The notes under the pieces were generated by a model. That model saw only the letters and a program-made list of their open reading frames with translations. It was not told the origin of the DNA and did not search any database. This document shows positions 1-64,000 of a stretch of DNA of 64,000 nucleotides, piece by piece. The first letter of the stretch is position 1. Every line of letters starts with the position of its first letter. The stretch spans positions 1 through 64,000 of the forward strand of contig MCFE01000179.1 of the NCBI GenBank assembly GCA_002104905.1. Direction: 5' to 3'. The stretch is from Basidiobolus meristosporus CBS 931.73 (lineage: Eukaryota; Fungi; Basidiobolomycota). The position numbers were made by a program, and so were the translations under genes.

Positions 1-726
1 ACCCGCTCAGCCAGAGTCAAAGCAGAAGAATCAGACGAAAAAGATACAGCTTCCACTGCTGTTCATATCCCGGAGCTTCCACCCATCCCTCGAACTGCCT
101 CGAAAGCCGATAAAGAGGGAAAGATGGATGATTGGAGCGACACTGCTAAGCAGACGGGTGGGCAAGGTGCTCTCCTCAAATCATTGAAGAAAGACAACCG
201 CCGTACGAACACACGCGCAACCACATCCGAAAACACCGTCGCCGTAATGATCGAAAGTGCTCCAAAGCCGTTAAATCGTTTGGAACTCACCGAAGCACAG
301 GCCGCATCGGAGCAGACAAGCACCACAACTCGAAGACGTCGCAGCGTGCGCACCACTGCCGCCACATCCTCACAGATCGATCAAGCCAGCAATGTAGAAT
401 TGGAGGAGCAGATTGTTACTCGTCAACGCGCAAGCCGCGCAGTAAAATCCAGCTCTGATGACGTTGCTCAATCCACTAAGCGAAGCACACGTAACGCAGC
501 GAAGAACAGTGGCGTGGAGCAATTAGAGGAGATGGATTCGAAACGCACTCCAAGCACGAGAAGCACCAACAAACGCAGCGCCTCAGTCGAGCCAGAAGTA
601 GCAGCATCCGTTACCCGAAAGCGCACCAAGAGATCCGCCACACCAATCGCCGACCACCAATCTACAAATCTCCAGAGCACAGCGATCTCGCCCCGTCAAA
701 CGCGATCAAGGACGCGAAAGAATTGA
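1..726 (+). CDS. 3' part of a low-complexity Ser/Thr/Arg-rich hypothetical protein (5' end outside window)
   Basis: Frame 1 is open from base 1 to the TGA ending at 726. The product is basic and repetitive (RSTR/KRS motifs) with no recognisable domain. Confidence 0.55.
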   Translation, partial: TRSARVKAEESDEKDTASTAVHIPELPPIPRTASKADKEGKMDDWSDTAKQTGGQGALLKSLKKDNRRTNTRATTSENTVAVMIESAPKPLNRLELTEAQAASEQTSTTTRRRRSVRTTAATSSQIDQASNVELEEQIVTRQRASRAVKSSSDDVAQSTKRSTRNAAKNSGVEQLEEMDSKRTPSTRSTNKRSASVEPEVAASVTRKRTKRSATPIADHQSTNLQSTAISPRQTRSRTRKN

Positions 727-1033
727 TTGATGTATCTTGTTAAATATAATCCTGTACCGCATTCACATGGTTTTCGTAGTATTTTGTGAATAAAGTTATT
801 TTTGTTTATTCCCCACGAGCACGATATCCTGATGGCCAAGTCGATCACCAGTAGTAAGGTACCAACATCACAATGTTCCAGCCACAAACCATCGGAATGG
901 CTAGACAATTTGCACAATCCAGAACGTCCTGCAAAAATAATATGAACAAATAAAGATGGCTTTGCACGCCAACGATATGAACGAGGCCGCGTCCTCTCAC
1001 TAAACCTATCTACAGTTGCTCCTTATCATACGG

Positions 1034-1392
1034 ATGTCGTCAGCAGCATATAACGAAGATCTCGAATTCAACGAAGACCGCGGTGGTTGGAGACGTGTGG
1101 TCAAAAAATCAAAAGAACAACCTCTCGTTGTTATAGGTAATAAGCGTCGGTGCCGCAATCGCTTTTGAATCTTACTTTAACATACATTCCCGCAATTCTA
1201 GGTACTTTGGCCACAGTTGCTACTTTACTGGGCGCTTCGTTGAATCTGAGAAGGGGAAATCGTGTTGTCGGACAGCAAATGCTGCGATATAGAATTTATG
1301 CACAAACGTTTACCCTTGTTGCCCTGGCCGGAGGATCGATATACTACACAAGTATGCGCGAAAACAAAGAAACCCAAGGCACTGCCGTTTAG
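1034..1392 (+). CDS. RCF1: HIG1-domain mitochondrial respiratory supercomplex factor (Rcf1-like), 2 exons
   Basis: ATG at 1034, GT-AG intron ~1137-1201. The spliced protein has KKSKEQPLVVIG...RRGNRVVGQQMLRYRIYAQTFTLVAL, the HIG1 signature. Confidence 0.85.
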
Positions 1393-1797
1393 TTGTATGA
1401 TGTGGGCTGGCCTGGTCTAGTAAATATAGAAGCGCAGACTTGGGGGTAACTCCAGGCAAGAGCCTCCTTTAATTTGGTCAGAAACGTTCTCGATGTATCT
1501 AGTGTGTACGGATATTAATAAACCTACAGAGTTTGAAACCTTCACATATTTTACTCATCTGAAACTGGCATTTTGTGGCTTGAGAATTATGTTACGTCGT
1601 CTACTGTCTTTTCGGCGGAAAACTGGGTTTATGCTAACTCTGACAATAATCGACTGTGAGATTGTGAAATGTGAAATGACACCTGATGACAGGATGTACC
1701 ATTTCTGTCATTGTGAGCATACCCATGAGAATATTTCATTGAGCGGTGATTTGCTTAAATGGCATGGCTACTGCACAACGTTGCCTAGAAACAAACC

Positions 1798-3264
1798 ATG
1801 TCTACGTTGAATATTAAAGATGTCCGGAAGCATTTCCCTGCTCTTTCAGGGGACTTTATTTACTTCGAAAACGCCGGTGGCTCTCAGGTAAGACTTTATA
1901 TCGGCTCCAATTCTGGTGACAATCAATGTCTGAGTGACCTCAATAAGGTGTTGGAGGCAGTTGCCCAGAAAATCGCTGACTATCTCTTGCACACAAACGT
2001 TCAACTGGCAAGTGAACCCGGCATTGCGATACTCCTTAGCGGTTTTAACATACATTTAGGGGGCCACATATCCTGTTAGTGTCGCTTCTTCAGAAAGAGT
2101 CAATGAAGGTGTGCGGGCGGCACAACTGTTTATGAACGCAAAAGAACCGTCCGAATGTATCTTTGGCTCTTCAACTACTCAACTCCTCGCGAACCTGTCC
2201 AAGGCTATGAGCAGTACCTTAAAACCAGGGCAGGAGGTGATTGTCACCAATACTGACCATGAAGGTTAGGAGAATCTTTGGTGAAAAGCAATTGTAGACC
2301 TGCGATAAGCTAACCGCCTTCTCGATAGCTAACATTGGCTCATTTGTTCGCATGGCCGAGAGTCATGGATTGAAGGTCGTTTATTGGAAAGCCGACCCCA
2401 AAACATTGCTTCTAAGTCTGGATGATTTGAGGGCGTTGCTCAACAGTAACACCCGATTGGTGGCTGTTACCCATTGCTCCAATATATTGGGAACCATCAA
2501 CGATATAAAGGCGATAGCAGAGCTAGTTCATGAGATTCCGGGAGCGGAGATATGTGTTGATGGTGTTGCATACAGCCCGCATAGGTATTGCCTCAGACAT
2601 ACGACCTTTCAGCAAAATATACTGACCATCCTCATTCAGACGGATTGATGTCCAAAAATTCCAGGTCGATTACTATGCGTTTAGCTGGTACAAGGTTTAT
2701 GGGCCGCACGTGTCGGTTCTCTATGCCCGTAAATCCTGTATGAAGGAGCTTGGAGCATTGAATCATTACTTCATACCCGAGGATGATTATCCATACAAAT
2801 TCCAGCCCGGGAATCTAAACTACGAGCTGACATATGCCACCAGTGCTGTGGTGGAATACTTCAATAGGCTAGGCGCCGAGGAAAATGTTTCCGCAAAGAT
2901 CATCCCTTCGAACCTTGACAGAGCCTTCCAAAAAGTCGCCGCCCATGAGGAGACCCTTGCCAAAAGGCTTCTGGATTTCTTGAACTCCAAGGAAAGTGTC
3001 AGGATCATAGGACTGGCTGATTCGGATCCACAGTTGCGCGTTCCTACAATCAGTTTCGTTGTCAAGGGCATGGATAGTGACCAGGTGGTTTCTCACGTGG
3101 ACAACTCCCAGAAAATCGGGATCCGTTGGGGGCATATGTACGCCAAGAGGTTGGTCGAGGATCTACTAGGACTGGTTGGAGGAGTGGTTCGCGTCTCCAT
3201 GGTTCATTACAATACAGTCGAGGAGGTCGATCAGTTGATTCGTGTTTTGGACGAGATATTGTAA
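1798..3264 (+). CDS. Class-V PLP-dependent aminotransferase / cysteine desulfurase-family protein, multi-exon
   Basis: Motifs VRKHFPAL, YFENAGGSQ, TNTDHE, VTHCSNILG, VDGVAY, FSWYKVYGPH, GVVRVSMVHYNT. Introns include 1888-1947 (GT-AG) and 2008-2059 (GC-AG). Confidence 0.9.
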
Positions 3265-3564
3265 GTTCGTGGTGAATAAACATAGTACAGATATTTATTG
3301 GACAAGTCCTTCCTGGAGTATAGATGATTGTTTCAATATGAACAATGAAGATATTTACGACGTACTCGATCTACGTTACCTCTTGCAGCACGAGGAAACC
3401 AACGTGTGAGCAACTGCAACACGTCGAGAAAGCCTCACCGAAGGTGGTATTTGAGGTTATTGTCGCGTTTTTCTGGAATTTCGTGAAATATAATAAGTGG
3501 CTGGCCGGACTGACCACATACAAAGCGTCATATATAACAAGAGTGATGCTTGTACATCTTGATT

Positions 3565-4364
3565 CTAGCTAGGATCCTGGCTCACACGTTCAGCTTCATT
3601 CTCTGGAGATATGGTGGTACTGCTGGACTGATGATTTATCCAGAATGATGAATTTAAATCATTCGCCGCAGGATTCACGTGCACTTGATTGTGGAAAGGG
3701 GTTGGCTTTGGTCTTTTCGGCGTTTTTACTACGTGAAGGATATTGGTGGCAGAAAGCCTGCTCATCAGCCAAGAGGTAGTTCTGGAGAACGTTGTTGGAG
3801 TAGCAGACAGGTCTGTGGTAGACAGCTGGCCCCCCAAACGGTCGAGGTGATACGGGTTTTTGTATAACAACGGGCCATTTTGCGCCGACTTCTCTTTAGT
3901 CGAACCCATTGCGAGCGACTGCAGGTGATCACCGGCATATGTAGTAAAGGTAATTGCCTGTCCTTGCCAAAGTTCATCGGAAGCAAACGGATCTTGATAG
4001 GCCGAGATGTTGTGCGAGAATCTGGTTCCCGCCTCATATCTCTAGTTTAGTTTGAAAGTTAGAAGGGCAGATTTATCGAAACATGTAAAGAAACGGAAAC
4101 CTCTGCAGAATGATGTTTTTGCTTATGGATCCAGACAATTAAATAGATCAACACCCCTAGAGTAATTACCAGCGTCGCCGAGACGCCAATCAACGAACCA
4201 ACCAAAGCATCTTGGATCATTTCTTTGCTGGCCAAAATCTTCTGATAGTCCACAGGAGAAGAGGCGATCTCCATCCCGTTCGACACGGATACAATATTCC
4301 CCCTCCCTATAGAGCTATCAATGAGCGATGCTTCCGCAGATACAATTTTCTCAGTGGATTGCAT
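3565..4364 (-). CDS. Hypothetical single-pass membrane protein; 5' end uncertain
   Basis: ORF 4059-4364 has a hydrophobic helix (LVGSLIGVSATLVITLGVLIYLIVWI) followed by HKQKHH. A plausible intron joins it to the frame ending at 3565. Confidence 0.4.
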
Positions 4365-5349
4365 ATCTACCGCACAAGGTAAGGGAGTATGATGGAGGCT
4401 GTAAAAGGCTATGTGCCCGTAGTGAAGAAACTTAAGGAAACCAAATTGACAACGGAAGTGCCATTCGCTACATACGAAGGCGAGACATTGAGGATATTTA
4501 AGACAACCATGGAGTTTATTGTCATTAGATGTTTTGACGGAGGTTACTCTGCAGATTATTCAACAACATGCTTGAATTGCCCGGTGACTTGCTACTTGCC
4601 CCAGAAACACCATCCATATTGTTGATGTTGCTGTTTTGATGGTCATTCCTCTGGTTGTGATTTGCACAGCGCATCAGGCACATACTGTTGTCACTACAGA
4701 TGGTTGCATCTGGCCTAAGGACTTCGGGCAGTTCCTGATTGCACATTAAATCAACACATACTCTGCTAGGCCGTCTCGCATGGAGCATTTTTCCAGAGGC
4801 GATCTCGTTTGAAAGGGTCACCGATTTGATGAATATGCACTCTGAAACAAGTGGAGCGTGGTATGAGGTTTAACATACATGATGGACCGGGCCACTCGAC
4901 TAATTTTCCTTGACTCTGAAGTCTGTGCGGCAAGCATTCCATCAACATCGTACCCTCATCCGCCGAGCTACCACTGTAATGGGTAGATGTCATTGGGGGT
5001 GAGGCGCCATGGGAGATAACCAGCAGACTTTGTAATTCATCCAATACCAAACCATAAACATGATTGATCTTGGAGTGAATGCTCAATAATCTCATGCCAA
5101 ATCAAATCGTATCCAAACCTGATTAGTAAATTCAAGACGTGACGTTAATTACTGAGTTACATCATGGTCAACCTCAGATTTCATAGCATCCCTCCCTCCC
5201 TCACATAAGGTGACTCAAAAGTGTAACAGCAAACAAGGTGTGTCCGCATAGCACCAACTTGTTTTGGTATCTTCTGAATCAACAGCAGGGCAACCCCTTT
5301 GTATTGGCTCTAACCTTCTCTTTCTCCAGATCGGAGGTAGATATTTGAA

Positions 5350-6428
5350 ATGTTGCCGACTTATCGTGCTAGTACTTCGTTGAATGGAAAGCATCGGAAG
5401 CAGATTCCAGTTCAGACTTTCAGTCCGAGAAGACAACCTGGCCAAATGCTTGGAAAGGTATTCAGCTTCAAGGATATGGATTTCCCTACTGCATTACGAC
5501 AAATGATTTATCTATGCATCACACCTCAAAGAGTGTAAGTCGCTATCTGATCCTCTGCTTTCCGACTGCGGAATTATTCATCAATTTAACATCGCAGGTA
5601 TCGCAGCATCTATCAGCACAAACGTAAGTAGATTCCCAGACATTCTCCTCTGCCACTGCGATGCCTCCGCTAACTGCCTTCATCGCCACCAGAAACTACA
5701 AATAGATGGGCTCGCAAAGATCCTGCATTTATAATCCTGCTTGCCATTTTCCTATCAAGTGAGTGTATTTTCCCTCTGGTCAGCCAGGTAACCAACTAAA
5801 TGACTGCCGGGATAATTATAGTTTCTGGAATAGCATACGGGATAAGCTATGGGCGGGGCTTCACGGCAATTGCTCGATTGATCCTTCGTATAGTGTGTAT
5901 CGACTTCATCGCCGTGGGGATTGTCATTTCCGTTCTATGCCGGTATTTCTCCATGGCTCGCTCCTATTCCAAGAACTCTCAACTAAACCAATCCTAGGTT
6001 GTTCGCCAATCGTTTTCTCAAGCACCAATCTATATACGCAGTGGATCAGTCCATTGAGTGGAGCTATGCTTTTGATATCCACTGCAACTCTTTTCTGCCT
6101 ATATACCTTATACTCTACGTTCTACAATTCTTCTTCCTTCCGATCCTCAATACTGACTCGTGGATATCCCTTTTCATTGGAAACCTGATGTATCTAGTGG
6201 CATTCTCATACTACAACTATTTGACCTTCCTCGGCTATAAAGGTTTGTACTTCTGCGCCATGACATCCCCCACTAAGCACCTACTTAAACGACTTCCTAG
6301 CTCTGCCGTTTCTTGCTCATACCGAAATCTTTCTTTACCCACTCCCCATTCTTGCTATCTTGTTTGTCTTGTCATTGTTTGGATTTAACCTTAGCCGTCA
6401 CGTTATCACTTGGTACTTCCATTCATGA
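5350..6428 (+). CDS. GMH1: UNC-50/Gmh1 family Golgi membrane protein, multi-exon
   Basis: Spliced product MLPT...MDF..QMIYLCITPQRVYR..HKQTTNRWARKDPAF...EWSYAFDIHCNSF...LTFLGYKALPFL. GT-AG introns are readable. Confidence 0.9.
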
Positions 6429-6914
6429 CCGAATGTCTTCATGGTCCAGATTTCAAGTGTGGCTACTCTCTCCTCGAATGAAAGGCCACCCCTAATGTCA
6501 AAACCTCTTCTGACCATGGAACTGGATTAAAGAATGCGTATTTAATCACACCTCTACAACTTACATTCTTCAGCTTTAGTATACGTCTGGTCTAGGGGAG
6601 AAAATAACCTCCTTTGGCTACATAGCTCTGGAAACCAAAGCCCTGAAATCGAATCGACGCCGTGGTTATTGTAGATATGTGGTGAAGTTTTCGGAAGGAT
6701 TCTGCGATACGCATCTTTATTGTAGTACTTGGGTCAATAACTCATGAAACCCCTCATTCCAATGAGATGTCCGCGATTATCAGCAATAAAAACAACCATT
6801 AATATTTTATTACACATACAACTATTGATTGAGACGAAAAATATGTATTTCTAGTGTTTTTACGAAATTTTACAAAATTTTCAATTACCACGTGCAGTTC
6901 CACTCCGACCAGTC

Positions 6915-8888
6915 TTAACGTAGCGGTGTTAGTTCCCCTGTAAGCTCGTGTATGTGATGATGTTGCAACTCATCATGGTGTTGCCCAAGAAGGTCCACTT
7001 CGTCCCCATGATGGATACTCTCATGAGCTTGATAGTCGTGCGGCATTCCATGCTCGGAATGGCCGACTTCCTCTTGATGGATTGAGTCGCTTTCTGAGGT
7101 CAGGCTTGCGGCTTCAGCGACAGTGAAGTAGCTGGGGTCTAGGAGCTATACAATCTTGTAAATAACTGTAGCTGCTACGTGACAGCATGCGAATATGGTT
7201 ACCTCTGGGTGGCCGTGTCGGAAGTGATATGCCAATCCATTAGGATTCATGTAGGTTTTGTTACATCCTTCAACTGAACAGATGAACGGTTTTTCCATTG
7301 CATCATGTTGAGGTCCATGAGCATGGTTCTGATGATACTGCAGTCCATTAGGATTACGATAACTCTTGTCGCACCCTTCATGTGGACACCTATATGGTTT
7401 TTCTATGTGGTCTAGTCCCCCATGAAGGCCAGAGTTACCATGGCCCGACGTGTTTTTGGCATGCTTGATATGATACGTCAATCCATTGATGTTCTTGTAC
7501 TTTTTGTTGCATCCAAATAAGCCACATCTATAGGGTCGTAGAGACGAATCTATACGAGGGTGAGAGACCTTCATGTGATAAAAAAGGCCGCTCGAATCTC
7601 CAAAGCTCGCTATACAATTATCGATACCACATCCGTAAGGTTGGCCTTCGTGCTCGCCTAGCTGTAGTTCCGACTGATGCGACAGAGTATCAGGGTGGCT
7701 CATGACAGAGAAATCGGCACCAACTATGGACTCCGGGGTGTGAAGGATTCCGTTTGTCAACTTGCTTTCAACTGGCGCCATTAAAGCCTGAGTAAGCTTT
7801 TCCTTCTCTCGACTCTTTTGGTTCATGCTCCTTTGGATTTTTCTCCAACGGTTTCGACAGTGAAGGCCGGGTCTTCCGGGAAAGTACTGGGAAATCTTCT
7901 GCCACTGGCTTCCCAGCTCTTCGTACCTTTCGAGCAGAAGTCCATCCTCCTCGGGTGACCACTCAGCCCTATCGATCGAAGGGTCCAAGCTTTCTCGCCA
8001 CCGCTTGGCGCATTGGTCGTCGGTACGTCCAGGTATTGCCTCAGCTATTTTACTCCATTGACCTTGATACCTCTCAACACCTTGTCGAAGAAGCTCATCC
8101 TCTTCAGGAGTCCAAGCTCCTTTGCGTAAGCTAGGATCCAGCGAATGGAACCATCTTTTGCGGCAATTCTTGTTGGTTCGCCCAGGAACACAAGCGGCAA
8201 TTTTAGCCCATTTTTCAGTTTTGTCACCATAAAGCTGAACCGCCAATCTCAGTAAATTATCTTCCTCAGGAGTCCACGCACAGCGTTCTCGATCCTTTCT
8301 TTTGCATGGAATCACTGAGTTGGACACCATCGCTGTGGCCACCCCCGATTGAAGTGAAGTCATATTCCCAGCAGAGGCTGGTAAGCTAACGAGGCCTGCC
8401 AAGGTCTGTAGGTTGGTATCCAGGCTGGCAAGTATAGATGGGTTCATCGTTGAAAAGTCGTCGGGATTCAGCTACCCAAAGGTGTCTTTAGTTTAAGGTT
8501 TGTAACCCTGCAGAAATGGAATACCATCAACTTACAGAGGTTTCGTGGCCTTCGTGCTTGATATGGGAATGCATGATATCATGATTCACTTCGGGATTCT
8601 GGTGTAGGCCTGAGGAATGACCAAGTATGTGGTGCTGAACAGCAATCCCCCCATGATCGTCATAAGCCGAAATGTCATGTTGCGAAGGCTCTTGCTCAAA
8701 GGCTAAGGCTTCGTGTTCATAAGCGGCTGCGAGGTCAGCGCTGTCAGGGGAAGCATCTGGTTGGTACTTCAATAAATCGAGAAAATATTAGGATACAGGT
8801 CTAAACTACGTGTCGGGGACTAGTTTTTATAGGAGTCCCGTAATAAAAATTTTGTTGATATCCAAGTACGTCGCTGAAGACTTACCAT
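6915..8888 (-). CDS. Transcription factor with three Myb/SANT repeats plus four C2H2 zinc fingers
   Basis: Myb repeats WTPEEDNLL, WTPEEDELL and WSPEEDGLL with GRT..C..RW. C2H2 fingers include CxxxxCxKxYxNxNGLxYH. The first coding exon is probably ATG alone (8886-8888); the last exon ends ...GELTPLR*. Confidence 0.85.
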
Positions 8889-9304
8889 AACAGCAGCTTC
8901 TGTGTTTTAAACTCGCCGAGAAACTTTTGGTTGAGTTAGCACGGAGCAGAGACGAGTCAAAAAGTTTTCTAAACATTCTTTGTGTTTGATACTTCGAGAA
9001 AAAAAAGATTCTTGGAGTTGGCCAATTATCGATGGATCGACTCGAACTGACGAATCCCATAGGCGACACATATTCTAGAATACATTCGAGGACACTTGAC
9101 CTCCGCGAATCTCATTGATCGGGAAGGTGGAGTTTTTGCGATCGAGGTAGCTTTATTAAAGTGAGACTGACAACGGTGATTTCCGTAAATATCTACACAT
9201 AAAATATAATACTATTCTAATATTCACCATCATCGTTGTCATCTGCTTCTTGCACTGGCCGAGGTGGGGCTCCCGTCCGAGCTAGCGTTCATATACCATA
9301 CCGA

Positions 9305-10120
9305 TCAATTGTTCTTCCAGAGTCCACCATCGAGATCTAGCGATTTGTAGGAATCGGAGATTGAGCCGGAGTAGCCGGAGTAGCCAGAGCCAGAGCCCAA
9401 GCCGGTGCTGAAGTCGGTGTTGCCTCTATCAAACCCGGAATAGTCATCGAACTTGGCGAACTTGCCACCATCGAGGCCACTTCCGTACTTGAAGTCATCG
9501 AAGCCGTCCTTCTTGAAGCCACCGATGTATTTGGAGTCGAAGCGGTTGCCGTACTTGCTGCCGCCATAGTTAGATTTTGAGCTGAATTTTGCTTCGAGGT
9601 CCTTGTAGTTGCCGGTTCCTCGTCCAGCTAGTGCTGCAGACAAGCCTAGCTTAAAGCCTTTACCATAGCCGTATTTCTTCCCCACGCCTCGGCCATCGTC
9701 ATAGCCACGCTTTTCACCACTGGCTTCGCCATCTCGCTCACCATTCTCGAATCCCTCCCAGTACCCATCATCAAGACCCCGCTGAGCTCCCTCAGAACGC
9801 CCGTTTCTCGCGCCTTCGGCTTGGCCTTCTTTGGAGCCCTCTGCAAATCCTTTCCAGTAGCCTTTGTCTTTTCCATCCTCGTAACCCTCTTTGATGGCAG
9901 CCTTTCGCCCGTCTTCAAATCCACGATCATAATCGTTACCATCATCATCACCGCCATCATCGCCATGCTTATGACCAGGTCCGCCATAGCCCCCGTTGCC
10001 TTTCTTGCCTACGGAGACACTAGGCCCCTTGGAAACTGAGTCGTAAGAGCCAGGCAATGGACTCGCAATGACGATAGAGGCTATCGACAAGCACACAATA
10101 GCACTGGATGTGAAGTACAT
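9305..10120 (-). CDS. Intronless secreted Gly/Asp/Tyr/Lys-rich protein with a long GxxxG repeat tract
   Basis: 271-aa ORF with signal peptide MYFTSSAIVCLSIASIVIA-SP. Residues 67-162 have Gly at every fourth position. Confidence 0.8.
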   Translation of the reverse strand: MYFTSSAIVCLSIASIVIASPLPGSYDSVSKGPSVSVGKKGNGGYGGPGHKHGDDGGDDDGNDYDRGFEDGRKAAIKEGYEDGKDKGYWKGFAEGSKEGQAEGARNGRSEGAQRGLDDGYWEGFENGERDGEASGEKRGYDDGRGVGKKYGYGKGFKLGLSAALAGRGTGNYKDLEAKFSSKSNYGGSKYGNRFDSKYIGGFKKDGFDDFKYGSGLDGGKFAKFDDYSGFDRGNTDFSTGLGSGSGYSGYSGSISDSYKSLDLDGGLWKNN

Positions 10121-10737
10121 TTTCGAAGCGAGAGAAGGAAGACAAGGTTGACACTAATGGAAGTGAATGCAGAACAGATCGCACACAATGGCTTGCGTAG
10201 ATGAAGAAATCAAGTCCCGTCGCAGCCGAAATTTATATCAAACCAGGCACGACTGCTGGCTATCCGATTGGAGTCAGGGGCTACGACTATGTAGTGGAAG
10301 TTATGAACGGGCAGTTATTCAGCCATCGTTTTATTTTCACAGTGAAATTTGAAACGGAGTTGCCTGTTTCGATGGGCATCAGCAGTGCGTACGTTTCAAC
10401 CTCGGGCTCATGAAACACCTACCAAACCTTTCGGTATTGTAATCCCTCGCTGCAGATCAGGAGCGCTGGCTCGGATCGCCCCTCGCCACGGATTGTTGTG
10501 GCGGCCACCGCTAGGCAGGTGATCCTGGATATGCAATGGCGACAGCCTTACCAGAAACCTGGAGTTTGGTTGATGCTGTATAGGTGATTACACTGTGTAC
10601 ATGGGAATGCACTCATCATTGCTATATTTGTTGGTGATGCCCGACACGTTGAAAATTTTGTCATGAAAAAAATCCATTGAAAACGACCCTAGGATGCATC
10701 ACGTTCTGCTTGGTACTGAACCAAACGTCCAGCTTCG

Positions 10738-11364
10738 ATGAATCTGCTCTCCCCAACCACCCGCATAAAGTATGAGTGAACCAATTCAGTTCTTCCCCTC
10801 GAGCCCTTCCAACCCGTGTTTAACCTGAATATCTGGGCTATTATAGAGTTAGTTCCACTCTGAACAAGGACGTGACGAACTTTGGCAAACAGTTCTTGGT
10901 TGATGGTGATGATGAAACCTGTTGGAATTCTGAGCAAGTAAACACCCTTCCCTTCGCACCTGTTGTCCGTGCTGTTTCTGACCCCTGTCTAACCTAGGGA
11001 TCACCCCAATACATTCTGATTGATCTACAAACACCCACATCGGTACAAGGGCTTCGTATCATGTTTCAGGGAGGGTTTGTTGGTAAGGAATGCCAGGCTT
11101 TGGGTGCCGTCGAGGGAAATGACTACATCTCCCTCGGGAGATTCTACCCAGAGGATAACAATGATGTGCAAATATCCTTTTTAGCTGGTTGCCTATTTTA
11201 TTTTCCGGTTTACGCGGATGTTTGCTTCCTTAACCGTTCAGCACGAATTTTCTCTTGAGGACCAAACCCCGGTCAAGAAGCTCAAGCTAGTCTTCGAATC
11301 GAGTACCGACTTTTTCGGTCGTATCACCATCTATCGCCTGGAGGTTATCGGTGAAAAGAAATGA
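10738..11364 (+). CDS. NR2C2AP: NR2C2-associated protein (TRA16) homologue, galactose-binding-like fold, 4 exons
   Basis: Spliced product MNLLSPTTRIKVSSTLNKDVTNFGKQFLVDGDDETCWNSEQGSPQ...FQGGFVG...FYPEDNNDVQEFSL...STDFFGRITIYRLEVIG matches the family motifs. Confidence 0.9.
11172..11244 (+). other. U12-type (minor spliceosome) AT-AC intron in NR2C2AP
   Basis: 5' site ATATCCTTT at 11172, branch site TTCCTTAAC at 11226-11234, terminal AC at 11243-11244. Removal joins ...DNNDVQ to EFSLEDQ... in phase 0. Confidence 0.92.
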
Positions 11365-11992
11365 CCTGTTGGCACCAGCAATCTTGGCACTTTCACTGAA
11401 CAGTACTGATGTGGCTATCAATAATCACGACCAAGCCGAGGAAATTCAGTAGCGAGGGTATCTGGGGAGGGGAGGGAGGCCAGACCTAGTGTATTTAGCA
11501 ACATTAATAAACGTATGCCAGGGATTTCCCTATCCAGAGAGCACGCACATCGCCCTGTAGGTAGAATAGAGCATCGCACCAGGCACTCCTGGGAGTGCGG
11601 TATATCCGCCTCGGAAATTCAAGTCAAAAACACGGAGCTTGTTGCGCTCCACCAAGATCGATAGGCACTATCGCGCATGGATCCCTGTGAACTGGGTGTC
11701 AGCCTGAGCTTGGATTCAGGTGGGGGTTTCCCCTTCTCTACCCGTATGCGAGACAGCGTTTCGGCCGTCGGAGAATGTGACAGATCCCATGGTTGAGGAC
11801 TGGTGGTGGTGAATGCAACGATCAGAGTGCAACTGATGCATGCCAAACATGGATATTACTTCAAACAACCCGACTCCGAGGAGAGCATCAGGACAGTCTT
11901 TTTATTTACAGATTTTCTTAATTGATGGATTGGTGAAATGACTTGAATCAGAATTATCACTGCGAGATGTGTATGGATCAAGGGCCCAGTGT

Positions 11993-13216
<1,224 letters not shown>

Positions 13217-14335
13217 TGGAGTGATGGAGTGCTGTATTCTGCTTTGGCTCACCAGCAGTGGGATAACTTTTATACGCTCCTTGGTGTCTGCCTCTGGAAT
13301 ACAGCGAGGTGGATGCTGGAGACGGTGATTCGGATGATTGGATCGAGTTGGTAAGTGATGATCAATCACGTATTCCTAGAGCGATTCTATTGAACACTGG
13401 CTCACCGGCAGTTATTAAATTACTCATGGTTAATCTATCGTGGAAGCCCAAGATGGCATGCATATGCCACAAGTGGTCATTCCAAGCAGCGGAGTGGTTT
13501 ACCAACGGTATTTGGAGGATGTGGACGAATCGGCGGGATTTTAATATAAATCGGGGGTGACGCGTTTTTTTCGAATCTCTACCATCCTGGGAAACGTCGT
13601 GAGTGTACGGGGAGGATTTTCCCGCATTTCTTCTGGATCTTCCTCGGATAGGCGACGCTGATCTGCAACATACAGGTCATCATCTCCCGATCGCAGTAGC
13701 GGCTGCCATAGATGGCGAAGGCCTTTCATCAGCCATGAAGTCACCCCTCGTGCCAAGCCTGCCGTAGGGTCCGACTGTACACCTGGCCTAGTTGGCGATG
13801 AATGCTCAAGTGCATGGCTGCTGTGGTCTGTCTGTAGATGTGGCTAGGTGTTGTTGATTCCGTGTAGCTCGCACAAAGGACGAGTGCGGGTGAAGCGATC
13901 AGAAACATTATTAGTTTGAATCAATGGGCCATCGAGATTTCAGGATTTTGACTTACTCTGAATAAGGAAGTGCTCCAAGCTCGAGGCGATTGCTGCTGCC
14001 CCAAAACAATCGCAGCTACAAGTTACAGCGATGCATCAGCCATCGACTCCTCGGCGGACTGCCTGTGGATTAATATTGATCTGGTCAGTGCGATCTCCTA
14101 CAAATGTAAGCAGTTCTCTAACATGGTTTGATAAAACGGAACATTCAGTTGGCTGCATGATATATAACCAACGGCGCTACTCGCTACTCCTACCGTTTGA
14201 ATCCATCCGTCCATTTCTTTCGTATTCTAGGACTTTTGTTCTTCACAATAGCCCTTGTATTAAGCCACTCTCTAATAGTTCCCGTTCTTTGATATTCGCA
14301 GCAGGAGCTGGAGTATAACCGCTATTGAGTGAAGT

Positions 14336-17300
14336 ATGAAGGGGTTGCTCAGATATTTAGTAAGCATAGCCTTGATCTCGAACTGTTTAAACGGGAGTTT
14401 GGCAAAGACCAATTTCGAATTAGACCCAGAAAAGGTTCAACTATTGGGGGGCTTGCTGAGCTTGAACAAATGCCCGGGGACACAAGTACTTGATTCTGTC
14501 CACCTCTCAGCGACAACCCATTTTCTAAACATTGGCTGGTCTGTCTAGGAACCATTCAACAAATTGTGCTACTGTGTCACCACAACAAAATGGGAGTGTC
14601 CCGAGGGGTGAGTACCATTCCCAGATAGCTGGCAGCTCTGTTCCACTAAATGACCATTTCGTTCACTTCGCAGCCATTTTTGTCAGCTACCAGGCAATCA
14701 GACCGTATGTCCTCAAGGATTCTTCTGTCCTCCGAACACCTTTCAGCCAACTTACTGCTGCCCTGGCTACTATTGCTCAAGCGATGCCACGAAAATGACC
14801 CTCTGCCCCGAAGGGTCCTACTGCTTAATAGGTACGTATAAGCTACCATTCCAACCTCTGTAATTTGATCAAACCGACATTTCCGCCTGTATCGTTGTAG
14901 GCTCTACCACACCACAAACGTGCACATTCGGCCATTGTCCGGCAGGGTCCGGCTCAATCAACAAATACGAGGTGATCTACGTATTCATAGCGATCCTGAT
15001 GCTAGTGTTGATCTACTACGCCTTGCGAAAACGAAGACTGCGAAGCAAACACCTGAAATATGTTGTCCAGATGGAGACCATGAAAAAAAACCAACCCATT
15101 TCCCCCCAGGATCTAGGAAAACAGGTCAAAAAGTTCGATATTTGCTTCGAAAACCTCGGCTTGGTGCTTCCCAACGGACTGGAACTGATGAAGGTTAGTT
15201 CGGCTCTGGCTTAGCCTACCAACCCGCCCAAAGCTAACCACTGCGCGGCAATTCGCAGGGAGTGTCAGGAGTGCTGCGTTCCGGTAGATCCTGCGCAATC
15301 ATGGGCCCTTCAGGAGCGGGAAAATCCACCTTCATCTCATTGCTCACCGGAAAGGTGAAGAAAACCGAGGGCAACATCAGGATTAACGGGAAATACGAGG
15401 ATTTGTCGAAATACCGCAAGTTGGTCGGATATGTACCGCAGGAGGATATTATGCTGCGCGAGCTGACCGTGAAGGATATACTAATGCACTCGGCGTTCAT
15501 GCGGCTTCCAGACGAATGGCCCGCTGCTCGCAAACGGGCGGTGGTTCTTCAGGTGATCCATTTCTTGGGACTCGGCCACATCATCAACTCGATTGTTGGC
15601 AATGAGGAGCAACGGGGGATTTCAGGAGGGCAGCGAAAGCGAGTGAATATTGGGATGGAGGTATGGAACGACGCCCTGGTTGCGGATTAGAGCAAATAGA
15701 GCGCAGATACTGATGTGTTTCTGACCTTTGTAGCTGGTGGCAGAGCCGTCCATTCTATTCCTGGATGAGCCAACCTCAGGTATCGATTCACACTGGTGGG
15801 CTTACGCCGTTGCAAAATACTCACCAGGTTTCATGCAGGCTTGGATTCATCTACCTCAGTCGAAGTATGCAACCTACTATCCAACATCGCAAAAACCCAG
15901 GGATTGACCGTGGCCTCGGTGATCCACTCGCCTTCCCCCATAGCGTTTGCCAAGTTCGACGACTTGCTACTACTCGGAAAGGGTGGCAGGGTGATCTACT
16001 TCGGCTCAAGAGAAGAGGCGCCCGCGTATTTCGAAAGCATCGGCTTCTACTGTCCGAAAGAGCAATCACATGCAGACTTCTACCTGGATGTCGCAAGTGG
16101 TAAAATCGAGAGCAAAAATGATCCCGACTTTCATCCCAACGATCTCTTTGAATATTGGGAACAGTTCGAGAACGATTCCGTCTCCCAGGACAGTCCACAC
16201 TCGCTGCGAATACACGATGTCAAGCACGGGCTCCTCACCGAGAAAATCCCTCCCCCCGGATATTTTCAAGAATGCGTTGACAAGATCAAGGGTGAGCTCT
16301 CGACGGTCAAATACGACATACAAGACTGGTTCAAATCCATCTTCGTTGAGCTGAACGACACTTTTCGAGGGATTGTCCGGACCATCTCACGTAAGAAGGA
16401 TCCTATACGGGACACGGCCAGCCCCCTCCGTGTTTTCTGGCTGTGCTTCAGGCGGGCCCTCCAGCAGATCATTCGCAGCAAAGGAAATCTGATTACCGAG
16501 CAATCGGTTCATCTATTGGCTGGTAAGACCACTTGAATCGGGTTCCCAGACGCATTCTCAAGGCCAATCTTCCTGTAGGTCTGTTTATATCCATCGCTGC
16601 GAAACGAGCAGTATTTCTCGGGCCTTTGCCTATGGAAGTATGTGAGTTTTCCCCTTTTGCTCTGAGAGAGAATTGCAAGAGGCCGGTATCTGATCCATTG
16701 CGATACATTGGCCAATTCATAACCTGGGGAGTTGGGTTCGCAGGTACTTGAAAGCGTGTAATACGATACGAATCATCTGGGAACCCTGGATATTAACACT
16801 AAGATCCGCTTAGGCATTGCCACCAGTGTCAACACTTTCGGTAATGAGCGGGTGGTATTCTGGCGAGATATCGCGACGGGGATGCCTACCCTTCCTTATT
16901 TCCTGGCCAAGGCAATATCTGATGTGCCCAGGATAGTGTTTGCTTCGCTGATGTTTGTCCTGGCGTTGGTCATCAACTTTCCGAATAACTCGAGCTTCGG
17001 GTATCTCTATTTAATTGTGTTGGGGCTCTACTTTGTGGGCTTCAGTATTGGTAAAGGATGGTCGAAGGCACCTGTGAGGAACTCGCTACTAACGAACTGA
17101 TTGCATATTAGGGTATTTTATCTCCTGTCTGGTTCCCAGGGATAAGGCTCAACTGTTTGGAGTAATTGTGACGCTGTTCTGGGGGATTCGTATGTACATC
17201 CTGATATGAGTCATCTTATTACCACAGTCCAACTAATCTTCTCTACAAGTGTGTGGCGGTGTGCAGCCTTCACTAGCAACTGTACGTACGCCTCGATATG

Positions 17301-17707
17301 TATCCATAAAAATAACTAACCTTTAACCGATGAATGTTTGGCAGGTCCAAGACGAGTACCCTGGATGGCTTAAGTGGCTTTGGAGTGTAAGTTGCCATGT
17401 CACACGCCCTCGCCTCACAACTAACAACTCTGCTATAGATCTCGGGGCCAAGATGGGCAATTAGCGCGTTTTATCTGTCGGAAACCAAACATCGAAGGTA
17501 GGCACAGGACTCCATCATTTTGCATGCAACAAGAACCCTAGTAACGTTTGGTGTAGGTACTTCGATGTCGAATCGAATCTTTGGGACTATGGTTATCAGA
17601 ATGACACATTCCACTGGGACATAGTGCACCTATTTCTCATCTCACTCATGTACAATGTACTGTCTTTCCTCGCCTTAAAATTAACCCATAGAAGTAAACA
17701 AAAGTAA
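14336..17707 (+). CDS. ABCG (White-type) half transporter with signal peptide and Cys-rich extracellular N-terminal domain, many introns
   Basis: Walker A GPSGAGKST, signature ISGGQRKRVNIG, LDEPTSGLDS, a C-terminal multi-TM domain, and N-terminal CPxGx[FY]C repeats followed by one TM helix. Confidence 0.92.
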
Positions 17708-18023
17708 ATTATTGGTCACATAGGAAGAAGCTCAATTTGTATATACCAGCAAATAAATGACAGTTTTTTAATATTTGGCCCATGCTCCATTGTCGCCCTT
17801 GGTACACGCACAAGACGGATGGCTAATCATTGATTCGTTTATTCGAAGTAAATCTGTGGATTTTCCTTATCATGGCGTTAGGTACATCTTCAACATTGGT
17901 TGGGAGGTGGTTGACTGTGGAGAGGTCGAAAGTCTATATTGTGGTTGGGGTCTGAGCCATTTGTCGTATCCATCATGAACGTTGCAAAACGATTCAGTCC
18001 TATGTACGGCCTCGATAAGTACG

Positions 18024-18826
18024 CTATAGTAGATTATCTCTCCAGAAGAGGTTCATGTAATGATAACCAGTATGTGTGGGGGAGAAGGTTTCACTAGACA
18101 AGCCGACTGACTCGTATTTGTAATCAGTTTCCAAGGAGTATTTGGCTCCAGGCGGTATCACATTTTGTAGAAACTCGGAGAAAATATCATTGCACTGGGT
18201 TGGGATCGAGCATGGCTTGTATTCAATCTGGTGGTGGGGGAGAGATAAGTTCCTTGAACAAAAGAATTGACAAAGAGCAACTCCAGACTGGCTACTAACC
18301 TCAATCATCATGCCTTTATAACTGGAGCCAACCATGATGTTTCCTGCGCGAAGAACGAAGTCCCCTATATCAAAAGAATAACCCTAACAGTTGCGAGGTT
18401 CTAGAGTTAATGGCGTCCGCGGGAATAGAGGAACAATCAACGTTCTCACCTCGACTTGAAGATTCTGTCTGGTCACCCAGATGTTTTTCAGCTTGTTGAC
18501 AATGAAATCAAGCTCGCGATCTGCCTCAACGATCACCCCGTCTATCATAGAGAATACCGAGCTGGGGTATGAGGAGTGGTACACTAGGTATAGCAGCTTG
18601 CCTGTGCCCATCTTGTTGATCGGATTAGTGTCTCTGTACACTTTGCAACTAAGATTCCAGCGCCCGCTAATCTTTCCGTGATACACCTTGACGATACGCT
18701 CCTGTAGCATGTTGAGGCTTTGAGCGCCATTGGCATCCGTCCAACGCAAAACACTACAAACATCTCGTCAGTTTCTCATCTCTGGGTCAAAGGAATACAG
18801 GGTTGAACATACCAAGTAACCCCCAT
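18024..18826 (-). CDS. MED20: Mediator subunit 20
   Basis: MGVT start; GKLLYLVYHSSYPSSVFSMID...EADRELDFIVNKLK; YSFDIGDFVLRAG...MMIEIEYKPC. Confidence 0.88.
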
Positions 18827-19549
18827 GTGAAGCAGGCTAGCTATTTGGCTAAAGGTATATTACAAAATAGATGGATGTGGAGAGAACAGTGAAGTTGCCC
18901 TTCTTTCTTGAATAGATTTGGTGGATTTCAATCAAATACTCAACAACGAAATTCATCAATTTGTATGATTAAATTTACTTGATGGCACAAAGTTACGCGA
19001 TGGATGCCGCGCCGCCATTCCTTACCGGGGCAGATTAGAGAAATTGGTTACCTAATCATGTTCTCCCAAATCCGTGAGTGAATCTTGGACTGCTTCGCAT
19101 AATGGGCAGTATTCTTATTCCCTGCTGCTTTCATAGATAGTCAAGGAGGCCGTGCCCAACATCAGACCCGCTCAAAATTCGTCGATGTGGTTGTTGGATG
19201 TATAGACGTCTGACCAACTTGGTTGATAGCCTTCGAACACATTTGTATTCGAGCTGACAACAAGGGCATGTGAAACGATGCATTGATGTTGGGACAAGAT
19301 CACTTTAATCACGCCATTTCCTACGAAACAAGAACAGCTCGGGCAAGGGGAACAAGTGATGGTGAGTGGATGTGTTAAATGTGTGAAGGTCAACAATAGA
19401 GTAAACAGGGGAGTGGATAGAATATGAGATCTTTCTAATGAATGCAAGTTAAATGAATCCTCCGTACAAAGGCACTTTAAGAACTAAAAACCAAGCCTGG
19501 TCTTGATGTTTGATACCGAAGCAGATGAAGTTCGGGGCGATACCAACTC

Positions 19550-20383
19550 TTATTGCTCATTCTGGCCGAACTTTTCACGCCACGCCATACGTACACGGTC
19601 CCAAGCACTTCCAATGGAATCGACGGCTGGACGAACATCCACATGGAACACTGGAGTATCGGTATCTGGGTCATCCACACCACCATAATAGTCAATCACG
19701 TAGCGCACCTCTTTACCACAACGATCGACAACCCAATCATGTCTGTCAAATGGAGGAGGTGTACTGGAGCAAATTGGTTAGCACATCTGTATAACACGTA
19801 CCGCGCTGAAATACGCAACTTACCCAAACCAACCCAAAACTCTAGCCTTGGGGCTTAGTGTGTCAGGGCGGCCCATGAAGCGAAGCAACTTTGGCTCGCC
19901 GCATTTGCTATCAAGATAGGATCAGTCACACGAGCTCGTTAGCTCAAGGATAGATAAAGCTTACCTTTCGTGCAATTTTTCCCATTTCAAAATCTCGTTC
20001 CAACAGCCCTCGTTCAGGAAGTTGTGGATGTCAACCATCATCTCGACGGACCGCTCATCGGTTTGCTTCCCTTTTCTTCTCAGAGCATTGTAGAATTGCT
20101 GAGGCGAGGGGTATTCCCAGTTAGATGATTTATCGTCGGAAACGGCTTTGGGAATAGAGGATATGACTCTTTCGGTGGGTAAAGCGGTCTTTTGGTCGGG
20201 CGCAGGCTCCTGCTTTAGATACGGCATGAAGTTGTCGGGATTCAGCTTTTCGTGTTCAACCGGGCATTCTGTGGCGGGTGCCTTCTTTTCGGGCTGATGC
20301 ATGGGGCATGCAGGAGGGGGATTGACCTCGGGCTGGTGCATGGGGCAAGCAGGAGGGGGATTGGTTTCGGCAGTGTTGGACAT
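19550..20383 (-). CDS. CYC3: Holocytochrome c synthase (cytochrome c heme lyase)
   Basis: CPM/CPV heme-regulatory motifs; [37 protein letters not shown]; C-terminal DVRPA-type segment. Confidence 0.93.
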
Positions 20384-21035
20384 TTCAAGACGGTTGCAGT
20401 GACAGTGACAACTAGCAGGACAGTTTTTACGCAAGAAAAGGTAAGATGAGAAATTTCTCGATTATAAAGCTAATCCACATTCAACCATGTTCCTTCTCCG
20501 CAATTTGCGGAGAAAATTTTCTGGAAGATTTCGATTCGCAGAGCGTGCTCTGGCTCCTCTCATTGATCATAATCGCATTCCATTTACCTCGATGCCAACC
20601 AGCTTCGCGTTGGCTTAAACAAATTCCGTATGATGAGAGCGAATCCATACGGTTACAAGCGGGCCTCGTACGCAATGATTGGCCCATCCTATCTAATTAA
20701 CCTTGCCCGAATACTGCTAAAATTTTTTCAGGTGGCAAGTGCTAAGCTACACGCAGCCTTGACTGCTCGCATCGTTCGGATCCATCTAGTCCAATCCATC
20801 GACGACAGCATTTGGCGTCCATACTGAAAAAGGGAGTAGTTGGGGCACATGAAAGGTGGTAATCCTGGCTTTATGGGCAACGAAGGCTTTCAGTGAAATA
20901 CAAACTGCATACTAGTAGAGGTGGAATGGGTGTATTTAATCTCGAAAGTAATCTGGTGGGCTTCTATATAGAACAGACTCGGCGGTTTATCCCCATCTTA
21001 TTAACACGCACTTCTCTGCTTGATCACACAAGCAA

Positions 21036-22009
21036 TTACGGGCCGCTTGATGAAGAGTTGTCAGTAAGCATACGCTTGAACATGGATCCCCAAGTGTCGT
21101 TGACGGATGGCACGGTGATCTGTATTGAGGGCAGCTGTTAGTGGGCATTGGTGGAGGGGAGCGTCCGACAATTATACCTGAAATGGAAATGGATTTGGGT
21201 CGTTATTGGTGATAGGGGGGATGTGATCTTTGCGGTCGTTTACGATTTGTACAATGTCCATCAAGAAGTCGGCAACCTGACGCTCCGTGCGCATACGAGC
21301 CTGGTTGCGATCTAAGAAGCAGGGGCCAGGTCAAATGAAGCTAGGGTAATATCAAGGTGGTTGGAACTACCTCTTTCATTGTTGGGTCGAAGAATGGTAA
21401 ATGTGATAATCCATTGCTCCCAGCATACCTCTTCCTCCGATTTACTGAACCACGCTTTTCTCGTGCGTTTTTCGTAAAACATGACCGCTAGCTATGGATA
21501 ATAGTGGTCTTGGTTAACAATCTATCCGACCTCGAGCAGTCAAAGCCATACCTGGCCACGCTGGTTTCTGGAGGCATCGATGGTCTTTAAGAATGCTGGG
21601 ATTTTTTCTTCCACTGCCTTATCGATACCAGCATCCTCAATCGCGACCTAAAGCAACAACGATGTAGCGTAGGTAATTCCATCAGCACACTTTCGAATCT
21701 TGAATGTAGGGGGAATCGGCTTACGTATGTCAAGTCCATAAAGTCCACCTCTCTGGGTCGAACGTTTCCAAACACCCTATGAAACAGGATCGAATGCAAA
21801 ACCGCTACCATAAATTCAAAATTGTTGCTCTCGCTTACCAAGAAGGTCAATCCTTTTTGTATAAATACCTCGCAACACATCTTTCAATAACAAACGCTCG
21901 ACGGTCTATGGGAAAGCGATCGTAGTAAGTCCCAATGGTTACAATCGCCAAGCATTACAACAAGACTTCATGGACATACCAGGTCGAAATTGAATACTTC
22001 TGGGGTCAT
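21036..22009 (-). CDS. ATG101: Autophagy-related protein 101 (HORMA domain)
   Basis: Spliced product MTPEVFNFDLTVERLLLKDVLRAVLHSILFHRVFGNVRPREVDFMDLTY...FYEKRTRKAWFSKSEEVCWEQW...DHIPPI. Confidence 0.9.
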
Positions 22010-22392
22010 TATGAGACCAACTTCTGTAGAAACTTTTTGGGCGTAATTAAGGAGAGCGATATTGTGTATGTGTAATTAATGAGAAGACATGAGAAACAGT
22101 CACGATTTGTATGAAGTCTATATGAAAAGGCATCATGTGATCCATTGAGCGTAGAGTCCATGTGTGCACGCCATCTGTACCTGGAGCATGGTACTTCATT
22201 AAAATTAAAAAATCAATTGGAACTAGTGCGTGACAACAGCTCAAATACAACTTCAACAAGTGGAAAGGTTTATTTAATGAGTAGCATCAGTAGTGTATTT
22301 GCTTCCACATCTTAGGTTTGCTTCGTGCAATGGGGCGAGGGCAGTCAGACTTGTATTTACAACATATAAAGCCAGAAGTAGTCATTGATATT

Positions 22393-22770
<378 letters not shown>

Positions 22771-23454
22771 TCAATTTTTATACATTGACTGAGGCAAGTG
22801 CGAAGGCTTCGGCAGAACATTATCTAGCCATCAATGTCTCAGAACACTCACTCTCTACATGACTGAAGTTGTTTTAATGGATCCCATATGATTATACATC
22901 GTGCTGATTATCCATCACTAGCGCATCATTTCTTATAGATAACTCCATCCTCTCGACTATCACTACACTTCCATTGTAGCACAATCTGGGCTATGGAATC
23001 CAATGGATGACTCACGATTACTCTCTGTATGCTAACAGTGTTTGGCAGTATGTCAGACATGAAGTGTGCTGCAAGCTAAAATATGGTTCTCAAGGCTTTC
23101 TACAGAGTAAAGCGGTGTGTTTACACTGGGATAATGAGTTGCTCTGTTTATCTGATGCACATCTGTACCATTGATCTATGATTCGTGAGGTTTCCTTTCA
23201 CCTACGTAATGTCTCAGTGCGATTTCAGATGAATGAAGATAAGGGTCACGTGGCTTGGATTGTGTAGCAGACCCAGTTGACTGACATTTAAGAACCACTA
23301 TGATGATTCTTGATAATGAGAGATAAAGATAACCCAGCAGCTTCTTAAAACCAAAGTCTGCAGTTCGTTGAGGACCAAATAAACCAATGCGTTCAACCAT
23401 TTATTTACATTCAAAGGTATCATTTGAATAATGCTATGCAATCAAGTATCATGA

Positions 23455-24874
23455 TCAAGCTGAGGCCATGATGGCCTCAATCTCATCAATTTCCTTGGGT
23501 GCAGTGGTGAGGTTTTCAATGGAGTCTTCCTTGATCACCACGTTATCTTCGATACGAACTCCACCTACCGAGCGGAATCTATCGAGGGTAGGGATATCAA
23601 AGAACTTGGCGGTTTCAGGGTTTTTGAGGAAGGGCTCGATGATGGCATCACAGAAGTAGACACCAGGCTCAACGGTGACAACCATTCCGGGCTTCAGTTC
23701 ACGACGCATACGCAAGTAACGAATTCCTGGTTCGTCAATTCTCTCAACACCCTTGGGGTAACCACCGACATCATGGGTATCGATACCAATAGAGTGGCCG
23801 AGACCATGAGGATAGAAAGCCGCAGGGACGTGATGAGCAATCATCTCCTCAACGTCACCAGTGAGGATACCGCATTTCTTTAGACCCTCACAAGCGATGC
23901 GATTGGCAAGGCGATGCATGTCTTCCCACTGAACTCCAGGCTTCAATGCTTGGAGAACCTGCTTTTGCATATCAAGCACGATGCTGTAGATGGTCTTGGC
24001 ATCGTCAGTGAATTTACCACCCACTGGGTAAGCTCTAGTGATATCAGAAGCGTATCTGTGGTATTCACCGCCTGCATCAACCAAGAACAAGAGTTGGCCA
24101 TCGGTCATTTCACAGTTGTTACGGCCATAATGCAAGGTAGCAGCGTTCTTGCTGTAAGCCATGATTGGAAGGTAGGCTTGACGCATGGATCCGCGACGGT
24201 TGCATTCATACTCGAAAAGGGCTTGCATCTCACGCTCGTTCATGCCAGGCTTGATATTCTTCATGAGGGCTAAATGAGCCTCGCTCGAGATTTGGTTGGA
24301 TACACGCATGATTTCGAGCTCAAACTCGGACTTGTACATGCGGGCTTCTTCAAGAGCTTCGGTAAGCTTGGAGTCATCGGCTTGGAAATCCCCCAAGTGG
24401 GTAACATCGGTTCCGGTCAACACGTGAATGATGCTAGGGGACAGATTCTTCAAAGTGTCGACCAACTCGTCGGTATATTTGACTTCATCTACGTCATATC
24501 TTTGCTTGAGCTGATCATTGGTTTCGGGTTGGCCAATCCAAACAATGTCATCCTCGGGGACTCTAGGAGCGAAAAGGATGGCCTTATCACCAGCGATATC
24601 ATAGACGAACTCGTACTCTGGTTGCTCGACACCAGTCATGTAGAAGAAATGAGGGTCCTGGTTGAAGGGCATATCCTACATTGGAAATGGGAAAGGTCAG
24701 TGGAACCGTTTTTCAGGTACATGGGCCAAAAGGGCCACCTACAGTGTCAGTGTCAAACTTGAAGGTGTTGATGTGACCCTTGAGATAGATAGCACCAGAG
24801 GCGACGCCAAGGTTCTTGGCAACCTTGCGGTTGTTGATCTTGGAATTGTAAAAGAATTCACTTGTGTTGACCAT
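23455..24874 (-). CDS. PEPD: Xaa-Pro dipeptidase (prolidase, M24B), cytosolic, 2 exons
   Basis: Motifs PFNQDPHFFYMTG, VDAGGEYHRYASDITR, HGLGHSIGIDTHD, TVEPGVYF, GGVRIEDNV. No signal peptide. Confidence 0.93.
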
Positions 24875-25885
24875 ATTGTAATCAGTAGACCAAAATCAAA
24901 TTGACCAGGTGGCTCCAGCATCCTCCGCACTGACAGGTGCCTTTTTATACCCATGTTCCCAGTCAGACAAAATTTTGGTGGTAGCTATTTGTCAATATTT
25001 CCTCGATAAGCTTAACAGGCTTTCCCCAAAAATTATCTGTTTTTCGGGCGAAATTATTGGACAATTCTTACCACTTACCCAGTAGAGGTAACGGCGGGAG
25101 GGGTAAAGAAGGTACGGTGTAGATCCTTAAGATAGTATCGCTGAATTGAATTCTTCCGGGGAATAATAGGACCAGAGTCAGCTAACGTGGGTATTCCAAA
25201 CTGAGAAGCATGATGTGAATCAAGCGTGGGACTTATTGAATGTCATGCCAATTTCCCTTGCACAAAGAATATTCACACACTAGGCATTTGATGGATAATG
25301 GAATCACCCACACCATGAAGTCATCTGTCGCTTATACCCTGCTTGCTGAAACAGATTGGAATCATGGGATTTCCCAAACGAAATTGCCGAAGTTCCTTAC
25401 CTCGATATAGATGGTTGCCAGTAGGGCGAATGCTTTAATTGGAATCAATCCCGACTCATCTGGCTCAAAACACCAGCAACCATTATTCATCTAATGATGA
25501 AAAGTTGTGAGCTTCTATTTTAGTCCTGTGCTACTACCAGATTGGGCCCCCAATCGCTAAATCCTATACTCTGGACCCGCCTTGTTCCACTGGATTTACA
25601 TCATGATGATACGAATCCCTGATCAATGAAGCGCTGTAGACACATCATTGGTACCAGGCATTTGTTGCTGGCGGGGATCTCTCCGAAGGATTGATCCCTT
25701 CAAAGATTAGATCGATTAATTGTGATGGATCGAGCGAGGCTGGTATCAGGTTGGTTTATTCTTATGAAGAGGTGATTTATATTCACTGTTGGTATTTTCC
25801 AAAGTATGGACAAGTGGATGGATTGCTTCCAAAAATTCCATGTTGTGTTCGGATTGAAATCCTATGAAGATTGTACACGAAGTAT

Positions 25886-28431
25886 TTACTCCGGCCTGGC
25901 GCCATATAATGTTTCTTCCAGCTTGATGTCGATGTTATCGGTATCGAACAGGTTGAACTTGTCGGCCAAAAAGTTTACAATACGGAAGTAGATTCCCTCA
26001 GTGGCATTGCGAATGTTGATGCTATGATCCGAATCGGTGAATGATTGGAAGCGATAGCGATGAACCTTGGCCATGGTCAATGTATCCACCAGATTCAAGG
26101 AGTTCTGGAAGTGAACATTGTCGTCACCTGTGCCGTGGACCAGCAGGTAGTCTGCGTGATGGAATCCAGTCATGTTTCGGATTCCGGCCTCCTCGTAGCC
26201 CTCAGGGTTGTCCTGTGGTGTGGACATGTATCGCTCGGTGTACACCGAGTCATAGAGCTTCCAGTCGGTTACTGGTGCCACGGAAATACCGGCTTTGAAG
26301 ACCTGGGTGTCAGTCTCCAGCACCTTTCCGGTCATGTACCCGCCATACGACCAGCCCCAAATGGCGACATTCTCGGGGTTGACGTAGGGGAGCTGCTTCC
26401 AGTACTTCCCGGCATTCACCTGATCAATGGCCTCATACCGGCCAAGGTGGCCGCACACTGGTGAGCGGAATTTGCGGCCCTTGAATGCAGTACCACGTCC
26501 ATCCACCTTCACGATGATTACGTTCGACCATGGCGCAGCGGTGAGGAAGTCATCAAAGCCGAGTCGGAAGTTACGCGTGACATAGTTGGAGTTTGGCCCA
26601 CCGTAGACATGGAACAGTACGTTGTACTTATGGCGAGCCGACTCCTGGAAATCCGGTGGCAGAATCTCCATCGTGTTGAGCTCCACCCCGTCTACCGTAA
26701 TCTTCTTGTAGCGACGAGTGGAGACCTTGTAGTTCGCCAACACCTTTTGCAACGCGCTATTGTCCTCCAGCACTCTCTCAAACTTGCTATCGTCAATGGA
26801 GTACAGCTTCGACCATGGGATCTGGGGTCCAAGATACTTCAAGATGTAGTATCCCTTGTTGTTCGAGAAAGCCGCACTGAATGCCCCTCCTCTGACCTTC
26901 GGGGAGAGCTGTTTCTTCCTACCTCCGAAGCTCACGCTGAACACGTGTGGTTCGGTAGAGTCGATCTCGGTGCTTGTGTAGTACACTTGGCCTCGGACGG
27001 CGTCAACCCCAAGAATGCTGTTCACCTCCCATTCGCCCCGTGTGAGGTACACTGGCTTCTCCGCCGTGACGGGGGTGTAGAGTGCTAGATGCTTGTACCC
27101 GCTGTGCTCTACGATGTCGATATAGCCCCCTTCCTGGACCCCGGTGGTGCCGTTGGCTGGAACATAGCTTACCGCCTGATGCCAGTCCAGCCATCCTTCA
27201 TCCGTGGCCGCCTCGCGTCTGGTAAGCTTGGCCATGCCCGACTGTCCGTCCACAATGAAGATCCAATGCTTGTTCTGGATCCTGTTGCTCACCCGCACAA
27301 GCAAGAGGTCATCCTTCTCCGTGAGCCACTTCACCTCCCCAATGATCATCTCCGCTGGGTCCAGGCCATCAGTGGCTGGGAACTCCACTGCCAATGGTCC
27401 ATTCTCCGCGTTCAGATGGTAGATGTGCAGCGACACTGTTGGGTTGGGGTAGCCTGCCTTCGGATATCTTATGATCACCTCGCTTGGGTAAGAGTCACTC
27501 ATATTCCCCGGGTGATACACTGGCATGCGGAACTCCGGGACGGTTGTCTCGTTCAATCGCAGGAATGCGATTGCTTGGCTTCCAGGTGACCACCATTGTG
27601 CGTAATTGCTGCTGAATACCTCCTCCTCGTACACCCAATCCGGGACTCCATTGAACACCGTGGCCGTGCCATCCTTGGTCACTCTAACTTCGCTCTTGAG
27701 GTCGGTAACATACAGGTCGTTGTCCCGAACGAAGGACAGATGGGTACTGTCGGTGCTCCAAGTGGCATAGGTAATGTCGGGTTTGCCAGAATCTGTGGTC
27801 AACGGAGTGGTCTTCTTCGTCTCGATATCATATACCCAGTACTTGGCATAGTAGGAGTGACGCCATTGCTGGGTTATTCAGGCGACAATGGAAAAAAGAT
27901 CGAGGAATTTGGTTAGCAAGCAATTCTGAACAACTGAGATCTGAAGATTCCTCGCTTTAATAGGGCGATTTCATCTCGGTATTAATTAGCGTTCCTTACC
28001 TTTATGTGGTCGGTAGCGTAGAGCACTTGTTTCTTGTTAGGCGAAAGCTCATAGTCAAAGTAATCAAGCGGCTTGCTGTCAAGGCCAAGTACATCGGCTC
28101 CCTTGACGAGGGTCTGGGAGTTATTTGATAAGAGGTTGTTGAGGATTATATCTCCGTTAGTAGAGGTGATGTAGGTTCCATCCTCTCCGTTTAGGCCCTG
28201 TGTCCAGGTAAAACTGGGGGATTTAGCGGTGAGATTTTTGTTTCCGTTGATGAAATCGCTCCAAGTAAATACTAGTTTTTTGCCTTGAGTTTGCTCTGCA
28301 TGCGAAAAAGGGAGTTAGGGTTTCTGCTCGTCCTATTCAAGCATGGACCTGGATTTTATTTGCGTACCTTGGGCTTTAGAAGAACTAACAATGGCGATGA
28401 ATATCAAGGTCAGCTTGGTAGACCAGATCAT
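25886..28431 (-). CDS. DPP4: Secreted dipeptidyl peptidase IV (S9B), copy 1, 3 exons
   Basis: Signal peptide MIWSTKLTLIFIAIVSSSKA; DWVYEEE; catalytic GWSYGG, DDNVH and DSDH. Confidence 0.95.
25977..27888 (-). repeat. Left arm of a 1,912-bp near-identical inverted repeat (partner 54485-56396)
   Basis: Reverse complement of 54485-56396 with about ten substitutions counted by eye. The two ORF-track proteins are identical for ~590 aa. Confidence 0.97.
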
Positions 28432-29249
28432 TGTAGTGTTGACTGGGTGCTGGATGAGCTGGACTTGGCATGCAGTATACCTTAAATACTCGGGAGATGG
28501 AACACGCAGCGATAGATGTGGGAAAGCATCATACAGACCATAGTTGACGTTAGGGAATATTCGCGTTACACGTCTCCGAGCCACTCAAGATTCTCCCAGG
28601 TGAATGGTTGGCTGACGAAGTAGTAACCTTATTGCATATGCGGTAGCTTTCCTACAATATCCAGCTCACAAATCGGTACAAGTCCCGGCAGGTTCGTAAA
28701 CCACCGATTTTCACAGCCATCCATGAGTAATCACTCGACGCACGCATTTGGAAAAGCAGTCATTCAATTTCTTATTCCAGATCCGAGTTTTTTGGAGCGA
28801 CTAAAACTTGGCAAACCCAGTTAGCGGTGGGCATTTTTTTTTGGAACCATCCGACATTTCATGCGTGGGCATCGGTAGGGAAACAATCACGCGATATCCT
28901 CACTCGGCTCTATTAAGATAGCAACGATAAGAGTCTCGAGATATCACCGTTGATCATGGTTGCTTGGGATAAGTCCGTGAATCACATCTGACCATACATA
29001 AGCTTAAATGTGGGAACATCAATCGGTTCGCCGCCATGATGGAATCCAACCATCGTCACACAAGATTTCACTTGACGATAACCATAATACTGGATGCGAT
29101 GGAAGTCACACGCCTCGTTCGGAAGGTGCGACCAAGGCTCCGCTCTGTTTCGGCCGTATCCCAAAATAGCTCGCGCTCCAAGAAATTTCGCATTGGACTA
29201 CTGCCCGAGTCAACCTGAATCCCCGTCCACAAAAACAAGCTTCTATATC

Positions 29250-30600
29250 AAAGCAAAAGTTCCCTTTAGATCCATATCATCCTGATCCCAATTTAACCAT
29301 CTCCAGTACGATGTTGATCCCCAGCATCACCTAGTCCGGTTATTGGGGGTCCCGCCATCCCACCATATCAGGTTGCTAGTGAACAGCCACGGGAACGAGT
29401 GGAACTCCATGCTCACCCCGCAGCGACAAGCTCCTGTGCTCGGTCAAACTGGATTGTGCCGCATTAGAAAGGGGGATAAAGTGTGATGTGGTAATTCATA
29501 ATTTAGTCCAGAAGCAGCTCTCTGGTTGCACACACCACCTGACGCTGACGATGAGAATCCGGATGTATGGACTCCAGTCATGCAGACTAATCAATTAGAT
29601 GAGAGGCAACAGTGATGGAAATGGTTACATGTAGAGTGAATATTTCCCCATTGAGGTCTAACATGCAAATGTTTAGGGCTATACCATCTGACACACGCCC
29701 TCAATAGAATCCGTTTGGTTTAGCCCGATTCACCACCTCACTGGTTGCAGGCAGTGCAGGCCGACGAGGTAACCAGAGGATGTGTTTCGTGTGTGCCTGG
29801 CAACATCAGATAGCATTGTGATGATCTAAGGAAGATGGGCATCGTCTCCAGAGCCTCGCCAAACCACACCGTGGTGGTTGACGAGGCATTCCTAAGAGAT
29901 ATAGATTCATGTGCCGTTCTGGAATAAATCATCGAAATCTAGAAATTACCACCAGTTGGTGCCATCTCAATCCAACCGAGTGATTGGAATTGTCCGAGAG
30001 GCATCTGAAACCGAGGCTGCCAAATCTGCCGACCTGTCGCAAAAAGGTTGAGCAGGCACCTAATTGTATAGGTAGCAGATTCCCACACTGGAGCAAGTAT
30101 CCTTCTCCATGATGATGCTCTTGCAGATTGTATCCGTGTTGATCAAGGATGACTCAGCAGACACTCTACTCGATCTACCATCCAAAGCCATCTAAATCCG
30201 CTTCTTAGTGGATATTCCTTCTTCTAAATGCTCAGAGGTGGGCGATTTGCTCCCTCCTGATGGTATTGACCCGCATTGCGCTGAAGTTGCAACCCACTCC
30301 ATGCCCACGCCAGGTTGAGGCATCCATAAGGGTGGACGTTGTTGTGGGGATATCATTGCTGATCTTGGTTGTGATCGGGGAGCCCTAGGGACATGACCCA
30401 TGAATTTCTGGTATCAAGTATACTTGATGAGCATCTGGGATGAGATTACTACTGCAATCAACTGCCTGGTCAGCATCTATCAACATTTGGCCACCATTGT
30501 TGTGCATCAATAATGGTACAATGTTCCTTTGTTATTGCATTGGGAAATGTTGCATTCTGGCCTGTCATAGGGCTGCCTGAGCTCCTTCTTTGTAGCAATG
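29250..30600 (-). pseudogene. Possible degenerate DIRS-like (tyrosine-recombinase retrotransposon) RNase H / methyltransferase-domain relic
   Basis: Frameshifted fragments resembling DASxxGWG, I(Q)MAL..LINTD, DLF, VNPPW and LWxP in the expected order. There are many stops. Confidence 0.35.
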
Positions 30601-31489
30601 ATGTTACTCTCTCTACCTAGGATAGTGATTGCACATCAAACATTGTCCATTTAATCTGTCTCCAAAAAAAATTCTGGTTTCCAAGCTGTTACATCTATCC
30701 ATTTGGCCACTGCCTCCAATTGCCACATTAATGCTTTTGTATGGGCTGACATCATACTTGAGAATGATGGTGGCAGTGGTGTTATTATGGAAATTTGCTG
30801 GTCTTCTATTGGAGTTGGTGTGTTTACTATGTTCGCATCTGCAGATATCCTCAAATGGCTATCTGACTGAGAGCCCAAGGATCACATGTTATTATCTTTA
30901 GAGAGCACACTGCTGGCATGGCTTTTTTGATGTAGCTCCGCTTGTTGCACTTAATGTTAAAGCAAGGTGTTATCCAACAGTTCTTCTACTGCTGTTTACT
31001 ATAGGGCTTAGGTAGAAGCCAGAGGACTTTGCATGACTTTTTGCTGGCCCAAATACTGGAGAAAGGTAAACAAAAGGGGATATACAATCACATATGCAGC
31101 TGTACATGTTGCCACTGCCTTTATAAATGGCTATCATAGAGTACTGTCATCTGATCTTACATTCTGACAGGGGATTGACTAATATGCAAGAATGCTGCAA
31201 GCTCACATGAAAATTGACAGAATGCAATATAATACACTATATTGATATATATCAGCCTATTTGCCTCATGAGCAACATTACTTCAAGTCAGCATTGCAAG
31301 TGAAGAGAAAATAGACCATGAACATATTCTATCAGACCTCTCAGTAATCAGGCAAATAAACCACTCACAAAGGCCTACAAAGATCTTGGCCAATATTTAG
31401 TTACACAAGCCCTACTTGTATACTGATCAATTACTACAGTATTGGCATCCTATGGAAAATATCATACCTGGAATTCATCTGATAATCAG

Positions 31490-31770
31490 CAGTATTTGAC
31501 TAGTGGTCCACTGGTATTTTGCTGGTACTCAAATGATGCCTTTCCATCAAAGTTTCAGTTGCAGTTTTTGGGGGAAATTGTGAACAACTGATTGCCAGAT
31601 TTTGTACAAATGCTAGTTGGCCCAGTCTCTAAGTAGAAGATGTAGTTGCTTGTCTACCAAGTGGCTAGTACCTGAGATATCAAGAGTTGTCAATTTTGAG
31701 AAACTTGAAATTCAGCTAATATTACAAAACACTCTGCTAGCCATTTTTTATTTTTCTCTTTGGGATATAA
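31490..31770 (-). repeat. ~280-bp unclassified dispersed repeat, copy 1 (other copies 33160-33430 + and 35000-35280 +)
   Basis: Shared blocks ttccaagtttctcaaaa, actgggccaactggca and gaataccagca in all three copies. Confidence 0.7.
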
Positions 31771-31921
31771 TCTTACTGGCCATCATATACTGCACTTACA
31801 GCACCCTGCTGCACTTGCCAGCTAGCATAATCAAATATTGGAGAGTATGGGATGCCTTCTAGCTCACCTCAACCTTGGCAACATAGCCCATACACTGATA
31901 GCACTGAAAAATCCCCACAAA

Positions 31922-32269
31922 TAGCTGCAATAGTTTGGACAATATTGGAAGTGATCAAGAGTTCAAGTAGATTATATGACTTTCACTTAATGACTCATTG
32001 AATGTGAAAGTAATATATATACTTTCACATGATCTTGTCCAAAAAAGTGTGTAGAATATGCTCAGGAAGGTCTCAATAGCATGTTTGCAAAGTTTGGAGC
32101 TTTTTGGACAACTTCAAGAACTTTCATGGTCTGGGTGCCTGATGTTTTGGTCAAATTATATGACGTAAGTTCCAACAGAGAACTTGGTCAGAATTTGTCA
32201 AGACTTGTAGGTGATAATCTAAGCAACTAAGTTAGGTGAATATTTAGGCATATACCAATATTCTCAACA
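31922..32269 (-). repeat. Old solo LTR of the resident copia family
   Basis: Diverged match to the 42038-42386 LTR, ending ...ctcaaca. Confidence 0.75.
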
Positions 32270-32306
32270 CCAATGGGCTGCAAGTCTTTCTCCTTTCAAA
32301 TCTATT

Positions 32307-32654
32307 TGTTGTAAATATTCTTAATTCCACCCAAACAATCACCTAACTTGATCATTTAGATCATTACCTACAAATCTTATAAAATGCTGACCAAATTCCT
32401 TGTTGGTATTTACTTAGAATATGTTTACCAAAATATCAGGTACCCAGAACATGAGAATTCTCAAAGTTGTCCAAACAGCCCCAAACTTTGCACACATGCT
32501 CTTGAGAACTTTTTAAACCTACTCTACAGGCTTGACATGTCAGTATCATGTACAAGTATAAATATTACTTTTACATTCAACAGATCATCAAGTGAAAACC
32601 ACATAATCTGTTTATTCTCCCATTCACCTCCAATATCTCCAAAGCTCCTACAAG
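32307..32654 (+). repeat. Solo LTR of the resident copia family
   Basis: Starts TGTTG; contains the core ggtacccagaacatgagaattctcaaagttgtccaaacagcc and TATA agtataaat. Confidence 0.9.
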
Positions 32655-33159
32655 ACTGTCAACTGTTCTGTTTATGGAAAATACTATGGCCATGTGTTTG
32701 GAACTAATCTAAAAAGGGAATCCAGATCCTGTGTACCAGCTGTGATAGTACCAGTAAGCTCAAATCTTTGCCCCTTTTAAACACTTTATAGCAGAATCCT
32801 GACTGTGTTTTGGTGTCTGGACAGCCAAATATGGTAAGAAAATTAAGCTGGTTAGATGACCTTATTGCAGACTTCAATTGATACTCTAGTAGTACTATAA
32901 CCACCTTCATTATTTTGACAGGGTCAAATTAGCCAATACTTATAGTTGCTTTATTTGGCAAGAATCTTGATAGTGTAAGGTAGGCTTAAAGTATACCACT
33001 GATGGCATTGTGATGGATATATGGTAGGCAATTGCTGCTGCTAAATAACACAACCATACATATTTACCCAGTGTTAATGGACATTTCTTCTGCCTTTTAG
33101 CTACCAGCAAATCTAACTGTGATATCATGCATCTTAATTCTTTTACCCACAGTTACTCC

Positions 33160-33430
33160 CTAAGAGAAAAAGCTTAGAAAAGGCTGGTAAATACTGTCAT
33201 AATATCTGCCTAATTCCAACTTTCCCAAAACTTACAACAGTCATTATCCCAGGCACTACCCTCACAGTAGACAAGCTGATATCCTTTACACAGGGAGACT
33301 AGGCCAACTGGCACAACTAAAAAGTTTGGTAATCAGATTCTCATTACTACAATCAAACACTGCTACTGGAAATTTGGAGCAGAAGCACTAGCAGAATACC
33401 AGCAAAATAACATCAAAATATCAGCTCAAT
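33160..33430 (+). repeat. ~280-bp unclassified dispersed repeat, copy 2
   Basis: Aligns by eye with 35000-35280 and with the reverse complement of 31490-31770. Confidence 0.65.
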
Positions 33431-33599
33431 ACTGGCTAAATATTTAATGGGTTCCAACCATGATGTCATTCATATGATACTATAGAAATTCTACTCAGCA
33501 CCTGAATTAAAATGTCCTTGCCACCTGCTTATTGACCTCAACATATATGCACACCTAAAGAAACTTATACACTGATATCATTGCACCTTTACAGTATCT

Positions 33600-33860
33600 C
33601 AGAGCAATGGTTGCAAGGTAGGTATATATCTAGTATAGCTGGTAACATGTAAATATTGAAAGCATATGTTTGATAGCCACCACATTGGTCATTAATACAT
33701 CCTTAATATCCACAGACTACCTCTCAGTATCTGTCCAGTTCACTCCTTCTAATTGCAGAATTCTAGTCCTTTTTGTAGATGTTGGCCTGTTGTTTTGGAT
33801 ACATGTCACATTGAAAGGTCTTGAAGTTGGCTTCTGCCTAGAAGATACCTATTGGTCTTT
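33600..33860 (-). mobile_element. Short CACTA-family relic fragment
   Basis: Matches 61670-61870 (aacat...gcatatg..t..gccaccac; gaagttggctt). Confidence 0.45.
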
Positions 33861-34308
33861 GATTAAGCAGTTCTAATAGCAATGAATTGAGTGTTGCATC
33901 TAACCTGGCCTTCTCTAACATAATATAGTGCCCATGTGCCATACAAGGTAAAAATTAACAAGGAATGGCAAAGATTATCATAACATCAGCTGGGTACCAG
34001 GGTTCTCAAAACTGGTGAAGCTGAATACATCAGTTACTAGACGTGAGTCAGAGAGGTAGACAGGCATTACTTGAGGAGACTAGGATAATTAGGATTTATA
34101 CCAATCAGTGTAATCAGTTGAACATTACTTTCACCAAAAATTGCAAGTGAAGTATTATAGAAAAGTGCAAGTTAATATGGGGTTAAAATCCAATGGACTC
34201 TCAGGATTGTAAGACTGCAAGGCTTCTTGATGCCAGTGATATAGGTGTCTTCTGCTGTAAAAGGTCTGTTAATATAGAAGTGATTAGGAGAACCAATATA
34301 TATATAAT

Positions 34309-34656
34309 TGTTGTAAAATTTGTAATTCCACCTAAATACTCACCTAACTTAGTCACTTAGATCATTACCTTCTAATCCTAGAGAATACTGGCCAAGTTCT
34401 TTGTTGGGACTTACTTGAACTATTTTCACCAAAGTACCAGGTACCCAGAACATGAAAATTCTCAAAGCTGTCCAAACAGCCTCAAACATTGCACACATGT
34501 TCTTAGGACCTTCATAAACCTATTCTTTGTATTTGTTATGCCAAGACCATGTAAAAGTATAAATACTACTTTTACATTCAATAAATCATTAAGTAAGAAT
34601 CACACAATCTACTTGTACTCCCAATCACTTTCAATATCTCCAAGACTCTTACAACA
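34309..34656 (+). repeat. Solo LTR of the resident copia family
   Basis: TGTTG...ACAACA ends, 348 bp, high similarity to 42038-42386. Confidence 0.93.
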
Positions 34657-34669
34657 AGTATGGCTATCA

Positions 34670-34953
34670 TCTAATGATTTATTGAACAGAAAGGTAGTAT
34701 TTTACTTCTGCATGGTCTTGGCAGCACAAACAGATAAAATATGATACTGCAGGTCCCAAGAATATGTGTGCAAAGCTTGAGGCTGCTTGGACAGGTTTGA
34801 GAAACTTCTTGCTCAGGGTCCCTGATGTTTTGATGAGATTATTTGAAATAAATCCTGACCTGGAGCTTGGTAGGAGCTTTCTGAAATTTACAGGTGATTA
34901 TCTAAGTGACTAGGTTAGGGGAGCATTTAGGAGTAATTACAAAGTTTGTTCTC
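34670..34953 (-). repeat. Partial old LTR abutting the 34309 LTR in opposite orientation
   Basis: Diverged match to the LTR core (ggtcccaagaatatgtgtgcaaag...atctaagtgactaggttagg). Confidence 0.7.
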
Positions 34954-34999
34954 ATTGTGTAGCTGCTGGTCCATAGTCCTCTACTTGGTGCTTCTTAAC

Positions 35000-35280
35000 A
35001 GTAAGAGAAAAAATAGCAAAAGGCCAGGATAATACAAGCATAATGTCAGCAGAATTCCAAGTTTCTCAAAACTGACAGTTCTCAAAATGTCATATACTAG
35101 CCGTTGAGCAGTCAGACAAACATATTCTACAGGAGGAAACTGGGCCAACTGGCATTTATGACAAACTTGATAATTGACAGGCTGCCACTGCCATCAAAAA
35201 TTACAATTGAAAATATGAACAAAAAACACAAGCAAAACACTGCTAGAATACCAGCAGAAAACCAGCTGAATATCAGATGA
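35000..35280 (+). repeat. ~280-bp unclassified dispersed repeat, copy 3
   Basis: Shares the same blocks as copies 1 and 2. Confidence 0.65.
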
Positions 35281-35479
35281 AACTCAAGCTTGAGACTTTT
35301 CTTTGGGCAAGTATATCTTGAATACATTTGAACTGGCTTAGGGTGAAAGTCTGTGTACTTCTGTCTATGGCAAACTTCATCCCTAGACAGTAGCTGAGCT
35401 GCCTAGATTGAACATTTAAACTTGTTAGATAGGCTAGATTCAGCCCTATGAAAATTATTTTCCTGATGACCTTAATAAA

Positions 35480-35895
35480 ACCTAGATTAACTTAAATGGA
35501 CCTAACCAGCTGATATATTCAGATGCCTTATATAAGAAGATATTAAAAGTGTTTTGATGTCCTTAATTTAGACCTCTGTGGGCATCATAACTGCAGTATA
35601 GCAGCTTACAGCTAGTTTGGTATAAGGCTACCATACAAGTATGCAAATGATGTTTTGTTTTTTACCTCCCATCTCCCCATTCTTGCATTCACTATAGATT
35701 CATCCCTCTTTATTTGCTTGCCCACTATTACTATGGATATTTCATATATAGCCTGAATAAAAAAACTATGGCCACCTGCTGCAATTGACACACTTCCATC
35801 ACCTCAATTTACAGCTTTTCAGTGTGACTCTTGCAAAGTCACCATATGCCTTGTATTACTGGTAGCACATACATGGTGCAAACATATGCTTGGTT
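35480..35895 (-). mobile_element. CACTA-family relic, 3' part (continues at 42387-43096 after nested copia insertions)
   Basis: Colinear with 61260-61700. Confidence 0.7.
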
Positions 35896-35900
35896 GTAGC

Positions 35901-38900
35901 TGTTGTAAGAGTCTTGGAGATATTGGAAGTGTTTGGGAGAACAAGTAGATTATTTGGTTTTCACTTGATGATTTATTGAATGTAAAAGTAGTATTTATAC
36001 TTTTACATAGTCTTGGCATAGTAAGCACTTAGATTAGGTTTAGGAAAGCTCCAAGAACATGTGTGTAAAGATAAGGGCTGTTTGGACAACTTTGAGAATT
36101 TTTATATTTTGGGTATCAGATATTTTGGTGAAAATATTAAAGCAAATCCCAGCAAGGAATTTGGTCAGTATTCTCTAGGACTTAGTGTTAATGATCTAAG
36201 TAACCAAGCTAGATGAATATTTAGGTAGAATTACAATCTTTATAACACTCCCACTCAACTCTATGTTTGCACATACCAGTCCTAACTTTGACCTAAGATA
36301 TTGAAACTTGTCACTAGCTAATGGTTTGGTGATTATGTCTGGAATCATTTCATCTGCAGGACAGTAAGCTAAGTTAGCCAAGTAATTCTCTATAGCTTCA
36401 TGTATGAAATGGTGTCTAAAATATATGTGCTTAGTTGTAGCATAAAAGTTAGATTTCTACCTAATTGTACACATCCTTGATTATCTTGAAATAAAGTAAT
36501 AGGCATTTATTGACATAAGCCTAAATCTTTAAAAAGCTTCCTTAACCACATTGCTTCTTTTGTAGCTTCACAGACTATCATATACTCTGCCTCTGTGGTA
36601 CAAAGTGCTACAGATGGTTACTTACTCAAATTTCACAAGATTGCTCCTTTACAGTAAAGAAAGGTGTATCCTGAGGTGGATCTTTTGTCTTCTAGTTTAT
36701 ATCCCTAATCAGCATCAGAGTATCCTACAAGACCCTGTTCTGAGTCCTTGTAAGTGTATCTTAAGCAGATATCAGCAGCTCCCTTTCAGTATCTAAAAAT
36801 CCACTTAACCGCTACAATATAATCAAATCTATAGTTCTGATTAAACTGCCTGACAACCTGCAGTAAATATGAAATATCTGGGCATGTTCCAGGCATGATA
36901 TACATCAGACTGTTGACCAAAGATTAATAAGGAAAGTCAGGGCTTTCAGACGGCACTAAGCTCTCTTGATCCAATTGAGTTTTGACTTGAACACTTGTCT
37001 GGCTTCTTTCCCATATATGCAGGCTTCACAGTGCTCCAAATTAGCTGGCAGAACAATTTTTACTCCTGAAATTAGCTGATCTTTGATCATTTCTCACAAA
37101 TAATCAAGATTGATTTGTCCAAATCTCCTGTGCCAAAGCATTGGTGTTTCTTCATTCAAGTTACTTATATTGGCTTCTCAATATGATGAAATATAAGTCA
37201 ACTTGTATAGATTCTGATCTCTGATGCCCAAAGCAATATAAGCACCATTTTGATCAGTGATCTTGCATCCAGAATTGTCAAAGCTGAAATTGAGTTAGAT
37301 CTATTTTGCTTAGTTTTGATTAACCAAGAGCTCTTGAGCAGTTGTCTGGCTTGTTTCTCATATATGCAAGCTTCACAGTGCTCCAAATTAGCTGGGGGAT
37401 CAATTTTTACTCCAGATATTAGCTGATCTTTGATCATTTTGAGCAAGTAATCAAAATTGATGTGCCCAAATCTCCTATGCCAAAGCATTGGTGTTTCTTC
37501 ACTTAAGTTACTTATATTGGCTTCTCAATATGATGAAATATAAGTCAACTTGTATAGATTCTGATCTCTGATACCCAAAACAATATGGGCATTATATGAT
37601 CAGTGATCCTACATTCAGAATTGTCAAAGCTGAACCTGAGTCCTTCTGCTGTGGCCTTGCTTACAGATAGTATGCTCTGGGCTATTTCTGGTACACAGAG
37701 TACTTCTTTAAAGGTCAGTGTATGGCATCCTTCACTGCTTCTAAGGTGAACCTGGATAGTTCCTTTTCCCACTGCATCAAGTGTTCTATTGTGACCTATG
37801 AAAACATTCTTAATTGGAATTTCTTGATATTGGGTAAAAAGTTTTTTTTAGTGTATAAAGTGGTGAGAAGCTCCAAAGTCAGTTTACCACATCTGAGAAG
37901 CCTTGTTTGCGGTATATTTAGTGCAAATATGAATAGTATATCTTCAGATGTTGAAGCATTTCCATATTCAGGCTTTTTCTGCTGACTATCTCTATTTTTC
38001 AAGCACCTGTGTGATGTGCATCCTTTCCTTTTGCAGGAGTTGCAAAACAGGTTGCTATTGCCTTTAAAAGGTCTTGGGTACCTCCTTTATTGGTAATCAT
38101 TGCTTATCAAAGCATATTCCACTTCCTTTTTATTAGCACTTGATTTTCTTAATTCTTCATCCAGAAGCCTTCCATATACATAATTTAAGGTCAAATCTTT
38201 AGTTCTGGACTCTAGGGTGGATACAAGGCCCTGAAACTTGTCTGTCAGGCTATTCAAGATGGTTACTATCACATCCTCATCAGTAGTTGGTATGCACACA
38301 TATCCCATCGCATCCACCAGCAGGGTTATTCTGTGAATTAGATTTTTCATATCTTCTCCTGGCAGCATCTTAGTGGTAGAAAAACTTCATCTAAGATACA
38401 TTTTCTTGGCAGCTGAACATGACTGGTAAGTGTCTTTTAATGCCTTCCAAGTATTCTTTCTGTTTTTGCTCTTGAGCATTGAATTAGCAATTTGTCTTTG
38501 ATATTAAGGCAAATGCAGTTAAAGGTACTTTGTTCTTTGCTCTGGTAACTTAAGGCTTCCTCTCCCATGTTTTTAGGAGGGCATTCTTCTGCCATGGCAA
38601 TATCCCAAATGCCTGTTTCTTGTTGCAGCATCTTCATCTTCACCTTCCACACTTAGTAGTCAGATCCATCCAACTCCTCAGTAGAGGGAAAAATTCCAGT
38701 AATAGCAGTAGTCAAAATTGCAGAGAGTGACAGCTTGGGGCTCATAGCCTGTTGTAAGAGTCTTGGAGATATTGGAAGTGATTTGGAGAACAAGTAGATT
38801 ATGTGGTTTTCACTTAGTAGAGAGGGGATACAGTAGTAGCAGAGTAATAGCAGTAGTAGACATTGCAGAGAGTAACAGCTTGGGGCTGCTAACCTGTTGC

Positions 38901-39242
38901 AAAAGTCTTGGAGATATTGCAAGTGATTTGGGAGGACAAGTAGATAATGTGGCTTTCACTTGATGATTTATTAAATGTAAAAGCAGTATTTATACTTTAT
39001 ATGATCTTTGCATAGCAAGCACATAGAATAGGTTTAGGAAGAACCCAAGAACATGTGCACAAAACTTAGGCTGTTTGGACAAGTTTGAGAATTTTCATGT
39101 TCTGGGCACCTGGTATTTTAGTGAAAATATTCTAAGTAAATCCCAACAAGGATTTTAGTCAGCATTTTCTAGGATTTGGTGGTAAAAATCAAAGTAACTA
39201 AGTTAGGTGAATATTTAGGTCAAATTACAAATTTTTACAATA
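35901..39242 (-). mobile_element. Non-autonomous Ty1/copia element with both LTRs (35901-36247, 38895-39242) and 5-bp TSD GTAGC; integrase core and most of RT deleted
   Basis: GTAGC at 35896-35900 and 39243-39247. PPT TTGAGTGGGAG. Relics of gag, protease, a duplicated GAG-pre-integrase (WHRRFGH..CEAC) and RNase H (ADIITKPL). Confidence 0.9.
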
Positions 39243-39251
39243 GTAGCCACT

Positions 39252-42200
39252 TTACATGTCCTCATCAAGTTCTCCATTCAAAAATGCCGTTTTTACATCC
39301 ATTTGATGAATAAAAAACTTATATTTTGCGGCAATAGCCAAAATTAATCTGAGGGAATTAAACTTGGCTACCATTGCAAAGGTCTGAGTATAGTCAAGTC
39401 CTTTTGTTTGAGAGTATCCTTTGGCTACAAGTCTTGCTTTGTATCTTTCAATTGTACCATCAGCCTTGTATTTTGTCTTCAAGACCCATCTGCATCCAAT
39501 TGATTTTTGATTGATTGGTAATTTGACTAAGTCCCAAGTTTGATTTTCCATCAGGGCCTGATATTCCTCAGTCATTGCAGATCTCCAAAACTTTGTCTGA
39601 GGGCTACTTAGGGCCTCTTTTACAGTCTGGGGTTCATCAATATGGACTGAATAGGCATAGGCTAAGTTTGTACCCTCATTGATATAGTAATTTGAGCTAT
39701 TTCTTGTCCAATTGGATCTCCAGGCATTTGATACTGGAATGATCACTTCTGGGATATTCCTGGGCACTGATTCTGGCTGAACCATGGTTGTAGAGTCCTC
39801 TGGAGTGAAAAAAATTTATTGTTTTGCTCTGATTCAATCCTGACAATTGGTGGACTTGAGATCAAATTTTTGTCATCATCTGATGTCATTTTTTGTGAAA
39901 ATTTTGAATTTTCATCAAACAACACATCCCTGGACTTGATAGGCCTCTTTGCTTTGGTATTGTAGAGTCTGTATGCCTTACTCTCATTGTAGTAGCCCAA
40001 AAATATGCATTTTATACTTTTTGGCTCAAATTTTGACTGATTTCCGGCCAGTTTTTTGGCATATGCTGTACACCCAAATATTCTTAGATGTTCTGCACTT
40101 GGTCTGTATCTATACCATGCTTCAAATGAAGTAGAATCACAAAGTACTCTGCTATAAATCCTATTCTTAAGATATACACCAGTGGCAACTGATTCTGCCC
40201 AAAAATCATAGGATAATTTTTGATCATGGATCATAGATCTTGCCATATCAATTATTGATCTGTTAGCTTGTTCTGCTACTCCATTTTGCTGTGGGGAGTA
40301 TGGTACAGTAGTCTCTTGCTTTATCCCATGAATTTTGCAGAAGTGGATGAAGAGTTTTGAGGTATATTCTCCACCATTGTCAGAGCATATTTTTTTGATT
40401 TTTTCACCAGTTTCTCTCTCCACCATGGCTTTAAACTCCCTGAACTTAGACAGAGCTTCTTTCTTTCTCTCCATGAAGTAGACCCATGCAAATCTTGTAT
40501 AATCATCAATAAAAGTGATTAAATACCTCATCCTACCTAAGGATAAATTTTGCATTGGTCCACACAGATCTGAGTGAATTAGATCTAATTTTTTCTTAGT
40601 TTTGATTAACCCAGAGCTCTTGAATGGTTGTCTGGCTTGTTTCCCATATATGAAGGCTTCACAGTGCTCCAAATTAGCTGGGGGATCAATTTTCACTCCA
40701 GAAATTAGCTGATCTTTGATCATTTTGAGCAAATAATCAAAATTGATGAGCCCAAATCTCCTGTGCCAAAGCATTGGTGTTTCTTCATTCAAGTTACTTA
40801 TATTGGCTTCCAGATATGTTGGAATATAAGTCAACTTGTATAGATTTTGATCTCTGATGCCCAAAGCAATATGAGCACCATTTTGATCAGTGATCCTGCA
40901 TCCAGAATTGTCAAAACTGAAACTGAGTCCTTCTGCTGTGGCCTTGCTTACAGAGAGTAGGTTCTTGGCTATTTCTGGTACATAGAGTACTTCTTTAAAG
41001 GTCAGTGTATGGCTTCCTTCACTGCTTCTAAGGTTTACTTGGATAGTTCCTTCTCCCACTGCTTCAAGTGTTCTATTATCACCCATAAAAATCTTCTTAA
41101 TTGGAATTTCTTGATATTGGGTAAAAAGTTCTTTTTGGTGTGTAAAGTGTTAAGAAGCTCTAGAGTCAATATACCACATCTGAGAATCCTTTTTTGTGGT
41201 CATATTTAGTGCAGATATGAATAGTCTATCCTCAGTTGTTGCAGCATTTGCATATTCAGGCTTCTTTTGCTGATAATCTTGCGTTTTGAGACACCGGTCT
41301 GATGCGTGTCCTTTCCTTTTGCAGTAGTTGCAAAATAGGTTGCTGTTGCCTTTGTAGGGTCTTGAGTACCCCCTTTGTTGGTTATCATTGCTTATTAAAG
41401 CACTTTCTTCTTCCTTCTTATTGGCGCTTGATTTTCTAATTCTTCATCCAGGAGCCTTCCATATACGTAATTTAAGGTCAAATCTTCAGTTCTGGACTCT
41501 AGGGCTGATACAAGACCCTGAAACTCATCTGTCAGGCTATTCAGGATGGTAACAATCACATCCTCATCAGTAGTTGGTACACCAACAGATTCCATCTCAT
41601 CTACCAGCAGGGTAATTCTGTTAATTAGATTTTTCATTTCTTCTCCTGGCAGCATCTTTGTAGTAAAGAATTTTCATTTCAGATACATTTTCTTGGCAGC
41701 TGAACATCACTGGTAGGTGTCTTCCAATGCTTTCCAGGCATTCTTTGCCGTTTTTGCTCTTGAGCATTGAATTAGCAATTTGTCCTTGACATTAAGGCAA
41801 ATGCAGTTAAAGGCACTTTGTTCTTTCTTCTGGTACTTTAAGGCTTCCTCTCCCACGTTTTTAGGAGGGCATTCTTCTCCCATGACAATATCCCAAAGGC
41901 CTCTTTCTTGTAGCAGCATCTTCATCTTCACCTTCCACACTTGGTAGTTAGATCCATCCAACTTTTCAGCAGAGGGAAAAATTTCAGTAATAGCAGTAGT
42001 AGACATTGCAGAGAGTGACAGCTTGGGGCTCATAACCTGTTGTAAGAGTCTTGGAGATATTGGAAGTGATTGGGAGAACAAGTAGATTATGTGGTTTTCA
42101 CTTAATGATTTATTGAATGTAAAAGTAGTATTTATACTTTTACCTGGTCTTGGCATTACTAGCACATAGAATAGATTAAGGAAGGTCCCAAGAACATGTG

Positions 42201-42386
42201 CGCAAAGTGTGGGGCTGTTTGGACAACTTTGAGAATTTTCATGTTCTGGGTACCTGGTATTTTGGTGAAAATATTCTAAGTAAATCCCAACAAGGAATTT
42301 GGTCAGAATTCTCTAGGATTTGAAGGTAATGATCTAAGTGACTAAGTTAGGTGAATATTTATGTGGAAATATGAATTTTTACAACA
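39252..42386 (-). mobile_element. Youngest Ty1/copia element: 5' LTR 42038-42386, gag, protease, integrase and N-terminal RT; truncated at DEDM
   Basis: KLDGSNYQVWK gag; CX2CX4HX4C knuckle; HSDLCGP, FIDDYTR, SDNGGEY, PQQNGVAE integrase; YKARLVAKG and QMDVKTAFLNG RT. Confidence 0.95.
42026..42037 (-). promoter_or_regulatory. Primer-binding site GGTTATGAGCCC (complement of the initiator tRNA-Met anticodon arm), overlapping the gag ATG
   Basis: Immediately follows the LTR end ...ACAACA. The same motif occurs at 62745 (+), with variants next to the LTR stubs at 38750 and 47853. Confidence 0.9.
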
Positions 42387-43096
42387 CATACTCCCTGCTG
42401 AGTTCTGGTCCCCATAATAGGTGTACTCTAGTTCTTGTTTGTGTGAGTCCAATATTGAAAGGTGTAGAAGCTGGCTTGTACCCAGGAGAAACCTGGCATA
42501 TAGTACTAAAGCTGTCCTAACAGAAATTAGTCAGTTGTTGTGTACAACCCAACCTTGTGTTAATCAACTGATAACCCACACATTGGAGCCCCCAGCTTCT
42601 TAATGCCAAAGATATTGGTGTCATCATGTTGTCATTTGTGCTTAGTATTTTCCAACTCTTCCTTGGTATCCTTGAAATGCCAACCTATCAAATATAGGAT
42701 GGAATTGAAGGTATAATTCTTGATGAGATCAGGATATGATTGTATTTGCAATTTGACTTGTCTTCACTTCTACCAACACACATACTCCACAGGAAACTCC
42801 CCAAAGGTAAAGCAAGGCCCAGTATTCTCAACACACCAGGTAAGAGGAATTAGACAATGGGCACATTAGCAGCAGAGATCTACATGCTCAGTGTTGTGCT
42901 TGTGGTATAGTCACTCAATTCCTCTAACAACCCCCTTGCATATGAGCTGTAGGTGCACTAAATTGGCATTGATAATCTGCTTCTGAATGAATACTTCAAA
43001 AATGTTGGTATATGAATCCCAGTGCTTCCAGTATACTACAGGTAGAACTGCTTCAGAAGGCCACCTTAATAATATATATCTAGTACATTGAGTACT
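42387..43096 (-). mobile_element. CACTA/EnSpm-like transposase C-terminal relic
   Basis: Degenerate translation ...YWKHW..NIFEVFIQKQI...DLC..AHCLI..VENTGPCFTFGEFPVE resembles the H..I...GP...W.F..ER segment. It is homologous to 61780-62396. Confidence 0.65.
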
Positions 43097-46000
43097 TGTT
43101 GTAATAGTCTTGGTGATATCAGAAGTGATTGAGAGAACAAGTAGATTATGTGGTTTTCACTTTATGATTTATTGAATGTAAAAGTAGTACTTATTCTTTT
43201 ACATGGTCTTGGCTCAACAAGTACTTAGAATAGGTTAAAGAAGGTCCCAAAAGTATGTGTGCAAAGTTTGGGCTGTGTGGACAACTTAGATCATTACCTT
43301 CAAATCCTGGAGTATACTGACCAAGTTCCTTGAGATTTACTTTGAATATTTTCACCAAAATACCAGGTACACAGAACATGAAGATTCTCTAAGTGACCAA
43401 GTTAGGTGAATATTTGGGTGGAATACAAGTTTCTACAATACTCCCACTTAGCTAAATGCTCAAACAGACTAGTCCTAATTTTGCCCTAAGATATTCAAAC
43501 TTGTCTCTAGCTAATGGTTTTGCAAATATGTCCGCATTCATTTCATCAGAAGGACAGTAAGCTAAGCTAACTAAGCTATTTTTTAAAGCTACATGTATGA
43601 AATGATGTTTAATATCTATGTGCTTAGTTCTAGCATGAAAAGTCGGATATCTACCTAATTTTGAATATCCTTGGCTATCTTGAAACAAAGTAATAAGCAT
43701 TATTTGATATAGGCCTATATCTGTAAAAAGCTTTCTTCACCACATTGCTTCTTTTGGAGCTTCACAGGCTGCCATATACTCTACATTGGTGATGGAAAGT
43801 ACTATGGTTGGTTGCATTCTTGAACTCCATGAAATTACTCCTTGATAGTGTCATGATCACATGACAACCATGAACACCCATGCCAAGTTTCAGCTTCCCA
43901 GCTGAATTTCTAAGAGATTCCTTCTGGAACCTTCTACCACCTTCCAGAAAGTTCCTGACCATTCCAAACCATTGTTACACAATGGAACATTCCATGGAAG
44001 CTTTCCATCGTATTTTTTATAGTCCAGTACCATATATGGAAATACCAGGTCACATGACTTAGTCACATGATCAGGTGACCCAATCCATTTCCCCATCCTG
44101 TCTCAGTACCGTGTCATCTATGTCATTATCCCCAGCACCATTGCTGTGCCTCACCCCACAACCCCATTAGTATTAGCTAACATCTCTCGGCATCAATATA
44201 GCCAAAAAGTATATATAGTCCTATCCCCCCTTAAGTATTCCTCAGTCTGATAAACACAGGTCTTGAATAAACAGCCTTGCCTTGAATCCTGCCTTGCCTT
44301 GATGGTCCACACCTAAGTCCTTTCTTGCCGTGCCTAGCTTTTCCTCCTGCCTTGTGTCTATTCATAACAGATAGAGGAGAAAGGTGTATCCTGCGATTGA
44401 CCCTCTGTCTTCTAAGCTTCATCCCCAATCAGCATCAGAGTATCCTACAAGATCCTGTTCTAAATCCTTACAAGTGTATCTTAATGAGATATCAGCAGTT
44501 CCCTTTAGGTATCTAAAAATCTACTTAACAGCTGCAATATGATCAGATCCTTAGTTCTGATGATGCTGGCTGACAACTCCCACTGAATATGAGATATATG
44601 GACATGTTCCAATCAAGATATACATTAGACTGCCGGCCTTAGATTGATAAGGAAAGTCAGGGCTTTCAGATGACACCAAGCTCCCTTGATTTGGTTGAGT
44701 TTTGACCAAGTCAAGGCTTGTCCCCATTGGGGTAGCTGCCAGTTTACAGTCTTGCATTTGGTACTTCATTAGTATATCTTGAATATACTTGGACTGGGTC
44801 AGGTTGATAGTTTGAGTACTTCTGTCTATAGAGAACTTTATCCTTAAGTAGTAACTGAGTTCTCCTAAATTGGACATCTTGAACTCTTTAGATAGCCTGG
44901 ATTTAGTCTCTTCCAATGTTGCTAGGTTATTTGTGGCTATAATAAGACCATCCACATATAGAGCTAATAGAACTGGATTTGCTCTATCTGACTTAGAGTA
45001 TATACTATAGTCAGCATAACTCCTTTTGAAACTCAAAGATTCCAAATAAGAATCTATATTGCAATTCCAGGCTCTTGGAGATTGTTGAGTCCATATTGAG
45101 ACTTTTTAAGCGTTCAGACTAGATGGGGGTTATCTTGGTCAGCAAACCAATCAGGCTGGTCCATGTACATGTCCTCATCAAGTTCTCCATTCAGAAATGT
45201 AGCTTTTACATCCATTTGATGTATAAAAAGCTTATATTTGTCTGCAATAGCCAATATTAATCTGATGTAATTAAACTTTGCTACTGGTGCAAAGGTCTCA
45301 GTGTAGTTAAGTCCTTTTGTTTGAGAGTATCCTTTGGCCACAAGTCTTGCTTTGTGTCTTTCAACTGTAGCATCAGCCTTATACTTTGTCTTAAAGACCC
45401 AGCTGCATCCAATTGATATTTGGTTGATTGGCAATTTGACTAAGTCCCAAGTTTAATTTGCTTCAGAGACTGATATTCCTCAGTTGTTGCAGATCTCCAA
45501 AACCTTGTCTGAGGGCTATTTAGGGCCTCTTTCACAGTCTGGGACTCATCAATATGATCTGAATAGGCATAGGCTAAGTTTGTATGCTCATTGATATACT
45601 AGTTTGGGCTATATCTAGTCTGGTTGGATCTCTGGGCATTTGATACTGGAATGATCACTTCTAGGAAATTCCTGGGCATAAATTCAGGCTGAACCATGAT
45701 TGTAGAGCCCTCTGGAGAGAAAAAGTTCTCATTGGTTTACTCTGATTCTATCCTGACTATTGGTGGACTTGAGATCAAATTTTTGCCATCATCTGATATC
45801 ATTTTTTGTGAAAATTTTGAGTTTTCATCAAGCAACACATCCCTGAACTTGATTAGCCTCTTTAGTTTGATATTGTAGCGCCTGTATGCCTTGCTCTTAT
45901 TGCAGTAGCCCAATATTAAGCATTCTACACTTTTTGGCTCAAATTTTAACTGATATCTGGGCAGTTTGCTGGCATATGCTGTGCACCCAAGTATTCTTAG

Positions 46001-47943
46001 ATGTTCTGCACCTGGTCTGTGTTCATACCATGCTTCAAATGGAGTAGAATCACAAAGTACTCTGCTATAAATCCTATTTTTAAGGTATACAGCTGTGGAA
46101 ACCAATTCTGCCCAAAAATCATAGGATAATTTTGATCATGGATCATGGATCTTGCCATATCAATAGTTAATCTGTTTGCATGTTGTGCTACTCCATTTTG
46201 CTGTGGGGACTATGTTACAGTAGTCTCTTGCTTTATCCAATGAATCTTGCAGAAGTGAGTGAAGAGTATTGTGGTATAATATCCACTATTGTCAGTGTGT
46301 ATTTTCTAGATTTTCTCACCAGTTTCACTTGCCACCATGGCTTTAAGCTCCCTGAGCTTAAACAGAGCTTCTTCCTTTCTCTCCATGAGGTAGACCCATG
46401 TGTATCTTGTACAATCATCATTAAAAGTGATCAAATACCTCATCCTGCCTAACAATAAATTTTGCATAAGTCCACACAGATCTGAGTGAATTTAATCTAA
46501 TTTTTTCCTGGTTTTGATTAACCCAGAGCTCTTGAACAATTGTCTGGCTTGTTTCCCATATATGCAGGCTTCACAGTGCTTCAAATCAGCTGGGGGATCA
46601 GCTTTTACTCCAGAAATTAGCTGATCTTTGATCATTTTGCACAAATACTCAAAATTGATGAGCCCAAATCTCCTGTGCCAACGCATTGGTGTTTCTTCAA
46701 TTGAGTTACCTACATTGGCTCCCAGATATTATGGAATATAAATCAAAACTGAAACTGAGTCCTTCTGCTGTGGCCTTGTTTACAGATAGTATGTTCTGGG
46801 CTATTTCTGGTACATAGGGTACTTCTTTAAAGGTCAGTGTATGGCATCCTTCACTGCTTCTAAGGTTTACTAGGATAGTTCCTTCTCCCACTGCATCAAG
46901 TGTTCTATTGTCACCCATGCAAACCTTCTTAATTGGAATATCTTGGTATAAGGTAAAAAGTTCTTCTGGGTGCGTAAAGTCAATGTACCACATCTGAGAA
47001 TCCTTGCTTATGGTCCTATCTAGTGCAAATATAAGTAGTCTATCTTCAGTTGTTGCAGTATTTCCATATTCAGGCTTTTTTTGCCAATTATCTCCCTTTT
47101 TGAGACACTGGTCTGATGTGTGTCCTTCCCTTTTACAGTAGTTGCAAAACAGGTTGCTGTTGCTGTTGTAGGGTCTTGGGTACCTCCTTTGCTTGTTATC
47201 ATGGGTGATTAAAGCATTTTTTTCTTCCTTCTTGTTGGTGCTTTATTTTCTTAATTCTTCATCCAGGAGCCTTCCATATACATAGCATAAGGTCAAATCT
47301 TCAGTTCTGGACTCTAGGGCTGATACATGGCCCTGAAACATGTCTGTCAGGCTATTCAGGATGGTTACTATCACATCCCTATCAGTAGTTGGCATGCCCA
47401 GAGATTCCATCTCATTCATCAGCAGGGTAATTCTGTAAATTAGATCTTTCATTTCATTGCCTGGCACCATCTTTATAGTAAGGAATTTTCACCTAAGATA
47501 CATTTTCTTGGTAATCAAGCATGGCTGGTAGGTGTCCTCTAATACATTCCAGTCATTCTTTGCCCTTGTTGCTCTTGAGCATTGAATTAGCAATTTGTCT
47601 TTGATATTGAGGCAAATGCAGTTAAAGTTACTTTGTTCTTTCTTCTGGTACCTTAAGGCTTCCTCTCCCATGTTTTTAAGAGGGCATTCTTCTGCCATGG
47701 CAATATCCCAAATGCCTGTTTCTTGTTGCAGCATCTTCATCTTCACCTTCTACACTTAGTAGTTAGATCCATCCAACTCTTCAGCAGTGGGAAAAATTCC
47801 AGTAATAGCAGTAGTAGGCATTGCAGAGATTGACAGCTTGGGGCTCATAGCCTGTAGTAAGAGTCTTGGAGATATTGGAAGTGATTGGGAGAACAAGTAG
47901 ACTATGTGGTTTTCACTTAGTAGAGTGTGGATACAGTAGTAGC
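43097..47943 (-). mobile_element. Degenerate Ty1/copia element: 3' LTR 43097-43440, RNase H, RT, integrase, protease, gag, truncated 5' LTR stub 47853-47920
   Basis: RTKHIDIKHHF and ADIFAKPL RNase H; RT and integrase ORF fragments; PPT TAAGTGGGAG; many stops and deletions. Confidence 0.92.
43790..44369 (-). repeat. ~580-bp foreign insert in the copia RNase H, probably a solo LTR of another family
   Basis: Interrupts the GYTFL...EYMAA segment that is contiguous in the 35.9-kb copy. Begins TGTTATG on the minus strand; no clean TSD. Confidence 0.55.
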
Positions 47944-47949
47944 CAAGTT

Positions 47950-49400
47950 CTATGTGTTAGCTTGACATTTGTAGCTTAGGTAACCATGTCACATCACAAA
48001 CTCTTTGAATACAAGCTGCTGATGTGCCAACTTACCATTGGTGATCTGCTTCTGGATAAACATTCCTACAGTGTCAACATATGACTCTCAATGGAAAGCT
48101 CCTCCTCCTAAAGAATCCTTCTATCTTGACTGCACGCAGCTTTTGATTAGTTCCATATTCTGACTGATGGCTTATAGATTGAGTGCTATCTCTAATACAG
48201 ATGATAGTATGACCTTTGACATTGCAGCCATTTACTATTATCCTGCTGGAAATCATAAGAAGTTCATCCAGTAGGGGATATAGATATCTCTCCAGGTTGG
48301 ATGGTAATTCAGGCCCAGATTCCAGTGAGACTACAACCAGATATTTGCCTGGATACCTTAAGATTGGTGGCAGATTTATGTTGATGAGAATCAGTGGCCA
48401 GCAGGATTTGCTGGTAGAATAGTTGTGTGCAGAGAGTTCCCCAGGTGCAAAGGCAAAGGCATGGTCATACATACCTTCAAGGTAGCCCTTGCTTCCTAGT
48501 CATTTGTAGCATTTGCCATCAAATATATTGGTAATCTTTGTCCTTGATTGAAACTGAGTGGGGTACTCTATAGCTTCACTATATTTGCTGTACTCCATGA
48601 GCTTCTTTAGGTAGGTTATTACTGGAATATATCCAGAGTGTGAGCAATGTTTTCCTCCTATAGAGGTGGGTTACTGACAAGTTAGGCACCATGCAATGGT
48701 GACATTTTCTGATGTGAATGCCATGCACTGTTAGCACATGCTGGTATCAGAACTGTGTCTGGGTCATATGTTGCCAGCTACATGATGGTTGTCTATTTGT
48801 AATATATACATGGTATGTTGTATCCCATAATAATTTTGGCAAGAAGTAGCAGTAAATCCTCAGAGCCCCCATTACTGATATTGGTGGAAACATGCCATTT
48901 CTCTAGCTACAACATTATATCATTCATCAGTAGATGGACTACTGGGCTCACATGGCTACACCAGGTGTCCTTGACATTCTTTCCAATGAGTGTTGTCTTA
49001 TTGAATATTGGGACTTTGCTAGGCTCATGCAGGGTACTGTTGTCAGGTGATATAGGCTCACAATCTATCATTAAGCCTTCTTCTTAAGAGCTGTTGCTCT
49101 GCAGGTCACATTCAGAAGGCGGATGTTAGCTAGAAGGTAACACAAATTCAGCTGTTGCAGTTTGTGCAAGGTGACAAGTGTAGCTAGATACCATTATAGA
49201 AGTATCAAGTGGCTGGCACAATATTGGTGATACAGTAGCACCTGTGGAATGCTCAAATATGACTTGTGTGGCAAAACACTGGCTACAATCCTTGTAATAC
49301 TTCCTATGCTGTCTCTGTGCTTCATGGCTGAGAGGGTTGTTACAATAGCCATGTAGTTCTTTTCCCTTCACTTACAGTCCTGAGTCAAAGTACTCTGTTG
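47950..49400 (-). mobile_element. CACTA/EnSpm (tnp2-type) transposase relic, N-terminal and central part
   Basis: C..CMAF...C..C..P, YIP, IFDGK.Y, and SCWPLILININLPP..RY...GPELPSNLERYLYPLLDEL, which fits the Transposase_21 motif. Confidence 0.78.
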
Positions 49401-52400
49401 ATGAGGCAAACAGATTTACACTGAGCAATGTAAATCTATTACGTCATTTTTTGTCAATACTCATGTGAATTCAAGACAGTCTTGTGTTTACAAAATTGCA
49501 TCTACATGAATGTAAGATTCAATGATAACCCACTACAGTGAGCATTATGAATAGGCTTGTGGTGCCATATATGCATGCATACATAGCAATGTTTCCCCTT
49601 GGTTTGACTAGTATCCATATACTTGCCACCAAAAAATACAGCAAAATTGTGTGGTTCTCAACTAAGCTACACAGCTGACAGCAGCAGAAGTATAGTTGGA
49701 CAACAGCTTGCTTTGACATTCAGTGCAATAAGCAGGGCTACATCCAGAAAAGGCTGTGTTGACAGTGTACCCACTAAAAATAATAATGCAGACTTCTCAA
49801 GTGCTCAGTCAAGTAGGCAATTGAGAATCTCTGCAGAGTAACAACCTGACCATAATGCTCAGGCAAATGAGAATGTAGCAGACATAGTACCTCCAGTGGA
49901 GGACTAGTAAGTTGCTGTCTTAACATCAGCACCATCAGTATTACCAAGTATGCTGTTGGCATATGCCAAACCATTAATGAGGCAAATAAGTGCAGACCCT
50001 AATAAGATATATGCAATGGCCTAGAGAAGTCAGGAAGTTGTCCAGAGACAGGATAAGCAGTTAATATATGCCAAGCAGTCAATAGTCAAGGCAGAGAATG
50101 CAGTGTATTTGCTGCAAAGAAGGAGCCCATATAGCTCAGTGTTGCAGCTAAGATTTAAGAAATTTGCCAATACACCAGCAAAGGAGTACTGTGAAGTCTT
50201 TGAAGCACAACAACAGTGCACAAAGATAAAGCCTGCAAAAGAATATACCACAGCATGGGAGGAAAGAACAACGCATATATACCAAAGCCCAATAATCAAT
50301 GAATATTTGAGATCTCTGAAGCCATTGAGTGTAATGATGAAGAGTGTGCTAATATACAAGAGGCTGTACCAAGTCTAGCATGCCATCCCCTCAAGGCTGG
50401 TAAACATGTGACCATCAGAAACTCAAGGTCAGGCAGAATGTACTTGACTTGCTCCACATGTATTACCCTAGATTCTAAAAAGTAAAAGGTATTGGCCAGT
50501 ATTGGTAGGCTGAGAGAGTTTCTCAAAAGATGCAGAAACTACAAAAGGCAGAAGTACAAATGCTTCACAGCTAACAACCAGAGGCTTCCTCAACAGCCCA
50601 TTAAAAGCAGGGCCAAAAGCTCTAAACAAGCAGCAAAAAATGTGTGGTAGCCAGAAGAGTGCTGATAAGGGACAGGCTGGAAGAAACAGATGCACCAGTG
50701 CAACTTGCATCAAGGAAAAAGGATAGTATTTATCAAGAGGTACTGAGTCAAAGTAGTAGTGGAGGGCCTGGCAGTGATAAAAATCATCAGGTTTCTCAGG
50801 AGCCTGTCACAATTAGGGCTGAAAGCTCAAAGCAAGTGGCAAAGAAATGTCAGGTTGCCTGAAGCTTGCCAGTGAGGAACAAGCACTCAGCAGTTAGTGC
50901 ATCCATGCAGCACTCATCAAGGGGAAGAGGTAGATTAGTACAGGAAGCGCTTGTACAAGGTAGCAGCAATAAAGGAAAAGGTAAAGGGAAAAAAGTCTAC
51001 ACAAACCAGAGGCCGGAAAGCATGATAAAGAAACTGCCATTCTCAGTAATTGAAGCCAGCAGCCCAGAACAGTTTGAATCCTGTAATAGCTAAGAAGAAT
51101 TGCTAAGAAGACAATGACTGTTTTCTCAAGAGTTGGATGCATTGTCAGTCATGTTACATTACGGTGAGGTAGATGGGTTTGCAGAGTAAGGTAATCTCAC
51201 CACAACAGCTTCCACATCCTCTATTGTAGAAAAAGTGGAGATCCTACTGACAGACAAAGCAACAACATCAAGAATTCCAAGGACAATCATAATTCCTACA
51301 GTGGAATATTCAGGCAATAATAGACACTGCAAAAGGTTGCAGCACTTCCTCAAGTGCAATACTAAAGAAAATGTACTGGAACATTGCAGAGATTTATTTC
51401 AAAGGCTGGCAGATTATGTATTAGACCTTGCAGTGCTGGCCAAAGAACAGAACATATGGGAACCAGTGAATGAACAATGGCATAAAGCTTTAGAGTTCCA
51501 GCTGAAGTTATGGAAACAGGGCATATTGGCAGAAATACTTATTGAATGATGGATTTTAATGGACTTACTTGTTGAGTGTGAGGCTGGGCTTAATGTTAGT
51601 CTTGGATATAAAAACTTGTACAGGTCAGTAAAATTGGCAATAGAGTTATAATTGAAGAGTGAATAGAAATAAGCTAATATGTATGCAAGAAAAGTAAGAA
51701 TATTGGTTGAGTCAGGAAGTAAGAAGTATGAAAAAGAGGCAATAGCCAATAAATGTACTCAAATGTAGGAGGTGATTGAAAGTCTGGGATCTGAAAGTGA
51801 GAAAACTGGCAGAGTAGCAATCAAAAGTTACTTATATATTGCTGTGATGAGAAATTTTAATCAAATTTTTTGTGAAATGTGAGGTTCTATTTTTGAACAG
51901 TCTTTGCATACTGTCCATACCTCTGAGTTACAGGATTTAAACTTTGTGGTGGCCTTTGACAGGATCATCACAGTTATATTTCATAGGGAAAGGACACTCC
52001 CAGGAGACTATGCTGGCAGCCAACCAACTTTAGAAGTACTGTGCATAAGGAATATTGAGTTTAGATAACTGGTGATGCATTAGATTCTTTGCCAGGCTTG
52101 CTCTTCACATACAAGTATATCTTTGTGTCTCTATATCAGTACTCAACAAAACTGAGGGCACCAATAAAGTCAGTAGTGAATAATTGTAAAAGTGAAGTAA
52201 CAGCATATTATAGTACACAAATAAAATAGATAATTACATGTCTGGAATCAGGAAATGATAATAGAGGCAGGGAGTGGGTCAAAAGTAAAAAAGGGACAAT
52301 TGAGAGTGCAGGCTTTACTAATACTTGCAATGATTTTTGCTTTGCAAGGCTCAAAGACAATGAAAGGATCAGGTTCACTATCTAAGTTAGCTGACTTATG

Positions 52401-52899
52401 ATTGTTTTGCACAAATGTAATAAGTTAATATATCCATATCTCCTATACAAAAGTGCTGTATCTGTTCATTTATTTGCAAAAGTTCTGTATAGATTGTAGG
52501 CTCTTATGTGTTGCTTGTGAATCAATTAGCTGTTCAAGTATTTGTGCAAAGCCACCTTTGTTGATACTTATGCTTACAATTATAGTTTACTGTCCACCTG
52601 CATTGATTGTTCTGTTGTCTACCACAAAAGCACATCATTTGGAATATCTTGATATTAGTTTAGATATTACTTTCAATATGTAAATGGCTGAGATGCTCCA
52701 GAGTATGTATACCATGCCTAAGAGCCCTTTTTTCTGGCTGTACTGAGTTCAGATTTGAGCTGCTTATGTCTGGCAGTTGCAACATATATACATTTATATC
52801 ATTCAAGTGGAAGATATCACTTTTTTAAACACAAATCTAATCAGTGTCCCTCACTAAGATTGCCTCTTTCTTTGAAGGAATTTAGGTATCCCTGTTTGT

Positions 52900-53586
52900 T
52901 GTTATTATGCATATTATAGTATTGACTACTTCATTCTGATTGCAGCTTGATCATTTCAATTCTTTTTACAAATGCCTTCAGTTAACACAATCTACAAGCA
53001 TATACTCAATTCTGAACTCTAGGGCTTACACAAGTCCCTGAAATTGGCTTGTCAGAGTATACAAGATGGTTACTCTCATAGCTTCATTAGTAGCTAGCAT
53101 TCCTACTGATTTCATGCCAATAACCAATTCAGCCACTCTGCTAATTGAGTTGTCTGTACTTCTGCTGGCAGTGACTTGGTAGTCAAGATTCTGTGTTTTG
53201 GATAGATTTTTGCAGCAGCTGAAAATGATTGATAGGGCTTAAAGCTTGTTGTAAGAGTTTTGGATAAGCTGGGAGTGATTAGCAGAGAAAGTACATTACA
53301 TAGTTTTCACTCAATGAATTTGAATATAAAAGCAATGCTTATAGTTTAAGATAGTGTTGCCAAGATAAACACCTAGAATATGCCTAGGAAGATCACCAGC
53401 GCATGTGTGCAAAGTTTGGTAAACTTTGGTCAACATGGGTGTTTTTCATGTCATGGGTATCTGATAATTTGGAAAAAAATTCCAAGTCCAACAAGAAATT
53501 CGGGCTAAATTCTTTAAGATTTGTAGGCTCTGAATTAAGTGACCAAGATAATAGAATAATTAGGTGTAAATACAAAATTTACAACA
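52900..53586 (-). mobile_element. Old copia relic: LTR 53247-53586 plus degenerate PBS and deleted gag
   Basis: LTR ends TGTTG/ACAACA; gag-like LVSPRVQN/RVTILYSL remnants at 53010-53160. Confidence 0.7.
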
Positions 53587-53961
53587 AAAGGCCAGGAAAT
53601 ATCAGCAATTGAATCGCGGATCAGAATGCAGTGTATCAAAGTAACTTCATAGCAGATTCGTCAGTACGTCATCTGATTCAGCGACATTTGAAACATGAAG
53701 GGACAATAAGATTCTAACACAAATGGGTTAGTGTTGGCCGCATTCAACTATATTTAATTGCTTCAGGAACCTCCTTCCTGGGTAAATCCTTGATTATGCA
53801 AAGACTGGTGATGATGATTGAATAATAGCAATACAAGTCACAAGAGAATCCTCTGCACACGTGATACTGATCAGGAGCTCAACTTAGGGAACCCTCAATT
53901 ACGTCGGGCTAGATAGTATAAAAGAAGATTCACTGAGCTAAAAAATAACCATTTTTGATAT

Positions 53962-56487
53962 ATGATGTTCAAGACATCAAGCAGCCTATTCATAGGTTTC
54001 CTTCTTCTATATGTGATAGATGTGGGTGGCGACCAAATAGCATGTAAGTGTAGCTAGCTCTGTGCACTGCCCAGCTTCCTGCGCTGACCTCATTCGTAGG
54101 GATATTGGATAAAAATCCGTCGCCTGGAAAATTGATATATACTTGGAGTGACTTTGTCAATGGAAATAGAAATCTCACCGCTAAATCCCCCAGTTTTACC
54201 TGGACACAAGGTTTAAACGGAGAGGATGGAGCCTACATCACCTCTACTAACGGAGATATTGTCCTCAACAACCTCTTATCAAATAACTCCCAGACTCTTG
54301 TTAGAGGAACCGATGTTACTGACCCGAATGGTAAACCACTAAATCAGTTCCGATATGCACTTTCACCTAACAAGAAGAAAGTTCTCTACGCAACTGACTA
54401 CAAAAAGGTAAAGAATCGTCGCCATACCGAGAAAAAACACCCTGCTATGGCTTACTAACGAAGTTTCTCTTTGTTCTTTGTTTATTGTCACCTGAATAAC
54501 CCAGCAATGGCGTCACTCCTACTATGCCAAGTACTGGGTATATGATATCGAGACGAAGAAGACCACTCCGTTGACCACAGATTCTGGCAAACCCGACATC
54601 ACCTATGCCACTTGGAGCACCGACAGTACCCATCTGTCCTTCGTTCGGGACAACGACCTGTATGTTACCGACCTCAAGAGCGAAGTTAGAGTGACCAAGG
54701 ATGGCACGGCCACGGTGTTCAATGGAGTCCCGGATTGGGTGTACGAGGAGGAGGTATTCAGCAGCAATTACGCACAATGGTGGTCACCTGGAAGCCAAGC
54801 AATCGCATTCCTGCGATTGAACGAGACAACCGTCCCGGAGTTCCGCATGCCAGTGTATCACCCGGGGAATATGAGTGACTCTTACCCAAGCGAGGTGATC
54901 ATAAGATATCCGAAGGCAGGCTACCCCAACCCAACAGTGTCGCTGCACATCTACCATCTGAACGCGGAGAATGGACCATTGGCAGTGGAGTTCCCAGCCA
55001 CTGATGGCCTGGACCCAGCGGAGATGATCATTGGGGAGGTGAAGTGGCTCACGGAGAAGGATGACCTCTTGCTTGTGCGGGTGAGCAACAGGATCCAGAA
55101 CAAGCATTGGATCTTCATTGTGGACGGACAGTCGGGCATGGCCAAGCTTACCAGACGCGAGGCGGCCACGGATGAAGGATGGCTGGACTGGCATCAGGCG
55201 GTAAGCTATGTCCCAGCCAACGGCACCACCGGGGTCCAGGAAGGGGGCTATATCGACATCGTAGAGCACAGCGGGTACAAGCATCTAGCACTCTACACCC
55301 CCGTCACGGCGGAGAAGCCAGTGTACCTCACACGGGGCGAATGGGAGGTGAACAGCATTCTTGGGGTTGACGCCGTCCGAGGCCAAGTGTACTACACAAG
55401 CACCGAGATCGACTCTACCGAACCACACGTGTTCAGCGTGAGCTTCGGAGGTAGGAAGAAGCAGCTCTCCCCGAAGGTCAGAGGAGGGGCATTCAGTGCG
55501 GCCTTCTCGAACAACAAGGGATACTACATCTTGAAGTATCTTGGACCCCAGATCCCATGGTCGAAGCTGTACTCCATTGACGATAGCAAGTTTGAGAGAG
55601 TGCTGGAGGACAATAGCGCGTTGCAAAAGGTGTTGGCGAACTACAAGGTCTCCACCCGTCGCTACAAGAAGATTACGGTAGACGGGGTGGAGCTCAACAC
55701 GATGGAGATTCTGCCACCGGATTTCCAGGAGTCGGCTCGCCATAAGTACAACGTACTGTTCCATGTCTACGGTGGGCCAAACTCCAACTATGTCACGCGT
55801 AACTTCCGACTCGGCTTTGATGACTTCCTCACCGCTGCGCCATGGTCGAACGTAATCATCGTGAAGGTGGATGGACGTGGTACTGCATTCAAGGGCCGCA
55901 AATTCCGCTCACCAGTGTGCGGCCACCTTGGCCGGTATGAGGCCATTGATCAGGTGAATGCCGGGAAGTACTGGAAGCAGCTCCCCTACGTCAACCCCGA
56001 GAATGTCGCCATTTGGGGCTGGTCGTATGGCGGGTACATGACCGGAAAGGTGCTGGAGACTGACACCCAAGTCTTCAAAGCCGGTATTTCCGTGGCACCA
56101 GTAACCGACTGGAAGCTCTATGACTCGGTGTACACCGAGCGATACATGTCCACACCACAGGACAACCCTGAGGGCTACGAGGAGGCCGGAATCCGAAACA
56201 TGACTGGATTCCATCACGCAGACTACCTGCTGGTCCACGGCACAGGTGACGACAATGTCCACTTCCAGAACTCCTTGAATCTGGTAGATGCATTGACCAT
56301 GGCCAAGGTTCATCGCTATCGCTTCCAACCATTCACCGATTCGGATCATAGCATCAACATTCGCAATGCCACTGAGGGAATCTACTTCCGTATTGTCAGC
56401 TTCCTGGCTGAAAGGTTCCAATTGTTCCCCGACACACCCAATATTGACCTTCAAGTGGAGAGGGCGTTATATGCGGGCAAATCATAG
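53962..56487 (+). CDS. DPP4: Secreted dipeptidyl peptidase IV (S9B), copy 2, 3 exons
   Basis: Distinct signal exon MMFKTSSSLFIGFLLLYVIDVGG; same catalytic GWSYGG/DDNVH/DSDH; different C-terminal tail. Confidence 0.95.
54485..56396 (+). repeat. Right arm of the 1,912-bp inverted repeat
   Basis: Reverse complement of 25977-27888. Confidence 0.97.
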
Positions 56488-56753
56488 TCCATGTAATTAC
56501 CGTAGAAAACGCGTAGTAAACTGTAGCCAAGTGAACTCCACACCCCTGTTCGTGCATTTCTGTTAGCTTGATGTGCATGGAAACTGGCCCAAAGCCGTGA
56601 TGGCATTATGCATATGAGGGGGGTCATAATTTAATGCATGTAACGTATTAAAGGAATTCATTTATTCCAAAAGATTGGTTTGGCTGGAAACGGTATCGCA
56701 ATTGGTGCTCAATGGGGATTTCTGTTCTCCACAAGAGCATTCGTTAGGGGATC

Positions 56754-58038
56754 TCACTCATTCAGGAAATTCCATATGAATTCCGATGCGTTGATATACT
56801 GAACAGGTGGCCATGAATGCCTTCCCCGCTGTGTTTCAATCAGTGAGACTTGGACATGACTCTCTTCTGAGTCGAGACAGTCTTGGTAGAGATGCTGGGT
56901 GACAGGGCCCTTATGGAACCCAATACTAGAGATCTTACACTGATACTTCTCACTGCTCCAGAACGTGATCGTCTCCAAGGCGGTCTTGATTTTGTATCCA
57001 ATTGGTAAATAGATTTTATAGCGGTAAGGGAATAGGGGGTCACCTGGGATGCGCCCAATTAGTCATGCAAAGTAAACCAAACATGGGGCCATCATCTTAC
57101 TTGTTCCGTGGAAATGAAGGACTGAAAATGCGTTGGTAGAGTTGAACATGTAGTCGCAAGTATTTGCCATGGAGCCTAGTAAAGCAATCTACGTGGTAAA
57201 TGGGTAGTACCAGAATTGGAAGTGTATCTTCGCTACCTGACATAGGGGCAATTCCTCGAAACTTAATCAACGAAGCTCCATCCTCGTCTACCCCAAGCCC
57301 ATTGTTGTGGCACGCCCAAGCATATGACATGGCACCGCCAGCAGAAAAGCCGAAAGTGAAGACTCTCTCGAAATCAATCTTCTCACGACCCAAGGTGTCC
57401 ACTAGGCGGTTTGCTACACGGTTCAAGTATTTTATGTCGTCACCTTTACTGAAACAACACGTTCCAGCTGTCGAAGTTGGTCAGCGGGCGAAAGATTCAA
57501 AGCTAGTTGTGGGGGATATCTCTCTTACCATTCCAGGTATAGCTGGTAGAATCAAGGGTAGAGGCGCTGCCTTTTGGGTAGACTGATAGGAAATGATATT
57601 TGTCTGCGGCCAGATCCATTCCAGTACCGTGAGCGAAGTTCTCAGGATTATCACCCTGAAAAGGGCAAGATAGCATTAAGCAAATGTCTGCTTTTTGTAA
57701 ACCATCCCACTTACCATCCCATGCAAGCCAAACACAATCGGGATCTTTTTTCTGGTGGAAAGTAGTTCAGGTACATGGACCAAAAATTCTCGCGGTTGAC
57801 CGCGAACCAAATCGTCGGTGAAGTTAAAAACATAATCGCCAGGCTTCAGGTTCACGAACTCGTCTTCCTTCCAGGAAAGCGCTTTGGCTCGAGTTCCGAT
57901 GGCCGTAGGCTCTGCAAGAGAAGCAAGGTCGGCAGAGGGAAAAGGGATTTGAAACGCGGAAACGTTTAGGAGAGACAGAAGAATCAAAGAGTGGGATGCA
58001 AGCCCCGTTATTGAAACTCTATGTGGAAAAGTAAGCAT
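56754..58038 (-). CDS. Secreted alpha/beta-hydrolase, PHB-depolymerase/feruloyl-esterase-like family, multi-exon
   Basis: Signal-like N-terminus; REFLVHVP..PIVFGLHG, IAYPKG, DDIKYL, RVFTFGFSAGGAMSY (GxSxG), GRHSWP. Confidence 0.82.
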
Positions 58039-58475
58039 TACTCTCAGCTGGAACAATTTGTTGGCAGTGAGGGATGTATTGATCATGGTTTTAAGAATGA
58101 ACGTGGGCTGACCAGAAGTAGAATCGCCAGAACAATTGACGGTCACGGGATTGGGATTCATTGATTCCGCACACAATGCTATTATTGTGTAATTGATTCA
58201 CCAACATTTATGCCATCCAGTCTACTCTGGTTTGAAAGCTCTGCATTATTCGAGTTTGCCAAGACCACCCACATGCCAAAGGTCCACTACAAGAGTAATA
58301 TGGTTAATGCCGCAAACCCCAAGCATTCTCTTGGTCTACATTGACTACACATCCAGGTTTCCGTTAGAGCTAAATGGGTCTGCACCAGGTTATATATTAT
58401 ATGCATGTATTATATAGTAACAATTCAACTACTGGTACATTAAGCCTACATAGCAAGATCGGCATGCATCGCGAG

Positions 58476-59189
58476 TCATTCCTGCTTGGTGATCGGCTTC
58501 TGGACGACAAACCACCAGAACTCGATTTCTGCACCATGTTCATTCTCGACAATGACCTCGTCGTCCACAAACACAAACCCAACAGAGCTCAGATGCTCGC
58601 GAATCTTGGAGCAACTCCAACTGCTCCAGTACATAGGGGCACCGATCCAATTGGGGTCATAGATCACCGGGACGTCCATGGTGGCAAGATTGCAGATGAA
58701 GTACCCGCCAGGCTTTAGCCAGTTGTAAATGTTCTCGAGCAGTACCAACTGCATATCGCGTGGGACATGGATGATGGAGAAGAACGCCACAACCGCGTCA
58801 AATGTATAGTTGGAGTAGGCCAGCTTCATCATATCCGCGCTTACCAGGTCCACAGAGTTCTCGGCTGGATTGGCCGAGATCCATCGTTTGAGATTCTCCC
58901 GTGCCAACTGGATCTGTCTTTCGGACAGGTCTACTGCAGTGATTTGGTACCCCTTCTCGAGCATCTTCTGTGTCCACGGCAGGCCAGTGGCGCAACCCAG
59001 CTCGAGCAGGCGGGTTGTGTTCTGCGCGGGGGCCAGCTCATACAGTTTCTCGAGGTATTTCAGTCGAGGGCTGTTGGTGGTGTTGTCCGCGGTGTTCGAT
59101 TCTTCAGCCCAAGCTAGATAATCCAGAGCAATTTTATCATATCCCTCCTTAACAAGCGCTATGGGGTCCACAATATCAGTCTCACTCAT
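58476..59189 (-). CDS. Class I SAM-dependent methyltransferase, intronless
   Basis: VKEGYDKIA, motif I LLELGCATG, VDLSERQI, ADMMKL, FDAVVAFFSIIHVP, WLKPGGYF. Confidence 0.9.
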   Translation of the reverse strand: MSETDIVDPIALVKEGYDKIALDYLAWAEESNTADNTTNSPRLKYLEKLYELAPAQNTTRLLELGCATGLPWTQKMLEKGYQITAVDLSERQIQLARENLKRWISANPAENSVDLVSADMMKLAYSNYTFDAVVAFFSIIHVPRDMQLVLLENIYNWLKPGGYFICNLATMDVPVIYDPNWIGAPMYWSSWSCSKIREHLSSVGFVFVDDEVIVENEHGAEIEFWWFVVQKPITKQE

Positions 59190-60759
59190 TGTTTTTGTCT
59201 TGTGGTTGGTTGCCCAACCAACCACCCACCATCTTAAATAGCTTTCATGCATCGAGAAATCGCTGGACGACGGGTTTCTGTGGAAAGCGATGGAACCTGC
59301 GGAATGATGTCACCTTGGCCTGCCCACTGATTGGTGTGCCTCCCCGCTAGAAAATCACACAAATACAAGTGGGATGGTACCAGCGTAACCTTGGTTTCTG
59401 AATCACAAAACATTGGAATCTCAAGATCAACCAGATAGGAAGGCTGTCTTGTACCACCGTATCCACGGCTAGGAAATGGAACGCTGCATTGTATGGCAGT
59501 AGAACATCGGTACAACCCCGCGCTGCCTATTCCCGGCGGTATTGGTTGTCGACAGCGTGCCTTTTCTTCTGGAATCTGGTTCCATGCCGACCATGATGAG
59601 CTAGCCTCCTTTGCCACAATATATACCATACCTCCAAGTTCATCATTTCCGAGGACTGACATCTGTAGGGGAGCCTTGCTGCGGCAGGAAGGCGTGGCTG
59701 GCTGGCCAATGGCTTGGCTTCCCCGCGTGGATCAATGCGCATGTACCCGAAATACTTCTCCAATGCATGCTTTCGACTTTGAGCCCAGAAATGAGGCAAT
59801 CATATACTGGACACATCCACCCGGATAAATCCCGGGGCCTCTAGAACAAATAAATAGACTGGGTTTTCGGATTGCAATGAAGATCTCGATCCAAAGCAGT
59901 TCATCCTTTCTTTAAATTGGTTGCATTTGGGGCACAAACTTGAAGATGGATGCTACGCATCTGGGAACTGTCCCCATTTCGTGCTATTCTAATTCTGGCC
60001 TATAATTAATGCAAGCTTGTTCATATTCATTCTATTGGGGGCTCAATGAGTGACAGAAATCCAAGTATACCGGATGACCATTTGCAATCTATGGTGGGCC
60101 TGGTTTTTCTCTAACCCCAAGCTACCTAATATCTGGAAGTGATCAGTGCATGGACTAAGATGATTGCACATAGCTTCCCAAAGCTCTGAAAATGACTATA
60201 AAAACAACTTGGATAATCTGATCAAAGGGTCAACAAATATAGATCCCATAACTGAGAGGCACAGATGCCATACAAATAATGTAGAAAGAAGTTGCACTCT
60301 AAATGTCAACAAAACATGGCTCAAATTTTCCAATTCAATGATCCATCTTCTATTTCAATAGCTCCTAAGCTTCTGTTCAATGGTTCCCAGCATTTTCACT
60401 CCCTTTCCAATAATACCTGTTCCTACACATATGCACCTTAGTTGATGATTGCCATATTTCATCCCTCATATCTACTAACAGTATTACTACTTCTGCTATA
60501 TATTGATTAGTGTATTATTATTGATACTTCAGATATTATTTAAGACTAATATCTACTAACCTATAAAAGTACTTAAGCATTAGATTGAGACTGGTCATAA
60601 CCTCATACTCCATCAGTAAATACATTGAGATCCACCACTGAAGAAGTGGTGCCAGCTTAAAACCCTCTTCTATCCTGTTGGTAGGACTCTATCAACTTGG
60701 TGTCTATTACTACTTGCAGTTTCTTGTGCATCCTACTCCATTTAGAAAATGGTGAGATA

Positions 60760-61030
60760 TGTTCCAAGAGCTTTGAAAGTGCCGGAAGTGATTGGGATAA
60801 CATGCTCATTATGAGGATTTCACTTGATAATTCATTGAATGTAAAGGCATTATTTATACATATACATGGTTTTAACAGAGTAAACAAATAGAATACATAA
60901 AAAGAAGCCTGAAGAGCATATGTGCAAGGCTTGGAGCTCTTTGGACAAGTCTATAATGCCTCACATTCTGACTATCTAATGTTTAAGTGAAATATTTTGA
61001 GTAAATCACAACAAGGATCTTATGAAAATT
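60760..61030 (-). repeat. Old, diverged LTR of the copia family
   Basis: ggaagtgattggga...cacttgataattcattgaatgtaaag...tgtgcaaggcttgga..ttggacaag. Confidence 0.6.
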
Positions 61031-61259
61031 AACTTGCTCCTAAGGCCTGACATAATCCAGATTGGCCATCAGGTACCCTCAATGAGGTTGTCACAATGCC
61101 AGCAGATTGGAACTATTGACCTTCTAAGCAATCTTATGGTGGCATGGTGACACCATTTTGCCATTATTAATGTCAATTAAAGAAAAAATGTGAAAGTATT
61201 TGAATGGTCTTAGAGCAAGACTTGCATGGCAATTTGATAATTTTAATGCAATCAGCATT

Positions 61260-62396
61260 TATTTCAGCAGACCTAACCAGCAAACACATGCAATTGCCTT
61301 TTATTTTAAAGATTTGATGGCATTTTGACAACCTTTTGGTAGATCTCTGTTGCCAATATGATGGCAGTATGGTGGTCTACAGCTAATCCTGAATAAGGCC
61401 ACTATACAATTTAGCAAATGATATTCCCTTTTTCTACCTCTCCTTGCACCATTTATATATTCCACTGTGGAATCATCCCCCTTCATTTGCTTACCCACCA
61501 TCATCACAAGTACTCCACATAGAGCTCAGTTCAAAGAAGGCTATGGCCTCCTGCTTACTAACCTATGCAAATGCACAAACCCCCTGCAACTGACTGACTT
61601 TTATCATCTCAACCTTATGGCTTCTTAGTGTGATATGTGCAAAGTTGCCATATGCCCTGTGTTGCCGGTAACATATTCATCTTGCAAACATATGCTTAGT
61701 TGCCACCACTTTTGCCATAAGTACTTCCTGAATATTGGCAACAAAATTTTTGGTACGTAGCCTATATATTTCTTCTCCCAGCTGAAATTCAGTCCCCCAT
61801 ATAGGTGCATTTTAGGTCAAGTTTTGTGTGAGTTTTGTATTGAATAGTATAGAAGTTGGCTTGCAGCCAGGAGGAATCTGGCATACTTTGGTAATGTTGT
61901 CCAGATAAAAGTTAGTTGCTTGTTATATCTAACCAAGCCTGGGATTACTTAACTGATGTATCCACACATTGGGGCTGCATAGCTTCTTAAAGTCAAAAGT
62001 GTAGGTATCTCCAGGTGCACATCTGTACTTGTAATATTCCTACTCTTCCTGGCTGTCTTCCAGGTGCCAACTCATCACAACCATGATGGACTAGAAGGTT
62101 ATATTCCTGAAAAGATTGAGATATGGAAGTAGTTGCAACTTGACTTGTCTTCCTATCTCCCCACACATTTGCTCTATAGAAAACTCTCAAAAGATGAAGC
62201 ATGATCCTATATTCTCCACACCAAGCAAGATAGAGCAGAGAATGAATGTAGTAGTGGCAGAGATCTATCTGCCAAGCTTTGTACCTGCAGTGTAGCTGAT
62301 CAAGTCCCAACACAAGCTCCTTACATAAAAGCTGTAGATGCATTAAGTGTGAATTGGTAATTGGCTTCCAGATAAATATACTTACAATGTCAACAT
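61260..62396 (-). mobile_element. CACTA-family relic, interrupted by the copia at 62397
   Basis: Colinear with 35480-35895 plus 42387-43000. ORF 61993-62445 carries ...DLCHYYIHSLLYL. Confidence 0.7.
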
Positions 62397-64000
62397 TGCT
62401 GTAAAAGTATATAATTCCACCTAGATATTCACCTAACTTGGTCACTTAGATCATTACCTTCCAATCCTAGAGAGTACTGGCCATATTCCTGATTGGGATT
62501 TACTTAGAATATTTTTACCAATATACCAGGCACCCAGAACATGAAAATTCTCAAAGTTGTCCAAACAGCCCAAACTTTGTACACATGTTCTTGGAACCTT
62601 TCTTAACCTAATCTACATGTTTGTTATGCCAAGACCATGTAAAATAAAAGTACTACTTTTACATTCAATATATCATTAGATGAAAACTACATAATCTACT
62701 TGTTCTCCCAAATTCCTACCAATATCTCCAACACTCTTACAGCAGGTTATGAGCCTCAAGCTGTCACTCTCTGCAGTTTCTACTACTACTATTACTAGAA
62801 TTTCTCCTCTGCTGAAAAGTTGGATGGATCTAACTACCAAGTGTGGAAGGTGAAGATGAAGATGCTGATGCAAGAAAGAGGCCTTTGGGATATTATCATG
62901 GGAGAAGAATGCACTACCAAAAACATGGGAGAGGAAGCCTTAAAGCACCAGAAGAAAGTACAAAGTGCCTTTCACTGCATTTGCCTTGATGTTAATGCCA
63001 AATTGCTAATTCAATGCTCAAGAGCAAAAACAGTAAAGAATGCCTGGAAGGCATTAGAAGACACCTATCAATCATGTTCAGCTACTAAGAAAGTGTATTT
63101 GAGACAAAAATACTTTACTTCAAAGATGCTGCCAGGAGAAGAAATGAAAAATCTAATTAACAGAATTACCCTGCTGGTAGATGAGATGGAGTATGTTGGC
63201 GTACTAACTACTCATGAAGATGTGATAGTAGCCATCCTGAATAGCCTGACAGACAAGTTTCAAGGCCTTGTATCAGCCCCAAAGTCCAGAACTGAAGAAT
63301 TGACCTTAATTTATGTAAGTGGAAGGCTCCTGGATGAAGAATTATGAAAATCAAGCACCAATAAGAAGGAAGAAGAGAATGCTTTAATCAGCAATGATAA
63401 CCAACAAAGGAGGGACCCAAGACCCTACAAAGGCAACAGCAATCTGTTTTGTAGTTACTGCAAAAGGAAAGGACACACATCAGACCAGTGTCTTAAAAAG
63501 AAAGAAAGTTCGCAGAAAAAGCCTGAACATATAAATGCTGCAACAACTGAAGATAGACTATTCATATTTGCACTAAATATGACCACAAACAAGGATACTC
63601 AGATGTGGTATATTGACTTTGGAGCATCTCAACACTTTACACACCAAAATGAACATTTTACCAAATATCAAGAAATTCCAATTCCAATGGTTTTCATGAG
63701 TGGCAATAGAATACTTGATGCAGTGGGAGAAGGAACTTGCCAAGTAAACCTAAGAGGCAGTGACAGAAGCCATAGACTGGCCTTTAAAGAAGTACTCTCT
63801 GTAGCAGAAATAGCCAAGAACCTACTAGCTGTAAGCAAGGCTGAAGCAGAAGGATACAGTTTCAGCTTTGACAATTCTGGATAAAAGATCACTGATCATA
63901 TAGTGCCCATATTGCTTTGTGTACCAGAGATGGGAATCTATACAAGTTGACTTATATCTCATCATATTGAGAAGCCAATATAGTAACTTAAATGAAGAAA
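62397..64000 (+). mobile_element. Ty1/copia element 5' part (LTR 62397-62744, PBS, gag, protease), running off the window
   Basis: LTR, then GGTTATGAGCC PBS, KLDGSNYQVWK gag, CSYCKRKGHTSDQC knuckle, WYIDFGASQH protease. Confidence 0.93.

Follow-up and report, generated by a model that had tools for sequence, protein, structure and literature searches.

Old inverted dipeptidyl peptidase IV genes of Basidiobolus meristosporus with a catalytic core very probably homogenised by interlocus gene conversion

Two dipeptidyl peptidase IV (DPP4) genes of Basidiobolus meristosporus CBS 931.73 appear to be old inverted paralogues, the catalytic core of which has, very probably, recently been made near-identical by non-allelic (interlocus) gene conversion. 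The window analysed is a stretch of 64,000 nucleotides from a PacBio-based assembly (GCA_002104905.1, contig MCFE01000179.1:1-64000), in which two complete three-exon genes of the DPP4 (S9B) family lie head to head with a CpG-free block of transposable elements (TEs) in between. One genome of the species was examined, and conversion is read from the pattern of identity along the two copies, not from a species or paralogue tree. The genes and the two arms of the shared core are as follows:

25886..28431, minus strand: DPP4 copy 1 (ORX95337); exons 28431-28368, 28271-28000 and 27868-25886; N-terminus MIWSTKLTLIFIAIVSSSKAQ, tail ...NFLADKFNLFDTDNIDIKLEETLYGARPE
53965..56487, plus strand: DPP4 copy 2 (ORX95338); exons 53965-54043, 54100-54407 and 54505-56487; N-terminus MFKTSSSLFIGFLLLYVIDVGG, tail ...SFLAERFQLFPDTPNIDLQVERALYAGKS
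25977..27888, minus strand: left arm of the core; last 20 nt of intron 2 and exon 3, to 29 codons short of the stop
54485..56396, plus strand: right arm of the core, compared base by base with the left arm

The exon model of copy 2 translates exactly into the deposited ORX95338. Both proteins carry a DPPIV_N β-propeller domain (PF00930, 9e-94, the value also obtained for copy 1 by itself) followed by a Peptidase_S9 α/β-hydrolase domain (PF00326, about 1e-48; 8e-49 in copy 1), and both match solved DPP4 structures, 6l8q and 1n1m among them, with an E-value of 1e-113. Specifically, the alignment with 6l8q retains GWSYGG with the catalytic Ser, GTgDDNVHF, DsDHsI and DWVYEEE, the Glu-Glu substrate-anchoring motif; the catalytic Asp and His are likewise retained. 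The conserved catalytic and Glu-Glu motifs all fall within the core that is identical in the two copies, and the Arg of KQWRHSY is likewise present in both. The sequence matches with solved structures are decisive in assigning both predicted proteins to dipeptidyl peptidase IV, MEROPS S9B. The propeller and hydrolase domains are those of the solved S9B structures. In place of a type II membrane anchor, the two copies have short N-termini that resemble cleavable signal peptides, with a basic residue, a hydrophobic stretch of 9-12 residues and small residues at -3/-1, and the peptidase of both copies is probably secreted. Distinct from mammalian DPP4, the chain also continues for about 20 residues past the mammalian end, and it is in this extension that the two copies differ.

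A repeat search recovers the inverted arms as 25946-27896 and 54477-56427 (1951 nt, 99% complementary, 26,580 nt apart), and an inverted match of 1.9 kb within 64 kb is far above chance. Base by base, the strict arms are identical at 1901 of 1912 positions (99.4%). The differing sites are 26044, 26083, 26087, 26114, 26303, 26717, 26870, 26912, 27161, 27773 and 27883; all eleven are transitions, eight of them third-position synonymous, two replacements (T/A at 26083 and S/P at 26044) and one intronic, in mixed contexts (CpA 3, CpC 4, CpT 3, CpG 1). Over 631 codons, the core has a dS of 0.022 and a dN of 0.001 (NG86). At both ends of the arms, ungapped identity falls from 98-100% to a random level of 16-40% in a single 50-nt step, with identity starting 20-28 nt within the 3' end of intron 2 and stopping 29 codons before the stop codon. 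The preliminary description, which had counted about ten mostly synonymous and nearly exclusively transitional substitutions and had placed the limits of identity inside intron 2 and shortly before the stop, thus holds on each of these points. Selection on the protein cannot account for this identity, because it extends to synonymous sites and to the 20-28 nt of intron sequence.

Outside the core, the copies show no alignment in their 5' flanks, exon 1 or intron 1 (about 47%), and three coding segments differ to unequal degrees:

28110..28256, minus strand: intermediate segment, 5' 147 nt of exon 2; partner 54151-54297; 91% identity, dS about 0.44
28000..28109, minus strand: divergence island, 3' 110 nt of exon 2; partner 54298-54407; 68% identity, dS about 1.7, dN 0.25
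25889..25976, minus strand: divergent C-terminal tail of copy 1; partner 56397-56484; 59% identity, pS 0.99, dN 0.33

The tails (30 codons, transitions to transversions 22:13, with indels) are the most divergent part of the pair, and synonymous sites are saturated both there and in the 3' part of exon 2. In the 91% segment, 12 transitions against 1 transversion show a general transition bias. Strong divergence outside the core had been proposed for the promoters, first exons, first introns, tails and much of exon 2; it stands for all of these except exon 2, which is not uniform. The segment-wise synonymous comparison bears out the further proposal of an old pair with a recently homogenised core. 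Taken together, the locus carries the hallmark of gene conversion, a sharp-ended tract of 99.4% identity with a dS of 0.022 against adjoining coding sequence of 59-68% identity with saturated synonymous sites.

We propose that a break in one DPP4 copy was repaired with the other copy, 26.6 kb away, as template, by which about 1.9 kb would have been overwritten. This is a usual length for one conversion tract in fungi. The tract may end where the paralogues were already too unlike (59-68% identity) to pair, which would have left distinct, in each copy, an N-terminal module (promoter, signal-peptide exon, most of exon 2 and intron 2) and a 30-residue tail with its 3' flank. The 147-nt segment of 91% identity may go back to an earlier conversion, or be what is left of a homogenised region that used to be larger and has since shrunk.

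In line with a recent event, the single orthologue found in B. ranarum, a partial one (L002) on a 2.9-kb contig, is about 75% identical to the two B. meristosporus cores and equidistant from them (pS 0.79), from which it follows that the identity of the paralogous cores arose long after the two species had separated. The tail of this orthologue matches only the copy-1 tail at the DNA level, and its dN is 0.28 to copy 1 and 0.44 to copy 2. Synonymous sites are saturated in the comparison with this one partial orthologue (pS 0.79-0.99). When the 11 differences between the arms were polarised with B. ranarum, the ancestral state fell to copy 2 at six, to copy 1 at three and to neither at two, which gives no donor signal. 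Additionally, GC3 is 0.70 in the core, 0.55-0.65 in genes nearby and 0.47 in the orthologue from B. ranarum; this contrast, limited to these genes, is suggestive of GC-biased conversion but carries no weight in the reading proposed here. N-terminal fragments of either type were also sought in other Basidiobolus data with residues 1-135 of copy 2; no hit was obtained, in a search whose length window deprives this negative of weight.

The same arms are a possible substrate for inversion of the spacer. Besides conversion, crossover between them could invert the 26.6-kb spacer at an appreciable rate, in culture or among isolates, and produce N1-C2 and N2-C1 genes, a reading that we consider unlikely. 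Its geometry is suitable, with arms of 1.9 kb and 99.4% identity 26.6 kb apart; as the preliminary description had pointed out, the spacer contains both 5' modules, and an arm crossover would attach each of them to the tail of the other copy. Repeated contact between the copies is implied by at least two conversion tracts that differ in age, and the chromosome XIV flip/flop of yeast offers a precedent by analogy (PMC9731477). That yeast region, however, kept its orientation through some 53,800 mitoses and 950 meioses, so even a true polymorphism would not function as a switch. The assembled PacBio-based contig, moreover, has one orientation. The genomic short-read contigs do not bridge an arm of 1.9 kb and bear neither for nor against inversion. 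A check for chimeric N1-C2 or N2-C1 transcripts had been proposed; Logan contigs of an RNA-like short-read run (X3) gave the parental form only, with no branch and no chimera in this one run: a spliced contig of 2,436 nt represents copy 2 as assembled, from copy-2 exon 2 (N2) through its core to the C2 tail. Because this contig combines copy-2 exon 2 and the copy-2 tail with all ten exonic copy-2 alleles in phase (10/10), the copy-specific alleles are phased as assembled. Copy-1-specific sequence was not found in this one RNA-like run. It is doubtful that both spacer orientations occur among cells or isolates, with the core acting as a joint at which two N-terminal modules are reshuffled with two tails and 3' flanks; if they did, two loci would yield four DPP4 genes, the expression of which would be set by module placement.

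Much less probable is an artefact of assembly or polishing, in which the cores would truly be divergent, or only one gene would exist, and the consensus would have been homogenised or duplicated. Repeats in a long-read assembly can be mis-polished, and both copies lie on one contig. Logan contigs of two further short-read runs, X1 and X2 (Illumina, of a kind guessed to be DNA, both from the same sample), speak against it. These runs possibly come from the source sample of the assembly itself and therefore bear on the raw data, not on another isolate. Their contigs terminate at the arm edges, at 25977-26006 and 27853-27882, and word depth rises about 1.7-fold, from 103-106 in the flanks (about 104), which are unique and of single depth, to 175-182 in the arm, near the expectation for two copies with few copy-specific sites; summed contig depth serves here as a rough guide to copy number. 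The repeat is thus not an assembly artefact, because the contigs break at the arm edges and depth increases inside. Both alleles at 26912 are present across the two runs, and short high-depth Illumina contigs fall in the 91% exon-2 segment (28110..28256). In addition, the RNA-like contig independently has every copy-2 allele, and 11 copy-specific differences have outlasted polishing. Both copies are therefore real in the raw data, and the suspicion of collapsed or mis-polished cores, which the preliminary description had raised as a check, is largely refuted by the contig breaks and depth together with the transcript alleles.

The spacer between the copies is occupied for the most part by remains of transposons:

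~30376..53400-53615, no strand: CpG-free block of 23 kb; CpG o/e 0.03-0.06, GC 35-41%
39252-42165 and 44551-46105: decayed Ty1/copia remnants (gag, integrase, RT) in the CpG-free block
48074-48472: tnp2 transposase remnant in the CpG-free block

The deposit has no gene model inside this block, and the accessions of the flanking DPP4 genes are consecutive. Repeat-induced point mutation (RIP) is recognised by a CpA-to-TpA bias, with TpA/ApT above 0.89 and (CpA+TpG)/(ApC+GpT) below 1.03 in repeats. The TE block has indices of 0.86 and 1.5 (1.51), respectively, and a CpG o/e of 0.06, which indicates CpG-specific decay rather than RIP, while the arms have normal dinucleotide content and the gene ends normal CpG (o/e 0.8). 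On these indices and the mixed contexts of the differences, RIP was rejected as an origin either for the exclusively transitional differences between the arms or for the divergent ends. From block edge to ATG, the distance is about 1.95 kb for copy 1 and 350-565 bp for copy 2, as had been estimated beforehand. A difference in silencing had been suggested from these distances: expression does appear to differ in the RNA-like run, but copy 2, the one closer to the block, is the copy seen expressed and so is not silenced by its position. Finally, a recent whole-gene duplication with fast decay of the ends, for instance by mutation leaking from a methylated or RIP-like TE block, or a core held by purifying selection, is scarcely credible: the 5' ends do face the heavily mutated block, but the tails point away from it and are nevertheless the most divergent part (59%, 22:13, indels), the loss in the block is specific to CpG whereas the gene ends keep theirs, purifying selection is unable to hold synonymous and intronic sites at 99.4%, and the segment-wise dS, the substitution spectra and the mixed contexts of the 11 differences contradict it.

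Interlocus conversion, as the preferred reading, would make this locus a clean, well-bounded case of concerted evolution, in a fungus that belongs to an early-diverging lineage and is an occasional cause of human infection. In two genes for a probably secreted peptidase, the catalytic body stays identical as promoters, leaders and tails grow apart. For annotators and phylogeneticists, the pair is a warning, since its members seem recent when judged by the core and very old when judged by the ends. Additionally, despite its position next to a CpG-free TE block, a perfect-looking repeat of 1.9 kb in this genome shows neither CpG depletion nor RIP mutation.

Among known systems, the mating-type flip/flop of Ogataea polymorpha uses inverted repeats around a 19-kb invertible segment that adjoins repressive chromatin (PMC5720833, PMC4238957), and it resembles the DPP4 locus in its flanking inverted repeats and in the repressive chromatin nearby. 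In Ogataea, starvation triggers the switch, which brings MAT genes under centromeric silencing or releases them from it (PMC5720833, PMC4238957), whereas the DPP4 locus has no MAT genes, expression was seen for the copy that lies closer to the CpG-free block, and inversion is a candidate only.

Another counterpart in layout is the region of Saccharomyces in which 4-kb homogenised inverted paralogues surround a 24-kb region that has inverted repeatedly on an evolutionary time scale (PMC9731477). As proposed for the DPP4 pair, the inverted paralogues YNL018C/YNL034W on S. cerevisiae chromosome XIV are near-identical by repeated conversion and permit inversion by crossover, and the spacers are of similar size, 24 kb there and 26.6 kb here (PMC9731477). 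Both orientations are known from many yeast strains, the spacer there holds 15 genes, and whole genes lie inside the 4-kb repeat, so that inversion creates no chimeras (PMC9731477). In B. meristosporus, by contrast, one orientation is seen, in one contig, the spacer holds dead transposons, and the repeat lies within the genes; an inversion would thus combine the N-terminal module of one copy with the C-terminal module of the other.

The nearest likeness is to interlocus (ectopic) gene conversion in the concerted evolution of duplicates, as described in reviews and surveys (PMC3924818, PMC3966223, PMC3924832). The systems described there share with the DPP4 pair a sharp-ended, near-identical tract within old, diverged paralogues that includes silent and intron sites, linked copies tens of kilobases apart, and divergent islands beside the tract. 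There is no essential difference; the pair would be a new instance of an ordinary, known process. Particular to this case are its occurrence in a fungus of the Zoopagomycota, the inverted placement of the two copies on either side of a TE block, and a tract that spans nearly the whole catalytic part of a peptidase, with both termini distinct.

The 638-residue ORF of the left arm matches a B. meristosporus CBS 931.73 protein at 99%, and the 142,189-bp contig MCFE01000179.1 (GCA_002104905.1) agrees with the window at 100% over 22.5 kb in unchanged coordinates. The two DPP4 (S9B) genes lie head to head, and a repeat search of the window returns a single large pair of inverted arms, 25946-27896 with 54477-56427, which are 99% complementary and separated by 26,580 nt. 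The features of the locus are as follows.

23455-24874, minus strand: aminopeptidase-P-like gene (AMP_N and Peptidase_M24), 1 kb downstream of copy 1 on the same strand
28431-28368, 28271-28000 and 27868-25886, minus strand: exons of DPP4 copy 1, ORX95337 (764 aa deposited), rebuilt model
~30376 to 53400-53615: CpG-free block; CpG o/e 0.03-0.06, TpG/CpA excess, GC 35-41%
53965-54043, 54100-54407 and 54505-56487, plus strand: exons of DPP4 copy 2, ORX95338 (789 aa), rebuilt model
58476-59252, minus strand: ORF with a class I SAM-dependent methyltransferase domain (Methyltransf_23/25/11), downstream of copy 2
~60000-64000: second near-CpG-free block; o/e 0.03-0.06, sharp edges, TpG/CpA excess, non-RIP indices

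The rebuilt copy-2 model translates exactly to ORX95338, and the consecutive accessions ORX95337 and ORX95338 imply that the deposit holds no gene model between them. Both copies carry DPPIV_N (9e-94) and Peptidase_S9 (~1e-48) domains and match solved DPP4 structures at E 1e-113 in sequence comparison, and alignment to solved DPP4 shows that GWSYGG, the catalytic Asp and His, the DWVYEEE motif and the Arg of KQWRHSY are conserved in both. Both genes encode full DPP4-type peptidases with putative signal peptides at their N-termini; the copy-specific tails align to the last helix of the DPP4 structure plus a ~20-residue extension past the mammalian C-terminus. The aminopeptidase-P-like gene beside copy 1 thus places two X-Pro-specific peptidases next to each other. 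The deposited ORX95337 model lacks eight residues (DTLTMAKV to V, ~26070-26093), a gap that corresponds to a 24-nt GT..AG "mini-intron" over the copy-specific sites 26083 and 26087; these residues are present in the copy-2 model and in the B. ranarum protein, and the mini-intron is probably an annotation artefact of copy-2 transcripts mapped onto copy 1.

The strict arms, 25977-27888 and 54485-56396, differ at 11 of 1,912 nt, every difference being a transition (eight third-position synonymous, two replacements, one intronic) and the sequence contexts being mixed. Beyond both arm ends, ungapped identity falls to random level within 50 nt; the tract takes in the last 20-28 nt of intron 2 and breaks off 29 codons short of the stop. 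The two genes are divergently oriented, with the promoter and first two exons of each inside the spacer. These results agree with the preliminary description, which had reported 1,912-bp arms with few, mostly synonymous substitutions, abrupt edges in intron 2 and ~30 codons before the stop, and, as the rebuilt models now confirm, the 5′ modules of both genes within the spacer. The collapse or mis-polishing that it had named as a possible refutation is answered in favour of the repeat by Logan contigs of two runs from one sample (X1 and X2), compared with 24500-30400. Both runs are DNA by automatic guess, in agreement with 17-kb single-depth contigs over intergenic sequence, and as the sample is possibly the assembly's own, they test the raw data rather than a second isolate. 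Specifically, their contigs stop at both arm edges (25977-26006 and 27853-27882), crossing each by one k-mer overlap, and both alleles of position 26912 are present across the two runs. Word depth is 103-106 in the unique flanks and 175-182 in the arm, a ratio of ~1.7 where ~1.75-1.9 is expected for two copies differing at few sites, summed contig depth being a rough guide to copy number. An assembly artefact as the source of the repeat is thereby ruled out.

Divergence between the copies by segment (Nei-Gojobori estimates)
Core, 631 codons: identity 99.4%, dS 0.022, dN 0.001
5′ part of exon 2, 54 codons: identity 91%, dS 0.44, dN 0.03
3′ part of exon 2, 35 codons: identity 68%, dS 1.7, dN 0.25
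Tail, 30 codons: identity 59%, dS saturated (pS 0.99), dN 0.33

The copies do not align over most of intron 2 or over the 5′ and 3′ flanks. The orthologue in B. ranarum, on a 2.9-kb contig (JASJQH010002848.1), is ~75% identical to either core (pS 0.79). Its tail has a DNA-level match in the tail of copy 1 alone, with dN of 0.28 to copy 1 versus 0.44 to copy 2; synonymous sites are saturated in this comparison, and the duplication may precede or follow the speciation. By the segment dS values and these distances, divergence between the paralogues outside the converted tract is no smaller than that between the two species, and the cores split very recently. The proposed old pair with a recently homogenised core (0.022 versus 1.7 or saturated) is therefore upheld, while the strong divergence claimed for much of exon 2 holds for its 3′ part (68%) and not for its 5′ part, which is 91% identical. 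The B. ranarum contig, the only one with DPP4 in that assembly, has its first base 39 nt short of the exon-2 end and continues without a break across core and tail, so the core is apparently no collapsed repeat there.

Interlocus gene conversion is the simplest, and a well-supported, account of the core identity. A break in one DPP4 copy would be repaired with the other as template, and 1.9 kb is an ordinary conversion tract size in fungi. Both ends of the tract fall where the old divergence sets in; we infer that pairing flanking the repaired region would require near identity, so that the tract would stop there. The three tiers of divergence, 0.6%, 9% and >30%, point to two or more conversion events or to shrinkage of a homogenised region from its edges. 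A young duplicate with rapidly decaying ends is contradicted by the outward-facing tails, which are the most diverged part and carry many transversions and indels. Protein-level selection cannot explain the alike cores, as silent and intron sites are identical too. The homogenised exon 3 (25886-27868, 54505-56487) has a GC3 of 0.70 in either copy, compared with 0.47 for the B. ranarum orthologue and 0.55-0.65 for genes nearby. Measured against these reference genes, GC-biased conversion may have left a trace here.

The spacer contains several decayed Ty1/copia copies 80-92% alike, LTR-like repeats and a tnp2 transposase remnant. The indices of its block do not indicate RIP (TpA/ApT 0.86; second index 1.5), and its CpG loss looks like decay of methylated CpG instead. 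This block, like the second one, has sharp edges; genes directly at the edges have normal CpG, and the pattern is consistent with long-term CpG methylation limited to transposon blocks. CpG o/e of the arms is normal (0.8), making them a 1.9-kb duplicate free of CpG loss or RIP-type change. The ~2 kb separating the start codon of copy 1 from the block (28432-30376) is unique and unannotated, with CpG o/e 0.6-0.75, no ORF >66 aa and no coverage in X3, a third run from the same study.

X3 is DNA by automatic guess, yet its contigs are spliced: the 67-nt GT..AG intron 24675-24741 of the aminopeptidase-P-like gene, a gene well covered in this run (contig depth 845), is confirmed by a spliced contig. 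A single 2,436-nt DPP4 contig (depth 76) carries the copy-2 base at 10/10 exonic differences from copy 1; 89 letters, the size of the intronless copy-2 exon-2 end, replace the divergent exon-2 end and intron 2, and both contig ends continue, by comparison, into the copy-2 exon 2 start and the copy-2 tail. It is therefore spliced copy-2 mRNA in the assembled configuration of copy-2 N-terminal part, core and tail, and this parental form is the one transcript form found in X3. The copy seen expressed is the one just 350 bp away from the CpG-free block. The unique tail, 3′ flank and exon 1 of copy 1 have no X3 contig; such gaps prove nothing, and copy 1 counts as undetected in this run, not as silent.

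Flip-flop of the spacer is compatible with the arm architecture yet unsupported, the assembled contig holding one spacer orientation. We consider an inversion polymorphism unlikely, and a regulated inversion switch far less likely still. Inversion would do no more than trade the 30-residue tails and 3′ flanks of two enzymes that are otherwise identical, which amounts to a swap of their promoters and leaders; its functional effect is uncertain. A close precedent for it is found in Saccharomyces, where two inverted paralogous gene pairs homogenised by conversion bound a 24-kb region that occurs in either orientation across strains and species (PMC9731477). That region showed no flip in ~53,800 mitoses and 950 meioses. 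The DPP4 pair is a further case of a well-known kind, conversion between paralogues.
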